Source: Psammoneis japonica (lineage: Eukaryota). Taken from it: a stretch of 64,000 nucleotides of DNA. The notes under the pieces were generated by a model. It saw nothing but the letters and a program-made list of their open reading frames with translations, was not told the origin of the DNA and searched no databases. Location: the NCBI GenBank assembly GCA_008632985.1, contig QPGO01000239.1, positions 1 to 64,000 of the forward strand. The letters run 5' to 3'. Positions 1 to 64,000 of this stretch are shown piece after piece. The position numbers and the translations under genes were made by a program. Position 1 is the first letter of the stretch; each line of letters opens with the position of its first letter.

Positions 1-12
1 GGGGCAACTCAC

Positions 13-546
13 ATGATGAAAGCAACAACAAAAAGGTTTGCAACAGCAGGGCACCCCTTTTGCAAATGCGCCAAGCCCACAAGATGGAAGTTCAAGTGGA
101 TGATGGACCTGGGAATTCAATGTGTCAACAAAGGCATTGGCGTGGATTGGATGGACACAAATGACCAAACCAAAAAGCCAAAATGGATCCAACAGAGGGT
201 GCACATGCCTTGCAGCTGTGGAGAATGCTTTTTCTGCAAACACGGCCTCACCTGTGGAAAGACCCATTGACCAAAGAAAGGGAGGAAGAGGCCTGTGTGG
301 GAGGAAGACCTTGTGCACAACAAGAAATCAACAAAGATGTTCAACCACAGCACAGATTGCCATGATTTTCATCAGGAAAAACAGATTGAACATGCCAGAT
401 GTGCAAGTTGTGCCACCTTGAGAAAAGGATGCCGCACATCTTTGCATGGCTGCAGGAAATGTGGCGAAGCAATTTGCAAAGCGTGTTGGCCAGATTGTGA
501 TCACCTGGGGCACATCAGGAACAGGTGGGCATTGCACAACATTTAG
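13..546 (+). mobile_element. Degenerate Cys-rich C-terminal fragment, possibly of a piggyBac-like transposase
   Basis: Consecutive frames give CSCGECFFC and CASC...GCRKCGEAICKACWPD, a CxxC...CxxC...CxxC pattern like a transposase cysteine-rich tail. No catalytic core or TIR is visible, and some Cys may be mutated Tyr. Confidence 0.3.
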
Positions 547-1034
547 CGAGCAACAAACATTGGTGCAATGGGCAACAACATGGCTTCCTTTGATGACAAA
601 ACAATGGCTTGCCTGCATTTGTCTCTTTGCCCCCCAGCCAATGACATGCAATCATCAGCGTTGGTGACAATCTCAATGAATTCTTGCACAAGAAACAAAC
701 AGTTGTCAGTGCACTGTGCGAGCCATGAATGACATGCGCCAGCAGCAAGTGATTGTTTGACCCACATGTCACACCGGCCAGACTCTTGCACATTTTGGGA
801 CACACCCTGGAGTTGATGCCGGGATTGGCCAATTTGCCCATGGAGGAAATGTGGGTGGGATTGCAACCCACCACACCTGGCAAGGGACCCATTTTGGGAA
901 AGTCACCATGGGAAAATCTCTGTTTGGCAGGCGGATGTTGGAGAAATGGAGTTTTGTTGGCACCCAAAAATGGGACAACTCTTGGCAGTGCTCTTGGCCA
1001 ATTTGGAATTGAAGCATGACAATGTGGACTTGTT

Positions 1035-2357
1035 GGATGCCTTCTCCTGGGATTGCTTCACTTCGGCCGAGGGTGGCAAAGCGTTGGCTGCCAGTGCTCA
1101 GTGCGCCGCATCCATGCATCCCACTCATCAACACGCCACGGGTGTCAGAGTGTCAGCATGTCGGCATTGGTTGGGACCAAATTGGGTGTCTGTTCTGATG
1201 CCACGTTGGCAGCACAAGAACGAGAACAAGATTGAAAGGCGCTGTGGGGTGCGGATGGAACTGAGGATGATGCTTTTGAACGTGCATCATGGTGCTGTGG
1301 TTGTGCGTTGGTCCCACCACAACTGTCAGAGCATCAACAGTCATTGTCAAAATGACCAATTGTTTTGGAAATGACAGGCATGCTCATTGTCTTTTACAGC
1401 GTGGTGCTGAGGTAAAACATGTTCTTTCGCATTCGAGAATGCAGATGATTTTTTGAACATCAAGGGTCGTCAGACGATGTTGCGGGATGAGTTTTTTTTT
1501 TACATTTGTTTTTCGTACATTCACTTTGTTGTCTGCATTGTCACTTGACAAACTGCAACACTTTCAATGCAGTCTAGCTTCACCTCTCTTTCTCCAGCAA
1601 AGCTGGAGTTTTTGGTGAACCTCAAATGCACACTTCGCGCGCATTTGGAACCCACGCCATGACTCAATGCATTTTTCATTCTTTTTTGTTGCAAGTCTTG
1701 GATCCTCTGGAACTTTCAACAGCCAGTGACGTCTGCTGTGCTCACAACTGTTGAAACCTCCGATTTTGATTTTTTTGGCTCAAAAAACAGCCTGCGGCAC
1801 TGATGGGCAAAAGCAAAAGCTCACATCATCAAGCTTTGCATGCTGGGCAACTCTTTTAATGAGATTGCTGTTGCACCAAGGGCCACTTGTACATTGGATG
1901 ACCCCGAAAACAGGATGCCTTCTCCTGGGATCACTTCACTTTTGCCAAGGGTGGCAAAGCATTGGCTGCCAGTGCCCAGTGCGCTGCATCCATGCATCCC
2001 ATTCATCAATGCACCACGGGTGTCGGCGTGGCAGCGTTGGTTGGGACCGGATTGGGTGTCCACTCCGATGCCACGTCGGCGGTGCAAGAATGAGAACAAG
2101 ATTGAAAGGCACTGTGGGATGCAGATGGAGCTGAGGATGATGCTTTCGAATGTGCGTGGTGCTGTGGTTGTGCATTGGTCCCACCACAGCTGTTAGAGCA
2201 TCAACAGTCATTGTCAAAATGACCAATCATTTTGGAAATGACAGGCGTGCTCATTGTCTTTTACAGTGCAGTGCTGAGGCAAAACATGTTCTTTCACATT
2301 CGACAATGTAGATGATTTTTTGAACATCAAGGGTTGTCAGATGACGTTTTGGGATGA
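1035..2357 (+). repeat. Direct duplication of ~450 bp (about 1035-1489 and 1913-2357)
   Basis: Both copies run from GGATGCCTTCTCCTGGGAT to TTTTTTGAACATCAAGGGT..GGGATGA; differences are mainly transitions. Confidence 0.9.
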
Positions 2358-4924
2358 TCAAGTGTCATTGTCCAATGCTGGCACACTGGTCGTCAAGGAG
2401 GGTCAGGGAACATCAGCGACCTTTTGTGATCTTGGATGCAACAATGATCAAATGGTGTGCCTGTGAAAACAGCCATGAGTGCTGGAACCATTCTGTTGAG
2501 GATGTGAAACAAAGAGGGAGTGCACTGTGCTCAAAGAACGAGTGCAAACAAAAGTGGAATCAAGCATGAAAAGTGAAAATCATGAGATTTATTTCTGCTC
2601 AATCATTTTGGGTTTCTCTGAATGGGTTCTCAATGGCCTAAAGCATTTGCACTGTTCCTGCAGACAAGAGGCCTTTCGGAGAATAAGATCATGACAACAG
2701 ATTGTCCGGGTGCGATTGACATTGACACACAAGATGTCAACATCATCGTATGATTGCATTTGTGATTTTCGGCATCCGATCAATTCTGTGTGATTGATCT
2801 GTCCTTCGTGCGAACCCATGATTGACGTGCGATTGAAGCACAAACTCATTTGATGTGTGGATGTGCGAACATGTGATGCCAATGTACATGACAACGCATG
2901 TTGCAGGAGTGTTCTCCCCACTCATGAATGATGATGATTCATGTTGGCAAACAGCCCCACAGCACCAACTTTTGGCTTGTTGTTTCCAGCGTTGGCTGCT
3001 GCCACAGAGAGAAAAGAGAGTTGAATGAGGAGAGACAAAGAAACATGGGAGTTCCTTCTGTGATTGAAACCTTGCAAGCATGAGCCTTCATCATGGTGCT
3101 GTCACGGCATTTGCATGATGCGCACATCACAGTGCCGAGGCACAAATGACATGCGCCAGCAAGTGCTGCCGAGGTGTGAAATGAAATGCAGTGAACAAAG
3201 AGACAAAAACACAAACTCACTTTTGAAAAAACAACAAATCTTGCGCTTTTGCCCCCCATCCACAATTTAAATCCATCAGCGACAAACACAAAAACTGTTT
3301 CCAAATGTTCTTTCTAAAAGCAAGAGCAATTTCTTAAAATTGGTGTGCATCCTTGCCATTCCTGCAGCAGTCTAGTGTCAGCATTGACACCTGAGTGCAA
3401 GCAAAAAGCACTGCTGTGACAGTCCACTGCCTTGCCATCAATGGTGCTCGCTGTTGATTCTGTGCAACAAATGGCATGAAATGTGTTGAGCAACAAATGA
3501 CAATGCAAGAGACAACAATGTGACTTGCTTTAATGCCAAAACATGTCCCGCCCCCCTTCCACAGTTCAAACCACAATGCACAATTCACAGCTGCAATGTC
3601 TCAAACAGTGGCGACAACAGTGTCCTTGTGAATGCAGTCAAATTGCAGCAGCAGAAGAAGCAGCAATTGCAGTGAGCACATGAATGGAATCCAAAATGCA
3701 ATCAAACAATGACTGGCATCATGAACCATGGTGGCTCTGTCACAATGGCCAACGCAACAACATTGTCACAGCTGTTGGCATTGCCGCCGATGTGGTGTGT
3801 GGTGGGTTGTTGTGAAAAAACATGTGCGTCCACACGCCATGCAAAACAATCCATTCCAATCTGTTCTGGCAAACAAAGAGTTAACAGCAGAGCTGAACAC
3901 AGCACAGGAAGCTTCCAAGTCAGCCCTGCTGCCTTTTCAGCTGCAAATGCTTGACCTCGGGGATCTTTTCGCCGACGCAGAGCTGACGGAGTTTGCAATC
4001 GTGACTGCAGCTGCAGAACTGGCCATCAGAGAGAACATGATGCTCATTGATGATTTGACCATTGAGGCACCCAACATGCCATTCAAGGTTCAAAACGCAG
4101 TTGTGAGCCAAGTTTTGGGAAGTGATGGCAGCGATGGAAGCGCGCTCTCTCAACACAAGTCGGCGAAACACAGGCAGCGTCCATCAATGAGCTGGAAGCT
4201 GTTTCATGCACCATGTCAAATTCTCCAACACTTGCCTAAGTCCCATGCTTGGATGCTGAGCCAAGAGGTGCATTTGGGCTGGAAGCATTGGCAGACATGC
4301 TCACAGATGAAGAGTGGGCTGGAGCGGCCAATCTCACTTCAAACGAAACCAGGCAGATGCTGCTCTCCTTGCTCACAGGCATGTTGGCCCAAGGATTGTT
4401 TTCCATTGACACAGACAATGCACTGCCAGTGGAAGCTGCAGTAGGACTTGCCGTGGTTTCATTTGCAAAAGGTGCATCATTTGACACGAACCGCCAGTCA
4501 CTTGCACTTGCTCCAAAACACCAGGCGCAGATCATTTGACCCATGGGAGACAACAGAAATCTCCAGGAACTCCTCGAGATAAGCTGAGGCCTCTAATGGC
4601 AGCATCGTGGGAAAAGTTGTTGCAATTTCAGCAGAATCGTGAGAACAAGCGACAACTTCTGTGCCATCAAAACAATTTTGCTAACGTGGGCGCTTTCGAG
4701 CTCCTGCGACATTTTGCTCTCCCCGGAGGTTGTACTCCTAACGGCGCGTCAATTCAAATTGAAGCGCTTGTTGTTGGTGGTCTGTTCTGTTGTTCTCGGT
4801 TCTCGGTTTCGCTCTTCCTTTCCACAGCAACCCTTTTTCGAAACATAGTAAATCCAGTCAGCTGCATGACGAAGAAGGAAGGAATCAACTAAAAGTAACT
4901 TGATGATTTATCGCCCTCGTTACA

Positions 4925-6271
4925 ATGTCAGACGCGAGAACCGAGGAGGACGCGTGGGCAGCGGCCGCCGCGGCCGCCGACAATGGTAGAGGCATTCAAC
5001 TTCGATTTGTTAATTTGAACAGCGACACCGAGATGAAACAAGTGTGTGACGCCTTGGGTGTCGAAGGAATAGGTCCAGTTTCCCGTTTGCGGGCCTACAT
5101 TGATCGTCTCAAGACGGAGCATCATCAGCAGAACAAGCGGTCGTTGTTACCACAAATCTCCGCCGAAGGCGCCGCCGCTATTGAACAGATGGCAATTGAG
5201 TACGTATCAAGAAAGAGAACGATTGTACTATCTGGAGCATCGAGTTCTGCGAAGAATGACCTAATGGATATGTTGAAGTTGCCTGAGAAAGGGTCTATTT
5301 GGCAAAATAGGTCTAATGCTATTATGCAAGACGCGGACATGTTTTCGTGGTTTCGAAGCAACGAAGATTCGGACGAGAATCGCCAGGCATATATGGCTCA
5401 TCTGAAGGTCCAGCTACAACTACCAGAGGGCTACACGTTGGCAGATGTGCAGCCGAATCGATTTTTGCTGTCGGTAGAATTCCTTGGAGAAACCAACGAC
5501 GGTCGAAAGATAAACGGAACTACGGATGTTGTCATAGCAAGATCGGAACACGTTTATAGTGGCGCAGTTCGAAACAATATTGAGGCAGTGTTTGAATTGA
5601 AGAAGCCCGAGAACTTGAAAGAAAAGGACCACTCCCCGCAAGCGGTTGGTGAACACTTTGCTGCGTCGTACTTGAATCCTGATTATCCGGTCGTTACCGT
5701 TTTGACAGATTTACAGAGCTCATGGACTTTCTTTTGGTTCGCACAAGCAAACAACTCCGGAGATACAGCGCTCTACAGGATTCGTCTCGAGGACGCAAAC
5801 GCAGCAGCAGAAGCAAAATATATACTGCGTAGCATTTTCGTTCAAGTGTCTGGGAGCACACTCCCTGCAACCTTTGCGAATCGAATTTCGTTCCAAGCTG
5901 TTTTGGATAATATGAACCGTAAAAAGAGAGCACGGCAGGAAAGCGGTCTCAGCGACAGATTCTCAAAGGGCCAGGGAGATTCGGGGTCCTCTGGTGGGGC
6001 TAATGATTCCACTCCAGCAACTGGACCAAACAGCCATACCTCTTCGTGGGGTGGGAGTGCAACACAACCGAAAAATCATGGCATGGGTAGTGGAATCGCT
6101 GGCGACAAGGCTCCAGCGAGCATGGCTGACCAGTTGAGTCTCTTTGCGCCTCCTGCACAAAGAGATGTAGCGAATGAGCTGGATCTGCTGGATATGGTGG
6201 ACGAAGCCGAACAGTATGAAATCGTCCGTTCCTTTGCTTTGAAATATATTGTGCCCTACATGAGAGGCTAA
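4925..6271 (+). CDS. Crinkler (CRN)-like protein with PD-(D/E)xK restriction-endonuclease fold
   Basis: 448-aa intronless ORF with normal composition; motifs GTTDVVI...VFELKK...QAVGEHFAAS...VVTVLTDL...WTFFWF resemble CRN C-terminal REase domains. Confidence 0.65.
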   Translation: MSDARTEEDAWAAAAAAADNGRGIQLRFVNLNSDTEMKQVCDALGVEGIGPVSRLRAYIDRLKTEHHQQNKRSLLPQISAEGAAAIEQMAIEYVSRKRTIVLSGASSSAKNDLMDMLKLPEKGSIWQNRSNAIMQDADMFSWFRSNEDSDENRQAYMAHLKVQLQLPEGYTLADVQPNRFLLSVEFLGETNDGRKINGTTDVVIARSEHVYSGAVRNNIEAVFELKKPENLKEKDHSPQAVGEHFAASYLNPDYPVVTVLTDLQSSWTFFWFAQANNSGDTALYRIRLEDANAAAEAKYILRSIFVQVSGSTLPATFANRISFQAVLDNMNRKKRARQESGLSDRFSKGQGDSGSSGGANDSTPATGPNSHTSSWGGSATQPKNHGMGSGIAGDKAPASMADQLSLFAPPAQRDVANELDLLDMVDEAEQYEIVRSFALKYIVPYMRG

Positions 6272-6699
6272 TCTACAAATTTTGAAACATCGTTGTCTTT
6301 CTGTTATACTTTCTTCTCCGTACCTTATCATTGATACTGGTACAGAAGTTCTTCATTCAATCTGTGATTTTCATTGCGTTGGGCCTCCATCCTTGCGGAC
6401 GGTAGTTCCGTTTCTCATCAGTCATTGCCGATGAGGAGAAAAAAACCGTTTGTTCTTGTCCACCGATACATCTTTCATTGCCATACGTATACGGTGTGTC
6501 TCTAGAAAAGCAGCTGGCGCCGCTGACTACACGCTTTACATACCCCCAATCCCTTCGTCGATGATGTCGAATGTGTCAAAATGTGTTCTTGAGTCATCAA
6601 AATCTTCTGGCTTCTTGGCAGTGCGCGATGAACGGAAAATAGTCGGATCTCGACAATGACACAGCAGGGCCTAGCCCTATAAGGGAGTGCCACATTTGG

Positions 6700-9600
6700 G
6701 ACCTTCCCTTCTTGACGTCATGACCTCCTGGAGAGAGCTCGAGCCTGGAGCACCCAACCTCTTAAGATCGAAGTCTTCAGACCTCAACTGAAGTCAGCAA
6801 ATGTTCAGCAAACCTGCGTCAAGCTGGATGTCAAATGACCTCACTCTTTTAGGATTGACCTGTGTAACCTCCGTTTCAACCATGATCACCTGCTGTCCCC
6901 TGTGACATGTGGATCTAGACCATCTCTCAATTCCATGGCATTTTTGGTGTGCAAGGATTCAAAATGACCCACACGCAATCCTGCCTTTCTGAGCAGCTCG
7001 CAAAATGAGCAACCATGGCTCCACAATTGATGCCACATCAGCAGAGAGAAAGAGTCAAGAAGCCCTCAAAGCATTCAAAAATGGATGGACACAAGAAGTT
7101 GAAATTAGATCCAACTCTGTTGTCATTTGTGAAGAAATGGAGTTCAACAACTTGCACATTGATCCAGTGCTTCCCAAAGGCTTGTCTGGCTGCATCATCA
7201 TCAATCAGCCATTGGTCCTGCCAAGCCAACGTGTGCCTGAAAAAGTCCGCTTTCCACATGTCACAATGGTCACCATCAAACTCACATGAAATGGTGCTGT
7301 TGTTGCTTCCACTTCCTGATTTGCTCTTCCAGCTGACACCACACAGCAGTTGTCACCTTGGCAATTGCAGAAGCCATTGGGCATGTGGCATTGCCAGGAT
7401 TCTTGTGCTTTTGTTTTGCTGCTGATGCTGCTGTTTCTCACCAAGACATCCATGACAACACTTTTGATTTCAATGCACCTGTCAACAAAGTGAAAACTTT
7501 CTTTCCAAAATCATTCCCTCGTCAAGGCTGCTTTGAAATGTTGAGAAGCAATTGTGTGTGATGTCTTCCAAGTTGCTTCTCTTGGTTGCATTCTTGATTC
7601 CAAGTTTCCTTTTGTTGAAAGAAACCAATGTGTTTTGTTGCGAAAGCCATCAAAACATTGATGGTGTTGCACATGTCAAGCTTCGACAATGATTTTGAAG
7701 CCCAGCTTCATGTGTGCAAACTTGATGCGGTCAACTGGTTGGACAAACTCTGTTGAGCTTCTGTTTGCAAGAAGGGTGAAATGGACCACACTAGATAAGG
7801 CTGTGCAGCATGGAAACAGTGCCAACATGGATGCTTGTGCACACTGCATGCGTGTTGTGGGTTCCAGCTTCTAAAAGCTGACGGAATGGAAGGATCATGT
7901 TCTGTCCCTCCTTGCATCATGCTTCAGTTTCCTCCTCAATGAGGCCATCTGCAGCTTTGTGCCTCTTTCCTTCTTTTTGCATGAGGTGGGCTGGGACCAT
8001 GGGCAGGGTGGTGTGCTGTTTGTGTCCTGCTGGCAGGGGAGAAGCTGGTGCAGTGCAAAGTTGCCAAGAGGACTGACTTCAAACCTGTTGTTGCTTGTCG
8101 ACATTGAAACCACTTTTGTGGCTTGGGTGGTTCCAGAAGAGGCCAACTCTTTGTCTGACTGCATTCATTCTTGCTGTGGTTTGCAACAGGACAGGGACAA
8201 CAATGCCACCAATGTTTTGTTTGCACTGTCGTTGTTTTTTTTTGGCGCTGGGTGGAGCATTTTGGGTTTCCTTGTGCACTGTTGTTGCTGTTCATTTTCT
8301 GATGACAATCACACAAAATGTCAAATCACATTTTTGTGAGCATTTGATTCTTTGTTGTTGTCATCATTGTCATGATCATCTGCATGCATTTCATGTCCAG
8401 GTGGATTGGAAGAGGATGGGAGCACAGTGTTTGAAGACAGCACAGAGAGAGAGCTTGGAACATGGGTTGGACCAGGAGCTGAGGGCAGTGGATTGGCTCA
8501 GGGGGAGGTGGAAGAGTTGTTCACTGGTGAGTGGGATGCCATGCTTGGCACAACAGACAGAGTGGGTGAGGGAAGTGACAAGAGATGGAATGGTGGAAGT
8601 TGAGATGTCATGGCATCCAACACCACCAAGGGAGACTGGGAGGATGGTGCAGTTGTTTTGGTGAGGTGTGAAAGGAATTGAAGTGAATGGCCAACAATGG
8701 CGTCTGTGAAGGGAGAAGCCCATTCAAAGGGGTGCGGGCAGTTGGTGTCATGCACAAGGTTGCAGCAAATGTCTGCTGCTGCAAGGAGGTGTGTGATGGA
8801 TGGGATTGCGCATTGGTGAAATGAGGTGCTCTGAGTTTGTTTGTTGGTGAGTTGGGTTGCAAGGCAGCGGAGTTGCGCTTGGTGAAGGTTTTGGCTTTGT
8901 TCATCAGGAAGTTTGAAGCAAAGTCAGCAGAGCCAATTGGTTGGCTGAGAAAACGGATGCTGGTGGTGATCTTGGGTTGTGTGGCAGAGTTGTTGGTTGG
9001 GTTGAGGAAAGACAGGGCTTGGCAAAGGGCACTGGCATCAGCAGGAGAGAGTTCGTCAATTGGGGATTTGCAACTGATGGACATTAGGATCTTGGTCTTG
9101 GATTTGTTGAGTTTGACACTGCACCAGGGTTCAAGGTCAGAGGTGCATTGTGGGAACCATGGAACAGCAGAAAAAGGAAGGAAGGCATGAGTGTCATCAA
9201 TGCAAGAGGAGGTGGCTGACTTAGAGCAGGCTGTGAGGCATTGATGAAGCTCATCGTTGACAGGTTTGAAGATGCGGGCAAGGACAAGACATGAAAGGGC
9301 TGGGCTCAAGGGGCAGCCTTGGGTGAAACCTTCATGTTGGAGGAAGGAGGACCAGTTGAAAGGGGTGATCTTGATGCCAGCAAACATTGGGATTTTGGCA
9401 TGGGATGTCAAAGAGGGGGAGGATGGGCTTGTGGTCATTGGAGGAGACTGGAGCATCATCTCGACAGGTGTCTCTGGAGCATTTGTTGAAGCAGTTGGTG
9501 AGATTGAGCAGTGCCAGAGCCCTGGTGGGGGTGGTGTTGGGGTTGAAGAAGCACTCAATCTTGACACAGGTGGTGTCGGTGAGGCAGTTGAGACCACACT

Positions 9601-11240
9601 TGACACCGACACCAAATTGATTGGAGAGGAGGAGGGCAGCTGCAAATTTGGAAGCTGGAAGGAACATGACCAGGGTTCCAAGGATTCTGTGGAGGGCAGC
9701 ACCCACACCAATGGGATGAAGTTTAGACAGGTTTGCTTGGTCTTTGTGCAGTGCAAGAAAACAGTTGGATGCAAAGGCTGGCTTGATCACAGGTGGAATG
9801 TCAGTGGCAAGGATGAGGTCGAGAAGGTGTTTGAAGGTGAGAAGACAAGGACAGGAGGTGGCTGTTGGCATGGATCAATGGTGGAGAGTGCAGGCTTTAA
9901 AGAGGTCAGTGGAGTTGGTGAAAGGGCCTGATGCTTTGCTGGATTGGCATTTGGCAAGGGCTTTGCGAAGGTCTTCAGTGTTGAAATCAGGGGTGCGGGA
10001 GCAGAGGTTTGTCTGGTGGAGGGTCTTGTTGAGAGTGGTGGGTGTTTGCATGGTGAGTAAAATTTAGACACAAGTGCCACGCGTTCTGGGGTGAGAGATG
10101 CAATGGGGAGGGAAGAGGTGGCATGGATGCAAGCTGCAGAAAGGTTGTTTGCATTGGCAGCAATCTGAGCTGATTGCGTGCAGGATGAGTCATCAAAGTC
10201 GGGGGGCTCATCAGAGATGGGTGGGGTGGGCACTGCATGGGAGGAGTCATGGAGAGAGCAGATGGAACCATTGCAAAAGAGGAAGATGTGCTGGGTGACA
10301 ATGGCAGAGATTAGAGTTTTGGAGTCTTGAGGACATGGGAAAAGGGCTGAGGATTCGAAGAGGAAAAGGAGTTTGAAGAAAGAGGTGGAGGAAGTTTGCC
10401 AGGATGGGAGTGGCTTGTCAGGATGTTTGCAGGCTTGTGATGCATTGAGTGTCCATTGGACCAGATGGCGAAGAGTTGGGGTGACTTGCAAGCAGGCTGA
10501 GGGTGGTTGGAGAGACGATTCCCACCCGGGTGGGTCTTGGCACGGGCAGGATGCACTGACAATTTGTGCGTTGGTGGTGGAGCGTGACTGGTGATGGCTG
10601 TTGCAGATGTGAGTGTGCAAACAGGTGTTGCAGTGGTCAATTTTAGCAGTTCATTGACAATGATGGCATGGGCGTAGATTGTGGGCATCAAAGAAGGTGT
10701 GTGTGTGTTCCTCATGCTGCAGTTTTTATGTGCTGAAGACAAGCATGCACACAGAAGTTTTGGGACTTGATTGGGAGGTGCAGTGGATGGAAGGCAAAAA
10801 GAACAGCCCTTGAAAGGGCATGACCAGTTGGCAACCCCTGACGGGGTGTGGGTGCCAATGGGTTCCATTGCTGGATGGTTGGGCACCAGGAGTGTGGGCA
10901 GTGTGGAAAAGTTTAGATCCCAGCCAGCATTGCAAACTTCATGCCACACTTGCATTGCATCACATGTGGTCAATGCAAGCACAACAAATTTCATGAGAAG
11001 ACAGCAGATTGCCAACAATGGGGAGAAATGTGAAGTCTCGGATGGCTGGTGGCAGCTCTGCAAAGGCAGTGGCTCCTCCTGCCGCTGTCGACTGTGGGCC
11101 GTGAAAGATCCTCTCCCCTCCACCCACCCCCCAGTGTTGCTATGGGTCTTGCATGCCAGAGCATTGAACAAGGCAATTGAATTTGATTGACACATTCAAA
11201 CATGTTGAGAACTGAACATGGAACACATCCAACAACAAAA
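6700..11240. other. Hypermutated block B
   Basis: About 20 TpA in ~4.5 kb by eye, roughly 14 of them in YTAR context and none seen in RTAY; CpG also rare. Confidence 0.9.
8400..10930 (-). mobile_element. Degenerate non-LTR retrotransposon, CRE-like reverse transcriptase
   Basis: Frameshifted RT motifs: KLHPIGVGAALHR (LRPIxVG..LRR), NQFGVG, LNLTNCFN (DxxNAFN), GFTQGCPLSP, SCIDDT (YxDD), VKLNKSKT, IRFLSQPIGS. Confidence 0.85.
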
Positions 11241-11398
11241 GCGCTCGTAAGAAAACGAGAAAGAGAAAAAGATGGCCCCTTCTCAGTCGTGCGTGTGAGT
11301 CGTGTGCGAGCGGCGGCGCTCATGACACGCTCATGTCACGCAAGACGTCGTCGTCTCGTGTCAACATCATAACTGAAGATACGCCTTTCATTTCGACT

Positions 11399-11863
11399 AT
11401 GGTGAACAAGAGAGATCCCATCTTTGCAGTTGCTGCAGGCTATAACTTCATCGCAGCATTTCCTAACCTGGTCCAATCTCTTTTGGGCATAATGAAGGAA
11501 GACGACCCCTTTGTTGTTTGGTTGATTGGCCCCGAAAATGCCACAACTTTGTCCACCAGCGCCCTGGCGCAAGGCTACTCGGAAATGTTCCTTATGGTGG
11601 TCGTGCTCTTTGCCTACTCCTACTGGCGAGTCTATATTGATAGTGCGGCGCGTCAGCCACTTTTAGTGGCCTTGGGTGCAGTGGCAAAACTTCTCGCCGT
11701 ATGCTTGGTGATAAGAATGTATCTCCGCGGCGGCGCCCAAGTTGGTCTTGTTCTTCTTTCAATCCCAGACTTACTCCTTGCCCTTTACTTTCTTCGAGTG
11801 TGGAGTGACCTTAACTTTGCGGTAGTAGCCGCAGCTCCATCGGCAGGTGAAAAAGCTAAGTGA
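11399..11863 (+). CDS. Small multi-pass membrane protein, unknown function
   Basis: ORF with about four hydrophobic segments and normal codon composition; ATG 11399 preferred, 11333 possible. Confidence 0.7.
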   Translation: MVNKRDPIFAVAAGYNFIAAFPNLVQSLLGIMKEDDPFVVWLIGPENATTLSTSALAQGYSEMFLMVVVLFAYSYWRVYIDSAARQPLLVALGAVAKLLAVCLVIRMYLRGGAQVGLVLLSIPDLLLALYFLRVWSDLNFAVVAAAPSAGEKAK

Positions 11864-12282
11864 GGTCGTTGGCCGTATCAGCAAAAACTTGCTGTGGGTA
11901 ATATTTTCTGGAGTCAAGTGAAAATCTGTCGCGATGAACTGCATCTACATTTGCTTATGACTGCACAATATATTACAAGCTCCATAATGGCTATACAACT
12001 GTCTGACTCGCGTTGTTGTCTCCGTTTCTCGAAGCGAGGACATAATATACAGATGCTTCCATCAATGCACGGTACTATTGAATTTACAACGAAACAACTG
12101 TAGATACAAAATGATCTTATGTGCACAACTGGTGTACGAGTGAACGGCTGCATTGGCTTGGTCCAAGGAACCTTGGTCGGTCCTTTGCGTTTGCGTAGCT
12201 GTTTGTATTATGTAAATGTAGAACTTTAACTCGGAAACATTGCGGGTACCTTCTAGCTACTGCTTTTGACACACAGCTAATG

Positions 12283-13077
12283 CTATCTCTCTTCCCCACC
12301 ATCTTTGATTAAGTCTGGTTTTGCTTGTATAAAATAGTACAGCAAGTGCGGTTCTTTTGATATCTTCGCCAAGACGTTTGCCCAAAGCGAATCGGGAAAG
12401 GCACCATTGTCTTGCAGAAGCAAATGTCGTCCAGCCTTGTTGAGACGGCGGTAATAATTGACTTGCGCCCTTGCCACACGATTGTTTCCACCAAAGTCAA
12501 GCTCCTCCAAGACATAATTATGGTGCTGCAACACGTCCAAGAGCCGAGCACGTGCCTCGTCATTCATTTTGGTCAAATGCAAATGCAGCTTCTTGAGACC
12601 CCGATTGGAAATGAGCATGTTGGCCAGAGCGGCTGCTCCCTTGTTTCCAATTTCATTCTTAGACAAGTACAGTATCTCAAGTGTGTTGTTGGTACATAGA
12701 GAAGCAGCGAGATGAATCGCTCCTTCATCAGTGAAAGAGTTCCCCATGAGAAACAGCGCCTTAAGCGTTTTGTTGTTCTGCAAAAATTCGCCAATGAGAC
12801 GTGCCCCCTCATCTCCAATGTGATTCTCACCCAAGTGAAGCGATTCAACTAACTTGTTGTTTTTTAGAGCATCCAACAAAATCGCCACGTCATTGGGATC
12901 TATTCTATTTCCACGTAAATGAACCGTCTTGACGGACGGGTGGTGTCCAAGGCCGGCGGCAATTGACTTCATGTCGACGGACCCATGCCACGACAGAAAC
13001 AACTCCTTCAGGTTTGGATCATTGTTATTGAGGCGTTCGAGCTGCTTGGAAAAGCGATCTGGACACGACGAAAACAT
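12283..13077 (-). CDS. RNI-like leucine-rich repeat protein (NLRC3-like repeats)
   Basis: 28-aa repeats LxxLxLxxNxIGDEGAxxLAxxL, with N-terminal NNDPNLKEL and C-terminal LNKAGR...W...LLYYF typical of diatom LRR proteins. Confidence 0.9.
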   Translation of the reverse strand: MFSSCPDRFSKQLERLNNNDPNLKELFLSWHGSVDMKSIAAGLGHHPSVKTVHLRGNRIDPNDVAILLDALKNNKLVESLHLGENHIGDEGARLIGEFLQNNKTLKALFLMGNSFTDEGAIHLAASLCTNNTLEILYLSKNEIGNKGAAALANMLISNRGLKKLHLHLTKMNDEARARLLDVLQHHNYVLEELDFGGNNRVARAQVNYYRRLNKAGRHLLLQDNGAFPDSLWANVLAKISKEPHLLYYFIQAKPDLIKDGGEER

Positions 13078-13429
13078 TGTATTGGCTGTTGTAACACTTG
13101 CTTTTGTCAAGAATGTGACTGATTATCGTCTCGAGGTGGTGACTGGTCCCGTTTTTTCATTCACGCAAGATTTCAGATTCACGACTGAAAGCCACTCGCG
13201 CGCCAACACGTGTCAAGCGCGTTGTGATACAGCTCCGGGTTCTTTTGAAGTTTGCAGCCGTTGTGTTCTTTGGCATCTGCTCTGTAGAATTGTACATGAA
13301 AGTTGTACCAGAACAAAGACTTTCAAAACTATGAACACGAAGATGTTGATGGATCTTGCAGACACGACGGAACGCTTTTCTCACAAAAAAAGATTTGCGT
13401 CGTGACACCAACGAACGACGATTACGACG

Positions 13430-14849
13430 ATGAACCGTTCTTTCAACATGGTCCATGCTAGCATTATTGTCGCATTGCTATTGTCAACGCTTCGAGTAGA
13501 AGCCTTTGTTTTTCAATCACAAGTCCCCAGATTTCAAAAGACGTGGTCTTCTTCTTCGTTGGGAGCTGTATCCTTTGATCATCCAAAGTCCTCCTCCAAG
13601 ATTATTTCTGCACCCGAAAAACGATTCGATCGAACGGCATCACGAGAAGAAAGGGTGGAACAAGAATGCATTCTTACAATTGAAGGGACACGATACAACA
13701 TGACGGCGTGGGCCAAGGCTCATCCCGGGGGTGTTTCGATTCTCAAAAAGTTTCACGGAAAAGACGCAACAAAGGCTTTTCATGCCGCAGCGCATTCCAA
13801 GAAGGCATACCAAATGCTTTCTCAATTTGCAATTGATGACGTTGAGGCGACTGTTCAGCAAGATACCAATCAAGTTCCCCGGTGGAGACGAAAACTCTTT
13901 ACCAAAGAAGGTGAGATTATGCTTTCGAGTTTCGTGCTTGGGATAAAATCTAGCTTTTTCTTACCTGCATGCATTTCTCATTTTTTTCTATATAGACCCT
14001 ATTGGAGTGCACAAGTACCTTGGATTGTTTTGTTTGCTCAATTTTGCTTTTCGCTATGTACAAATGTATCTTGGTGACCCGTCGGCGGGTTTGGGCTCAC
14101 GCCTCGGCAAGGGTCCCGGTGTGGCGGCTGCCCTCTGCTTGATTCCGCACGCCATGCTGAGTCTGTCATCGCTCATTTTTCACACGGTCCCACGAGAACG
14201 TGTTGTGGGAAAGCCCATGATTTGGAAAGAGTTTCGAATGCACAATATTATTTTTGGCGTACGATCCGTGGTGTGTGCCGCACTAGCGTGGCTTTCGTAT
14301 TACACGTCTCATGCTCCAGCAATTCGCAAACTGGCTCTCGTTGGGAGTTGTGCGTCGGTCCTGATTGCCAATTGGGCAGCTGATTTGGGAACGGAAAAGT
14401 TGCGATCCAATTCGCTTGAATCCACCACGGCCACCATGCCTTATTGGGAGGGTTGTTCCAAGGAAACACAACGACGATTCAAGAGCTTCTACGCCTATTG
14501 TCAGTTTTTAGCAACCATGGCGTGCATGTCTGTTGGAAATCCGGCTTGGAGCTTTTCCGTCTTGATTGCTATTCAATTGGCATCGCTGCTCATGACGCTG
14601 GTTCGAAAGGGAATTATTTCAGCAAGGAGCTATCACATTGGCTACACCACCACGCTGTTGATGCCCTGGGTTGTGGGCATTCGCGATACATTTATAATGA
14701 AATCACCCGACTTTATCGCCTTGGCGGGTTTGGGATGGGTATTGTATCAGCTTCGGCGACGAGGAGTCAACAAGTACGCATTGTGGTTGCCGCTGTGTCT
14801 GGCTCGAGTGACCGTGGGAGACAGCATTATAAATTGGGCTGTGTGGTAG
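13430..14849 (+). CDS. Cytochrome b5-like heme domain fused to a multi-pass membrane domain, probably plastid-targeted; intron 13911-13995
   Basis: YNMTAWAKAHPGG...GKDATKAF..HS motif; GT..AG intron joins the two ORFs in frame (KE-DPIGVHK); signal peptide ending VEA-F followed by a Ser-rich transit-like stretch. Confidence 0.85.
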
Positions 14850-15197
14850 AAAAGGCTCTCTGCTCGAAGCGACGCTCGCCATTTTAGATTGAGCGCGATA
14901 TCGTAAACGTAAACTGTAGTAGCAAACGCAAAAGAGAGAAGATTCGAAACAAACTGAAATACTACTAAAATATTGTGATATCAACACTGCCGATGGATTT
15001 AAAGTCGAGCCAATCAACTCCAATCCAGCGGGTGGAACACAAAGGTGGAACGTGATAACACAGCCGAACAACAGACTGATCGAAGAGTCACGTATAACAC
15101 AGAGGCTTTTCCGACTTTCTGCGCTCACAAAGCAAAGGATCGAAGCGTAGCTCTGCGCAAAAGGAGATCGGAAAACAGAGATCCAGGCACTTGCGGT

Positions 15198-16187
15198 TTA
15201 GAGCGCCTTCATCTTCTCGAGAATGGATTCTTCCACTTGGCGGAGGTTGGCGACAAGGTCAGCGGCTCCCATTTCAGACGCTTGAGTCATCAAGGTACGG
15301 TTCGACATGAGCCGCTCTTGTAGCTCGCCCATGGACACCTTTTCTTCGGGAATGACGTGGACCTCAGAAGGACGTTGCATTGCGCGAAGCATTTCTTCCA
15401 CTCGACGGAGGGAGGCTTCCATGGTGTCCAGACGATTGTCGATGTCGTCTAGACGCGTCTCGACGCGGACAAGACGAGTCTCGACGTCGGTAAGACGCGT
15501 CTCGACGCGGACAAGACGCCGGTCCATATTGTTGAGACGCTTGTCCATATTGTTGAGACGTTCCTCCGTGGTCTGTTTGAACGCCTCCAGCTTGTCGTTG
15601 ACTGCGCCCACTTTCTTGTTGACCTCGCCGATCTTCTCCTCGATTCTACCGACATCTCTGCGCATGCCTTCGGTTTCAGCCTGAACCCTTGCAACATTGG
15701 CCTCGGTCTTTTTGCCAGAGGCAAAAATGCCAGCAGAGAGAAACGAGTGGGCAACCGCAGCGCACACTCCGGCTCCGGCTATGTTGCCAGTAACAGTCAG
15801 TCCCGCCGTCACAGCAGCAGTCGTGACACAGCCGCTGTAGAAAGCAAGGGTCTCGAAACTCCCCTTGGGTTCAGCGTCGCCGGTCTCGGTGCCGACAAGC
15901 GTAGATTCCACGTTGGTCGTCACTTCGGGTTCGATGACAGCGGGATCACAGCGGGATTCTTCGTCGCGAACGACAACGATCGAGGGCTTCTTAGCGGCGA
16001 CATCGTCCCTCTGTTCTTCAGGGTTTTGCTTCAAGACGTCACGCTGGGCTTCAGGGCCGTGCATTAGGACACCAAGTCCAGCGATGCCACGATCATAGCG
16101 CTCGAGATCACGGGAGACAAGAAGGCTGCTGCGTTCCGTTGGCAACTCGTCCTCGGGCAAAGGCTGTAGGTTATTTTGCAGATTCAT
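15198..16187 (-). CDS. Membrane-anchored heptad-repeat coiled-coil protein
   Basis: Ala/Gly-rich hydrophobic hairpin followed by 21-bp tandem repeats encoding RLNNMDK/RLNNMDR/RLVRVET/RLTDVET/RLVRVET/RLDDIDN/RLDTMEA. Confidence 0.75.
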   Translation of the reverse strand: MNLQNNLQPLPEDELPTERSSLLVSRDLERYDRGIAGLGVLMHGPEAQRDVLKQNPEEQRDDVAAKKPSIVVVRDEESRCDPAVIEPEVTTNVESTLVGTETGDAEPKGSFETLAFYSGCVTTAAVTAGLTVTGNIAGAGVCAAVAHSFLSAGIFASGKKTEANVARVQAETEGMRRDVGRIEEKIGEVNKKVGAVNDKLEAFKQTTEERLNNMDKRLNNMDRRLVRVETRLTDVETRLVRVETRLDDIDNRLDTMEASLRRVEEMLRAMQRPSEVHVIPEEKVSMGELQERLMSNRTLMTQASEMGAADLVANLRQVEESILEKMKAL

Positions 16188-16750
16188 CGTGGAGTCGTAG
16201 AAGCTCTCTCGTATGCGCGTAGAAGAAGGGAATGACAATGGAACGAGGCCTAGAGTTCAACGCCGTTAAGGGGAGGCAACAACGCGGTTGAGAATCATTG
16301 AATGCAATTGGACAGGAACGCCATGGTCAATCGTAGAGACGCGTGCACGATTCAAGAACTTACCGTTGAAAGAGACGAACGCAAAAACGCGATATGGAAG
16401 CGTGCTGTCGGAGCCGCTGTCGTCGTAGATGGAAGGGTTAGAAGATGAAATGCAACAGCCGAGTGTGTTGCCGATCTACAGAGTACGGGTTGGGAGTCAA
16501 TGACAAGAGCTGTGGATGCCGTCGTTCGTTGCTTTCTTTGACGAGGAGTCGTCAATGCACAAGAATCAGAATTGTGTGCTCGTTCCAGGACTGCCTTGTT
16601 TTGCATCGTTTGAATCCCTTCCACATCTTTGTACCAAGCACCCCGTGAGCTTTTACGAGTGCCGTGGGTTTCAGTATATAACCACGTTCATTGCCGACCT
16701 TGGTTTCTCAACCTGGTACAAAATCGCGTGGAATCTACGAATTCCGGCGC

Positions 16751-17218
16751 CAACGGCAAATCAGACTCTCTGCGTAGAATCCACAAGGATGAGTACCAAT
16801 TCCAAAAGTAACGGCAGATTCAAACCGTGGACCCTGTACAATCTACGGAGAATTGATACTGATTCCGATGATGACCGCTCTTGAAGCGAGTGACGCACGA
16901 TGCTGCGACAACGGCAGATCAAACTTTCTGCGTAGAATCCCCAACGTGACTACCAATTCCGAAAGTAACGGCAGGTTCAAATCATGCAATCTGTACAAAC
17001 TACGGAAGTGATACTGATTCCGATGATAACCGCTCTTGAAGCAAGTGACGCACGACGCTGCTGCAACGGCAAATCAAACGTTCTGCGTAGAATCCACAAT
17101 GATGAGCACCGATTCCGAAAGTAACGGCAGATTCAAACCATGGAACCAGTACAAACTACGCGAATGATACTGATTCCGACGACAACCGCTCTTGACGCGA
17201 GTGATGCACGACGACGTC
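16751..17218. repeat. Three tandem copies of a ~157-bp unit
   Basis: Units start CAACGGCA(A/G)ATCA at about 16751, 16909 and 17065 and share CTGCGTAGAATCC, AAAGTAACGGCAG, TGATACTGATTCCGA and ACCGCTCTTGA. Confidence 0.92.
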
Positions 17219-18410
17219 AGCATCATGTTGGCGGGCTTTCGATAGTGGAGGGAGATTTTGAACACGGCATTCTGTGAGCATCACAAATTGAAAATCATCG
17301 GCATGGAATCACTAGAGCATACAAAAACAAACAATAACAAGTCAACTTACGATTTGAGTCACTGGAGTTTATTTTTATTTTTCTAAGGTACAGTGCGGCG
17401 CTCGCTCTTCCGAAAGCTCTCTAGATACGCGGTTCACCTCGTAGTTTCACTCTCTCTCTCTAGCGATTTCGCTCAGTTTTAGGCCATTGTTTCTTCTCGA
17501 CTCCATCGCTGCAAACTCTTCACTCGTTGCATTAATGCGATATAAGCAATGTATGTTGTGACTGCTAGAGATCATCATCGTGCTCAACAACGTGGAAGAC
17601 TCCTCATAAGAAAAGGTCTGGCGCATGGCGTGTCTGTTGACGGTTGACGCACAGGAAGAAGAGACCACAACATTGTTTTTTTATCAAGTCACGAGAAACC
17701 GTGTGCGGTTGCTTGGAGTGGGTCATAACTGTATGCCGAACAAAATACTCCCGGTGTGACAGGGCGGGGATCGTTGCGCTTGTCGACGCCATTTCGCCGT
17801 TCATATCATGTGCGGTTCGTGGGTGTCATGGTGTGATGCTTGATACTCCAGGCTCCAGGCTCGGCATCGATCGCAGGCGCGCGCATTTGCACACTGGATA
17901 GCCTACACTGTACTGTCGTACGGTAGGGCCCTACACAGGTTCAAGGTACCCGCCATACCTACATTACGATACCTTGAGCACCCCCCTGGCTACGCCACTG
18001 TATGGCGGTCGGGCCGTCGGGCTTCTACTATGTTAGTTATGTAGAGTACAGTAGAGAGCACATAACTAACTACCGTACTAGCTAGAGACGAACTGGACAT
18101 GGCTGAAGTTTATGCATTGGATCTCCGTTCAACTTTGCTAAATTTAGAGCACTGTCGTACCGATCTCGACTTGAAATTCATCTTTCGCAACCACAAACAC
18201 GTTCTGGAACTCGATCCTTCTAGGTCAGGCACAATGACGACGATCATCGTACACTGTAAGTACCAAGGATTATTGCGATAAGGGAAAAATTGGCATTCAT
18301 TGAATCAAGCGCTTTGGCCATGGCAACTTGCCCGTGGAGAGCAAAAACAACGGTCGCAACTACAAGTGCAACGCCCACGCCGACAATGAGAATGCCTTCA
18401 AGATCCACGG

Positions 18411-18805
18411 GACCATTTAGGAAAGGCTGTAGCAGCTTCTTGGAACCGTCTAGGAAAGGCTTTAGCAGCTTCTTGGAACCGTCTAGGAAAGGCTGTAGCA
18501 GCTTCTTGGAAACCGTCTAGGAAAGGCTTTAGCAGCTTCCTGGAACCGTCTAGGAAAGGCTTTAGCACCCTCCTGGAACCGTCTAGGAAACGATGTAGCA
18601 GCTTCTTGGAACCGTCTAGGAAGGCTTCAGCAGCTTCTTGGAACCGTCTAGGAAACGATGTAGCCGCTTCTTGGAACCGTCTAGGAAAGGCTGAAGCAGC
18701 TTCTTGGAACCGTCTAGGAAAAGCTGTAGCAGCTTCTTGGAGCCGTCTAGGAAAGACTTTAGCAGATTCTTGGAATCGTCTAGGAAAGGCTGTGGCAGCT
18801 TCATG
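18411..18805. repeat. 33-bp minisatellite, about 12 copies
   Basis: Consensus TTCTTGGAACCGTCTAGGAAAGGCTGTAGCAGC; one +1 indel (~18511) and one -1 indel (~18621). Confidence 0.95.
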
Positions 18806-20537
18806 GGGTAAGGGTGGGAGTTCAGGGATCGGCAAAGTTTGCTTGCTTTGACGGGGTGTCGTCTTTGTCTCAAAGAAGAGCCGTGATAAGAAACTGTGTG
18901 CTCAGGCTTTTGTCGCCGCGTTCCACGTCTGGTCCGTTTCTGGGTCCTCAGTATACAAGCCTTGTGGGTTTTACGAGTTTCGGTGGCCACAAATCCGAAC
19001 CATGGTAATCGTATAAAGATCTCGAAGATGTCAGGTTTGACAAAACCCTTCCTGGCGGATAAACACGACTCGTCAGATTATGGGGAAACAGGAAGAAAAT
19101 TCTGAACTCGGTGAATGTAGAATTCTGAAATCGGGGGCATAGCGAAGTCGTTATGAATGCATTTTAAGCGCTGATGGTCAATAATGCCTTCTCGACACCA
19201 TCGTTGCAATTGTTTGTTTCGCGACGATAGTGTGATAGATGGACGTCGTGGTCGTGGACGGGCTTGAGAAATGAGAAATCCACATCTTGCTCAACGGGGA
19301 AGTCGCTCACAAAACTTCATGGTGTCTGATATTTCGCACCAATTCTTGATGTTAGAGAAGAGACCATACTTTTAGCAGCACGTTAAGGTGGTGTGCGGTA
19401 GATCGTCGTGCCAGATGCTGCCGTGTCGGTCATGGTGGATGCATGACGGGTCTGGGTCTGGGACGATGCGGAGCGCGAGCGGGCAAGCAGCAAGACGGTC
19501 AAAACGATAACGGCCCAAAAAATAGACGCGACCAACTCGATTGAGATCAATGACGCTGACGACGACGCTGTTTTGTGGGCTTCTGTCTGCCTCTCTCTAC
19601 GTACTCTCTACTCAAGCTACTCTCTAGAGAGTAGTAGCTAGCTACTCTAGTAGTAGAGAGCTAACTAGAGGTACTAAGAAGGAGCTAGAGTAGAGCTCTT
19701 CTGTACTAGTAGCTAGTAGAAGTAGGAAGAAGAGTAGCTACCGATCACTGTTTAGACGAAGAGAGGGAAGTAGGCTGAAGCGAAATTGATTCTCCATTTT
19801 TTTTTGTTTTAGTTTAAGAGTCTCTATCGTCCATCTCGTGTTCTGCGATTCTTTTTCGTTTTCATCACCTCTTTTGCCGGTCCAAGATTATTCCGGAAAA
19901 GACAGCTGTGTTGCCCCATAAAGCGAGTAATGTCGCTGCGGCAATACTGCCGTGGAGAGCCACAACAATCCCAACAGCTCCAACTGCAACGCTTGCAATG
20001 ACGTGAACACCGTCGAGACTCATGCTTGTCAAAGAGGATGATATGAAGTAGTCCAGGAAAGGGCGTCACAAATCGATGGGGTGGGAACTTGAGGGAGTCG
20101 AGCGATCGACAAAGAGTGCTTGGCTAGCTTCACTAGGTGTTGTTGGTGCGACAACGGTAAGTCGTCAAAAGTTGTGTCCTCTCGGGCTTTTTGTCGCGTT
20201 GTTTTGTGTGGTCTCGTTCGATTGAGCGGGTTGCCTTCCACGGCAATGATACGGATTGTGACGGTAACGGCAACCCCGAACGACGGCAATCGTACAGACA
20301 TCTCGAAGATGTCAGGTTTGGCGAAAACCCTCTCTCCCGGGTGATATGCACGACTCCGTCGTTGGTGAATTCCATCAAGCTCCTTTGAAATGATTGACAA
20401 GGTCAAGTCACTGTGTGGAAATTGAAGGCTGTTGCAAAGGCCACGTGTAGGAGAGAAAGCGGTCGCACCCTGGTGTTTCAATCACGTGTCGCCATCGACG
20501 CCGGTCCATTGAAAGCTCTTGCTCCCTCGTCCGTTCA

Positions 20538-21416
20538 TTAAAACAAGGATGTATTTTCGACACCAGCCTTGTAGAATTCCTCGTCATGACAATCCCAAAC
20601 CGCGTGATACATGTAGAATGGAAACGTAGGGTACAAGTGGTGAACCACATGAGCGTCTTGTTCCGCCGTGACGATTCTCAAGAGAATGGTCGAGAATGAA
20701 GCACGGTAGCGAGTCGTCGATCCACCCCGAAAAAGTCTTACAATACGCTTGGTCGCCTTGTATGGATCTATACTTCGCTCCATTGCTCCCTTGTGAGGCA
20801 CATAATCAAAGCTGTAGGCGAGCCACAGCACCGCGAGGCGCTGCGGAAGCAACGCACCCAACATCACGGCTCGAGCTCCAACAATTCCAACAAGCGCCGT
20901 CAAACCCACCAAGAGCAACACAAAGTTGCCCATAGTTTCGTAAAAGACTTTCTTGGGAACATTTTGGCGGTTTCGAACAAAGTACACATAATAATAAAAC
21001 TCCGCCGATAGCCAGCACCAAAAGCCCCCTTGAGTGTAGTGATCCGGATCGAGTTGTGCATTATTGGTGTGCTTGTGATGGAGCAAATGCACATGACGAA
21101 AAGCAACAAAGGGCGACAATAGTGGAATGGCACAGATTCGACCGGTTGATTCATTCAAGAATCTAGCAACTGGCGTTTTCTTGCCAATGGCCCAATGCGA
21201 AGCGTCGTGTGCGGAAGTGAAGCATCCAAAGGCGGCACACGACGAGAGCAACACGCAGACTGGCTCTGACAATCTGTCTCGATGTAGCCAATAAAAGCTA
21301 GCAACCCACAAGGACACGGCGGAGACGGCAAGAAGAACGGTAGGCCAGGCAATGATTGGGACTGCTTCCAGCTCGTTGGCATTCAATCGAACTGGGTTTG
21401 CTTTTCTCGGTGGCAT
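20538..21416 (-). CDS. Membrane fatty-acid desaturase superfamily protein (CrtR beta-carotene hydroxylase-like)
   Basis: Three His boxes HDASH, HLLHH and HVVHH plus DYVPH; hydrophobic helices; intronless. Confidence 0.85.
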   Translation of the reverse strand: MPPRKANPVRLNANELEAVPIIAWPTVLLAVSAVSLWVASFYWLHRDRLSEPVCVLLSSCAAFGCFTSAHDASHWAIGKKTPVARFLNESTGRICAIPLLSPFVAFRHVHLLHHKHTNNAQLDPDHYTQGGFWCWLSAEFYYYVYFVRNRQNVPKKVFYETMGNFVLLLVGLTALVGIVGARAVMLGALLPQRLAVLWLAYSFDYVPHKGAMERSIDPYKATKRIVRLFRGGSTTRYRASFSTILLRIVTAEQDAHVVHHLYPTFPFYMYHAVWDCHDEEFYKAGVENTSLF

Positions 21417-21913
21417 GTTTTCAATTTCAAAATTTGATTTTTTCGCAATTCTTCCAAGCTGGCGTCTCTGAGAAAAGACAGTACAATGTAGCTCTCTCTA
21501 CTAGCAACGACAAATAGATAAGAGTCGATAGCGTTTCTTACAGATATTTGACAGGACAGCTTGGGTTCTCGTTGTTGCTGTCTCAACTAGGAACATGATT
21601 TTGAGATTTGGTGCAGTGATGCATGATGATATTCAGTGTTCGCAAAGCGCGAAGGCTTTTTGATGCGTTGCCGTCGGTTCGCGAAAGGACCGCGCGCAAC
21701 TATCATGAGTAAGTCCCGAGTACGGTTTCAGAGTTTCAGTCACGAGGCATTTTCAAACACTGGTACTGATTTGCAGTACAAACCACGTAGAAATCTACAA
21801 GTCTGCGCCACAAAATTATGGCGCAGGCGCAGGCGCAGGCGGTGCCAACGGCCAAAAAACGCATGTGAAAAGCGAAACACAAAACAGATTGGCTCTGAAA
21901 GCACAACATCACC

Positions 21914-22969
21914 ATGGCAAACGACAACGACAACAGCAATAAGTACAACCGTCGTGGTCCCAACGATGGGGTATGGAGCAAAGCCTTCAAGGCACTTAAG
22001 GAATACAAGAAGAAGAATGGCCATTGCAACGTTCCGAATCGATACGAAACTCCAGACATGAAGAGCAAACTCGGTAAATGGGTATGCCGCCAACGCACCC
22101 TCTTTCGAAAGGGCGAACTACAAGACGAACGCTACGAGGCACTGAAAGAGATTGGTTTTGATTTCGAAAAACCGTCTGGTACAGTCATCAAGTCTACGAA
22201 TGATGCAGCATGGATTGAACACTATGAACGACTCAAGGCTTACACAATCTCTCACGGCAATTGCAACGTGCCTCATCATTACAAGCAAGACGTAGCCTTG
22301 GGCAAGTGGGTCGCCTTGCAGAGAAAGGTGCATTCCAATTGTCCCAGCTCTAACGTCAGTCGTATGGATAAGTGTTTAAGGGAAAAGCGAAAGAAACTCC
22401 TGAATTTGCTTGGCTTTGATTGGAGCATTCCTCCTCCGGCACTTCCCACCAGTGAGGAGGCGTGGGACGACTATTTCTCCAAGCTAACTGTCTTTTCCAA
22501 GAAACACGGTCACTGTGTTGTACCCCAACGTTACAAGGAAGAACCTTCGTTACGATCATGGGTGATGAACCAGCGTACTCTTGAAGAAAAGGGTACGCTC
22601 AGTCAAGAACGAAAGGCCGCTCTCGATTCGCTTGGCTTTGATTGGGGCGAGAATCCACGAGCGTGGAATGAACAGTTTCAACTGTTGAAGCGGTACAATG
22701 CAAGGCTTGATAAGGAATGCCGAGATAGTAAACAGAAACGAGCCTTGGAACGTTGGGTAAAGATTCAACGCAAGCTATATGAAGAAAACCAGCTAAGCAG
22801 TGCTCGCAAACAAGCCTTGGAGAATATCGGTTTTGATTGGGAAGGAAAAGAGGATGAAACTGAAGAAAGCTCCGTGAACGTTTCTTATAATAAAGAAAAC
22901 GAAAACACACTCAAGGCGCAACCCGTGCAGAGTGCAAAACAGGTATGGGCGAGGCTCCTCATTAAATAA
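21914..22969 (+). CDS. Helicase-associated (HA) domain repeat protein
   Basis: Repeats of W...L..YK...GHCNVP..Y....LGKWV..QR...R...L..IGF.W, about four copies. Confidence 0.92.
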   Translation: MANDNDNSNKYNRRGPNDGVWSKAFKALKEYKKKNGHCNVPNRYETPDMKSKLGKWVCRQRTLFRKGELQDERYEALKEIGFDFEKPSGTVIKSTNDAAWIEHYERLKAYTISHGNCNVPHHYKQDVALGKWVALQRKVHSNCPSSNVSRMDKCLREKRKKLLNLLGFDWSIPPPALPTSEEAWDDYFSKLTVFSKKHGHCVVPQRYKEEPSLRSWVMNQRTLEEKGTLSQERKAALDSLGFDWGENPRAWNEQFQLLKRYNARLDKECRDSKQKRALERWVKIQRKLYEENQLSSARKQALENIGFDWEGKEDETEESSVNVSYNKENENTLKAQPVQSAKQVWARLLIK

Positions 22970-23202
22970 GTCTAGGCAGCCAGCTTCTCCTTTGTCTCTA
23001 CTGTCTATTCTAGTGATACAACTGTGTTATTTATATAGAAAGGTACTTGTAATGCTCGTTCAGGCGGGATAAGTTCGTATCGTACGTGTGCGCCAAAACT
23101 GAAGTGGCGCTTCGCCAATTTGAATCGTGCTTTCCCAACAAAACCTGAATACTGAGTTTCAGATTTTTTCTTGTCTCTTGTCTCCATAACTTCGATTTCA
23201 CC

Positions 23203-24089
23203 ATGAGCCGTGTTTGTTGTAGCTGCAACCGTCACCTGACCATGGACTGTTTCTCCAAGGCTCAGTGGAGTAAAGGTATTGGATACAGTCACTGCCGCGG
23301 TTGCTATGGTGGACAAGGCGGAAGCGCCAATTCAACCGTCGTTGATGCGACTGTACCGCTCGCATGAACAACGCCACTCGTGCAGAGTTCCCCGGTGACG
23401 CTCTATGGAACCCCTTTGCCTCTGGGAGTTTTCGTTGGGTAGCCAAGGGAGTCTACACTGAAGGCAATCGAGCTGGATCTGCGTGTGTATGCAAATGGTT
23501 CAAGACTGGAGGCGTGATGGGGCACACTTTTACGACACGGATCTAATCACTGTCAAAGAAGCACTCTTTTTGATTACCAAATGGAATTCCAATCACTTCA
23601 TTGACAAGATGATCAGGCTAAATCAGCCAGAAGTTTGGACCTTTACTCACGATTGCCGTGGTGACATTGCAGGTCGCAAGGTGTTGCAGGAACCCTTTAT
23701 CGAAAACTATCAAAAGTTCAACTCTAACACGGGCTGGGCCGATGATAGTTTACCGTGGCCAAGAGTCATGCAAGCTCTATCGCATTTCACTTATCACATC
23801 ACCAACGGACAAATGGTTTTGTGTGACCTGCAAGGAGGCTTTTACAGCGACGGTGTGGTTTTGACGGACCCAGTCATCATGTCGAACGCACGCACGTATG
23901 GCCCAACGGATCTTGGGCGCAACGGGATCAGTTCTTTCTTTGCCCATCATCAGTGCAACGAATTTTGTCGGTCGGAGTGGATACGTCCTCGTAATGCCGT
24001 TCCAGTTTATTCAGGGCACGACTATGGAGCACGTTTCCACGGTTCGTTCCCGTCCAAGAATGACGCTTGGAAACATTTCTGAATATTGA
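23203..24089 (+). pseudogene. Frameshifted alpha-kinase (eEF2K/MHCK family) with N-terminal Stc1-like zinc finger
   Basis: MSRVCCSC...FSKAQW...CRGC (23203-), PFASGSFRWVAKG (23364-), EPFIENYQKFNSNTGW...QALSHFTY...LCDLQG...LTDP...GPTDLG..GI..FF..HQCNEFC (to ~24000). Pieces lie in different frames, with shifts near 23350, 23520 and 24010. Confidence 0.8.
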
Positions 24090-24193
24090 TTGCAGTCATC
24101 CAAAGAGGAACCCATCGCAATACGACGTTGGCTCTCCTTACCTACTTTAGCGTGTTAGTAGCCTAAGCAGATCAAACCGTAATAAGTATAAGC

Positions 24194-24865
24194 TTAGTCT
24201 AAAGTCTCAACAATCTTTAAAAAGTCCCTTCGCCAGTCATCAGCAATGCTACCACCGTCATCTACGTCTTCACGCGTCATTTTTTCAATGCTCCATTTTG
24301 GTCCACCAGAATCACTGTGCTCTCTCTTGAGTATCTGGGTCAACGAATCCGCATCAACCTCATCGCGCTGCCTCAACAAAGTCACCAACGCCGAGGCTGC
24401 CTTGCAAGAACGGCCAAAGCTGCCGGATGGTCCACAAGACACGTGTCTCTCAAGTGGACTAATAGTTGACTCCGCTGGTGTATCTATAACTGGAGAACCA
24501 TTCTCCAGGCGTCTCCTGGCATTGGATGCAAAAGAATCGTCCACAAGAGACAATATGGCAGCCACCTGTGGCGAAACCCACGATCCACCATCAAAAGTGG
24601 CCCATAGTTGATTCATAATAGCTTCCGTCCTCATTTTGCTGAGATAAATTGCCGAGATTGCAACGAGATGTGGACGCCAATCCAACTCTTTCATCAGGGC
24701 AAGCGTTTCGGTCTCGTCAACCTGATTTGTTGTGACCAACTCCTTGATCTTTTGAAGGACGACGCGAGCGTCTTTACCCAAATTGAGAAGTGCAAGGTAT
24801 GGAGGTATTTCCAAACCTAGTCCATTTTCAAACAGCAAAGAGTAAGCACCACGGGGGTCTGGCAT
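24194..24865 (-). CDS. Hypothetical protein
   Basis: Intronless ~223-aa ORF from ATG 24865 with protein-like composition (WRPHLVA, GSWVSPQ motifs). Confidence 0.7.
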   Translation of the reverse strand: MPDPRGAYSLLFENGLGLEIPPYLALLNLGKDARVVLQKIKELVTTNQVDETETLALMKELDWRPHLVAISAIYLSKMRTEAIMNQLWATFDGGSWVSPQVAAILSLVDDSFASNARRRLENGSPVIDTPAESTISPLERHVSCGPSGSFGRSCKAASALVTLLRQRDEVDADSLTQILKREHSDSGGPKWSIEKMTREDVDDGGSIADDWRRDFLKIVETLD

Positions 24866-25196
24866 CGTTATATTGTTTCGTTTCCGTTCAGAGTCTTGCG
24901 GACAAGCTGTCAGCAACTTTATTGCTACCTATCTGTTGCTGTTGCTGTTGCTGCTTTCAGGATGATTCTGAAACAATCTCAAAATCTGCTGAAAATGCAA
25001 TGGAAATCGGCAAACTGCAAATTGCGCAAGAATAGCGCTGAAATTGCATGATCTCATCCTCTCGCTTTCAACTTTTATTGCTTGGGACGTCTTCATCCAA
25101 TCCCCCTACCGGCATCCATAATGGAGAGTGATTCATTTCATTGCTATTTTTTAGATAAGTCGTTATGATATACGAGTAGATATACTTGCACTTCAA

Positions 25197-26039
25197 CTAG
25201 GCCCTTATTTTCAACACCTCCACGTCCCAAATAGTCGAAGCAGGAAACGGTGGCTGCGAGGCAAAACCAGACAGCTTCCTCTTGTAGCTTTCAATCGTTG
25301 CCTTCCCCCGAGCTGTAGTAGGTTCTGGTTTCCAATTTGACGTCTCGAATCCAACGCTCGGAGGGAGTAGAATCCTTCTACGTTCCCCTCGCTTCATCCC
25401 CACAAGAGCTTCTTCAATACCCTGTGGAATGTCTCGCTTTCCCAGCTGTACACGCAAACTGTCAAGGCCCAAATCAGATTGCATTTTTCCGCCAATGTTT
25501 ACCTTCTCAAAGCCAAATCCTTTGCTATACATGTATCCAGCGGATGCCATGTTGATAGAGTAAATGATTTCCAGTGCAGAATCCTTTCTAACGCGATCCT
25601 CTCCGGTGCCGCTCCGTACAATTTTGTAGCTAACTCCGTTGTCAAGAGAAACCGTAGGATTTTGTCGCTGTGCTTCCTCTGCCTTTTGTTCTCCAATCTC
25701 CCGACACGATTCGATATCTGTGCACTGTGTCGCCGACGCTGGGGCGACAGTACGGCAGAAAAGGCTTGAAAAAGTGACGAGAGCCATTTGCGACAGAGAC
25801 GAGCGGCGGCTGCTGATTGCGACACTTTTGTCTTCGTTTGTGTCGTGATCAATCGCACTTTCCGCCGTTGATGAAGATTTTCCGATCCTTTCAACTGTAG
25901 TCACAGTTAGCCTTTCGCCAGAATAATCGAGGCCGAGCAACTCGTTATTTTTGAAAGAGCGCACTGCAAAGGGGAGAGCAAAATTCCAAGTCGCGCACAA
26001 ACTCAACACGAACAGTGAGACTTGCAACAAAGCCATCAT
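25197..26039 (-). CDS. FKBP-type peptidyl-prolyl isomerase, probably thylakoid lumen
   Basis: FKBP motifs GTG..V....L.I.Y, IPQGIEEALVGMKRGERRRILLPP.VGF and WDVEVL; signal peptide, then SRR twin-arginine, hydrophobic stretch and ASA cleavage site. Confidence 0.9.
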   Translation of the reverse strand: MMALLQVSLFVLSLCATWNFALPFAVRSFKNNELLGLDYSGERLTVTTVERIGKSSSTAESAIDHDTNEDKSVAISSRRSSLSQMALVTFSSLFCRTVAPASATQCTDIESCREIGEQKAEEAQRQNPTVSLDNGVSYKIVRSGTGEDRVRKDSALEIIYSINMASAGYMYSKGFGFEKVNIGGKMQSDLGLDSLRVQLGKRDIPQGIEEALVGMKRGERRRILLPPSVGFETSNWKPEPTTARGKATIESYKRKLSGFASQPPFPASTIWDVEVLKIRA

Positions 26040-26358
26040 TGGTGATACTAAACACAAGTCGGCAGCAAAGGATTTTATGAGACGATCGTTGTAGTTTATG
26101 ATGTATTGAGAGGCTCTTCGGAGAAATGAAGTGGAAACATCATGCATCATCGGACAAATACCGGTACGCTCGGTACTGTATCTTGATCTACGATCTACAG
26201 TACGAGGTGGTGCTACCGTATGACGGGGGTCGCGCCACACGAACGCAAAGCACGACTGAAGCAATTCTTGTATTTGCCGATTTCTCAACGCTCACTTTTA
26301 CAGCCGTTCAACGGACAACACAATCTTCAATCTGAAATCGTCGCCTTGCTAATGTACT

Positions 26359-26965
26359 TGTCGCGTGTGGTGATATGTCCACGTAGGCGATGTACTAGTT
26401 GATTCAATGGTTAAGACATTAAAGTGCCCACTGAGCGAGCGAGATGGTAAAGAGGCTTACCGGTAACCGTCAGGCAGTATGACGGCATCTCATCTATATA
26501 TGGAGCTCGCACTTTGGGTAGGATACATGACATGGTGAGATTCCTACATAGCTTCCTGGCACAGCGGATGCAAGACGAGGTCTGAGCAGCTGAAAGTTCT
26601 GATTGGCGGTGAAGTCAAAAGAGGTCGAAGGTTCGAAACTCGAAAGAGACTTTCTGTTCGAAGGGATGAGAAGGAGCGGTGTACAGACCGGTTCTCTGAC
26701 TTAGGAATCAGGAATCTCAGAGCAACCGACTTGACATAGGAACGAGGAGATCGTTGTGAACGAAGAACATTGAAGTCACTAGTAAGGAGGATGTCGCGTG
26801 TGGTGATATGTCCACGTAGGCGATGTACTAGTTGATTCAATGGTTAAGACATTAAAGTGCCCACTGAGCGAGCGAGATGGTAAAGAGGCTTACCGGTAAC
26901 CGTCAGGCAGTATGACGGCATCTCATCTATATATGGAGCTCGCACTTTGGGTAGGATACATGACA
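26359..26965 (+). mobile_element. TRIM-like non-autonomous LTR retroelement (607 bp)
   Basis: Two identical 174-bp direct repeats (26359-26532, 26792-26965) bounded by TGT...ACA; TGG-starting PBS-like site right after LTR1; purine tract AGTAAGGAGGA right before LTR2; 259-bp non-coding interior; flanks TGTACT / TGTGCT. Confidence 0.88.
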
Positions 26966-27032
26966 TGTGCTGTACTCATTTTCGACTCTAGCAGTCTCTA
27001 GGCAACGCGTAATGCGTGTATCGGCACATGCA

Positions 27033-28304
27033 ATGAAGACCTTTCCAACAGCAACAGCTGTCATCATTATTTTTTTCGGTCAAACAGCACTCTGGTCTCA
27101 GTTGCACCAGCATGCGCGCTATGAAGCAACGGTCTTTCACTTGCACCGTGATGCTTCCTTGTTGTTCCCGGAGCACTGCACAAACAGATCGGTCTTTGAC
27201 ATCTCTCCGGTTTTTGAGGGAAGCACAGCTGAAAGAGACCATCTGAGTGCATCTGACGCAACGGTTGCCACTCAATTTCACATCAACCCGACCAATCTGC
27301 AACGTTTTCTTGACGTTTTGACTCGGTGGGATGGGCCAACATCCGTTGCGGCGTGTGTCGATCAAGAGCATCTCGACTGTGGGATGAAACGTTTGACGCA
27401 GTTTTTTGCCACTCACCGCCATTTCTTGCAGACGAAGACTGTTGGCTTCCACCTTGTCACAGACAAAAGACTCAAGCCTGATGGCTCCGAACTTCTGCAT
27501 CCAATCAACATGCTTCGCAACATTGCAATTGAGCATGTGAAGACCGACCACATGTTGAGCCTTGACATTGACTTCATTCCCTCGCTTGAATCGCACGCTC
27601 CAATCCAGAAGCATCTGCAAAGAAACAAGTGTCTTCGGAACAAGACAGCTTTAATCATGCCAGCCTTTCAACGAAGGCTTTCAAAGGGCGAGCATGATTG
27701 CAGCCTCAACGCATCACACATTCCGCCAACGAAGGAAAAACCAGTTCGCGCCATGCAGCAGCAGCCGGGCATTTGCCGTCCGTTCAACGGGAAATCAAAA
27801 CCGGCTGGCCATGGACCAACCGATTTCAAAATGTGGGTGAACTCCACGGCGGCATGCCATGTTGAGTGCAGGCTTGATTTCGAGCCACACTTTGTTTTGC
27901 ATGCACAAGATCCATTGCCACCATTTTGGGAGCACTTTGCTGGCTACGGTAGAAACAAATTGTCGTGGGCAGAAGAGCTCGCCCGTGCTGGTTGCCAATT
28001 TGATGTTGCCCATGACGTCTTTCTAATCCACATCAATCATTCCTCTCTCGGCAGCAGGCGTTCAAAACGTGTGCTGCAAAAGAACAAGGAAGAATGCAGA
28101 CGTCATTTCAAGCCGCATCTGAAAACTCAGTGTCCTTCCCATTGCGTTGAGGTTCCATGGCCTAAAGATGGAAAGTGGCACACTGCCAACATCGTCAGAG
28201 TGAACAATGATGGAACATGTGATGTTCAGTTTGATGCCGATGGCACTTTCCAACCCAACACAACAAAGAGCCACATCAGGCCATTCGGGGGGAGGGACAC
28301 CTAG
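27033..28304 (+). pseudogene. Glycosyltransferase family 49 (LARGE/B4GAT1-like) with C-terminal Tudor-like domain; ORF open but hypermutated
   Basis: WDGPTSVA, HPINMLRNIA, LDIDFIPS, FEPHFVL, FAGYGRNK and FLIHINH match GT49 motifs; positions expected to be Tyr read His or Cys. Confidence 0.8.
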
Positions 28305-31300
28305 AGCGCAGCTCAAAATGGGATTCAACAAATCAAAGACAATGAGCCATAGATTGGAACTTTCTCGATGATGAATGAGAGTTCTAAAATGTGACTCTTG
28401 GCCAGCACGTCCGCGAAATTTTCAGGATTGTGTCTACGAACGCACACAAAAATGTGTTTCTTCAATGGAAATGTTTAAATGGGGGTCACCTGCTTGCCAC
28501 TTTACTGCAATTGGCTCGCGCGCTCAAAACGTTCTGTGCATGGACCAACAGCACCAGAGTGCTGAGCAAGGGATGATGCGTTTTGTTCAAAGAAAAGGTC
28601 GTCTGCTTGCCTCTTGACACTGATGGGTGGGTGACAAATTTTGTGTGTGTGAAGCAATGAGGGTGGTTCTTTGGCAAATTTTCATTTCGTTCTCGCGATT
28701 TTGAATTTTAGTGCCATGAAGTGGAGACTTGGTGGAAAACGCACTTTTTTTTCAAGTGCCAACCTAATGACAGCTTGCAAGATGTGCACATTCCCATCAT
28801 GACTGTGTTTGCGTGTGCCACAAGTTTGTGCCACATTGTCATTGGTGCTGGCAGAGCTGCCTAGAGTGCGGGGCCATTGAGTGGTGCAGCAAAAAAAATG
28901 ATGGCAGAGTCGTCAGCTTGCATGATTTTCATGCAGTGGCTGGCTGAAGATGTGGTTGACCCAAGGTGACAGCACCCAAAATTAGACCAGTGCATGGCCC
29001 AGCCACACTGGCTGTGCTCCACCTTCCTTGCAGCTGGTCTGCAGAAAAAAAACTGCATCTGTGCACATGCCTCTCAAACAGCAGGTTGCTCCAGCGGCCA
29101 TGAGGTGCCCCAAAAATCTGCCCAAGGATGCTGCAAGACAAAAGTTGCCATCAGCAAATGAGTCGACTTACAAGATTCTGCCCCAGTTGCTTCCATGTCA
29201 AAGTCTCTTGGCTGCACCAGAGCAGCCAGGCTGAAGCAGAAGTGCCTGACATGTTCCTGTGGCAAGGGTGTTGCCAGCATCAAAGAGATCATGCAAGAGC
29301 CAAAGTCTCCACCCTTGTTGCCTTGTGCAAAAATGGTGCTTTTGCATGAGACTTGGCAGCCTGTGCAGTTGATCACATTTTGCCACATGGACATCCCCAT
29401 GTCGGTGCTGCCAATGTCACTCCCATGTGGCCCAGCCAACCCCAAAAAATCAGCAAGATGATGCTGCTCTGGTGACAGTTTTTTGGGTTTCTTTGGGGAG
29501 GAAGGCTCTGCATCATCAAACTCATGAAATGGCAACTCTTCCTTGCCACGCTTGATGACTTTTACATTTTTGCTGACAACAAGCACACATTTTTCATTCT
29601 CAAGGAGAATGTCAAAATTGATTTGCTTGCCAGTGGTTGAGTTTCTGGCTTTGGTGGTTCCACAGAGAAGTGCTCAGTTTCCCACCACTTTTTGGGGTGC
29701 ACTGCCTCTGTGTGTCTGCTGTGGGGGCACAAAGCACTTGCCAATTCCTGCTTGGCCACTGCCAGTGCTGGTGAGCTTCTTTTTCTTTCTTGAAGTTGCA
29801 GCATGTGTTTTGAAGATCTGTTGCAGCTGCCATTGCTTGCTGGTGGGCTTGCATCTCCCTTGCAGTCATTGTTGCACTGCACACATGCTCCAGGAGTGAC
29901 AAAATTTGGCTTGCCTGCTTCGTTTTGTTGCCCGGGCACATCACCTCTCTCCAAAGTTGGGGTTGCACAAGTTGTCATCAAAGGAGGTGGAACAACTGCA
30001 TCAGGTGGAGAAGCTGTGGAACGAGCTTCAACAGGGCCGCCGGCCGGGAGTGTTCACATCAGACGCCATGGTTGGTTCATGCAAAAACAATTGTTTGATG
30101 CTCCGCCATGAAATTGGCGCAATGACATTGACAAAAACTTGCAAGATTTTGAAGTTTCTTGCCACACACTCCTCTTTTGTTGAATGTCACCTTGCACTTG
30201 AGCAACAATCAGAAGCCTGAAGAACTCTCCAGCTGGCTGGCCAGAGAAAAAGTCACACAGATTTTACAAAAATGACTGTGTCAAAATGGGTGACCACCAG
30301 CACTCTTTTCCCAAATGTCCAACCGGTCAACATGAGGTTGCTTTTTGTCCATTCTATGTTGACTCTGCTTTCCTCATTTGGTGCATGGGTTTCTTTTTTG
30401 TCCATCATGCATCGCTTGTTGAACATTGCTTGCTTGTTGCATGTGGGTTCATGTTTTGTCCATCCTGTGCTGCTGGAGATGCAGGACTCTGTTGCCAGCT
30501 TTTTGCTTCTATCAATTTAATCATGACCACCTGTCCACTGCTTTTTCAGCATGTGCAGCACTGTGCATGCAGCATTTTCTTGCTTGTGTGTGCTTCCCTC
30601 CCCACCAGCCTTGCTCACCCACACTCTGTGCCTGCCTGCATGGCCTCTCCAGTGTCATGTTTTCCCCACACACACCAACATCCCTCCAATGTTGCTCAAC
30701 TCACCAATCTCTTTGCTGTGGGGCCAGTGTCCAGTCCACCAGGTTTTTTCCTCAATTGAGATGGCAAAACCCACCTCCATTGAGGTGGGCAAAATGCATT
30801 CAGGTGAGCTGGCTGAACTGAAACAAGTCATTCTCCAGATGCATCAAGATCAGAACACACGTTTGAAGTTGCTTGAAGAACAACAACACCCAGCAGGAAC
30901 AAGACAAAAGGTTGCAATTGCTGGAAGCACAGCACCAGCCATCTGTGCTCTGTGCTCCAGATGCAACAGGACTGCCAAACTCAGCTCAACAATTTGATGG
31001 CTCAATTCCAGGAGTTCCTCCAATGCAACTGTGACCAATGTCACTGAAAACAAATCAGATTTTCTTTGGGTTGGGACAAGTCATCTTCACTGCCTCTGTT
31101 GTGCAATGCAGATCAAGGTTCTGTCTCACAGTCTTCCTTTGAGGAAGCAGCAGGGCCACACCATGAGTGAGGATTCTTCCTCACATGTGTTGCAGGCCAC
31201 TGCTCAGCAGCAAACCCCCTCAGATGTGTGTCCTCCTTCCTTGCACATGGCTGCCCAGCAATTTCACAATGTTCTCAATGGCCGACAGTGTGCGCCTCAG

Positions 31301-32299
31301 CTCCCCAGACCATTGATTGCTCCACCTTAAAGGACAATGACAAAATGGGTGATCCCATGGGACCAAAGGCTCTAGACACTGCTCAAATGCATGCATTCAA
31401 TGCCAACAGATGTTCTTTTGACAACCTTGGAGGTGACTTCAACTCACATTGTCAAGTTGTCAACAAAATGCAAGCAGACGTCATCTCACATCTGAAACTT
31501 GTTTAGACAGCATGACTCAGCCCCAAATCTCTCAACCTTGTGGATCAGTTGCACAAAACTCCCTGCACCATGGGCAAATTGCTTTGTCCATGTCTTCCAT
31601 CCCTTTCACCACACCTCACAATCTGGCCAGCACTGCCATCATGTCCTGCAACTTGATTGCTGTCAGATGCTGCAACAAACAGTTGGACCCTTTGGAACAT
31701 TGATCCATGCAAGTCTTTGATGGAACACAAGGTGGACAGGTTGTGTTCCTTTTGTGTCACCAAGCATTCTCCAACAGCACTTCAACTGCTGGCAAGACCA
31801 TCACATGTGCTCAACAAATCAACTTGCTCTGCCAACAAGGCCATCATGCTCAGCCCAAACCAAGATGAGCCTTCTTCACTGATCTTGCTTGCATCCTCAA
31901 ATCATTGTTGGATGGACCCAATCATGAGGTCATTGTCTTTGAAGACTTCACAACACAGACTTTTGCAATGATGCAAATCCCCTGGTGCACATGGTCAGCC
32001 AATGTGAACTTTCCAACATTGTGTTTCACCATCTGTGGGATGTGAACTTTGCCACCTGCCTGCATGGCTCTTAACACTTGGACTTTGTTTTGGCAACTCC
32101 TGGTGCCTTGTGGGCTGTCTGTCAATGTGGTTGCAAATTGTTTGGTTGTCAGATGTCTTTAGATCACTGTGCACACTTTGTTGACTTTGAAACTGAGGTG
32201 TTGTTTGAGAACTCCTCTGTTGACATTCCTCAGTCTTCCTGCAGGTCACTTCAGTTGTCTTTGTGGTGGGTTCAAGGCATGGTCTGAACCCACATCCAC

Positions 32300-35200
32300 T
32301 TCCCTCAAATTTGGTCTTCATTTGGGACACTAGAAAGCTGTGCATGCAAAACATCAAGACTCCTCTGAAGCAGACAATCAAGGAATTCCTGCAGCCATCC
32401 ACACAGAACTTGATGTCATTCAAACTGTGCAGACTGTTTGCCTCAATCTCTTGTGTTGGGCTCTCAAGTGGGGTCATTCATGCAATCAATGGAGAGACAT
32501 TGTCAACATTGTGATCTTCAAGGAGCCTGGTGACAACAAAATGCACCAACTTAAGTGATTCACACACACAAAACAGATTTTCAATTGACCACCAGTGTGA
32601 AATGGCAAGCTCTGGCACAACACATGGAACACCATCATTTCTTTGTCCCAGACACACATGGAACCCAAGCCTTTTTCCACGCCCAAACTCCAGCATTTTT
32701 GGAAGTGTCAATGCTGGAAATTTCAAGAGCATCCTGAAAAACATCAATTGCAAGTGTCAATGACTGCACCTCCTGCTGCAACGGTGGTCTGCCAGTGCTT
32801 GTGTCAATCTTTTTGGTCAGCATGGGCATGGAACCTTGCAAGGTGGCAGCAGCAATTGACGCCATCTACCTTGCCCGATGCTGGCTGTTGTGACCCTTTG
32901 GGCCTGTCTGAATCTTTTTACTCTCACTTTCCTGACTCTCCAATTTGTGGAACAGGACAAGGCAGTGGCAACTCCCCATTTCATTGGAACAACCTGTGCA
33001 GTCTCTTGTTTGACATCTTCAGCTCCAAGGCCTGCAGTGCATTCTTTGAATCCCCCAATGGACCCCATCAGCTGAACATTTTCATGCATGGATGCATTGA
33101 CAAAACACACATCAAAACAGGTCAATGACTTCCAAGCATTGCTCAACCTCCCACTGATGAATTGGCCTTGAGACTGCAGCATGACAACCAGTTGTGGTGT
33201 GATCTGCTCCATGCAAGTGGGCATGAGCTGGAACTGCCCAAGTGTTCCTTTCACATGACAGAATGGGAGTTCGCCACATTTGTGGCAAACTGAGTCTCTG
33301 TCCCTGCAACCCAGACCTGGACATTGAAATGGTTTCTGCTTGCCACTCCTCTTCCAGGTGCAGTGCTCAATTGTCAGTCTGCACTCCCCACAAAACTCTT
33401 GGCCATTGCATGTCTCTAGCTGACACACTGAAAAAGCAGTTTCAAGTGCCAAAAGATGAGAGCAACAGCAAGGCTTTGTTCATGCACTCCATCCCACTTG
33501 AACATTCTGAATTGTGGAGGTGCTGTCATGCATGTTGCCTGCTGTCTGTCAACTTTGTGTTGTTGGCCAACTCTCATTTCAGGAGCAAAGACAAGTTAAA
33601 GACACAACAGAGAGCCATGTGTGTGATGATCTTTGCAAAGTGTGGCCACAACAGGAACACCAAGTGCCTCATGTTGTGTGGCCCTCAGTCTCTTGGAGGT
33701 GGGGGCTTTCAGTCCCTTGACATGGAGCATGGAGTTGCTCAACTTCAACAACCACTTTCCAACCACCAACATGGACCCAGCTGCAACTGGGAACTGGAGC
33801 AAGCTTCCTTTCAGATGTTGGCATCCCCCATCTGCATTGTGAATCTTTGTGGTTTGCATCCATGTGCTCCTTTTTGCATCACCCAGGTGGGACTTTTCCA
33901 TTGTCAGATCATGGTGCCCTGCCTCTCCAGCATGACAATGATCAGTGCTTGATGGATGTTGCCCTTGAATTCACAGTCTTTTCCTCCCTGGAAATAAAAT
34001 GGATCAATTGTTGCTGGTCATGACTCAAGGTCCTCATGGTGTCAAATGTTGCTTCAGCCAATGGTTGGAACTGGATGAATCCAAGATGTGTGGAGATCCA
34101 ACCTCCCTCACAGCAGTGTCAGTGCTCTCAAAACCATTGAACAGGAGTGCCCCTGCCATCAGGCTTAGATTCCATGGATCCATCTGTGTGAGATCTTGGG
34201 CCATCCTGATTCCACATGATTGCACACCCCTCTTGGCAGCTGGTTGCACCCTCCATCCAAAATGTGCATGCACAGGCTTTGGCACATTTTCTTTTCCCAA
34301 AAAATCACATCTGTGTGCATGCTCTCCTTTTCTGGTTTTGATTTGTTCTTGGCTCAAAACAAGGTGACAACTTCTGTGCAAGAGATGGAAACTGTCCCAG
34401 CCCCTTCAGAGGCATTCTTCCCCATTGAGATCACTTTTGTGCAGGACAGCCAGTGTCAGCACCTGCTGCATGGTCTGCACCTCCTGCAGCTGGAAACTCC
34501 AGTGCCTGTCCCAGACTTCTTTCAGGATCACCCACAGGCTCTTTCCTCAGTGGGAGTCCATTTTTGTTTTCAGACCTGGAGTTCCATGTGCCCCTTGATG
34601 ATCTTGTTGACTGCTTGGTGTCTGGCAGAACTGTGGCTGGAAGCAATGGTTCTGTGCTTCAACCAAGTGCAACATTTGGCTGGACCATCACAACCAACTG
34701 TCAACACTTGGTTGATTGTGCTGGACCCATTTTTGGAAGGCTGCCTTTTTCTTGCCAAGCCAAGGTGCATGGTGTCCTTTCTTTGTTGAAAGTTCTTCTG
34801 TGCAGGCTTCTTGAATTCTGCAAGGTGTCCGTCATGTTGGGATGGACAACTGGTGCAACAACAAGGCCCCAGTCAGAGTGCTTCTCTGCTTGTCTGGCTC
34901 TTGCCCTGCCATCAATCCTGCAAATTTTTTGGAGCTAGAGACAGATTTCTATTTTGAACAACACAACACCAATGTTTTGTCCTCAGACTGGGATGTGGCA
35001 AACAAAGTTCACCAGTCATCCCTTGCAATTAAAGCAGCACTGGTTTTGGACTCCCCTGGCTGTGCGCCAACCATGGAGTGGGTCAAAGGACATCAAGATC
35101 AATGTGTGCCATTGGCACCCCTTCCTCTCAATGCCAGAGTTGATGTTTGGGCAGACAACATGGCAGGCAGCAGGCCGGCATCAGGGTCAGTCCTCTTCTG

Positions 35201-36200
35201 ATGCAATGATTGTCCCCCCACTCTCTCACAGCCAATCTTGTCTTCATCCATCAGATGGCAGAGTGACATGCTGCAGCTGCAGCTGCAGCTCTTTTGTGGA
35301 ATGCATGTGCAAATGCAAAGAATGGAATGAGTCCATTTTGGACAAAATTGACTGGTCCGTTCATGCAGCCCTGATCAGCAGATTTTCAAAGCAACACATT
35401 TCTGTGATCAAGTTGATTTGCAAACTTCTGCCCATGAACAAAATTGCCACCAGACATGATCCAGTGCACCCTCATCATTGCCTTGCTTGTGAGCACCCTG
35501 TGGAAGATCATGATCATGTCCTCAACAAATGCCCAGAAAGTGAGGCCTGGCAAAGAAAATTCTTGCAAGGTCTCCAGCAATGCTGTGACAAGATCAGCAC
35601 AATTCCTCCACTGCTCAATTTTCTCTTGTCCTCTTTAGAAGCACAGTTTCAAGACTGGATGGTCTGCACAACAGATCCACTCCCTCAGTTTTGCCATTTG
35701 TGGAGTGCACAGATGGACATTGGATGGCGCCAAGTGTTCAACGGCTGACATTCCAAGCTGTGGAATGCCTTTCAAGAGATGCACCTCAGGGAGTCGGGAC
35801 TCTCAGTGCAGTGCCAGAAGGTAAATTAACAGCCTCCAGTGTGGGCAGTGCAAATTGGATCACACACATGGAGATCTTAGTGAGAACTGTGGGAGGATCA
35901 TAACTTGGCAGTTCACAGACATGATGCAGACACCTGCAAATCAGCACAGTGCCTGCAGGCTGAGGTGGAACCAACTGCAACATGCCACAGAAGACAAGAC
36001 TGCTTGGCAAAGGACAGAGAAATTCTGATGGACTCTGCTGAGGATCATCTGACCTGCACCACTTCCAGGACATTTGGCTGGATTGTCATGGTGAAACCAA
36101 CACTCAAAGAGAGCACAGAAAGCAGGCAAAGTGCTCTGTGCTTCACGGCACTTGCTCTGTTGCCAGTTGTTTTGGCGGTTAAAAATTGGGCCTTTTTTTG
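32300..36200 (+). mobile_element. Degenerate non-LTR retrotransposon with RT, RNase H and zinc knuckle (diatom Ambal-like)
   Basis: Fragments WRDIVNIVIFKEPG, PICGTGQGSGNSP..W, GCIDKT (YxDD site), KCGHNRN...LCGPQSLGGGGF, AGSNGSV (DGS), EWVKGHQD...LNARVD, CLAC...EDHDHVL.KC, IGWRQVFNG. The 5' part may extend to ~30 kb. Confidence 0.8.
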
Positions 36201-37269
36201 AGGTGGGCATGAAATGCACTGCAGACAGGACATGACAGGCCACATTGGCAAATGACATGAGAGACAATGATGTCAGTTCCATTGTGGAAAGCAGTCTCTG
36301 CAACAACAACAAAGCTGTTGCAACACTTGCAACACCTTGCTTTGCATGCACAATGCACTTGCCTGTGCCAAATTTGAATGTTGAGTTCTGCAAATTAGCC
36401 ACAAATGTGGGATGCAAAAATGGCCCATCGCATGTTCACAAGAACTCTTTGACACACTTTCAACCACTGCATTGTCTCACATTTAAATGTGACACAATGG
36501 AAATCTCCTGGCTCAACCCCAAACTAGACCCAAAGTCACCCAGCTCCTTTCGTTGTCACTTCCGGGGACACAGCACACATTTTGCCATGATTCAGTGCCA
36601 CTCTCACACACATTTCTGTTTCTGTGCCCCTCACAAGTGATGAATGAAGTGGGTGATTCCACAGCATGCTTGGCACACATGCATTGATTGACATGGTGTC
36701 ACATCACATCTCTTTTGAGGAGCAGCAGTCATTTTGTTCCAGCTCAGCAACCAAGAAAAATGCATGGTCCCAAGCGCCCATGTCAACAAGACCTTGGACA
36801 AAGTGACAGTTCATGATTTGGGAAGCCCTTGGGCCTTTCTCTCCCACTCCAGCAATGGTTGTCATTTGGTGCATTGTTTGAGCAGAGTGGGTGGCACCAC
36901 ACAATGTCAAAGCACAGCTGAAGTGCAAAAGCAAAATTTCAAAATCCAGCCCCCAATTTTGGAGTTTGCCAAATGTTTTCTAAAACTGGCAAAAGCTGAA
37001 TCTCAAGATCTTTTTTCTGATTTCCAAAGATCTGGGATCTGCTGCATCTGACAACCACTGTTGCCACCAACCAGAGCGGTGCCTGTCTGTGCCAACCACT
37101 TGCAACTTGTGTGCCAAGTTCATGGAGTTGCCCAGTCATCTTGTTGTCTGCTCCGTCTGTTGCATTCTTTCCCAAGAACAGCCAATTTTTCCTCACAAGT
37201 CCATTCAAATGTCAGCAGGCAATGATGGAACAAAAATGCAAATTTGTTGGATGATGTCAGGGTTGGAGA

Positions 37270-39260
37270 TGGTTTTTGCAGGACAGACAAAGTTGCAGCA
37301 GTGCAAGGTGCACTGGCAATTGTGGACAACATGGCAAGTTTGCATCACAACTTGGATTGAGTTGTGCATTTTGCACACACTTTTTGGCTTCTGCACCCAG
37401 TTGACATGGTGATGACAGCTGGTGGCATCAGCAGCAAATGTGTTTGCAAGCCATGTGGTGAGTTGAGAGACTGTGAGACAAAACGTGTGCCAGTCGGCAA
37501 GTCACAAAGCTCCAACACAGAAGCTGAAAAGTCATGGCACAATGCTCAAAGGAGTGGCATTGTTCAAGGGCTGGAAAGCCAAGCGGAATCCACAGAATGA
37601 GGGCTGGGAAGCTGAGAAGAATCTGCCAATGAGGGCTGAAAAGTCAACAGGAATCCAAAAGAAAAATGGCTGGGAGGTCAACAGGAATCCAAAGTTGTGC
37701 CTCTTGTCAGCAGATCACAGCAAATGAGCCAGCTGGGTGAGGGCAAAGAAACAATCTCTGGAGGGCCTTGCTGTCAAAAAAGCTGTCAAGGTTCTGCTAA
37801 AATGGGGTGTGGCAAGGTTGTGGTGTTGGGGTCAGTGACACAGAGAGCACACCTGTTGCCAAGCTTTGGAACTCCAACACAAATCCTGAAAAAGTTGGGT
37901 GAGGACACAGCTTGGTGCAGAAGCATGAAAGAATTGAACAAGTGGGTGCATGATGCCATTGTTGAATCAGGGTGACAGGCAGACAGATGCACGGACACCA
38001 TGAGGAAGATCCGTGAGTGTGTCAGAAGAATGTTTGGGCTGGAAATGCAGGCGTCAGTGTGTCCTTGAGGCAGGAGAGCATGCCAGGAGAGCTGGATTGT
38101 CTGCAGGGAGCAAGACACCATGTTGGAGAAGGACAAGGCAATCTGGGGTGAGAAATGTGATCACCATGTGAAACAGAGGGCAGCCCACAAGATGCAGAAG
38201 GCAAAGGCATTTGACACAATTGTGGGGCAAGAATGTGCAAAGGCAGTTTGTCATCACAAGCTTGAAGGAGTGACAGAGTTCATGAGTGGGACATGACAGC
38301 ACTGTTGGATGTTCTCAAGTTGTTTTTGTTCAATGCAAATGAGAAGAAAAACCCGCATGATGCATCCAGACAGTTGAGGCTTGGAAGCAGTTGGCACTCA
38401 TTGGTCAAGACAAAGGAGAGGTGCTTCAAGACCATCAAAATTGGTTTGTGAGTGTGGTGGAAATGGTGGAAATGTCTTGTGGTAGAATCATCCCAAAAGA
38501 AATCACCAAGAAAGAATGTGGGTTCAGCAAGGATGCTGATGATGCCCGGAGCAAAGAGAGGAACAAGTTGTCAGCAGCAGCAATGCCAACAGAAGATGCC
38601 AAGGACTGTTGGCATGTTGCCAAAGACCTGCATTGGCAGCACACATTGGGGATTGACATTTGTCCCAATTCAGCTGAGGAGGCACTGCAGGTGTTGGACA
38701 CAAGAAACCTGAGGGCACAAGATTTGCAGGAAGAAGATTGCATGCTGGAAGTGCAACAAGGTTGGACATCCAAGGAAGGATTGTCCTGACAGTGACCATT
38801 CATTGGCAGAGTCAGGCAGGAATTGTCAGAACAGCTGACATGGTGTTGGGTGGCATGGTTTCCAAGTGTGATCCTCCCATGCTCAATGCACATGCAGTCA
38901 AACAATTGATGTCTTTTGCAAAGGAGTGCATTGGAACATCAGAGGGTCAGAGGTGGTTTTTGCAGGACAGATGGACAAAGTTGCTGTGCAAGATGCACTG
39001 CAAACTTGTGTTTGTCACTCAGATTGAGTTGCAGGTTTTGTGCTCACTTTTTGGCTTCTGCATTAAGTTGGCATGGCAATGACACCCAGCAACATCAGTT
39101 GATGTGTTTGTGAGCCACACGGCAAGTCAGGAGATGGTGAGACTGAATGCACACCAGTTTTGGCAAGCTGTGGAGCTCCAACAAAACTGGCTTCAAAAGG
39201 CAAAAGAGAGATGGGGCAATGAAGCAAAAAACATGGAGTGCTGCTGCTGTGGAATGCATG
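37270..39260 (+). mobile_element. Degenerate Copia (CoDi-like) gag remnant flanked by diverged ~280-bp direct repeats (about 37270-37550 and 38955-39200)
   Basis: QDKGEVLQDHQNWF...VE..E..G...DL..QHTLGIDICPNSAEEALQVL resembles diatom Copia gag (Q..ES..DY..RF; QY.LG.D.YP.T...A); both repeats begin GGTTTTTGCAGGACAGA. Confidence 0.55.
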
Positions 39261-42200
39261 CACAGATCTGGAACTGCATTGACAGACATCACAAATGGGG
39301 CTCCAAGTCAGGCCATGCTCCCTTCTGTTTGATGACCAAGGTTCCAGAAAAGCCACAAGCATCAGAGCCAGCCTTGCTGTGTGCCCCCCCCCCCCCCCCC
39401 NCCCCCTGCACCCATCACTTCATTGTGCTGTCACTGTGATGAAAGGCTTTTTTGCCAAAATCTTCCCATTGCCACTCAAAGACACTGACCATCCAAACAG
39501 TTTGTCAGACTGTTTCATGGTTGGAGTTTGACCATGCTGCGGCTGTGTCCATGATGCAGATGCTGTCCTGTCATGGACAAACGCTGGTGCACTTCCTGTG
39601 AAATTGGCACTCTCATGATCACCTGCCTGCCACCACCAAGACCAGCCAACCCACTTCATCAAGACAAAGAGAGGCTCCAAGTTTGCTGCTTTGACTTGTC
39701 GGCTGACTGGACAACCCAACAGAACCCACACAACAAAGAGCTGCAGCTGTGCACCAAGACCCGGCCAGCATCCTTGCCACTGCTGGGGTCATTCAAGGAT
39801 GCTCCAACAGGGCCACAGTTGCTCCAAATCTGTTCAAGGACACCATGATGCTGAAGTTGTCATCATTGGCAGATTGGAGATTGGCTGACAAGAGTCTTTC
39901 CCAGCACTTGCTCCCATGTCAAAGTCTCTTGGCTGCAGCAAAACAGTCAGGCTGAAGCAGAAATGCCTAAAGCTCCAGCGGAAAGAACATTTCTGAGAGG
40001 TCAACAGAGAATCCAAATTTGTCCTCATCCCTTTGTCTGCAAACAATGCATTTGTGCAAGACCCAGCTGTCCATGCTGCTGTCAGCCACATCTCACCACT
40101 TGAACATCAACCCTGCATTTGTGCCACCAGCCATCTCCATCATTTAGAGCCAAGACTTTCCAATGGCTTCACTGATTGGCACAGTCCTTCCAACACTTGA
40201 CCCAGTTGCTCCCACATCTGGGTGGCTTCATTGAAGCAACGAACTGCAACAAACTGGGACAAGAAGTGGGCTCACCTGGTTGATGTGCTTCCACCACCAT
40301 GACTGTTTTGTCATGCAAAAGCATGGTCCAAAGCACTGCCATGTGCTGGCTGGAGTCAAACTTGACACAGTTGTGTCAGGAGTTGGACAAGGTGTGGGAT
40401 GAGGAGCTGTGGTTTAACATTTTTAGAAAAGCTGTTGGCAGTGCTCCTGGATTGGGAAAAGGAGTCACAGTTTTCATGGGAAAACATGTTGGATTCCTTG
40501 CTGTTAGACTCAGAGTAAAAGGTCATGGCATGGATTCAATCAAGTGCAGGTGGCTCAGCATCAGATGCGCATGTGGGTTGAGGCCCTGAGGACACATGTG
40601 CAGCTCTTGCCAACTTCTCAAAGATGTCATTTCCTGCAGCCTCATCTGTGGATTGAAGGGCTGCAGCACCAGCCATTCTTTGGCTGATGTGCTCTGAATG
40701 GGTTGAAAAACAAACCACATTCTTCTGCAACATCACAGTTGCCCTGAATTGTGCACAGACTTCTTGGCTGTGAATGACTTGCAAAGACAACTTCAACATC
40801 ATGCACTTCAAATGCTGGCAACTTCCAGAGCAAGAGAAGTCAGCTGTCAGCTGCACTGATGATGATGAGCAGCACTCCTGAAAAAGCCCTTGAAGTGTTG
40901 CTCATTTGCAGTGCTCCACAAGTCAGAGTCTGCTGCTTCATCAAATTCTGAAGCCATGCCATCTGAGCTTGTGACCAACCCAGTTGCTTGTTTGGCCTTG
41001 ATTTCCTGGCAAGGCTTGGTCACAATTGCAAACTTTGAGGTTTCATTTCTGGTGCCTCCTGTCATCTCCTCATCATTGTCAATTTTTCCATGTTTGCAGA
41101 TTTAGCTTGTTCATTTTCAACGTGAACCACTGCATCTCCAAAGTCAAGTGATGGGTGCATTGAACTCAAACCAGCATCCACTGAAACCTTCTTGTCCTCC
41201 ATGGGAGCTGAGTGGTGCACTGCCAGGGACAATCATGAAGAGACAACAATGTGTTGAGCATGCGGCAGTGCCTGACTTGTTGTGCTTTTAAACTTGGTCA
41301 ATGATGCAAAGAGCAGGGGCTTGATTTTGCCATTGTGGGCAAGCTTTTCCACCACCAGATCAAACTCAAAGCCAAACTTCAGTCAGGTCCACTCTTGCCT
41401 GAGAGCTTGATGAAACACATGGTTCACCCATTTTTCAATCATCCGGCACCCCTTGCAACATCCACATGTGAGGTGCAGGACAAAAAGGGTTGGAACCTGG
41501 AGGTCTTTCTGTCAGTGGGTTCAATCAGTGTTCAAAAAGATGTGCACGTGGGTGACAAGGATCTTGGTCAAACCAGACACTGGTCGACTGTCTTGTGCAC
41601 CCAGTGCAAAGTGCAAAACTCAATGCATGCCCTCACAGTGAGTTTTGTTGCTGCTTTTGGTGTGCCAGCCATTGCCATCAATGGCAAAATGAGACACCAG
41701 CACTCCCCAATGTCAGCTGCCATTGCAAGCAGCTGAGGTCAGCTTTTGCTGAATGATCTGTGGAAATGTTGCACCACAAGCACTGGAGTAGAAAAAAGTG
41801 ACACACATGAAAAAGGTGCTTGCAAAAAAGTGCACTTCCAACTTGTGTGTTCAAAAAAAGATGATTGCTGCTTTTTGTTTCCATTTAATGTGAGAAGTTG
41901 ATGGGGAAAATGGAAGGTCTTCATCTTGGTTGCTTGACAACAAGCTCTTTGCAGTTTGGACAAGCTGGAGTCCTCATGGTTGATGCTTGATGCTGCAGCA
42001 GGTGCTGTGCACCTCTTCGTGCTTGACCCTCTTTTTGCACTTCAGTCATTTGTCAAGTTCTGCAAGCATGGAGCTGTGCTGGTTTTATCTGGCTGTTTTT
42101 GTCTTGGATGGTTTGCACCTGGGTGGAATGTCAGTGCTGGGGAAGAGACAAGAGACAGTGTGCCAATCCACAAAATTCTTGCCCTCATCAAGGATGAAGA

Positions 42201-42379
42201 GCAGACTGACACATGGCTGAAAAATGATTTGTCAAGCCACAAAATGCATTTGATCTCCAAGAAGTGCAGTCCAGAGCTGGGGCAAGGGGCACTTTGTTTT
42301 TGACTGTGCAGCTCCATCCACCTCCTGATGTCAACAAAACTGGCAAGTCCAGAGACACACTGGCAAACTGAGCTGGCTG

Positions 42380-43020
42380 TCAAAGTTTGCTGCAACTCAC
42401 AACATGTGCTCTCTTTCACAACCTTCATTCATCCACCAGCATCTTTACAAGCATCAGATGCTTCCAGTCATTTGCAGTTTCCCACAATTTGTGCCAACAG
42501 CTCAGCCTCAAATTTGGCTGTCACATTCCCTGACCCCTCCCAACTTGGCCATTATTCTGCATTCCCAAGACAGTGGCTGCACCACTGCCCACACTCATTG
42601 TGGAGTGTTTTGACAGACACTGTCCAAAAACATTGCCAGCTGCAAAGGTGCCTTGGACAGATGTTTGTGCGCTGGTGCTGACAATTGCCTTCAAGCACCT
42701 AAGATGCTCCTCATCAAATTTGACCTCATCTTTCAAAAAGAAAGTGGATGGAGCATGTCCAGCGGCAACAAACAATGCTGCACCATCATTGACCTCACTT
42801 TCTTCCTTGGTTTTGACATCCATCAATGCAATGCCAGTGACAACCTTTGGCTGCTCAGTGATGAGATCAATGTCACTGCTTTCCCTGTCTGTTGCCTCTG
42901 CCATCTTTCCCAAAATTTCCTTTGCTGTGGCACTCCATTGAATGTTTGGCAGAGGGTGTTCAATGACTTGCAGAGCCAGCACTTTTGACTCCCCAAACAT
43001 GTCTCTTTGATGAACCAAAT
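42380..43020 (-). pseudogene. Mutated duplicate of the last exon of the thioredoxin reductase gene at 50819-51445
   Basis: Colinear nucleotide match (e.g. GCCAGTGACAACCTTTGGCTGCTCAGTG shared exactly); translation HQRDMF..SKVLA.QVIEHP...EQPKVVTG...GHAPSTFFLK...TSVQGTFAAGNV. Confidence 0.92.
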
Positions 43021-43615
43021 TGGCAGCATCACAGACGGTTGATTTTTGTGCATGTGAAGCTGGCATGCTGCAGCAGCAACACCAGCTCTGTTCTGAAAAG
43101 AGCAGCTTCTGCAAGATGGTTCAGCAAGAACCATGCACTTTGGTCACAATTGATCCAAGATCTCGCAAGACAGGGTTCGTCTGTCCTCAAAAGCCGGTGG
43201 CAGGTTGCTTTGGAGTTACAAGGTCAGAACAAGCAGACACAACAAAGTCGGAATGAGTGGACAATGCAATGTGCTCATGTCGACTGATGACATGTGGGTT
43301 GGAAGAGCTCTGCCAGATTGGTGTGTTGTCCACCCAAAAGAGGCAAAGTTCAGAAAGACATTGTATGTCGTGACATGAGTCGACGCGAGATGATGAAGTC
43401 TCTGGCCGGCACCTGGTGAAAATTACATTTGATTATTCGACTGACATTACACTGTTGCACCACATTTTCTACTAACTAGTTAAAGCACATACAATATGAA
43501 GCCGTGCACTTCCCGAGCGGAAGGCGAGTATGGTAGAGGACAGAGGAGACACCACAGAGGAGGTTTCCACTTGCCACCTTATTCTCAATTCAGCTTCAAT
43601 ATCTTAGGAAACCTG

Positions 43616-46292
43616 TTACTTGCATCCACCACACTCCCAACCATGGGCACGTTTATGCTTGGCAAACGAATTGGGAATGCATTTTTCAATACATCTACCG
43701 AATGTCTCCGTCTTGAGCGTCACTCCATCCAACACACCGAAGAGAGTCGAGCAGCTTTCCTTATCCGTGCACACGGAAACAACGGACTCATCCGGCACTC
43801 CGTTGTTGTTAGTGTCATTACTCAACCCACAGCTGGCATATTCACTACAAAGTCCCCCGAGAGCTGAGCATTCAATATCGCAAATATCGGGGATACCATT
43901 GTCGTTGAAATCCGTGTATTCTGATGCTTCCAACCACACTCCCTGTATAATGTTCGATTCTCCAGTAGAAGAAGCAGATGACTGTATCGAATCTACTCCT
44001 GATTCTTCTCCAATGTACCAGAAGCGGACAATCCCATTTCCATCAGTGCGACAGTCAGCGGGATCACAATTGACGGTCGCACCAGCATTTGGGCCTGAAA
44101 TTACATCGATATTTACTAACTTGCCTGCTACAACCTCTCCATCCATACGATATGTGACGAAGGCTGAAAGAGTGCCTCCCTCTTCTTGAGCACTAATCTC
44201 TGGAGACATGGACAACGGAAGAGGATCACGGACGGTGAGGGCACAGTCCGCTGTTAGCACCGTGCCCATCACACCAACCGTGACAAGTCTTTGCCCACCC
44301 CCAAGGTCAGAAGGAACGCGGACCCTGAACTCGGCGATACCCGATTCATCCGTCAATCCGGTAGCGACCATACGATCACCAAAGAACACCTTGACCTTGC
44401 TACTCTCCGTCAATTCCCTCGCTTCTAGAATCACAAAGTCCCCAGGATCAACAGGATCTGTTGTTTGATCTTCTGAAGTCAATAAGCAAACCGGGAACGT
44501 GGGTGTCTCAAAAGGGCGAAGTGAATAAGAATCTTCACCTTGAAGATCATCCGGCATCCTATCCGTTTCTACGATTTCGTCATCTGTTTTCAAAGTAGCT
44601 ATTGCCTGGACGCGAACCGTTGACTTGAGAGATCCACCAAGAAAACTGTTTGGTACTGTGAACAAAATGGTGTCGCGCTCATATGTCTCAACATCACCGT
44701 CCTCGGTGTCGTCGACTGACCATACGGGGAGTATGCGAGCACTGAAGCCACAAAATTCTTGTCCATGGCATTTATCGACAAAAACGCCTGTTGTTGCATT
44801 GTATTCAAATATTTTGTCCAACTGCGATGAAGAATACTCGCTCGTCAAGGAAGTGAAAACAAGCACAAACTCGGCCGACTCGAAAGAAGATTCAATTTCG
44901 AGATCTGCTGGCTTCCCTCCCGTGGCACTGTATCCATCCGCATCCAAAACGATGGCGTAAGTACGATTCTCAGTGCCAGATTCAGTTTTCTTAGTAACAT
45001 ATTCAGGAGTTGGCGGTTCAGGGATCTTCCCGAGAAGCTCCAGTAGAAAGAATGTAGTACCTGTCTCGACGTTTTCAGAGATACGGAGATGGAAGAGATC
45101 AAGGGGTGCATCATTGACGTCAAGAACATTATCCCATCTACCATCACCATTTACTGGGGACGGGATCAACACTCCTGGAGGGTCAATGGTTGCTCCATCG
45201 AAGGCACCAGCGGTCGCGCGAGCCTTTCCTCGTTGAAGTGCAGTCATGTCCCTTGACTGTGGGTTCGAAGCATCACAGCAACTGCTGGAAGACATGAAAG
45301 TCAATGGGGTAGCGCATCGGTCTTCGCTGGAATCGCAGCCGTCGAAGGGCCCATCGCTGTCATTATCCACTCCATCGCCATGGTCGAGTTGAAGAACGTG
45401 GCCTACAGGAATGTTAGCGAAACAGTGTGAATTGAGAATGACATACTTGCTTTTACAATACTTTGCCTACGAACTTACCAATTTCATGAGCTGTTATGCG
45501 CTCATTCGTTTGATCAAATACAACTTCATCTCCAACACAACCACTAAGTTGAGTGAATCTCTGGTTATCCCTTATCCAGACAAAGCCTCCAGAATTGTAG
45601 GTTACCACTGGTGGATTACTACAGAGATCTCCAGAGAAGCTGGCTCGTTCAGAAGTGCCAAACAGGGTCGAGGTTGTACCATCAAGGTTTACCCATCGAC
45701 CCAGATTGATAGCAACCACGCCTCCTGGATCCGTAACATCGGCTTCATCGTATAGATCCTCCCATGCTTGTACGCACAATGTCCTAACCAGGTTTCTTTC
45801 ATTGTTGCTATCAAGTTGGCGCTTCGTTACATCTCCAAGATCTCCTGGACACCGCCCACCACAATCGGTCGGACAAGCCTGAGTGGAACACTGAACTCCA
45901 GCATCACAATCAGGAGAGAGCCCCGATGCATCTGGGGTGCATGAGAAGCCTTCGTTGGACCCGCCTTGGCAGAGGGTAGCAGTGGAAGGAGGGCATGGGT
46001 CCCGGATGATAGGGAATCCGATATTTCGAAGTCTGGCTACCGCTGCGCTTCGCAATGATATATCTGCTTGAGGCATATAGATTCGATCAGTGGCGCGCTC
46101 GTGTCTTCGCCAAAGTACTGCATTGTGATCAGGCTCGGGCATCATGTTGTAAGGATTGAGAGGCGCGTTCCCAGGCGTCACAACAGCAGGACTGCCGTCA
46201 ACTGCACACCACTTGACTGGAAGGAAGATGGTATCACCAGCATGCGCAAAAGCAACCAGGGAGGTGACTACCAATGCCACCAAGATCTTCAT
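43616..46292 (-). CDS. Secreted metzincin-type zinc metalloprotease with Ig-like C-terminal domains; intron 45403-45478
   Basis: Signal peptide MKILVALVVTSLVAFAHA; splicing yields ITAHEIGHVLQLDH (HExGHxxxLxH) followed by a Met-turn-like LTFMS; Big_1-like segment (VNIDVISGPNAG...TDGNG.VRFWY) and DxNxNGIPDxCD repeats. Confidence 0.85.
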
Positions 46293-47029
46293 ACCGGTAT
46301 TCTCTCTGCAGAAGAATGGGGCAAAGGGCAAGACTGTCAGCGTCGATGTACCAAACGAGTTAGTGGCAAAGTCAAACAATGGATTCATAGAGACTTCCGT
46401 GGATACGTAAAGGCTCAACATGTGTGGCATAAGAGAAAATTGCATTTCTCCTGTTGTTACAGAGATTGTCCCTCGCAGCGATGATGACACAAAACAACAA
46501 CGTTCCATCAGTGAGCAGTGAGCGGGGCTAAAACGCACAATAATCGGTGACGTGAAGTCTTTTCCTACATAAGCACAAAGAGGCCTGGGCAAGGGATGAT
46601 GCATTTTGTTCAAAGAAAAGGTTGTTGCTTACCTCTGAGCTCTTGACGCTGATCCTTGGTGACAATTTTTTGTGCGGCGCATTGAAGCAAAGAGTTCGTT
46701 TTGTTCTCGCGATGATTCTACGGTTGACTTTGCTTCAAGTGCCACCTAACGATCGCTTGGAAGTATCAATGAAAATATATATGGATGACATTGTCATTGC
46801 ATTCAATTTACAACTTCATGCTCGTACAACACAGTAATAGACATATCGATGATCGCTTGCCGTTCGTACATAACGAAAATGACGGCGGAACCGTTAGCTC
46901 GCGGATTGGGTGAGGCCGGCGTACGCGGCGCTGGCGTTGAAAATTTAAAATTAAAAAGGCGCGCGACCAACGAGACAATGAACCCACCCCATGTCAAAGT
47001 CAATCGCGCTGCAGTGTAGGGCTATCTTG

Positions 47030-50000
47030 AACTCCTTGCAAGATTTTCAATGGTCTTGTTGGACATGGCATCCTGTTTGATCTCTTGCAGTGCATCAGGC
47101 TGTGGTGGCCCCACTCTGCCTCTCTGTCTTCGGTCTTTTGCAGCTTGTTTCTGCTGTGTGTCGTGCAGTTTCCAGAGAGCTGGCACACGTCATTCTTGGT
47201 TGGCTGAAGATGGCCCAGCCACCCTCCACTTTCATTGCAGCTGGCAAAAAAAGCAGTGTCTGCCTGCACCTTTCTCAAAAAGAGGAGGCAGACGGCAGCT
47301 CTCAAAATGGCTGCAGCAGATGCCCCAAATCTGCCAGATTGCACATCCTGTCCCAGTTGCTCCCAAGCCAAATCTCTTTTCTGTGTTGGAGCAGTTGGGC
47401 TGAAGCAAAAACACACCCATTGCTCCTGCAGGCAGTGCAAAAGCACCATCATCTCCAGCTGTGCATCCCAAGAGATCAGCCAACAATCAAAATCCATCCT
47501 TCTTGTTGTTGCCTTTTGTGCAGAAATGATGCTTTTCTGCGTGAGACCCAGTGGTCTGTACAGCAGTCATGTCTTGCCTCTTGGACATCCACCCACTGAT
47601 GCGTGCCACCAACATTGCTCTCCCATGAGGCCCAGCAGCAGCCTGGGGGCTCTGGGTTGAGCACACCACCTCTGTTTGCTTGGCTGCAGTGGTGCCAAGG
47701 CCTTTCCAACAACTTTGCCAGCTTCCAATCTTTCCAACACTCAACCCATTTGCTCCCACATCTGGGTGGTCACATCAAAGCAACAAATGATGACAAAGCT
47801 GGGGCAAGAAGTGTGTGCACACATGCAGCTGCTGGTGTGTTCTCACCACCATTGCTGCTCCACTGTGCAAAAGCACCAAGTTCTTGAGCATCCAAGCACC
47901 AACCAGCCCAGCCATGCAACACCTTTTCAAAGCACTGCCATGTCCTGGTTGGAGTCAACAAAATTGACATGGATGGAATGGGAGTTGGAGTGGACATGGG
48001 GCACAAAGAGCTGGGTTGCAAGAAGCTGCCAGCAACTGGACTGGGAAAGAAGAAAGGGGTCAGAGTTTGCATGGGAAATGTGTTGGATTCGTCCTTCCCG
48101 TGAGACTCACAGTCAAAGGTGGCAAGGCTGGATCAAGTGTTGGTGGCTCTGCATCAGGTGGTGTGTGTGTGAGAGTGTGGAGACCCTGTGGACACACCAT
48201 GCACAATGCTTGCCAACTTCCCAAAAAACATTTTTTGTCTCCTGCATCAACACCTCTGGGCTGAAGGTCTGCAGTGCCCAAGCCACCATCATTTTCATGT
48301 GGTCAGTGTGCTGAGTGGGCTAAAGAAAGTGCTCTTTTGGCTGCAACATTGTTGTTGCCCTCAGCTGTGCATGTGGCTTTTTGGCCACAAATGACTTGCA
48401 ACAACAACTCAGAATTGTTTGTTCTGAACACTCATGTTTGCAAGCTCAAAGGAAGGTGACTTTAACATTTTGTGCTCCAAATGCTGGCAACTTGTCTGGA
48501 GTGAGAGAAGCTGGTTGACTCTGTGCTCAGCTCCCCATCTGCCTGTCTCCTTTTTTCTTTTTGAGTTGTCTGCTGAGTGCAAATCAATGGCGAGCTTCTG
48601 TTGTGTCCTTTTGTGTCAGTGTTGGCATGTTCTTCCCTCCTCTGACTCTTCTGAGTGATCTTCATCTGCAATTGTTGGATCTGCCAGCGGTGTGTTGAGT
48701 TTCTTTCTTTCCACTCTTGTCAATTTTTGGTGTGGTCAATAGAGTGTCATTCTCCCAGCAGGTTTGAGCCCAGTTTGTGCAAGCATTTTTTGGTGAGCAA
48801 GCTGCCACTCAGCATCAGGTTTGTTCTTCTTTGTTTTGCAACCTGAGTTTGTTGCCAAACCATCTTGTCCTTTGCTGTTTTTCTTGTTTGTGCCTTTGCC
48901 ATGCATGGCACAAGTTAGTGTGTGTTTTTTTCTAGAACAAGCCCTGCTTCCTGCAGCACCAGTCTCTCTGTTGAGCCACTTTGTTGACAGCTGGTTCATT
49001 CTTTTCTTGTTTCTCATTTCATTTTGTTCTTGTTGATTGAGTGGGCTTCAGTGGCATTGAATCTGGCTGTAAATCATGCACCTCTGCCAACTTGTCGCCC
49101 TCCTCAAACTGAAAGGGAGAGTGTCATTCTCTCCCAGGTGCCTGATTTTTGCACAAAATTTGTGCAGAGATGTTCTTTGACTCTTGTTGTTTGTTGTTGA
49201 GCACAACTTGGGTTTGTTGCAGTGCCGTCGCATCTTGTCCTTTTCCTTTTTCTTGTGTGCATCTCAGTGAGAAGAATTGTCACTCTCTTTTCTTGTTGTT
49301 TGTCAAGCAATTTTGGTTTGTTGCAGTGCCATTTCTTCTTGTCCTTTTTCTTTTTTCTTGTGTTCACCTCAGTGAGAAGAATTGTTGTTGCTCTCTCCAC
49401 TCATGGTGGGATTTGTCCAGCTTGAGTCTCATGCATGCATGTGCCAGGTGCTGGACAGGATCTGCTTGTTCAATCCATTGCACATCAATTTACTCAGCAG
49501 TGACTCCATGTGTTTTTTCCTGCATTGTGCACACCTGCTGCATGCACCTGCACAGCAGGCGGCAGTGGATGAATTGGAGTGGTCACACCTTCCTCCATCA
49601 AGCCTTGCTTGTCCTCCATGGGAGCTGAGAGGTGTGTTGCCAGGGGGACAATCATGAAGAAGAAAATGAGGCATTGTTGCTGAGCATCTGTCTTCGGCCA
49701 CTGCACACCTGAGTCACTGCTCTCCAAGTTGGTCAACAATGGCAAAAAGCAGGATCTTGATTTTGCTGCCACAGGCACACATTTTCACTGCCAGATCAAA
49801 CACAAAAGTTGTGTTGATGTGTTTTGAGCCTGTTGTTAAGAAAGCCATGCTCTCACATGAGACCTTCATCAGGAACTTCTTGACTTCATTCAGCACCTCT
49901 TGCAACATCTCCACATGAGAAACAGGATAAAAAATTTAGAGCCAAGAGGGCTCTCCAGTGATTTGCTTGGCTGGGGTCTGAAGAGATGCACACAGGCAAC

Positions 50001-50440
50001 AAGGGCCTTGGCCAAATCGGGTGCTGGTTTGACTGTGTCTTGTGGATCCAGCAAATCCCAATGCATGCCCTTGCAGCAAGTCTTGTCACCACTTGTTGTG
50101 TGTTGACCACAGCTCTCAATGTGGCAAAATGAGAACATGGATCAGTGAGCAGCAGCCAGGGCTGGCTTTTGCTGTTGTGCAAGAAACAGACTGCTGGGGG
50201 GGGGGGGAAGCATGAGAAGGTGATGCCCAAAAAGCATGCTTCCAGCTTTTGCATTTGAAAGAGATGAATGTGGCAACTCACTGCTTTCACTTGATGTGAG
50301 AAATTGATGGGAAAATTGAAAGGTCTTTGTCTTGGTGATGTGCTCAACATCAAGCTGTTCATGGCTTGGGTGAATTGGAGCAGTGGTCAATGCTCACAAA
50401 GTGCGCACCTCATCCTCTTTTTGCGCTTCAGTTGTTGGTC
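47030..50440. other. Hypermutated block D, homologous to about 39.5-42.1 kb and partly 28.9-29.3 kb
   Basis: TpA/CpG depletion; shared anchors such as TTGTCCTCCATGGGAGCTGAG (about 41193 and 49609) and GCTCCCACATCTGGGTGG (about 40208 and 47752). Confidence 0.85.
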
Positions 50441-50818
50441 AAGTTAATGTCTGTCCACGAGCTTCTAGCAGTACGTAGAATCTTGCGCAAAGTTAAGTCT
50501 GACACGCTGGTTTTGGTCGAGGATAGTTCGCGTTTGAGTGGAATGTCGGCATGTCCGAGGACAGCTAGCATGCAAATGCACACTGATCTACGAAATTTTT
50601 GCTAGAGTGGAGGATGAAGGGTAGATCGACGCGTAGCTGAAAGATGATTTGTCGAACGACAAACGTATAGTGTTGAGAGCCAGGGTAAGGGGCATTTTAT
50701 TTTAGAATGTGCAATTCCTTCTACTTAATGTCGACAAAACTGTCGAGTCCGGAATCAATGCAGGTAAACTAAATCGGCTGTCTCTAATGAATTCGAGCCG
50801 CTCAAAATATACAAAACT

Positions 50819-53098
50819 CTACAATTCGGCAGAGATGCTCTCTTTCATCCCCTCCATTCGTCCGCCGGCGTCTTCATAAGCATTAAACGCTTCTGGTTGT
50901 TCATCATTCCCCATGATTTCCGCTAACAGCTCCGCCTCGAATTCGGCCGCCTCGTTTCCTAATCCCTCTTCACTCAGCCATCGTTCTGCATCCAAGGCAG
51001 CGGCTGCACCACTACCCGCACTCGTAATGGCTTGTCGATAGACGCTATCTGAAACATCACCGGCTGCAAAGATGCCTTGGACAGACGTTCGTGTACTGGT
51101 TCCAATTGTTTTCACGTATCCAGGATGATTCTCATCGAATTCGACCACGCCTTTCAAAAAGGAGGTGGACGGAGTATGTCCAATAGCAACAAATACCGCA
51201 TCACAAGCGATCTGACTTTCTTCCTTGGTTTGAACATCCGTCAAAACAACGCCAGTGACAACCTTTGGCTGCTCAGTGTCGAGGTCCACGTCGTCGCTTT
51301 CTCCATCTGTTGACTCCACCGTCTTTCCCAAAATTTCCTTAACTGTGGCGTTCCATCGAATGATGATAGAGGGGTGTTCAATGACTCGCTGAGCCAGCAC
51401 TTTCGACGCCCTAAACGTATCTCTTCGATGAATCAAAGTGACAGACTTAAATAAAGAAAGGAAGAGGTTGGTCAATGATTGCTTTTCCAGGATAAATCCC
51501 CTCCGAGACTTTTCTCGACAATAGCCTTACCTTGCTGGTTCTTGCCAGGACAAGCGCATCCTCCATGGCAGCGTCACCGCCACCAACAGCACAGACATTC
51601 TTTCCACGAAACACAGCACCGTCACAAGTGGCACAGCTACTTACGCCTCCACCACGCATTTCCCACTCGCCAGGGACACCCAACCAGTTGCTTTCCGCAC
51701 CAGTAGCAACAATGATGGAGTGTGTTTCAATGACAGAACTGTTGGTGACAACCTTAAACGGTCTTTTGGAGTCATCCACGGAAAGAACGGTTTCTGCCTC
51801 AAACTTGGCGCCCCATTCAATCGCCTGTTCACGCATTCTCGAAATGACACCGGGCCCGGTAATATTAAACAATCCAGGATAATTCTCAACATCCACACCC
51901 TTGCCCTGCAGCTGTCCACCCATGGGCGGTGCCACGACAACCGGTGTCAGTCCAGCACGAGCAGCATAAATGGCTGCAGACATGCCCGCAGGTCCGCCTC
52001 CGATAATGGTGACTCGCTCCGGAAAATCTCCCGGACTCCAACCATGTTCAAACTCCGCATCGTCGTCATCCTCTTCTTCTACTTGTTCATCCACTTCGTC
52101 GTCAAGACGCTTTTCCAATTCACGCATAAGTTCCTCCTTTGTTGCTAAATGCAAATTGGCCTTGTCTGGTTTCGCGTTTTTGGTGGAAGCATCCGTCTTT
52201 TCCTCTTGCTTCTTTTCTCCTTTTGCTGCCGGTTTTCGGTCCTCGGCCGAAAAGCGCTCCACAGTCTTGGGTACTTTGCCATACTTTTTCTTTAACTTTC
52301 TCGTCAATTGATTCGCTGCAGCTCCTACACAATCGGTCGTTTTGGTCATGTCGGCACACTTTTTGTAAACCACCTCAATGGCCTCTCGCGTCTTGGTAGC
52401 ATCCACTTGTCCATAATACTCCACTAGTTCCTCTTTTGACAAGACCACATTTTCTAATTCTGCTTGTCGAATCACTTGTTGTGTCATTTGTTTCAATTGC
52501 GCTTCGCCCGCTCCCGAAAACTGATTCACCTTTTTGCCTCCCAAAAAGTACACAAAGGTCGGAAGCGATCGAATCTGATATTTCGATGAAAGTTCGTACA
52601 TGGCGTTGGTATCCACCTTGACAAACACAGCCTTGTCCTGCCCGACTTGCTTTGCTAAATTCTTAAAGACTGGAGCCATCATGCGACAAGGACCTATAAC
52701 GTTGCAAAACGATTAATATAAAACAGCTCAGCATGAACATAATCTCGAATCTCGGTACAGAGTCAACAACAATAATAAATTTTAACGGGCCTTACCACAT
52801 CCGTCAGAGTAGAAATCGACAATCACGGGCAAGCCCGTTTCAGTGGCATGCTTCTTAAGGAGTCGTTCGAATTCTGTGTTGTGTGAATGAGAGTATTGCA
52901 ATTTTGTTTAGTTCAAGAGGCGTTCGAATTCTTAGAAACAGCATGTTCCGTCGTTTCCTTCGATTTCAATCAAGCTAATCATGCACAAGTCAGTTTCTTA
53001 CCATGTGTAGAGCGAATATGACGAACCAGTGGACGTGCCGAGACAATGCTTAACACTATCAACAGCACAAGAGCCGCAAACGGCCGCGGCCTCATCAT
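50819..53098 (-). CDS. Thioredoxin-NADPH thioredoxin reductase fusion with signal peptide; exons 53098-53002, 52873-52796, 52693-51531, 51445-50819
   Basis: Three GT-AG introns keep frame; Trx site VDFYSDGCGPC is split by intron 2; NTR motifs IIGGGPAG, GVSSCATCDG, VGGGDAA, HRRD, GIFAAGDV and QAITSAGSG. Confidence 0.93.
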
Positions 53099-53369
53099 GG
53101 TCGCTGTCATTTTTTGTTTATGACTGCCGAAAATTCGGAAAGACTCGTTGCGTAGAACTCAGTACTAAATTTACGTGGGGTGTTGATAAGACACGTGGAA
53201 GCCTGTCGCTCTTCCACGTAAGATTGGTGGCGGACACTTCGTACTGTAGTAGTAAAGCGCGAGTCGTGATTCACGACAAACGGCAAAAAGCACGAGCACG
53301 TGGGCGGGGCAGTGCAGAAGGCCGGGACAAACAACCCGAAAAGTCGGATTGCTCACCTGCAATGATGAA

Positions 53370-54590
53370 GTTGCCAACGTTGGAGGAGACAAGAGATGAA
53401 GATGATGCAGGGTTTGACAGGGGCCTGGCCTCCTTGTCTGCTTTGGCATGCACCATTTTTGTGTGATGGGGAGACTGCCTCTTGCCTCCGGTTGTGGTCT
53501 GCAACTGTGTGGGTTTGACTCTTCTGCAAACAACATGCCACATTTGACACTTGCAGAGTGCAAACTGCATGGAAATGATGCCTGCAGCTGTGGACACTGT
53601 GTGTTCCCCAGCTGAGGTTTGACCCACAAGAAAAAAGGGAAGGGGAAGAGGAGGGGGCACAAAGCGTTCCCAAGCACCAGCAGATGTCGTGCAAGGAGGA
53701 GAGCCAGACACAAAGGGCTTGACAGGTCTCACATCACATCAACGATCATTTGGAGCAAACTCAGGGAAATGTTCTTGACAATCTGAGCTTTCTCTAAGTT
53801 TGTGCATTGTTGATGGCCATGCTGCTGCTGTTGCGAGCCTGTCCGGGATGCTCGGCAGGCAAAATGCCAGAGTTCGTGGGCAGCTCTGCTGCAATGACCC
53901 TGTGTTTGACTCATTGCATGGAAATGTTCTCATGGGTTGTTCTTGCAATGCTGACTTTTAACACTTGCACCAACATTTTCTGCTCATCACACAGCATCAC
54001 TCCTTTTCTCTGCTGGCAAAATGGCAAAAATTCTTTTTCCAACAAGAGGTGGTGCTCAAAGTTGCCTGGCACAGCTGTTGACACTCTGCCAAACAGAAGT
54101 GTCTTCATTGGCTCCAACAGCCAAGAAGCTCTTCCAGTGGCACCAACAAGCACTGTGCACAAGCAGATTTGAGAAAACTTGAAGTTGTCTGTCAAGCTTG
54201 GGGCAGAGCTTGGTTTTGGAAGATCGCTGCTGGTGCTGGCTGCGCAGCACATGTGAGAGACAAATGAAGAAAGAAGTGGAGGCACACACATGAAAAAAAA
54301 TTCTTGCCATTGTGTTCTTTGACACTGTGTGCACACAGACAAGAGTGGACAGGACAGTGTGCTGAGCTTCTTCTTCTTCTTCTTCTTCTTGATGACATGG
54401 AAAAAGCTGAGGGCCTCATTGGGGCAAATGTCACATCCAAAGAATTGAACAACAGTGGCTGCAAGGGCAGTTTTATCCTTGTTCAGTCTGCAGCAGGCGG
54501 CCTGTGTTCATGCAGCATGCCAACCGGGCAGACGACACAGGCTGATGGTGACATGCTGCCGTCAGAAATTTTATGCGAGAAGCTTCATTC
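53370..54590. other. Hypermutated block E (1.2 kb, origin unidentified; contains (CTT)n at about 54368-54390)
   Basis: Abrupt loss of TpA between two normal genes. Confidence 0.8.
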
Positions 54591-54613
54591 TCATGGATTG
54601 ATGCAAATTATAC

Positions 54614-55936
54614 TTAGGCTCTACTAATGCCACAACCTGCTCCTTGAAGCTCGTCCATGATCTCTTGTTGATACAAAATCAACTCCCTCAATCGTGCCTT
54701 TTGTACCACTTTCATGTCTTTTTCTTCTTGCATTGCACGTTGTCGCCTCGCAAAGATTGCGTGATCCTCTTGAACAGATCTTCTCGATGCATCAAGGGGG
54801 GTGCTGGAAGGTTGAACGCTGGTGTCCGATTCTTCATTCGTATTGGACTTGTTGCCGTGGTTCCGAGCGTGTCCACAAACAGAGCAAGCGAGGTGAAGAG
54901 AGTTGTCATTGAGAAAGGTACAAACTTTGCATTCCCATTCTACGTCGCTTGCGCTGGCACGGGTGTGCTGCGACGATCCCTCGCTGTTGTCGTGAGAGGA
55001 AAGCGTAAAACGAGAAGCAACGCTTCTTGTGCTGCTGTTCCGTTCCAGTCCGAACGAGCTCGTCACGCTGTATTCAAGTTTCTTCAATCCTTCGAGTCTT
55101 GACCTGTGGCCTTTGCGACGACTCCTTGCAAGGGGTGGTGGGTGCGTCACATCAAACTCGAGAGCCTTCAAGGCCTCGAGACGTTTGCTGCTCTTCTCGC
55201 CATTCAGCGGGCTGGTTGCATAAGGCTCTGGTTCTTCATCACGGCATTGAGCCGTGTTTGAATTGACGCTCCTGTTGCTTCTCGATAGTGACTCTGAAGG
55301 AGCGACTTGTTGGTACTCGAGTGCTCTCAACGCGACCATGCGTCGCGGGCTTGTGTCCGACACTTCACCACTTTCCCTATCGAGCATGTTCTCATGGCGG
55401 CTCCATCTACTGCTAGGGGAAGAATGGCCTCGAGGTTCTCGTTCCGTACCTGGAAGTTGATACTTGACTACACTGCCAATATCACGCTGACTCTCCAGCT
55501 GCCTCAGTCGACGAGTAATATCGTCGTCGTACTTATGCAGCCTCTCATAACGACCTGGTGTCGTAAGCAGCCGTGGCCTTTCAAAAGGCTTTAACGGTGG
55601 CGAGAGCTCTTCGTTGTATTCTTCCAACATGACACGGCAACTTGGGTGTTTAGTAATAGTTGTAGTCATGCTGCTCTTTTGTGGTGACAAAGCCTCTACT
55701 TTTCCTCGAGACGATGAACTCGTGTCGATACATTCTAAGCTGGACAAGTCAAAAGAAGATGAATTCTTCGTCTTGGTTTGGGGTTCGCAAACGTGCGCGT
55801 TTCCACAAATGGAGCACGTGGCGTTGCTTACATAGTCATAATTACGGTAGGTACACGTCGAACAGATCCATTCCCGATTATGTGACATGCTGCCAATGGA
55901 GGACGATGATCCAATGGAGCGGTTCGAGCGGTTCAT
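54614..55936 (-). CDS. Protein with two RanBP2-type zinc fingers and a Ser/Arg-rich linker
   Basis: WICSTCTYRN...CSICG and WECKVCTFLN...CSVCG. Confidence 0.88.
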   Translation of the reverse strand: MNRSNRSIGSSSSIGSMSHNREWICSTCTYRNYDYVSNATCSICGNAHVCEPQTKTKNSSSFDLSSLECIDTSSSSRGKVEALSPQKSSMTTTITKHPSCRVMLEEYNEELSPPLKPFERPRLLTTPGRYERLHKYDDDITRRLRQLESQRDIGSVVKYQLPGTEREPRGHSSPSSRWSRHENMLDRESGEVSDTSPRRMVALRALEYQQVAPSESLSRSNRSVNSNTAQCRDEEPEPYATSPLNGEKSSKRLEALKALEFDVTHPPPLARSRRKGHRSRLEGLKKLEYSVTSSFGLERNSSTRSVASRFTLSSHDNSEGSSQHTRASASDVEWECKVCTFLNDNSLHLACSVCGHARNHGNKSNTNEESDTSVQPSSTPLDASRRSVQEDHAIFARRQRAMQEEKDMKVVQKARLRELILYQQEIMDELQGAGCGISRA

Positions 55937-56547
55937 GTTGCTGTGCTTTTCTCACGAAACAATCGATAGAGTTGTGGAGTTCCTCGCTGACGCTGTTGGC
56001 CACGAAACGAGCACTCTTGCCAAAAAACGGACCTTTTCGTGTCACGAGTTTTCGATCGTTGGAAACAACACAGCTGAAGAACAACGGCATCACGTCGTGT
56101 ACGTTATTTTGCAACATAGGCAATGCGTTTTTTGCAATGATTTTTTGAAATGAAATGACCAACCGAATGACCTCTCGTTGTACGACACAAAAGCCTCGCT
56201 GGAACCGTTAAATAACTGTCGAAAGCCAAGAACTATTTTTGTCTTCAATGTATTTCAAATCTTCAGAGAATCGAGAGTGTATAATAAATTAAATCATATA
56301 TTCATAGTAAAGCCCCAAATTCTGTTGTTAAGTAATCCGACTGAGTCACGAATGTCAACACGTATCATTTATGAAAATTTGCAGGGCTTACGTGACAATG
56401 AGGGAACCGGGAATGCGGAACTCACAATTTCAAAATATTGCTTCAAGTCTCACATTTTCTTCGAAAATCTTCATCCGTTCACTTTCTCACTCCTCACTCC
56501 TCGCAGTTTGTTGTCTCTAGATAATTTGTATCTGCCCTTCAACTATC

Positions 56548-57783
56548 ATGTCTGGTCTTTCTGGTGGCATGGCCATGTCGGCGCATTCCGATGTGTTGGA
56601 AGCCAAGCCCGAAACTCCCGAAGCAAAGGCTCGCTTGTTGGAAGAAATTAAGAGCCGCGCCCGATCCGCGATTGGTTGCAAGAGCTACAAGGATGCCGAA
56701 GTGCTGTACCGCAAGGGCTTGGAGCTTTGTGAGGGACAGGAAAAGGCAATCATCTACGCCAACTTGGCCTTGGTGGAACGAAGCATGGGATACTTGCACG
56801 AATCGAAAAAGTCGGCGCAGCAAGCGACCGAGTTGGATCCAACCTACGTCAAGGGATACTGGCGACTCGGACAAGCCTTGGCGGCCTTGGATGAGACGGA
56901 GCAAGCTTTGAATGCCATGGAAGAAGCCAAGAAATTGGAACCAGCAAACAAGGCACTTGTCAAGGAATGTGAAAAGTTGAAAAAGAAACTAGAAGAGGAA
57001 CAAGCAAAGGCTATAGAAAAGGAGGAGAAAGAGAACGCCATGGATGTGGATGAACCACCCATAGTCAAGACAATTCCAAAGCCAAAAACAACCACAACCG
57101 CAGCTAAACCAAAATCATCTTCGTCGACTCCAATCAAAATTGATGACGATGATGATTTCACCCCATCCGATCACGTCAAGGGTTATAAGGTGGTCAATGG
57201 CAAAAAGACATCGTACTTTCACAATGAATTGTCGGAAAAGGACAAGGCCTTGATTGGAGACATTGCTCCCAAAAAGTTGGAAACGACGCCCGCCCCCACG
57301 GCACCCGCCGTTGAGGGAGCGTCGGCCTGGAACAAGGCTGGCACGTGGGAAGAACGTGACGTAACGTCGTGGGCAAAGGACACACTAAAAGCGGCACTCC
57401 TCACCACAAGTTACACGCTTCCAGATTCCTCGCCCGATCCCGGTGCCATTGCGACAATTACAGGCGTCCCCACCCTCGATGGACATGCGTCGTATGCCAC
57501 GGTGCGTGGAAAGAAACGGTACATTTATGAATTTTGCATCAAACTCAAGTGGACGTTGGAATTGGCGGATGGGACGGAATGCAAGGGAAACATGGCATTT
57601 CCCGATGTCGATGGAACTTGTGAATTGGGTGATGGATACGACATGGTGGAGTATTCGGTTCATGCGGATACACCACAAGAGACCAAACCACTCTTGGATC
57701 GATTCGTTAAGCATGGCGGATTGAGGGATGAAATTTGCAATAGCATTGATGATTGGGTTCGAATGTTCAGAGCAACTTACTAG
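56548..57783 (+). CDS. TPR plus Aha1 N-terminal domain protein (Hsp90 co-chaperone-like)
   Basis: Three TPRs (YANLA..., A.ELDPTYVKGYWRLGQAL) and SAWNKAGTWEERDVTSWAK...RGKKRYIYEF. Confidence 0.88.
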   Translation: MSGLSGGMAMSAHSDVLEAKPETPEAKARLLEEIKSRARSAIGCKSYKDAEVLYRKGLELCEGQEKAIIYANLALVERSMGYLHESKKSAQQATELDPTYVKGYWRLGQALAALDETEQALNAMEEAKKLEPANKALVKECEKLKKKLEEEQAKAIEKEEKENAMDVDEPPIVKTIPKPKTTTTAAKPKSSSSTPIKIDDDDDFTPSDHVKGYKVVNGKKTSYFHNELSEKDKALIGDIAPKKLETTPAPTAPAVEGASAWNKAGTWEERDVTSWAKDTLKAALLTTSYTLPDSSPDPGAIATITGVPTLDGHASYATVRGKKRYIYEFCIKLKWTLELADGTECKGNMAFPDVDGTCELGDGYDMVEYSVHADTPQETKPLLDRFVKHGGLRDEICNSIDDWVRMFRATY

Positions 57784-57932
57784 CTAGTATAATGATCTGA
57801 TTGCCAAAGATCTCGGCATGTGCAGAGCAACGTACTAGTATATGCGTACGGGACGACACGCATTCACCAAAGATAAATGTGTACTAGATTAGTGTTGTTG
57901 TGGAAACACCTTTGTTCTCAAAAATCGCCTTT

Positions 57933-59915
57933 TTAGATTGTGACTTCATCGCCCGCGGCCAAGAGCGTAATCTTGCGTTCTTGTTGATCTGCCCGCTTGG
58001 CCATGAGTCTCGTCAAGGTTGCAGCCGTCATGCTTCTTGTGTCCATGTCATCGAGACCCACAACAATGTCACCGGGAGACACGAGACCCTTGAGCGAGGA
58101 TTTTGGTTTGAGAGAATGAATAACAGGACCGTTTAGACTTGTGTCCACCACAATACCCAACGGTCCGGGGGGAGCAAAAACGTCGTAAAGTCCCATTCTG
58201 GGTTCGTGCGAAACTTCGACTGCGGTGGTTTCCATGTTGTCGTCGTTCAATGGCATTGCTCCTAGTACACCATTGGGGGTTTCAATGGGAGCGAACTCTG
58301 ACTGTTCATCCATGGACTCCAAAGTCCTCAAATCCTGCAAGACCATATTTGCTTTCACCGGTGACTTTGGACTAGCCTTCTCGTTCGTTTCATCTGCCAT
58401 TACCTCAACCTCTTTTAGGTTTTGGTCTCCAATATTACCGGTATCCTAAGAATAGCAAAGAAATAATACATATCAAATAGTGAGAAGTGATTGGTACGAA
58501 AAGCAAAGAGTACATTATTTGGGGCATGGATACTGATACGTTACCTGACTCTCATCATCATCCATCAATGCTCTTTTTAACATGAAGCCAGGTGTACAGT
58601 TGTCTCCAAAATCAGCAAATTCGGCTACTCCGCAATATCTGCTGCCGCCATTTTCCACAGTGTTGGGCGAAGGAACAAGCGGAGGATCTTGCAGTTTTGG
58701 CTCTATTTCGACTGAAGCACCGTCTCGGACGGATTTCTCTGGTGAAAAGTACGACGAGGAGACTTCTCGTGCCCCATACATTCTGACTTTATCACTATCA
58801 ATACCATCTGATGTTTCAATGTAATTCCTACTGCGCCGCCTCCGGACGGAAATGACCGAGGCAGCCACCGCAAGCGTCAAGGCAGCGACAGACCCAACAA
58901 TTATGGCAACGGCTCCAGCCGCGCTCATTCCACTGTCCCCGCCTTTATCATCGGTAGGGTCGCGTTCCATGCCAGCTGCAACAGCTGTGTCAGCTGCATC
59001 AGATGTTTTGCTCTCGGTGAGTGGAGCAAAAAAGTCAGATCCATTCGCGAGCATGTTTTCAAAGGCCGTGTAGTTTGTGGCAAAGCCAATTCCAACGCTG
59101 TTTGTAAAGGAAAAGTCTGCGGGCGGATCCTTTGGAGAAACTTCACCAACAACTCCAATATCAACGCTCAAACCACCTTGATGCATGCTTCGTTCGTCTT
59201 GCAGGGCACGACGAGCCACAATCAAGGCTTGATCAGCTAGTTGAACCGAGGTGACAGTGACGACGGTAGTGTCGTCTTTGGGGATGTTTTCCGTAATGAA
59301 TTGAAATGCTTCTTCTTCAAATACAACTGCTTCATTGCCTTCAATTAGACTCTCAACGTTTTCAAGAAGCAGGTTGATAGATGATGTCATAATAGCGACC
59401 CCAATCGTGGGTGACGACGTCGGCTCTAATGTCTTGGTTGGACTGCTCGTTGGAGCCATTGACGTGGTCGGACTCACAGTCGGAGCTGCAGTTGGCTGGT
59501 CCGAAGGCGAAGCACTAGGAGAATCCGTAGGCGACTTTGAAGGAGACGCCGATGGATACATGGAGGGACTAGGACTTGGCGCTGGACTCTCGGTTGGATA
59601 TGCCGAAGGCGTTCCAGTTGGCTGTGGGGTACCCGTAGGTGACGCGGTAGGAAAATGCGAAGGACTTGGACTTGGTGCCGGTGACTCTGTCGGAAACTCA
59701 GTTGGTGGTGATGAAACAACTTCCGAAATAAATGTCGGCGCAGGGGAACTGGACGCATCTTGTAGCTTCCGAGATGACCCCAAGCCCAACCCTGAAACCG
59801 CATCCAACATTTCTCCCCAGTGCGACTTTTCCATTTCAGGTAGCTCACGCTCTCGCTCTACTGCATATGAACATGTACACCATGAAAGCAGAATGAACAC
59901 GACCAGCTTAAACAT
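57933..59915 (-). CDS. Type I membrane protein: signal peptide, Ser/Pro/Thr repeats, TM helix, cytosolic PDZ domain; intron 58446-58544
   Basis: Phase-0 GT-AG intron joins the 59915 ORF to the PDZ exon (APPGPLGIVVD...SSLKGLVSPGDIVVGLD); TM helix followed by RRRR. Confidence 0.87.
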
Positions 59916-60492
59916 TTTTGGTTTGGAATTGGTCTTGCAGTTCTCGTCAAGAGTTAACTCGGGTTGGATTGATTAATCTTTTCACTTGGCGCCACCAGAG
60001 GCTGCCTTGGCAAGGGATTCGTTGCAATAATATCGGAGATAACTTTGCGAATACTTGCTCTTTACTGTACAATAATCATTGACCTCGGCCACAACACCAA
60101 AAACGAATCAAAAAGTGAGACTCGTTGACTAACGAACGGAAAAGTAATGAAATGTATCTAGTCATTAAGCTTTTCATTTTTTAATTAATAACGGATGCAT
60201 AGAAAGGGCAATAAGTACGTTAGATAGATGCATTTATTAGATGTATTCAACCGTTTAACGAACTTTAGCTAGCTTTATCCGTAATGGAAGAATATGATAA
60301 AATCTTAAAAAATATGTAGTATGCATGACACATATCGGTTACTAGTAGGCCCTATAATTTTTAACGGGAGGTCGAAACTTGCCGCCGTCAGTTTCAAAAT
60401 GAACTGAGAACAAAAGGTGCTGGAGATGGGGATGAGAAGAAGTTGACATTGCCGTCGTAGGTCGTAGACATACAAGTCAGCTCTGTAAGTAC

Positions 60493-62224
60493 ATGACGAA
60501 AAAACAAGTCTCTAGAACCCTTCGTCGTTTGTTGCAGGCGGCAAGAGGGAGGCATGTTCCAGGTGGCGCAGCTGCGCTTTCATCTCAGTCCACCAATGTG
60601 AATGCTGCGTCCCCTTCTTTCCCGCAGCTTCCTTGTTTTTCTCTTTGTCGAGAGCACATTGGAAATATGTCATCCAATAGAGAACCGCCATCACCAGATG
60701 ACTTTCACTCGAGGCTTTGTCAAATGATTCGCGCCGCCAAGTACAGAGTACAGCTTGCTTCTCTTTACGTTGGTGCGGCTTCATCCGGTGTGGATGCTCC
60801 AAAAGAACGGGAACTACTAGATGCTCTCAAGGATGCATCGTCCCGACCTGAAGTAAATGTCACTGTGCTGATGGATGAAAATCGTGCTCTCCGCCAAATA
60901 AGGCAAAACCAAAAAAACAGCGCCACGTCCTCTGCTGAAGCCGTGCATAAGTGCCTGGGATCGACATATCAAAATAATGGTGGAGACTGTAACTTTCAAG
61001 GAGGCGTCTATTTGTTCCAGGCATTAAACGAGTTCAAGACGTTGCTTCCGTCTCCTTTAAACGAGGTTGCTGGTGTGATGCACATCAAGGTAGGAACGAG
61101 AAAGACCCCCTTCTCATGTTTTGCCCAACAGTTCAGTGTGGCTCAACTCTGTTTCTTGCCAACGATCCTTGCCATGCTAGGCTTACATTGTTGACGACTC
61201 ACTAATTCTATCTGGAGCCAACCTAAGTGAAGAATATTTTGAAGATCGTCAGGATCGTTATATGCAGTTCGATGAAGGAGGAGGCGGGCTGGTGGACTTT
61301 TATTCGAAACTTATCGAGATTCTCTGTCGGTTTGCAAGCCCGTATACAGGGAGCCCAACGAAAGCGACGAAACCAACTAAAAAGAGCAAAGACGAATTGC
61401 TTGTATCGCTATCGGATCTCTTTGATGGATCAAATGGCGACGACGTGAACGACGATAGCTGCAATGCAACCGTGGGGTACGCAATTCCGACGTTTCAAGC
61501 GCCGTTGAACTTCTTTTCCATTCCAATGCCCTTTCCTTCCGATGTTCAGGTGACACGCAACCTGATGTTGACAGCCTTGGAAGACGACCCTGCGTCGTTT
61601 GCTCGTCTTTCGAGCGCCTATCTCAATCCAACTCGCTCCCTCATGTCGGTACTTTCTCGTTTTGGAACAACTCCGTCACCGAGCGGTGCTTTTGGAGCCG
61701 CTCAGTTGTTGACTGCCGGAGGAGTTAGTCATGGGTTTGCCCCAAAGACAAAGAAACGAGAAAGCCATGGGAGTGGACGGGATTGGATCCCAATGGTATT
61801 CGAAGAACTGACACGTGAGGCTGCTCATCACATTATCCCGCAGGGTGGAAAGATTCTCGTCTACGAGAGACCAGAGTGGACATTTCATTCCAAAGGGCTG
61901 TGGCTGAGTACAAGTAGTGGCGGAAGAGGATATGAATGCAAATCCAATCAAGACGAAATTCATATTGCCGACGCCAAGAATCTTGTCGCGTCCATTATTG
62001 GGTCTGGAAACTATGGTGCACGAAGTGAGGATCTCGATATTGAGAGCAATTGCATTTTACTTTTGCCAGACGATTCACCGCTAAAGGAATCACTGGCGCA
62101 CGAATGGAATTCCATGTGCAGCTTTGCGACCGAGTGGGATGGAAACCTCGTCAAGAGCCAAAATGAATCCACCTCACCCTTTCCAGTTAGAGCTGCGCTA
62201 CCGTACATTAGGAATCTGTTTTGA
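60493..62224 (+). CDS. PGS1: Phosphatidylglycerophosphate synthase (PLD superfamily); intron 61090-61180
   Basis: RVQLASLYVG, MDENRA, spliced GVMHIKAYIVDD...SGANLSEEYF..RQDRY, WTFHSKGLW, GSGNYGARS..LDIE. Confidence 0.9.
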
Positions 62225-63041
62225 AGTCGCGTGCTTTGCCAACTTCAAGGGCCTTGTACTTGAAATTTACCGCGAAACTCTAAATAGGAGGAAGATGGAT
62301 GTCAATTTTTTTGCAACACGAGACTGGCAAGGCTCCGAGATTCTCGCTCCGATTGAATAGTAGTTAGCCTACTACTATCTCACAACTACGTACTCTATGT
62401 ACAGTACCTCTCTATTCCTTACTACTCTAGCTAGTAGATAGAGCTTTACCGGGACCCTACTGCCCTACACAGCTCAAAGATCTGAGATTGAAATACGGAA
62501 ATTTTCGATGTGATTATTCTGTACTTCATGTCTGATTAAAAAATATATATGAAAAAGCATCTTTTTTCTTTTTTCCTCGTCGCGAGGTCTTGCGAGTTCT
62601 CACCCTTTGTTGTCGTCGTCGCCTCTCGTTGTCGAGCGACGTTGTCTTGTGTTTTGTTCTGTTGAGGAACGGATCAGGTTTGGTATTCATACTAGTACTG
62701 TCGTTGCAACGGCATTGCTGTAAAAGGCGCTTGCTGTCTAAAAAAGCTATTCATGCCGAAGTGGCTAAAAAAGAGCGGCTCACCCAAAAAGAGCTCAGCA
62801 TCAAAGGAAGAGCAGGTGAGAATCTTTGGAAGATCTTTTTCTGCGCCACGTTTCGATCGATCTGACGTGCAACTCAGTACGATTTCTACGTGCAACCTGA
62901 GCTTTCTCACATATGCTCTTCTGAATTCATTAATTCTCAAACTCTTTTGATTAGTCGACGGATAGTGCTAGCGTTGAAGGCCCAAGGGAAATACCAAGCA
63001 CACCCTCGGACAACACCGTGCGTGTTGACAACACAACTGGT

Positions 63042-64000
63042 ATGAGTACTACTAGTAGTCAATCAGGACGTTCGAAAAAATCATCTCGGTATATTGCTGG
63101 GAATCCCGAGGAACGGCTTGCCGCGTTGGAAAAGGATTATGCGCGTCTCAAGGACCAATTTCTCGAAGAGAAAGGAGCGAAACGCAAGCTCTACTCGTCT
63201 CTTGTAAAGTTAGCCAGTCAGATGAAACGGATGCAACGTGATCAGGGTCCTCTTGTAGAGGCGGCAGATTATGCAAACCAAACGTGGTATGAGGGTGGCA
63301 TGTGGCGTGCTCCGCAAATTTTGCCGGGCGTATCCAAAGCAAAGTCCAAAAGCGAGGCTAGCCATCCGATTCGTCAACCCATTTCTCTTTCTGAATTATT
63401 CTTTGACCTAATTATCGTCATGGCGTTTACTCGGGTCGGTACATCCGTGTCGAACCGGCTCACCATTGATGGACCCGTTCTTGCGTATTTTGCAATTTTC
63501 TGGACCATTTGGAGCAAGGAGGCGTCGTATGGCACAAGGTTTGATACTACCGACTTGTCGGCACAGGTTTCAACGCTGCTCACGTGCTTTGCCGTCTTGT
63601 TTGGGTCTCTTTCGACAACCGAAGATTTTCAATCGGAGGACTCGACTCGCATGATGGCTGTTGCTGGCTTTGTGGCTGTCTTGCATTTATTGCTTCATAT
63701 TCGTGTGGCTCATTGGTATCTTGATTCTCCCAAGGGGTCGGTGGAGCATCATGTACGAAGTTATGCCGTTTACAATATCGTTATGAACTCGTTGGAGGCA
63801 GTAACGTGGGGTATTGGTATCTTTTTCGTGGGTCAAGAATCAAAAGTCCGTTGGGTCATTTTTCTTGTAGGAATTATCCTGTCTCTTCGAGTGCCTCGAG
63901 CTTTTCTTGCCAATGACTTTCATGGTACGTTTGAAAAGTTGCTGTTGTGTATTCTACGAAACTCCACGGATCTGACCTTGACGATTCTTCTATAGGCGCT
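63042..64000 (+). CDS. Low-temperature requirement A (LtrA)-like membrane protein with N-terminal coiled coil; intron 63925-63995; truncated by window end
   Basis: SELFFDLIIV..F and W..W......TRFD..D motifs; multiple TM helices. Confidence 0.82.

Follow-up and report, generated by a model that had tools for sequence, protein, structure and literature searches.

TpA-poor blocks and genes in the window

The window is a stretch of 64,000 nucleotides from the diatom Psammoneis japonica, and all evidence presented here comes from this one 64-kb window. A two-state hidden Markov model (HMM) on TpA, run across the window, called five depleted blocks. The blocks and the features in and around them are:

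1-4579: block 1 (HMM; 24 TpA, 108 CpG, CpG only partly depleted), with CpG-depleted sub-blocks at 1-1063 and 2156-3957
1035-1490 and 1913-2357: tandem copies of about 870 bp in block 1 (repeat comparison)
6917-11369: block 2 (HMM; 17 TpA, 61 CpG, both depleted)
8611-9786, minus strand: degenerate reverse-transcriptase ORF of 392 aa in block 2 (Pfam RVT_1, E 1.6e-4, which is under Pfam's curated cut-off)
26964-28301, plus strand: glycosyltransferase-49-like (GT49-like) ORF of 446 aa (Pfam PF13896, E 5e-34)
27121-43363: block 3, the largest (HMM; 65 TpA, 146 CpG), with a CpG-depleted core at 28697-43368 and loss of TpA only in 27121-28696
37.3-39.3 kb: multi-copy family in block 3 (k-mer depth 440-740 versus ~65 elsewhere)
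39401: single N in block 3
40182-43026: copy A, fully mutated paralogue of 47726-51444 (blastn)
~42394-43019, minus strand: dead copy of the thioredoxin-reductase last exon, at the right end of copy A (tblastn)
47024-50444: block 4 (HMM; 11 TpA, 18 CpG)
50769-52712, minus strand: intact spliced thioredoxin/thioredoxin-reductase fusion gene (Pfam)
53254-54571: block 5 (HMM; 3 TpA, 26 CpG)

Block 4, just downstream of the intact thioredoxin-reductase gene, makes up the mutated stretch of copy B, the paralogue of copy A.

The five blocks together contain 120 TpA in 30,014 bp (4.0 per kb), compared to 1,348 in 33,986 bp (39.7 per kb) outside, and every segment between blocks carries 36.8-40.2 TpA per kb. 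CpG amounts to 359 inside (12.0 per kb) versus 1,977 outside (58.2 per kb). Observed/expected (o/e) dinucleotide values, which were taken from hand-set and not from HMM blocks, are 0.06 inside versus 0.58 outside for TA, 0.19 versus 1.02 for CG, 1.76 versus 1.14 for TG and 1.85 versus 1.16 for CA. Both approaches confirm the five TpA-poor blocks with TG/CA excess that had been described from the letters of the window. AA and TT were not depleted in the hand-set blocks (1.22 and 1.21 inside versus 1.19 and 1.15 outside), nor were AT or GC, and apart from TpA no step containing A or T was depleted. Over all blocks the totals of TG and CA are nearly equal (3,429 and 3,223); CpG loss supplies part of their excess. 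Within 29001-43000, all 14 of the 1-kb windows have a TA o/e of 0.01-0.09 and a TG+CA o/e of 1.79-1.94. TpA is under-represented window-wide, even outside the blocks.

The change is confined to discrete regions. The block edges are sharp to tens or hundreds of bases, and HMM edges for TpA and CpG agree at 43363/43368, 47024/47008 and 50444/50403. The two losses do not always go together. As a correction to the joint loss of TpA and CpG stated in the sequence-only reading, 27121-28696 and parts of 1-4579 are poor in TpA and keep most of their CpG. In 27121-28696 about nine tenths of TpA is gone with CG o/e still at 0.86 and 0.55, and 27001-28000 has a TA o/e of 0.11 and a CG o/e of 0.86. The two kinds of loss can be told apart, with that of TpA ahead of that of CpG.

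Only two of 133 block ORFs of at least 90 aa gave a Pfam match, namely the reverse transcriptase and the glycosyltransferase. No viral genes were recognised by Pfam among these 133 ORFs, whose decay is too heavy to exclude a viral origin, and a Pfam search of the window's ORFs returned no deaminase domain. By 31-mer depth most block sequence is single-copy; duplicated parts are copies A and B, the 870-bp tandem copies and the one multi-copy family. Short repeats outside the blocks are unmutated, including 176 nt at 100% identity and tandem arrays of 155-nt and 33-nt units.

Mutated copies and destroyed protein residues

The fusion gene has normal TpA and CpG and was used as the unmutated reference for copy A. 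Its product is 63-75% identical to diatom proteins; the last thioredoxin-reductase exon ends at 51445, and the adjoining 85 nt (51446-51530), which read GT..AG on the minus strand, are skipped by a contig of run X2. The dead exon copy retains 58% amino-acid identity in tblastn, with one frameshift and three in-frame stops. All 17 TpA of the intact exon are lost in it (8 to CA, 5 to TG, 2 to CG, 2 to TT), so that 13 of 17 now read CA or TG and none is kept. Similarly, all 41 CpG are lost, 20 to TG, 17 to CA and 4 to other steps. Transitions were observed at 17/34 TpA bases versus 35/271 other A/T (p 2e-6), and at 39/82 CpG bases versus 21/218 other C/G (p 4e-12), in a pairwise comparison that leaves changes unassigned to one of the two lineages. 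Sorted by 5′ neighbour, A>G reached 17/34 at TA, 9/89 at AA and 9/85 at CA; at GA it was also fairly frequent (17/97). C>T was found at 39/82 CpG bases versus 12/83 CpA bases. These data show the direction of the change.

In DNA mutated in both copy A and copy B, TG stands opposite CA at 36 of 263 TG/CA steps, in excess of the 22/849 double transitions at other steps (p 1e-10). This shows that at least part of the change postdates the duplication. The tandem copies in block 1 differ by 47 transitions and 5 transversions, and at 24 sites a CG of one copy faces TG/CA in its partner.

One explanation, modelled on phase 2 of somatic hypermutation, is error-prone long-patch repair of the T:G or U:G mismatches left by deaminated 5mC, in which a pol-eta-like polymerase miscopies nearby T:A. 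Errors of pol eta favour WA motifs, TA included, and most block edges are common to TpA and CpG loss. WA also includes AA, however, and AA/TT is undepleted, with the A>G values at AA and TA given above differing accordingly; in 27121-28696 TpA was lost with most CpG in place, so that TpA loss has no need of earlier CpG deamination. We consider patch repair very unlikely. Because AA steps are untouched and TpA is lost where CpG is intact, it fits worst among the three candidates of the sequence-only reading.

Another explanation is a sequencing, base-calling or polishing artefact, since long-read platforms make systematic miscalls at modified bases. Contigs built from reads of DNA run X1 match 0.99 of sampled 31-mers and cover blocks and non-blocks alike at a word depth of ~65. 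One X1 contig of 13,073 nt covers 39384-52454 and departs from the window at 6 letters, with 2 gaps. Run X1, the only run with the sequence, is possibly the window's own assembly source; its agreement excludes assembly and polishing errors and is not that of an independent sample. These contigs reproduce the blocks. Furthermore, mutated copies differ from their unmutated counterparts also by transversions, indels and a frameshift, and in DNA mutated in both paralogues the outcome is fixed in each, with TG on one side and CA opposite. The chance of an artefact seems close to nil. At two residual CpG of block 3 the X1 contig reads CA or TG; this difference is the only hint of recent change, and it is at CpG.

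The 3′ five-sixths of the GT49-like ORF lie within the zone without TpA but with CpG, and the HMM edge at 27121 falls inside the ORF. It has 3 Tyr, 33 His and 13 Cys. None of 13 conserved Tyr columns is kept, with 5 now Cys (TGY), 4 His (CAY) and 4 other, compared to 98 of 145 other conserved columns (p 1.4e-6). The near-equal numbers of Cys and His argue for action on both strands. Conserved Tyr is absent while other residues and most CpG are kept, which means a high rate rather than great age. Although its frame is open, the ORF is probably dead. The reverse-transcriptase ORF has no Tyr in 392 aa, and its catalytic box is C-I-D-D where aligned relatives have Y/I/V-x-D-D. There are 121 relatives at E<=1e-3, and all 35 of 35 metagenome loci that encode such relatives are normal in their dinucleotides, with a TA o/e of 0.31-0.74 and a CG o/e of 0.64-1.19, versus 0.07 and 0.19 in block 2 around the reverse transcriptase. 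Conserved protein residues were destroyed by the process. The exon pair, the Tyr columns and the reverse-transcriptase relatives, all of which indicate the direction of change, bear out, together with the TpA-only zone, the earlier proposal that a second process distinct from 5mC decay changes TpA to TpG/CpA in discrete domains.

The reverse-transcriptase remnant is in keeping with RNA editing, i.e. ADAR-like A-to-I change of retroelement transcripts that are reverse-transcribed into DNA on transposition, and ADAR-type enzymes favour a 5′ U according to a preprint (bioRxiv 10.64898/2026.01.13.699255). Editing of a single RNA strand would yield a single product, against the balance observed for TG/CA and for Tyr replacements. 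In addition, the mutations reach a host exon together with the flank downstream of it and a host-type gene nearby, each of copies A and B was hit on its own and in place, and a block edge lies inside an ORF. We therefore give RNA editing hardly any credence.

The blocks might also reflect no targeting at all but a slow genome-wide bias of TpA/CpG to TpG/CpA in old unconstrained DNA or, as a variant, selection against TA and CG. Low TpA throughout the window and the near lack of recognisable coding sequence in the blocks would fit. However, outside DNA in no ORF of at least 120 aa (8.1 kb) has a TA o/e of 0.76 and a CG o/e of 1.10 and is richer in TpA than the ORFs there, the edges are abrupt, and the GT49-like ORF lost its conserved Tyr while keeping other residues and most CpG. 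Selection cannot account for the replacement of conserved residues or for the stop codons in the exon copy. Since non-coding DNA outside is undepleted and X1 contigs reproduce the blocks, selection, genome-wide bias and assembly artefact are unlikely; we rate an untargeted origin as highly improbable.

Flanking context of TpA loss

In 6.7-11.2 kb we found 20 TpA, 14 in YTAR and none in RTAY, exactly as counted in the sequence-only reading, and 28.7-43.3 kb shows the same pattern (54 TpA; 36 YTAR, 0 RTAY). With DNA outside the blocks standing in for the ancestral TpA context, residual block TpA (73 YTAR, 42 mixed, 5 RTAY) deviate strongly from those outside (254/688/410; chi2 120, p 8e-27), also when only outside non-ORF DNA is used (114/223/130; p 4e-15). 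Loss is thus not uniform across flanks, which supports the TAY/RTA preference. An additive per-strand model gave r = 2.52 (TAT), 1.87 (TAC), 0.85 (TAG) and 0.30 (TAA), and a likelihood-ratio test favoured it over a single rate (p 7e-30). TpA loss varies with the nucleotide that follows the adenine on its 3′ side, in the order TAT > TAC > TAG > TAA. Product asymmetry lends the preference weaker support: YTGY is commoner than YCAY, in line with the model (p 0.0016), and RCAR exceeds RTGR in the predicted direction without significance (p 0.16). CpG survival was 0.09 in TCGA, 0.17 in ACGT, 0.28 in GCGC and 0.36 in CCGG, i.e. loss by the base 5′ of C follows T > A > G > C, unlike the TpA flank order.

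Because A>G and T>C are the same change seen from opposite strands, the sequence by itself cannot reveal whether adenine or thymine is attacked. A TET/JBP-type dioxygenase or other modifier might act on thymine at 5′-RTA-3′ of silenced DNA, yielding 5-hydroxymethyl- or 5-formyluracil that mispairs with G until T>C is fixed, with CpG decay being separate or due to the same enzyme on 5mC. The outcome would be identical to adenine deamination, the context rule is equally readable as the base 5′ of T (A > G > C > T), and both lost steps are a 5-methylpyrimidine followed by a purine. A:T>G:C changes arise from 5-formyluracil, and in dinoflagellates 5hmU occurs preferentially at TpA. On the other hand, the differing CpG flank order leaves one enzyme reading one flank unsupported, TpA is lost where CpG stays, and we know of no such thymine modification in diatoms. 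We consider a thymine modifier unlikely.

Comparison with known systems and proposed explanation

Like the diatom process, RIP in fungi hypermutates DNA by transitions at particular dinucleotides; it inactivates repeats and can spill over into single-copy genes nearby. Some of the diatom's mutated stretches are single-copy as judged by 31-mer depth. RIP consists of RID/DIM-2-dependent C>T, chiefly at CpA, which generates TpA. The diatom blocks instead lose TpA by A>G/T>C, with their C>T part at CpG; a rise in TpA through C>T at CpA is not seen in them. RIP is set off by duplications beyond a certain length and depends on a sexual stage, two features that the diatom process may or may not share. 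The diatom's short repeats outside the blocks are unmutated. In animals, ADAR hyper-editing and APOBEC3/AID defend against nucleic acid that is foreign or repeated through hypermutation by deaminases. The substrate of ADAR is double-stranded RNA, with a preference for a 3′ G, and APOBEC/AID deaminate cytosine. The diatom process differs from ADAR in affecting both DNA strands in place and in preferring a 3′ pyrimidine; its target adenine follows T, resembling the 5′ U of ADAR (bioRxiv 10.64898/2026.01.13.699255). 5mC deamination matches the CpG to TpG/CpA component and cannot remove TpA, which here is lost also where CpG stays. The RIPCAL paper gives RIP as C:G to T:A at CpA, and PMC9998398 documents CpG methylation of diatom transposons and groups diatom DNMT4 enzymes, of unknown function, with fungal RID.

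The closest parallel is the chlorarachniophyte Bigelowiella natans. Mettrop et al. (bioRxiv 10.64898/2026.01.13.699255) report that, of 231 mutations gained by two silent viral inserts in mutation-accumulation lines, 230 were A>G/T>C, all at TpA; the de novo rate rose ~1000-fold in some lines only, and an ADAT2-like deaminase was proposed as agent. The footprint used there (at least three consecutive 1-kb windows with a Rho of <=0.43 for TpA and of >=1.52 for CpA+TpG) is also seen in the diatom blocks, e.g. 29001-43000. In both organisms A>G/T>C occurs (nearly) exclusively at TpA, giving TpG/CpA, in discrete regions with the rest normal; those of B. natans are reported as transcriptionally quiet and can extend past the insert. 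TpA-poor genes of B. natans are described as enriched in reverse-transcriptase domains, and block 2 holds a reverse transcriptase. The hosts differ (Rhizaria versus Stramenopila), as do the targets: giant-virus and virophage inserts are reported there, whereas the sequences recognised here are only the remnant of a retroelement, a family of repeats, the copy of a host exon and one gene of host type. The B. natans NCLDV region is given as half depleted (Rho 0.45) while the diatom blocks are near saturation (0.06). CpG co-depletion and the TAY > TAR rule are prominent in the diatom; in the main text of the report the words 'CpG', 'flank' and 'trinucleotide' are absent. The evidence there consists of de novo laboratory mutations, here of a historical footprint. 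Our literature search found no description of TpA-erasing hypermutation in diatoms, in line with the novelty claimed for it, but the same TpA-only hypermutation was reported in 2026 in this chlorarachniophyte. The phenomenon belongs to a very recently described kind and is no longer undescribed. New are the diatom host, the flank preference, the CpG co-decay and the non-viral targets.

The pattern suggests a mutator that, like the one in B. natans, is targeted to silenced DNA, and we regard a targeted TpA mutator of some kind as highly probable. The five blocks are probably domains driven near saturation by two context-specific transition processes. Retroelement remains, a multi-copy family, the duplicated fragment of a gene and one adjacent gene are found in these domains. 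The more distinctive of the two processes converts 5′-TA-3′ to TG or CA on DNA, on both strands about equally, and largely spares adenines in AA, CA and GA. The second is decay of CpG to TpG/CpA, slower or narrower but sharing most edges, and would stem from cytosine methylation of the same domains. The most likely candidate for the TpA mutator is an enzymatic adenine deaminase acting on DNA, at somewhat less than an even chance; recruited to silenced chromatin, it would turn A into inosine that is read as G, and it would probably be an ADAT/TadA-like enzyme with a deaminase fold (HxE...PCxxC). In nature such enzymes act on the adenine after U33, an invariant position in the anticodon loop of tRNA. 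The target adenine here follows T as A34 follows U33, with A>G highest at TA in the exon pair. In A34 tRNAs position 35 is G, C or A and not U, leaving TAT, the strongest context, without a counterpart among tRNAs, which argues against ADAT/TadA. It is possible, if rather doubtful, that diatoms possess a chromatin-targeted adenine-editing defence that takes TAY first, with a CpG C>T arm that may involve the RID-like DNMT4, and that this is homologous to the chlorarachniophyte system. If true, adenine-directed RIP-like mutation would be an old, SAR-wide innate genome immunity and not the curiosity of one alga.

The TpA-depleted blocks and the DNA around them

The borders of the TpA-poor stretches were set by a two-state HMM on TpA, which gave five blocks.

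TpA-depleted blocks (two-state HMM on TpA)
Block 1: 1-4579
Block 2: 6917-11369
Block 3: 27121-43363
Block 4: 47024-50444
Block 5: 53254-54571

Inside these stretches, 1-kb windows showed observed/expected ratios (o/e) of 0.00-0.12 for TpA, 0.02-0.24 for CpG and 1.64-1.94 for TG+CA, compared to 0.34-0.84 for TA and about 1 for CG in 1-kb windows outside. Only 120 TpA remain in the 30,014 bp of the blocks versus 1,348 in the 33,986 bp outside. TA and CG are the only depleted dinucleotides and TG and CA the only ones in excess; AT, AA/TT and GC steps as well as G+C content are about equal in blocks and outside. The TpA-poor blocks are a real and striking observation. GC-biased gene conversion was ruled out, since TpA alone is affected and A/T sites in general are spared. 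Outside the blocks, DNA not covered by a long ORF shows a TA o/e of 0.76 and a CG o/e of 1.10, and a genome-wide neutral bias is thus not the cause.

The sequence-only reading had named consensus or polishing artefacts as a possible source of the blocks. We compared the window with run X1, the sole DNA sequencing run that contains its sequence, where 0.99 of sampled 31-mers were matched. Contigs derived from the X1 reads reproduce the blocks, with an equal word depth of about 65 on blocks and non-blocks, and one 13-kb contig runs across two block edges and differs from the window at six letters. An artefact is disfavoured by this comparison; as X1 may be the assembly's own source, the comparison excludes assembly and polishing errors and is not an independent sample. 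A second run, X2, is not on record as RNA and is called RNA-like here since a GT..AG intron is skipped. It covers the thioredoxin-reductase gene, 54.6-56 kb and, within blocks, about 39.3-40.0 kb only; absent coverage was not taken as a sign of silence.

Several other features of the window were recorded. The unmutated islands 4580-6916 and 43364-47023, which lie between blocks, carry long ORFs without a Pfam match, and a low-depth X2 contig maps to 43613-43808 in the second island.

Island ORFs
4907-6271: 454 aa, no Pfam match
43616-45466: 616 aa, no Pfam match
45453-46628: 391 aa, no Pfam match

Two tandem arrays (16747-17213 and 18378-18819) are built of units of about 155 nt (86-91% identity) and of 33 nt, the 33-nt array giving at least 11 register-shifted matches to a 112-nt reference; the DNA of both is unmutated, with normal TpA and CpG. 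Within block 3, 37300-39300 belongs to a multi-copy family with a word depth of 440-740 versus about 65 elsewhere and with many variant joints and loose ends in the contigs of the run. Just past it, at 39401, stands a single N, where the X1 contigs 39023-39406 and 39384-52454 overlap.

Direction of change in mutated copies

The direction of change was assessed on the following sequences.

Sequences compared
40182-43026: copy A, mutated paralogue of copy B
47726-51444: copy B, its right part an exon of the thioredoxin-reductase gene
26964-28301 (+): ORF of 446 aa, glycosyltransferase-49 (GT49) homologue
8611-9786 (-): ORF in block 2, reverse-transcriptase remnant

The right part of copy B belongs to a thioredoxin/thioredoxin-reductase gene that is intact and spliced; it corresponds to the last exon of this gene, with TpA and CpG at normal levels. 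The protein of the gene shows 63-75% identity to the best matches, the named ones all being diatoms, and no identical protein was found in the database. The window accordingly derives from a diatom whose proteome is not deposited, and not from Bigelowiella. Over 619 aligned bases, copy A has lost 41 of 41 CpG of the exon (20 to TG, 17 to CA, 4 to other steps) and 17 of 17 TpA (8 to CA, 5 to TG, 2 to CG and 2 to TT). Per base, transitions amount to 0.50 at TpA and 0.48 at CpG, the maximum if each step is hit once, compared to 0.13 at other A/T and 0.10 at other C/G. The exon in copy A carries one frameshift and three in-frame stops, and it was the only block match when 75 ORFs from outside were searched against the blocks with tblastn. 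Homology between the two copies ends at the exon edge (43026 in copy A; 51444/51445) and is absent from the intron and the next exon. A processed pseudogene in the form of a simple retrocopy is ruled out by this end point, which suggests that the exon may have been captured by whatever was duplicated.

Where both copies are mutated, TG stands opposite CA at 36 of 263 TG/CA steps (p 1e-10), versus double transitions at 22 of 849 other steps, indicating that, once the duplication had taken place, each copy resolved these shared ancestral steps independently of the other. Tandem copies of about 870 bp in block 1 are 47 transitions and 5 transversions apart, and at 24 sites a CG of one copy faces TG/CA in its partner. 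At 40241 and 41585, two residual CpG of block 3, the X1 contig has CA and TG, reflecting either polymorphism or ongoing CpG decay.

The body of the GT49-like ORF lies in DNA that has lost TpA and kept CpG. It was aligned with eight homologues, and columns with at least 70% Tyr were taken as Tyr columns. Tyr is found at 0 of these 13 positions (5 Cys encoded by TGY, 4 His encoded by CAY, 4 other), whereas the other conserved columns are retained in 98 of 145 cases (p 1.4e-6). For the reverse-transcriptase remnant, 121 relatives were detectable. The alignment contains a single column in which 60% or more of the relatives have Tyr; the window residue there is K. The C of C-I-D-D is matched by Y in roughly half of the relatives displayed and by I or V in the others, which is no more than suggestive. 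All 35 of 35 metagenome loci encoding such relatives are ordinary in composition (TA o/e 0.31-0.74, CG o/e 0.64-1.19). Taken together, the exon copy, the GT49-like ORF and the reverse-transcriptase family show that TpA was converted to TpG/CpA, and the erasure of TpA by A>G/T>C in discrete blocks had thus been read correctly from the sequence. Since conserved residues were destroyed by the conversion, selection for dinucleotide avoidance is ruled out; more generally, genome-wide bias or selection is disfavoured by the direction of change together with the normal DNA outside the blocks.

TG and CA products are about equally frequent over all blocks (3,429 versus 3,223), and the GT49-like ORF likewise has a near balance of Cys and His replacements; both strands of the DNA duplex are therefore hit. 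This strand symmetry speaks against RNA editing followed by reverse transcription, which is further disfavoured by host genes being among the targets. Inspection of the genetic code showed that TpA>TpG/CpA never creates a stop codon. This accounts for the open GT49-like frame and for the long meaningless ORFs of the blocks, which hold 133 of the 232 ORFs of at least 90 aa in the window; no Pfam match (E<=0.01) was found for 131 of these 133.

Some reverse-transcriptase relatives (P0203, P0254, P0241 and P0224) contain hardly any Tyr or none, with 8-11% Cys+His, and Arg is absent or almost so in P0203 and P0224; judging from their composition, these may stem from other assemblies, as copies whose TpA and CpG were hypermutated. 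At 8001-10000 in block 2, GC skew on the + strand is +0.40 (block-wide, G is 0.31 and C 0.18). Strand-biased deamination does not fit, because G-C (0.133) is far above T-A (0.015), and the skew is probably the element's own composition. Two 176-nt direct repeats (26359-26534 and 26792-26967), 100% identical and 433 nt apart, stop 3 nt inside the GT49-like ORF, with the TpA-depleted zone starting some 150 nt further on; they are TpA-rich and unmutated.

Flank rule, CpG decay and candidate mechanisms

The TpA that survive in all blocks fall into 73 YTAR, 42 mixed and 5 RTAY contexts, compared to 254/688/410 outside (p 8e-27). TpA survival thus depends on the flank and is not uniform across contexts, as the proposed TAY/RTA preference had it; the hand counts behind that proposal were exact for 6.7-11.2 kb (20 TpA, 14 YTAR, 0 RTAY), and a recount of 28.7-43.3 kb gave 54, 36 and 0. 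With the non-ORF baseline outside (114/223/130) the split is still significant (p 4e-15), which removes the objection that stop-codon avoidance shapes the residual contexts. A model in which the adenine on each strand is hit at a rate given by its 3′ neighbour (TAT 2.52, TAC 1.87, TAG 0.85, TAA 0.30) reproduced the survival of the 16 NTAN and was preferred over a single rate (likelihood-ratio test, p 7e-30). Of its two predictions for the products, YTGY > YCAY was observed (p 0.0016), and RCAR > RTGR showed the predicted direction without being significant (p 0.16). A single enzyme for TpA and CpG loss was rejected, as the flank orders of the two steps differ.

TpA and CpG block edges lie within 5-41 bp of each other at three borders and 74-265 bp at four more. 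At 27121-28696 and in parts of block 1, TpA is gone and CpG loss is small, so the TpA process is separable from CpG decay and either faster or broader. Patch repair of the pol-eta type is disfavoured by TpA being lost even where CpG is kept, and by AA steps being untouched.

We commit to the reading that a putative DNA-level mutator attacks TpA and would be aimed at putatively silenced domains. Its agent would most likely be an ADAT/TadA-type adenine deaminase. Oxidation of thymine at RTA would leave an identical sequence outcome, and we consider it improbable as the source of the changes. Under the deaminase reading, methylation of these domains would account for CpG decay. Diatom DNMT4 enzymes, described in PMC9998398 as relatives of RID, the enzyme of fungal RIP, and without known function, are a candidate lead for this CpG arm.

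Precedent and implications

To our knowledge, all DNA-acting hypermutation defences known before 2026 deaminate cytosine. No report of TpA hypermutation in diatoms was found in a literature search that lay outside most subscription journals. The matching passages of a Phaeodactylum mutation-accumulation study describe a bias towards GC>AT changes, with CG/CC/TG as mutable steps, and mention no TpA hypermutation (PMC6604790). For Bigelowiella natans, the main text of a preprint (Mettrop et al., bioRxiv 10.64898/2026.01.13.699255) reports that two silent viral inserts took 231 of the 302 nuclear mutations of mutation-accumulation lines. Of these 231, 230 were A>G/T>C, every one of them at TpA; the rate was about 6e-7 per site and generation, and some lines only were affected. 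The preprint also reports 124 genomic clusters in which TpA is scarce and CpA+TpG abundant, and proposes an ADAT2-like deaminase as the agent; 'CpG', 'flank', 'trinucleotide' and 'diatom' are absent from that main text. As far as this text goes, the TpA-directed A>G signature is shared, whereas the diatom blocks add the flank rule, a link with CpG decay, saturation and targets of no recognisable viral origin, among them a neighbouring gene. Within the literature covered, this kind of hypermutation has been described once, in 2026, and the diatom is a new phylum for it.

A saturated footprint in a diatom, on a different supergroup branch from the chlorarachniophyte, suggests that the process is widespread. 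Any mechanism must account for the flank rule TAT > TAC > TAG > TAA, for hits on both DNA strands, for sharp domain edges common to CpG decay, for spread into a neighbouring gene with CpG retained, and for targets that are not recognisably viral. As the conversion creates no stop codons, long open frames of the blocks will get annotated as genes; Tyr to Cys/His changes will mislead protein comparisons, and transposons are concealed in homology searches. Few groups of phytoplankton match diatoms in abundance and in genetic tractability. Should an enzyme turn out to be the agent, it would represent a natural editor of adenine in DNA.

Follow-up and report, generated by a model that had tools for sequence, protein, structure and literature searches.

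The window analyzed here is a stretch of 64,000 nucleotides (nt) from Psammoneis japonica, contig QPGO01000239.1, and contains at positions 27033..28304 (+ strand) an open reading frame (ORF) for a glycosyltransferase in which the dinucleotide TpA and the amino acid tyrosine have nearly disappeared and CpG has been kept. The ORF lies beside a repeat nest that is poor in both dinucleotides. This raises the question of whether a cellular gene has been recoded by a mutational process that left its frame open, or whether a working gene merely makes little use of TpA and tyrosine.

Identity and base composition of the ORF

Translation of 27033..28304 yields an open frame of 423 amino acids with 31 His, 13 Cys, and two Tyr residues (Y30 and Y305). 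The protein matches Pfam Glyco_transf_49 (PF13896) with 118.8 bits, where the cut-off is 27 (E = 4e-34; positions 112 to 327 of the 329 in the profile), and residues 73 to 338 match the GT49 domain of human LARGE1 (E = 5e-22). The DxD motif (D178, D180) is present, as are all 14 remaining invariant columns in an alignment of 10 sequences. The C-terminal tail (residues about 370 to 421) is Tudor-like: its Pfam Agenet match is sub-threshold (14.1 bits versus a cut-off of 27, E = 0.067), and it aligns to 107 Tudor-type repeat stretches from 9 proteins, two of which were scanned with Pfam and carry Tudor_5/Agenet at E <= 1e-63. Like LARGE1 and B4GAT1 of CAZy family GT49, the ORF has the GT49 domain with its DxD motif and most of the invariant residues, but it differs from them by the fused Tudor-type tail and by conserved tyrosines that read His or Cys. 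Judged from its sequence, it is a LARGE/B4GAT1-type member of the GT49 family by descent and probably an inactive, hypermutated copy.

Between 27122 and 28304, TpA occurs 6 times compared with 73.7 expected occurrences (observed/expected [o/e] 0.08), namely at positions 27652, 27945, 27950, 28024, 28163, and 28302, with 4 of the 6 in the context YTAR. In the same interval, CpG is intact (n = 57, o/e 0.77), and TG and CA are in excess (o/e 1.48 and 1.57, respectively). For the entire ORF, the TpA o/e is 0.09, the CpG o/e 0.77, and the Tyr content 0.5%, whereas 16 long ORFs from TpA-normal parts of the window showed TpA o/e values from 0.39, the lowest, to 0.64 and Tyr contents of 0.9 to 4.7%. 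Set against the TpA density of normal DNA within the window (1311 in 33,100 nt), the 8 TpA in the 1272 nt of the ORF, the six above and two at 27068 and 27120, correspond to a binomial p of 1.4e-13. The original prediction had given about 6 TpA for 27122..28304, 4 of them in YTAR, dozens of CpGs, and a protein of 423 amino acids with two Tyr; the exact counts agree on all points, and the peptide motifs that it cited are all found in the translation.

Conserved tyrosines read histidine or cysteine

The same prediction expected His or Cys at sites where homologues have Tyr. Searching 1.84 billion representative proteins gave 2218 homologues at E <= 0.001, including human LARGE1. The top identity was 41% among 10 word-indexed matches and at most 42% among the best 150 of the 2218 matches; since no close orthologue was found in these searches, the tyrosine test rests on distant homologues and on a second version of the gene, described below. 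When aligned with 136 segments from homologues, the ORF retained Tyr at none of the 9 columns with a Tyr consensus of >=0.5 but kept the consensus residue at 68 of 90 other conserved columns (Fisher p = 1.2e-5). With the consensus cut-off raised to 0.7, 0 of 3 Tyr columns and 44 of 47 other columns were kept.

The nine consensus-Tyr columns read C108, H156, H173, F265, C275, C279, H286, C321, and H362, i.e., 8 of 9 are now His or Cys (4 Cys, 4 His). At three of them, Tyr is present in 88 to 93% of the 136 homologues, and human LARGE1 has Tyr at 6 of the nine positions, whereas His or Cys occurs at these columns in only 0 to 14% of homologues. A single TA>CA or TA>TG change explains 12 of the 42 mismatches at conserved columns, compared with at most 4 for each of 15 control dinucleotide processes. 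The replacement of Tyr that the prediction expected is borne out. In the Tudor-like tail, H383 and C396 stand where the consensus is aromatic.

A second version of the gene in the same sample

The stretch was found in 3 public sequencing runs only, which belong to one sample and one study; no RNA run was among the matches, and run X1 contains 0.90 of its sampled words. Short Logan contigs from this public sample, possibly the source of the window assembly, contain the locus in a second version. Of the 119 places at which contigs and window differ, 40 are listed, and the figures given for the ORF cover these listed differences. The segment that differs between the versions, exhausted of TpA and with CpG intact, spans 27040..28240, with approximate limits drawn from the version differences and the TpA boundary.

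At least 17 differences fall within the ORF (27104..27775), and in all 17 listed ones the window has G or C and the contig A or T. At 14 of the 17, the contig base restores TpA (binomial p = 5e-4 relative to the share of G/C that sits in TG or CA), and these 14 are split evenly between TG (n = 7) and CA (n = 7); the remaining 3 are A>G changes in the context N-A-T. None of the 17 listed differences reflects loss of a CpG from the window copy, and at 27353 the window has CpG and the contig CpA. Because this less-mutated version is present in the same sample, the direction of change is fixed as TA to TG or CA. The second version has Tyr at six codons that read His or Cys in the window (amino acids 25, 27, 108, 116, 223, and 248). 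It also has Ile instead of T103 and Leu instead of P237, whereby positions 103, 108, and 237 fit the homologue consensus.

Both versions were seen at 27340..27395, the window version at a depth of 27.6 and the TA version at 34.3, which sums to single-copy depth (59 to 66). In this interval the contig depths fit two alleles, and the second version is probably the other allele. At 27104..27264 and 27700..27775, the contigs show the TA version only. In the latter interval its depth is 52.7, nearer to full than to half depth, and the 1:1 allelic state is therefore not extended to the whole gene. The original prediction held that the host gene had been inactivated. Recoding of the window copy stands, but the organism still has the gene in an apparently unmutated, Tyr-bearing version that coexists with this copy.

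Limits of the mutated tract and neighboring features

The mutated tract has a sharp limit near the start codon. Over the left flank (25000..26356), the contig carrying the TA version shows 0 differences from the window. Known mutated sites begin at 27104, and TpA in sensitive contexts persists at 26973 and 27019, which places the boundary between 27019 and 27104, some 70 bp or less from the ATG. Downstream of the gene, the contigs are the same as the window over 28245..28446 (0 differences) and show 1 difference over 28508..31000. The downstream margin at 28245..28750, where the contigs that cover it agree with the window, is moderately poor in TpA and CpG (7 TpA and 18 CpG in 506 nt).

A 613-bp repeat insertion (26357..26969), rich in TpA and present in multiple copies, lies 63 bp upstream of the ATG in the mutated haplotype only; the contig of the second version joins 26356 to 26970 without the 613 bases. 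It is bounded by direct repeats at 26359..26534 and 26792..26967, which are identical at 176 of 176 positions (self-BLAST), and its word depth is 195 to 895 versus about 59 in the flanks. Since it has kept its TpA and its repeats are identical, the insertion may postdate the hypermutation and hence not be its cause. Considered as a possible target-site duplication, the pentamer GTACT is found on both sides of the insertion, but the empty site also has two GTACT. The divergent neighboring gene on the left, coding for an FKBP-type isomerase (25197..26288, - strand; Pfam FKBP_C), is unaffected, with a TpA o/e of 0.58 and a CpG o/e of 1.12.

The adjoining repeat nest

To the right lies a repeat nest without TpA and CpG (28751..43000; TpA o/e 0.01 to 0.09, CpG o/e 0.02 to 0.18, TG and CA o/e about 1.8 to 2.0), and the TpA-poor block is unbroken from the nest up to the start codon of the GT49 ORF. 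This depletion is present in the reads too, given the single difference between window and short-read contig over 28508..31000. When the window was divided into 128 nonoverlapping intervals of 500 bp, 46 were poor in both TpA and CpG, 12 were poor in TpA but had kept CpG in part or in full, and none was CpG-poor with normal TpA.

The latter two counts fit the claim of the original prediction that the TpA process is separable from CpG decay and ahead of it. Its description of the nest as transposable elements found no backing in protein homology: a Pfam search for transposable-element or viral proteins with 76 ORFs of at least 110 amino acids from the TpA-poor islands returned only one, sub-threshold RVT_1 match (8611..9786), and the ORFs tested in the nest between 29077 and 42985 had no Pfam match. 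As to the proposed spread from the nest into the gene, the continuity of the depletion agrees with it, but the change is haplotype-specific and stops at most about 70 bp from the ATG, beside the insertion, so that spreading is one reading among others.

Inside the nest, we found a decayed duplicate of the 3' part of a thioredoxin-reductase gene (42393..43018, - strand) with 75.5% DNA identity to 50836..51444. This duplicate contains in-frame stops (tblastn) and has kept 0 of 4 Tyr columns, which read C, S, S, and C; the functional thioredoxin-reductase gene (50822..52874, - strand) has Y, Y, Y, and F at those columns and a TpA o/e of 0.42.

Sequence context of the target

TpA left in the nest is found in YTAR in 35 of 52 cases and in RTAY in 0 of 52, compared with 242 and 400, respectively, of 1311 in normal DNA. 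Pooled over all six TpA-poor blocks, the context skew has a chi-square p of 3e-25. Because the surviving TpA are mostly YTAR, these counts suggest T-A-Y, on either strand, as the putative target. Five of the listed differences between the two versions lie in the asymmetric contexts YTAY and RTAR, and in each of them the changed base is the A with a 3' pyrimidine. A bulk tetranucleotide test of the rule gave a mixed result, with no support within the GT49 block: the ratio (YTGY+RCAR)/(YCAY+RTGR) was 1.43 to 1.97 in three islands and 1.29 in a fourth, versus 1.16 in normal DNA, 1.14 in the island at 7000..11000, and 1.09 in the GT49 block.

Comparison with known mutational systems

Repeat-induced point mutation (RIP) of ascomycete fungi changes C to T at CpA, which generates both TpA and stop codons. 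RIP resembles the pattern seen here in that dinucleotide-tied transitions occur regionally in repeats and are able to leak into adjacent or duplicated host genes. The direction is opposite, however, with TpA destroyed and stops not created, and the defining change of RIP is not what is found. Decay of 5-methylcytosine (5mC) at CpG likewise leaves an excess of TpG and CpA in silent repeats and is evidently active in the nest; as the cause of the changes in the ORF it is excluded by the CpG o/e of 0.77. In animals, ADAR and APOBEC enzymes act on RNA or single-stranded cDNA and leave strand-specific patterns. Common to them and the present case are a deaminase-type change, a preference for the 5' neighbor, and repeats or foreign nucleic acid as targets, whereas here the changes are strand-symmetric and lie in chromosomal DNA, in a non-retroelement gene in situ.

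The closest likeness in kind is TpA hypermutation, first reported in 2026 (April) for viral inserts of Bigelowiella natans (Mettrop et al., bioRxiv 10.64898/2026.01.13.699255); in a full-text literature search for a published signature of this type, only this preprint was found, and none for diatoms. According to its main text, 230 of 231 mutations in two hypermutable viral regions are A>G or T>C, with all these GC-biased ones on TpA, an ADAT2-like adenine deaminase is proposed, not shown, and 324 low-TpA coding sequences are given, which may include host-like genes (bioRxiv 10.64898/2026.01.13.699255). The terms CpG, host gene, tyrosine, stop codon, flanking, and heterozyg- are absent from that main text. 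As far as the preprint describes its system, both cases have in common near-exclusive A>G or T>C changes at TpA, giving TpG or CpA on either strand, and a regional action with TpA-poor clusters rich in CpA and TpG. Measured by these traits, the present locus shows A:T>G:C in 17 of 17 and TpA in 14 of 17 listed differences, next to an unaffected neighborhood (25000..26356). Compared with the account in the preprint, the victims differ, being viral inserts (NCLDV, virophage) in B. natans and here a cellular gene among ordinary genes of a likely diatom host. The lineage was judged from a match of 62% named Cylindrotheca fusiformis, a protein with a fourfold HA domain, and a fatty-acid desaturase that reaches 49% with its best match and is thereby not a protein recorded from B. 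natans; protein clusters matched by the thioredoxin-reductase ORF were mostly bacterial, with one diatom cluster, and did not decide the lineage. Also, the loss of TpA is near-complete here (o/e 0.01 to 0.1), while the preprint gives a Rho of 0.45 for the NCLDV region of B. natans. It further differs from that account in affecting one of two coexisting versions, in being nested with CpG exhaustion, and in a visible preference for a 3' pyrimidine.

Probable origin of the recoded copy

We consider it likely that one haplotype of an ordinary host GT49 gene was nearly exhausted by regional, TpA-specific A:T>G:C hypermutation and that the same process stripped the repeat islands. Such a process would convert TA to TG or CA about equally on each strand. 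Its chemistry could be adenine deamination in DNA at 5'-T-A, with a 3' pyrimidine preferred, on either strand, and it may be targeted by a cis-acting domain of silent chromatin that reaches from the nest across the gene on this haplotype only. The insertion upstream of the ATG possibly severed the gene from its promoter and let the silent domain extend. The recoded protein would be nonfunctional, because it has lost 8 conserved Tyr in its catalytic domain and, in the Tudor-like tail, 2 aromatic positions. Its open frame says nothing about function, as TA>TG/CA cannot create stops: a check of the codon table gave 0 sense-to-stop routes, and two of the three stop codons are destroyed. Recoding without stops, as claimed in the original prediction, is thereby proven as codon logic.

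A functional gene that merely makes little use of TpA and Tyr, owing to its codon or amino-acid usage or to selection imposed by UA-cleaving RNases, would agree with the 423 open codons, the normal CpG, the DxD motif, and the 44 of 47 strongly conserved non-Tyr residues that are kept. An open frame is, however, expected anyway, and Tyr is gone from all 9 consensus-Tyr columns, among them three with 88 to 93% Tyr and 6 shared with human LARGE1, in favor of His or Cys that homologues rarely have there (0 to 14%). With no other ORF of the window below a TpA o/e of 0.39 and a TA/Tyr version coexisting in the sample, we give this reading almost no credence. An error of assembly or base-calling, in which long-read base-callers misread a modified base at TpA in silent DNA as G or C, could account for contigs that give the TA version alone at 27104..27264 and 27700..27775 and for run X1 containing 0.90 of the sampled words. 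A single version is seen in places because Logan contigs retain one branch of a heterozygous bubble, and the contig set does include the window version itself at 27340..27395 (depth 27.6 beside 34.3). The contig over 28508..31000, moreover, gives the nest, exhausted of TpA and CpG, with a single difference, and such an artifact appears distinctly improbable.

The changes might also have arisen in RNA, if a transcript hyper-edited by an ADAR-like A-to-I activity at UA was reverse transcribed and replaced one allele by gene conversion, the tract then matching the transcription unit. The tract does begin no more than about 70 bp from the ATG and end near the stop codon, and ADAR enzymes favor a U on the 5' side, according to work cited in the B. 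natans preprint (bioRxiv 10.64898/2026.01.13.699255). Editing of sense RNA would yield A>G on the coding strand only, in conflict with the balance of 7 TG to 7 CA and of 4 Cys to 4 His. Equal depletion extends over about 14 kb of adjoining nongenic DNA on both strands, and neither a poly(A) tract nor another hallmark of a retrocopy was found from 28305 on; we regard an RNA origin as very improbable. Mutation triggered by duplication, in a RIP-like manner, would mean that a second genomic copy rather than the neighborhood provoked the change in the GT49 gene. This would suit the exhausted thioredoxin-reductase duplicate in the nest and the decayed resemblance of the nest to the island at 47 to 50 kb. 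The functional partner of that duplicate, however, is unmutated (TpA o/e 0.42, Tyr columns kept), which argues against a duplication trigger. The TA-bearing GT49 version shares the left flank with 0 differences, its depth suits an allele and not a paralogue, and the hypermutated NCLDV region of B. natans is described in the preprint as single-copy (bioRxiv 10.64898/2026.01.13.699255). Such a trigger is accordingly held to be unlikely.

Under the favored reading of regional hypermutation at TpA, a broader proposition can be put forward tentatively, and we hold it to be possible but rather doubtful: in diatom-like algae, chromatin-guided, cis-acting DNA adenine deamination at T-A-Y might act on any silent domain, including one allele of a cellular gene that a mobile-element insertion has separated from its promoter, and be complete well before 5mC decay sets in. 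Together with the chlorarachniophyte case, it would then represent a widespread primary genome-defense mutator of SAR eukaryotes. If this is true, genes would be killed silently, with Tyr, Ile, Val, and Leu codons recoded and frames kept or even lengthened.

Implications for genome analysis and other TpA-poor islands

The locus adds a second, distant lineage, probably a diatom, to TpA hypermutation beyond one chlorarachniophyte, and a cellular gene to its victims. It also holds a built-in control, namely the same gene in the same sample in a mutated and an intact version, with the insertion as the only other known difference in cis. Because the two versions coexist, the question of targeting becomes testable in an allele-specific manner. 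T-A-Y offers a candidate extended motif that can be compared with candidate deaminases. Since the process makes no stops and destroys two of the three stop codons, dead genes and repeats keep long frames and get called genes, and "orphan" proteins poor in Tyr and rich in His and Cys may derive from TpA hypermutation.

Apart from the nest, the window contains an island at 1..4500 exhausted of TpA in which CpG is only partly lost (TpA o/e 0.02 to 0.23, CpG o/e 0.22 to 0.69). The similarity between the nest and the island at 47 to 50 kb is decayed. A repeat pair inside the 1..4500 island differs mainly at CG versus CA/TG.

A GT49 gene depleted of TpA and tyrosine codons

The ORF at 27033 to 28304 (+) encodes 423 residues, in which Pfam detected Glyco_transf_49 (E = 4e-34) and, below threshold, a C-terminal Agenet match; the GT49 domain of human LARGE1 aligns with residues 73 to 338 (E = 5e-22). 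The C-terminal ~55 residues can be aligned to 107 repeat stretches of nine very long proteins, and the two of these that were scanned with Pfam carry Tudor_5/Agenet arrays, so the "GT49/Tudor" label of the original prediction is right. No close orthologue was found in the collections searched, the top identity being 41% among 10 matches and at most 42% among the best 150 of 2218 matches.

Between 27122 and 28304, TpA occurs 6 times where base composition predicts 73.7 (o/e 0.08), namely at 27652, 27945, 27950, 28024, 28163 and 28302, with four of the six in YTAR. The same stretch holds 57 CpG (o/e 0.77), and TG and CA reach o/e values of 1.48 and 1.57. Across the whole ORF, TpA o/e is 0.09, CpG o/e 0.77 and Tyr content 0.5%, compared with 0.39 to 0.64, 0.70 to 1.19 and 0.9 to 4.7%, respectively, in 16 other long ORFs from compositionally normal parts of the window. 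The TpA deficit is significant against local TpA density (p = 1.4e-13). Translation yields 31 His, 13 Cys and two Tyr (Y30 and Y305), so that the counts of TpA, YTAR, CpG and Tyr reported from the sequence alone all hold.

The predicted replacement of Tyr by His or Cys was examined by aligning the ORF with 136 homologue segments, taking columns with a Tyr frequency of at least 0.5 as consensus-Tyr columns. None of these nine columns retains Tyr, the ORF reading C108, H156, H173, F265, C275, C279, H286, C321 and H362, compared with 68 of 90 other conserved columns retained (Fisher p = 1.2e-5); at a consensus of at least 0.7, the figures are 0/3 and 44/47. Eight of the nine are thus His or Cys, as predicted, which occur in these columns at frequencies of 0 to 14% in the homologues, and six of the positions are Tyr in human LARGE1. 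In the Tudor-like tail, H383 and C396 stand at two aromatic consensus positions. A single TA>CA or TA>TG change accounts for 12 of the 42 mismatches at columns with a consensus of at least 0.4, and each of 15 control dinucleotide processes for at most 4.

Two versions of the locus coexist in one sample

The only public runs found to contain this DNA were three from one sample, possibly the assembly's own source, and none of those listed was of RNA. Their contigs were placed on 25000 to 31000. An 8141-nt contig is the same as the window across 25000 to 26356 and joins 26356 directly to 26970, leaving out 613 bases; from there to 27339 it differs from the window at 8 places. All 17 differences listed within the ORF (40 were listed of 119 differing places in all) have G/C in the window and A/T in the contig. 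At 14 of them the contig has TA and the window TG or CA (p = 5e-4 relative to the fraction of G/C that falls in TG/CA); the remaining three are A>G at N-A-T. Residues H25, H27, C108, C116, C223 and C248 of the window correspond to Tyr codons in the contig version, which also has Ile at T103, Leu at P237 and Val at A76 and A227 and regains the homologue consensus at positions 103, 108 and 237. By our count, 14 of the 17 TpA that this TA version holds in the stretches covered are gone from the window.

Both versions were found at 27340 to 27395, with depths of 27.6 and 34.3, the sum of which matches the single-copy depth of 59 to 66. At 27700 to 27775 the contigs show the TA version only, and contigs across 28245 to 28446 and 28508 to 31000 have 0 and 1 differences from the window. 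The allele comparison that had been proposed among strains, run here on contigs of one sample, thus shows that the mutation is specific to one of two coexisting versions of the locus and that an apparently intact copy persists.

The original prediction held that the gene was inactivated by recoding rather than by stops. In an enumeration of codons, TA>TG/CA never turned a sense codon into a stop (among the stops, TAA becomes TGA or CAA, and TAG becomes TGG or CAG), whereas CpG decay can turn CGA into the stop TGA. That the frame is still open does not, therefore, argue for function. The part concerning stops stands; inactivation would concern this copy only, beside the apparently intact one in the sample.

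Limits of the mutated domain and an upstream insertion

TpA is dense up to 27019, with the sensitive contexts GTAC (26973) and GTAT (27019) still present, and the first proven mutated site is 27104, which puts the left limit no more than about 70 bp from the ATG (27033). Rightward from there, TpA o/e remains at or below 0.2 through the gene and on into the 14-kb repeat nest (28751 to 43000), where CpG is nearly gone as well. The TpA-poor block is continuous with the nest, and the predicted spread from the nest into the gene is a plausible, though unproven, route. Just 3' of the gene, 28556 to 28661 shows 75.6% similarity to 46579 to 46694 at the border of the TpA-poor island at 47 to 50 kb, which hints at an element shared by the margins of nest and island.

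The skipped segment (26357 to 26969, 613 bp), 63 bp upstream of the ATG, is a presence/absence polymorphism. It is TpA-rich, with perfect 176-bp direct repeats as ends and a 257-bp non-coding middle, and is multicopy (word depth 195 to 895, 10 to 15 times the flanking depth). It may represent either a miniature terminal-repeat element or some tandem arrangement. GTACT is found on either side. The skip and the listed differences together define two haplotypes, one with the insertion and the mutated gene (window) and one without the insertion and with the TA-bearing gene.

Target context and strand symmetry

YTAR makes up 35 of the 52 TpA surviving in the nest and 242 of 1311 in normal DNA, and RTAY 0 of 52 and 400 of 1311; pooled across all six TpA-poor blocks, the context shift is highly significant (chi-square p = 3e-25). 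Tentatively, the target is an A preceded by T and followed by a pyrimidine (T-A-Y) on either strand, which would give RTAY two targets, YTAY and RTAR one and YTAR none. In our reading, the A preceding a pyrimidine is the changed base in 5/5 asymmetric contexts among the allele differences, and 4/4 pyrimidine-preceded Tyr codons became Cys. The motif is tentative. A bulk tetranucleotide test was mixed: three islands favored T-A-Y and a fourth did so weakly, whereas the GT49 block and the island at 7000 to 11000 did not. The strands are balanced, with 7 TG and 7 CA among the allele differences and 4 Cys and 4 His at the consensus-Tyr columns.

Order relative to CpG decay

Among 128 non-overlapping 500-bp windows classed by TpA and CpG state, 46 were poor in both, 8 were TpA-poor with intermediate CpG, 4 were TpA-poor with normal CpG (starts 1001, 27001, 27501 and 28001), and none was CpG-poor with normal TpA. 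This nesting, with 12 TpA-poor windows in which CpG is kept or intermediate, supports the predicted separability of the TpA process from CpG decay and its lead over it; alternatively, the TpA process may simply have a wider domain. In the island at 1 to 4500, a direct repeat (1035 to 1490 versus 1913 to 2357, 86%) differs by 53 substitutions, of which 49 are transitions, mostly CG versus CA/TG, so that CpG decay is still under way there with TpA already exhausted. The right end of the nest (40182 to 43026) is a decayed duplicate of 47726 to 51444, which comprises the island at 47 to 50 kb and the 3' part of a thioredoxin-reductase gene. The pseudogene piece at 42393 to 43018 (-) has in-frame stops, has lost 4/4 Tyr columns and carries 144 substitutions (39 CpG-type and 16 TpA-type); the functional copy is unmutated.

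Comparison with known systems and possible mechanism

The GT49 locus has undergone regional A:T>G:C hypermutation that is TpA-centred, strand-symmetric and limited to one of two versions, and that runs without a break into a silent repeat nest. As far as the preprint describes it, TpA hypermutation in Bigelowiella natans has a matching signature (bioRxiv 10.64898/2026.01.13.699255). Compared with that description, the present case concerns another lineage, a cellular target and one version only, with near-complete exhaustion, nesting with CpG loss and a 3' preference. Looked for in the main text of the preprint, CpG, host gene, tyrosine, stop codon, flanking and heterozyg- are all absent. No report of the signature in diatoms was found in the literature searched. 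Fungal RIP runs in the opposite direction. Decay of 5mC was rejected as the cause within the ORF, which is untouched by CpG loss, as was ADAR- or APOBEC-type editing, for which a strand-specific pattern is expected, in contrast to the symmetric changes here.

The chemistry would be adenine deamination in DNA, targeted in cis through a silent-chromatin state that would reach the gene's 5' end on the window haplotype. The promoter-proximal 613-bp insertion may have caused this reach, or it may be younger than the hypermutation and hence not the cause, a possibility raised by its intact TpA and identical repeats. Overall, the original observation is confirmed and its interpretation largely right, except that the event affects one version, with an intact copy still present, and that the proposed spread out of the nest is plausible, though unproven.

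From the 211 mutations, 6169 TpA and 3132 line-generations given in the B. natans preprint, we computed ~1e-5 per TpA per generation. At that rate, ~85% TpA loss would take on the order of 2e5 generations, a cross-species extrapolation and no measurement. Over this time, ~0.2 differences would be expected in the 1357-bp flank at a genome-wide 3.5e-10, with which the 0 seen are compatible.

Neighboring genes and further repeats

The best match of the desaturase encoded in the window reaches only 49%, so the genome is neither that of B. natans nor of a well-sampled species. Judging from protein matches, the source organism is probably a diatom; the neighboring thioredoxin-reductase gene has a 62% match named Cylindrotheca fusiformis. 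A four-HA-domain protein and a plastid-type FKBP, also encoded in the window, point the same way. The thioredoxin/thioredoxin-reductase fusion gene (50822 to 52874, -) shares about 62% identity with a diatom protein and appears to contain, near 52.7 kb, a short intron with in-frame stops.

Within the nest, 30628 to 30828 is a high-copy repeat piece (word depth about 300, compared with about 66 in its surroundings, and numerous loose contig ends), and one N lies at 39401. The TpA/CpG-poor island at 8001 to 11000 is strongly asymmetric between strands, with a GC skew of +0.38 to +0.42 and a CA o/e of 2.2 to 2.5 versus a TG o/e of 1.4 to 1.5; it contains the sole reverse-transcriptase-like ORF (8611 to 9786, -; RVT_1 E = 1.6e-4, below cut-off) among 76 ORFs of the TpA-poor islands scanned with Pfam. 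Tandem repeat arrays whose units measure some 157 and 66 bp (85 to 90% identity) occupy 16747 to 17213 and 18409 to 18806 in TpA-normal DNA.

Follow-up and report, generated by a model that had tools for sequence, protein, structure and literature searches.

The window analysed here, a stretch of 64,000 nucleotides of the diatom Psammoneis japonica (contig QPGO01000239.1, positions 1 to 64,000), includes a thioredoxin-thioredoxin reductase (TrxR) fusion gene, other host genes, repeats and three partial copies, referred to as L, R and M, of one segment. Much of the region lies in blocks from which TA and CG dinucleotides have been almost cleared, called erased below. The observed/expected ratio of TpA is 0.05 in the blocks versus 0.58 outside, that of CpG is 0.10 versus 1.02, and G+C within the blocks is 0.46-0.52, near 48%. 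The features are given below, with the strand where one was assigned; repeats at 29.4-39.2 kb were typed by eye only, and the words silent and expressed are used as judged from open frames only.

27033-28304, plus strand: glycosyltransferase open reading frame (PF13896), still open, with 8 TA in 1272 bases and 60 CG retained.
28300-29436: third partial copy, M, with gene A upstream DNA and part of the dead FG-GAP gene.
37250-39200: high-copy repeat directly to the left of L, erased (79 matches).
39405-43026: left copy, L, with TA and CG erased over its full length.
39405-41700, minus strand: dead host gene copy carried by L, from the MLKL_N/kinase/transmembrane/FG-GAP repeat family, identified by alignment to unmutated relatives (L039-L044, L058 and L059) and by the Pfam matches of the relatives.
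42054-42389: erased copy, in L, of the TrxR 3' non-coding flank, placed by alignment to R.
42390-43026, minus strand: pseudo-exon of L, which corresponds to the last TrxR exon but is erased and carries 3 stops and frameshifts.
43120-43430: right edge of the erased domain at 27-43 kb, located by change-point (CG 43160, TA 43360).
43616-46292, minus strand: gene A, between L and R; its open frames are long, TA and CG are at normal levels and there is no Pfam match.
46293-46910: clean upstream DNA of gene A, presumed to be its promoter and the original of the partly erased stretch of M.
46975-47105, minus strand: 3' end of a multi-copy, transposase-like element, found where the erased domain of R has its left edge (47010-47025) and absent from M.
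47193-50130, minus strand: dead MLKL_N/FG-GAP copy in R, erased, placed by alignment.
50365-50465: sharp edge inside the homology, between the upstream DNA of the dead gene and the TrxR 3' flank, located by change-point.
50440-50818: clean TrxR 3' non-coding flank (22 CG and 23 TA in 379 bases), presumed to be the 3' UTR and terminator.
50819-51445, minus strand: intact last exon of the TrxR fusion gene, with its stop at 50819; the gene extends to about 53110.

Pairwise alignment showed that L (39696-43026) is a colinear copy of R (47193-51444). The direct duplication including the last TrxR exon that a sequence-only reading had proposed is thus real, and so is its one-sided erasure, although the alignment starts at 39696 and 47193 and not at 39530 and 47000 as in that reading; the six pairs of intact and mutated words quoted there were all found in place. 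L and R are 66-76% identical over the BLAST pieces. About 1 kb of R (48.5-49.56 kb) corresponds to only about 0.3 kb in L, and the 39405-39696 portion of L, which is without a counterpart in R, matches intact paralogues elsewhere. By the left end of L, a run of C contains a single N, at 39401. Used as a genome-search query, the clean part of R found two places, R and L. Copy M, which is cut at 29435 by another repeat, forms a second asymmetric pair with R (score 161 versus a maximum of 43 in 60 shuffles); its stretch of gene A upstream DNA is partly erased, with 9 TA and 20 CG compared to 26 and 32 in the original. The three copies differ in their ends.

Two other origins were considered for these segments and set aside. 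The pseudo-exon of L terminates at the base that matches the exon/intron junction in R, as a retrocopy might, yet neither the previous exon nor the intron lies beyond it (best score 26) and the copy includes downstream DNA as well. The 47-50.4 kb portion of R was considered as a transposon, but the match to a multi-copy element is limited to 46975-47105, for which the DDE-type label was assigned by eye with no Pfam match. A translated piece of this portion found no other place, and intact host paralogues account for it.

The direction of change was supported by comparison with homologues, which agree with R at 72 of the 79 TrxR codons that differ; R is the intact copy and L the mutated one. 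Over the clean part of R, consisting of the last exon and its 3' flank, all CG sites (59/59) are changed in L, 52 of them to TG or CA, and all TA sites (37/37) are changed, 28 to TG or CA. Since 13 TA sites became TG and 15 became CA, both strands were affected. The raw counts are 64 CG and 41 TA in R at 50440-51445, 2 CG and 4 TA in L at 42040-43026, and 13 CG and 11 TA in the 3208 bases of R at 47193-50400. The polarity and the mutation of L throughout were as the sequence-only reading had described them; the changes on both strands within one site (TA>CG) that it had pointed out are present, in 2 cases only. No strand runs were seen in L, with 17 runs versus 14.9 expected for the 28 TA sites and 30 versus 26.9 for the 52 CG sites. 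Off-target change is also raised in L, and off-target A>G there shows the 3'-pyrimidine bias of the mutator. A preference for T-A-pyrimidine (TAY) proved to be strong without being a strict rule, as TA sites without a TAY reading were lost too. In three erased blocks compared to clean DNA, residual TA amounted to 48/230 for sites with no TAY reading, 25/625 for one and 1/369 for two. At mixed sites TAY was chosen over TAR in 10 of 13 cases (hand count, p=0.09).

The clean part of R is bounded by an edge at 50400 for CG (range 50365-50420) and 50440 for TA (range 50375-50465), the point up to which R had been read as mutated. The right edge of the 27-43 kb domain lies 250-450 bases beyond the stop of gene A (ORF end 43616). 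At the left side of this domain the TA edge is at 27.02 kb and the CG edge at 28.74 kb. Among nine edges, that of TA lies outside that of CG at five, level with it at two and inside it at two, and at most edges the two losses coincide within 200 bases. Five transposon copies hold 3-18 TA and 12-68 CG per 1.6 kb. The composition of these stretches shows that TA loss precedes CG loss, and the TA-only state at 27.0-28.5 kb indicates that CpG may disappear by a separate and slower route.

Both the exon and the non-coding flank of R are clean, as claimed before, and selection is a poor account of the sparing. In the exon, sites with a synonymous exit are still kept at 35 of 42 CG and 14 of 18 TA, at densities per base (CG 6.7%, TA 2.7%) like those of the unduplicated TrxR exon (5.4% and 2.5%). 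Selection alone is therefore unlikely to explain the clean exon, and the non-coding flank is kept as well. The argument that other substitutions make the duplicate old did not hold up, as non-target substitutions in the TrxR exon show no third-position excess and the synonymous branch of R was estimated at 0.05 of that of L (upper bound 0.75). The flank, unlike the exon, weakly favours an older duplicate (p=0.06), and great age must be regarded as unproven.

The dead MLKL_N/FG-GAP gene behaves differently from the flanks. It is erased in both L and R, a state that takes up about 2.3 of the 3.3 kb of L, and its copy in L retains a 3' end that is absent from R and M. The six paralogues available as outgroups to separate shared from separate erasure were too distant (43-56% in the alignment) and offered too few sites, and the discordance between L and R sites was used instead. 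In aligned blocks of at least 15 columns, a threshold chosen because shorter blocks favour matches, discordance was 65/244 = 0.27 (95% 0.21-0.33). Simulation with 30 replicates gave 0.29 if erasure followed duplication and 0.16 if it came first (0.30 and 0.18 in an earlier simulation with 3 replicates). Blocks of at least 25 columns gave 47/188; when every aligned column of three segments was counted, however short its block, the value was 71/329 = 0.22, closer to the model of erasure before duplication. These values indicate that most of the erasure took place after duplication. The asymmetric targeting of the copies proposed earlier thus stands at the active-looking flanks and fails over the dead gene, erased in L and R alike.

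The glycosyltransferase frame bears on whether a homologous partner is needed. All 10 of its conserved Tyr columns are lost, 8 of them to His or Cys, and its closest paralogue shares 32% protein identity among the best 8 candidates scored. Elsewhere, FG-GAP paralogues that are 76-84% identical are not erased, and seven gene copies at 99.4-99.5% identity have normal TA and CG in their gene part. The 99.4% copies and an unmutated 609-base repeat may be too young, or may be redundant in the assembly. The erased glycosyltransferase without a close paralogue, the spared near-identical copies and the originals in R and gene A spared beside erased copies argue that the region and not homology sets the target. 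These cases show a duplicate to be neither necessary nor sufficient for erasure, and they suggest that what counts for targeting is the state that the chromosome region is in rather than whether a duplicate exists. This agrees with the sequence-only reading in making the targeting regional; the chromatin domain and the expressed state of the spared copy that it invoked are putative.

Known systems share parts of this pattern. RIP acts before meiosis; its target is CpA, both copies are hit, TpA is created and the process depends on RID/DIM-2. In Neurospora and other fungi, repeats and duplicates are left heavily mutated by transitions in a specific context, and gene copies are killed (PMC7296669, in the part drawn on here). 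While RIP changes C to T, makes TpA and lowers G+C, here TpA is destroyed and G+C is unchanged. About 1 kb (50.44-51.45 kb) and 0.6 kb (46.3-46.9 kb) inside the homology are spared, the both-copy rule being followed only by the dead FG-GAP gene. RIP also requires a duplicate, and the TA-erased glycosyltransferase has a best paralogue at 32%, the paralogue search giving lower bounds. Diatoms have DNMT5-type, CG-methylated transposon islands, which stand isolated over repeats and also carry H3K27me3/H3K9me; the part of that paper describing the islands mentions neither mutation nor "deamination" (PMC9998398). Such islands would account for CpG decay within blocks that have sharp borders, but not for A>G at TpA, which here precedes CpG loss.

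The closest system is that of Bigelowiella natans, the one example of TpA hypermutation in print that a literature search found. According to the portion of the preprint drawn on here, integrated NCLDV and virophage DNA undergoes TpA>TpG/CpA hypermutation, with de novo rates measured in lines and raised 1000-fold; the targets are transcriptionally silent, the spectrum is almost only A>G/T>C with little C>T, an A-deaminase is the candidate agent and the target mark is left open (bioRxiv 10.64898/2026.01.13.699255). Both systems show local TpA change on both strands, need no duplicate and leave TpA-poor, TpG/CpA-rich clusters. In contrast to that account, the host here is a diatom, from another supergroup branch, the change is near saturation, CpG is also lost (all CG sites of the clean part of R, in L), a 3'-pyrimidine is preferred and sharp edges lie a few hundred bases from intact genes. 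Instead of viral or foreign DNA, host genes (TrxR exon, FG-GAP gene and glycosyltransferase) are hit, with repeats alongside, and the pair of spared and erased duplicates has no equivalent in that portion of the preprint.

We consider it probable that a region-guided TpA mutator, together with slower CpG decay, acts in silent blocks, erasing dead orphan copies while their originals lie outside the blocks. The unit, a host MLKL_N/FG-GAP gene with the ends of its neighbours, would have been copied locally twice, giving L and M. The TrxR 3' piece, copied beside repeats without promoter or 5' exons, would have been dead on arrival and erased with its block; the FG-GAP copies of L and R would have died and then each been erased on its own. 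The originals in working genes (the TrxR exon with about 380 bases of 3' flank, and the gene A upstream DNA) would have remained outside and never been hit. Within the blocks, the mutator would convert the A of TpA to G, whichever strand it lies on, yielding TG or CA, with T-A-pyrimidine preferred, and the slower CpG decay would follow, possibly through methylcytosine deamination. A block may correspond to a chromatin state whose edge is set by the activity of the neighbouring gene. The agent may be an adenine deaminase acting on DNA. A 5'-T and 3'-pyrimidine preference, present in the blocks, would be expected of a TadA/ADAT-type enzyme. Such a preference of TadA was not found in PMC10661471, and deaminase family searches gave 9 + 4 matches, housekeeping-like by eye, with none singled out.

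Homology could instead start the silencing, the three local copies pairing or producing small RNA; both copies would then be marked, and only transcription of TrxR and gene A would hold the mark off their own units. The erasure of the dead FG-GAP gene in all three copies, the mostly independent resolution of sites in L and R, and the scarcity of recognised transposon in the erased block of R (about 130 bases) fit such a trigger; the erased gene without a close paralogue, the unerased near-identical copies and FG-GAP paralogues, and the single-copy NCLDV region hit in Bigelowiella, as that preprint's account has it, speak against it and make it unlikely. Very improbable is a survivor effect, in which RIP-like bursts hit both copies and selection culled the lineages with a damaged TrxR. 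R is indeed the sole intact copy found by DNA search, and L has altered 42 residues that at least 80% of 60 homologues conserve. However, R fully retains its synonymous CG and TA as well as its non-coding flank, the gene A upstream DNA is spared too, L has no strand runs (many rounds would blur them), and in the same account the changes that arose in Bigelowiella lines numbered only 2-45 over 186 kb.

With the same targeting, A>G could come from error-prone, polymerase-eta-like repair at T:G mismatches after methylcytosine deamination, as the closeness of most TA and CG edges and the raised off-target change in L might suggest. The signature of polymerase eta is WA>WG. It was not seen at off-target adenines, where non-TA adenines changed at 21/140 after A, 16/118 after C and 22/139 after G, or as depletion of AA, which is 1.22 in blocks versus 1.19 outside; moreover, TA was lost across 1.3 kb with CG intact, and we regard this source as improbable. 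An assembly artefact joining two haplotypes hardly deserves credence. The N at 39401 might hint at one, but at 69-77% identity L and R differ by a divergence of 23-31% that is one-way and context-specific, with stops, frameshifts and different deletions, and the three copies end differently.

Several natural controls meet at this locus. Two orphan copies have been erased while the working sequences they came from were left alone, one dead gene was hit in every copy, a host gene without a duplicate has so far lost TA only, and the edges can be placed to about 100 bases. These controls argue for region-guided targeting, where the Bigelowiella case leaves the target mark open. If other substitutions are raised too, the ages of repeats and pseudogenes would be overestimated in such genomes. 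A broader and more speculative possibility, to which we give less credence than to region-guided erasure itself, is that the adenine of TAY is edited in any DNA, repetitive or otherwise, once it is no longer part of an active transcription unit, and that this editing runs ahead of CG methylation and independently of it, with a front that enters host genes, stops hundreds of bases from working ones and raises other substitutions. If true, orphan duplicates would be erased too fast for synonymous change to accumulate on the parent, and the system would remove gene duplicates under the guidance of region and would break the molecular clock locally.

Local alignment joined the left copy, L (39696-43026), to the right copy, R (47193-51444), in order, as the sequence-only reading had claimed, and the six intact and mutated example pairs cited in it were all present at their places. 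The 3′ part of R belongs to TrxR, a thioredoxin-thioredoxin reductase fusion gene whose named homologues among 120 listed are from diatoms (best identity there 74%); a DNA search of the genome found this part at R and L only. It holds 64 CG and 41 TA in R, and 2 and 4 in L. All 41 CG and 17 TA of the exon part (50836-51444 of R), and all 18 CG and 20 TA of the flank part (50440-50835), are changed in L. Over clean R, 52/59 CG and 28/37 TA became TG or CA. The residue of R was the commoner one at 72 of 79 differing codons, that of L at 4, with 3 tied (60 of 120 listed homologues), and the L pseudo-exon carries three stops. Erasure, the loss of TA and/or CG steps mostly to TG/CA, ends in R within the L/R homology, at 50400 for CG and 50440 for TA, positions accurate to about 100 bases; R had indeed been described as mutated only to about 50440, with exon and flank clean. 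L stops at 43026, no more than one or two bases from the TrxR exon/intron junction (51445 in R), and does not extend into either the intron or the preceding exon. At its left end are a long C run (39385-39406) holding the sole N of the window and an adjoining high-copy repeat. The counterpart in L of a G run in R (50196-50208) is an A-rich stretch.

Five TpA-poor, mostly CpG-poor blocks with unchanged G+C were found in the window. They are listed with the TrxR exon and a third, partial copy, M.

Erased blocks and related features
about 1-4.6 kb, TpA/CpG-poor block 1
about 6.8-11.3 kb, TpA/CpG-poor block 2
about 27.0-43.3 kb, TpA/CpG-poor block 3
~28.3-29.44 kb, copy M: upstream DNA of gene A (the gene between L and R) and part of the dead gene
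about 47.0-50.44 kb, TpA/CpG-poor block 4
50819-51445, last TrxR exon in R
about 53.3-54.6 kb, TpA/CpG-poor block 5

In three of the five, o/e was 0.10 for CpG, 0.05 for TpA (clean DNA, 1.02 and 0.58), 1.89 for CA and 1.76 for TG. Clean margins, presumably transcribed, recur beyond gene and ORF ends: about 380 bases for TrxR and 250-450 for gene A (counted from the stop), 500-650 for the ORF whose end is at 6271 and less than 200 for the one whose end is at 54614. A direct repeat (1035-1490/1913-2357, 86% identical) lies where TA is gone and about half the CG is lost, and 24 of its differing steps are CG vs TG/CA. A weak reverse transcriptase match (8611-9786, minus strand; E 1.6e-4, under cut-off) lies inside the 6.8-11.3 kb block, and tandem repeats at 16747-17213 and 18409-18806 (85-90% identity) have normal CG and TA counts.

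The T-A-pyrimidine (TAY) context is a preference, other TA sites being lost more slowly: residual TA in blocks/clean DNA numbered 48/230 where neither strand reads TAY, 25/625 where one does and 1/369 where both do (p about 5e-21). Non-TA adenines of L were changed at 40/189 sites before a pyrimidine and 19/208 before a purine (p=0.001), the changed ones showing no preference for A after A; five transposon copies had the same trend (8/104 vs 3/185; p=0.02). TA is lost ahead of CG. These copies retain 3-18 TA and 12-68 CG per 1.6 kb, one TA edge lies at 27.02 kb vs a CG edge at 28.74 kb, and among nine edges that of TA is outside at five, level at two and inside at two (overlapping ranges). Members of the transposase-like family L015-L019 (81-94% identical to one another, without a Pfam match) are erased to graded extents, TA going before CG, and a 390-base inverted-repeat insert is present in L015 and L017.

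R could also look spared through survivor bias, selection having removed the lineages hit there. This is unlikely, because 35/42 CG and 14/18 TA of the R exon have a synonymous exit and all are retained, and because the 379-base clean flank keeps 22 CG and 23 TA, in line with the earlier remark that selection explains a non-coding flank less easily. The exon density (42 CG, 17 TA in 624) matches that of the unduplicated exon (63, 29 in 1160). Outcomes along L do not go by strand, although many burst rounds would blur such runs, and the main text of a preprint on Bigelowiella natans gives gains of only 2-45 changes in 186 kb per line (bioRxiv 10.64898/2026.01.13.699255).

Erasure is independent of duplication. 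The glycosyltransferase ORF at 27033-28304 (plus strand), directly upstream of M and still open, has 8 TA but 60 CG in 1272 bases. Tyr is gone at 10/10 columns where nine homologues keep it, 8 of these now reading as His or Cys through codons a single change away from TAY (the ORF has 2 Tyr, 31 His and 13 Cys), and 85/120 other conserved columns agree. It is a host gene at a TA-only stage, and since none of 8 scored candidates was a paralogue above about 42% identity (best full-length 32%), a duplicate is not needed. Homology is not sufficient either, since TA and CG are at normal levels in the gene part of seven related kinase gene copies (99.4-99.5% identical), which may be too recent or may reflect redundancy of the assembly. 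These MLKL_N-kinase copies are L049-L055 (G000 C233, C387, C438, C487, C2). Upstream DNA of gene A has 32 CG and 26 TA beside R, and 20 and 9 in M (alignment score 161; maximum 43 in 60 shuffles). A 609-base element (26359-26967) adjoining the glycosyltransferase gene upstream, with 176-base identical direct repeats, is unmutated (33 CG, 37 TA) and is present in tandem on contig C8 at 100% identity; it resembles a small, young element of the LTR type.

Against a purely regional reading, the dead gene, a host gene relic filling most of the duplicated unit, shows erasure in L as well as R. Among sites showing TG or CA in both copies (alignment blocks of at least 15 columns), 65/244 disagree (0.27; 95% 0.21-0.33). 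Simulation at the observed background gave 0.29 for erasure after duplication and 0.16 before, so both copies were hit, mostly afterwards. This is compatible with L and R having died separately, and likewise with homology as the trigger wherever transcription does not override it. The asymmetry reported in the sequence-only reading is real, and its interpretation, targeting by chromatin domain with the expressed copy spared, is supported in part.

A transposon origin for the rest of the unit was rejected, as it aligns with host genes at other genomic loci that are unmutated. Kinase and FG-GAP_2 domains, and weakly MLKL_N (E 0.002), occur in these relatives, one of which is intact and holds all parts in 1174 residues. 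A transposase-like multi-copy element matches 46975-47105 only; M lacks this piece and is interrupted at 29435 by another repeat. The erased block of R is therefore what remains of a dead host gene, with a flank on either side that looks functional and has an orphan copy. Members of this expanded host family (L039-L044, L047, L048, L058-L060) differ in how they combine an MLKL_N-like helical domain, a kinase, a membrane segment and FG-GAP repeats, in a receptor-like layout; one of them, L040, has frameshifts and partial erasure of its own.

Exon differences outside CG/TA show no excess at the third codon position (23/165, 34/181 and 27/158 at positions 1, 2 and 3), indicating that L was dead on arrival. 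Transitions were no commoner at synonymous (19/160) than at non-synonymous sites (37/329). The R/L branch ratio was best at 0.05 (upper bound 0.75; p=0.014 vs equal rates), which would mean that other substitutions too are raised inside the block, or that R is constrained at its synonymous sites. Against this low R branch, neutral-context differences were in excess in the flank (19/121 vs 27/294 in the exon; p=0.06), as if the R flank had drifted too. In the seven kinase copies, 9/10 substitutions fall in the TA-poor first (upstream) kb of about 3.5 kb, the remainder being coding, and 5 of these 9 are at CpG.

Repeat-induced point mutation (PMC7296669) was rejected, as the earlier reading had proposed: the chemistry is opposite, one copy is spared and no duplicate is needed. 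The closest known process is the TpA hypermutation of B. natans (bioRxiv 10.64898/2026.01.13.699255), which the diatom erasure resembles in its working but, going by the main text, differs from in lineage, in CpG also being lost and in host genes being hit; the supplements may hold flank preferences. The literature searched, which covered few subscription papers, yielded no description of TpA hypermutation from a diatom. Deaminase family searches gave 9 and 4 matches, by eye dCMP deaminase, TadA, ADAT2, RibD and ADAT1-like enzymes, none singled out as the agent. The CG-methylated transposon islands of diatoms, as outlined in PMC9998398, would explain the CpG part. What the sequence shows is the footprint, its direction, its edges and its independence from duplication, and roles for chromatin, transcription and an enzyme are presumed: we consider it probable that silent blocks carry a mark, that an A>G mutator preferring TAY would act there first and methylcytosine decay second, and that working genes, with a few hundred bases around them, would stay outside.
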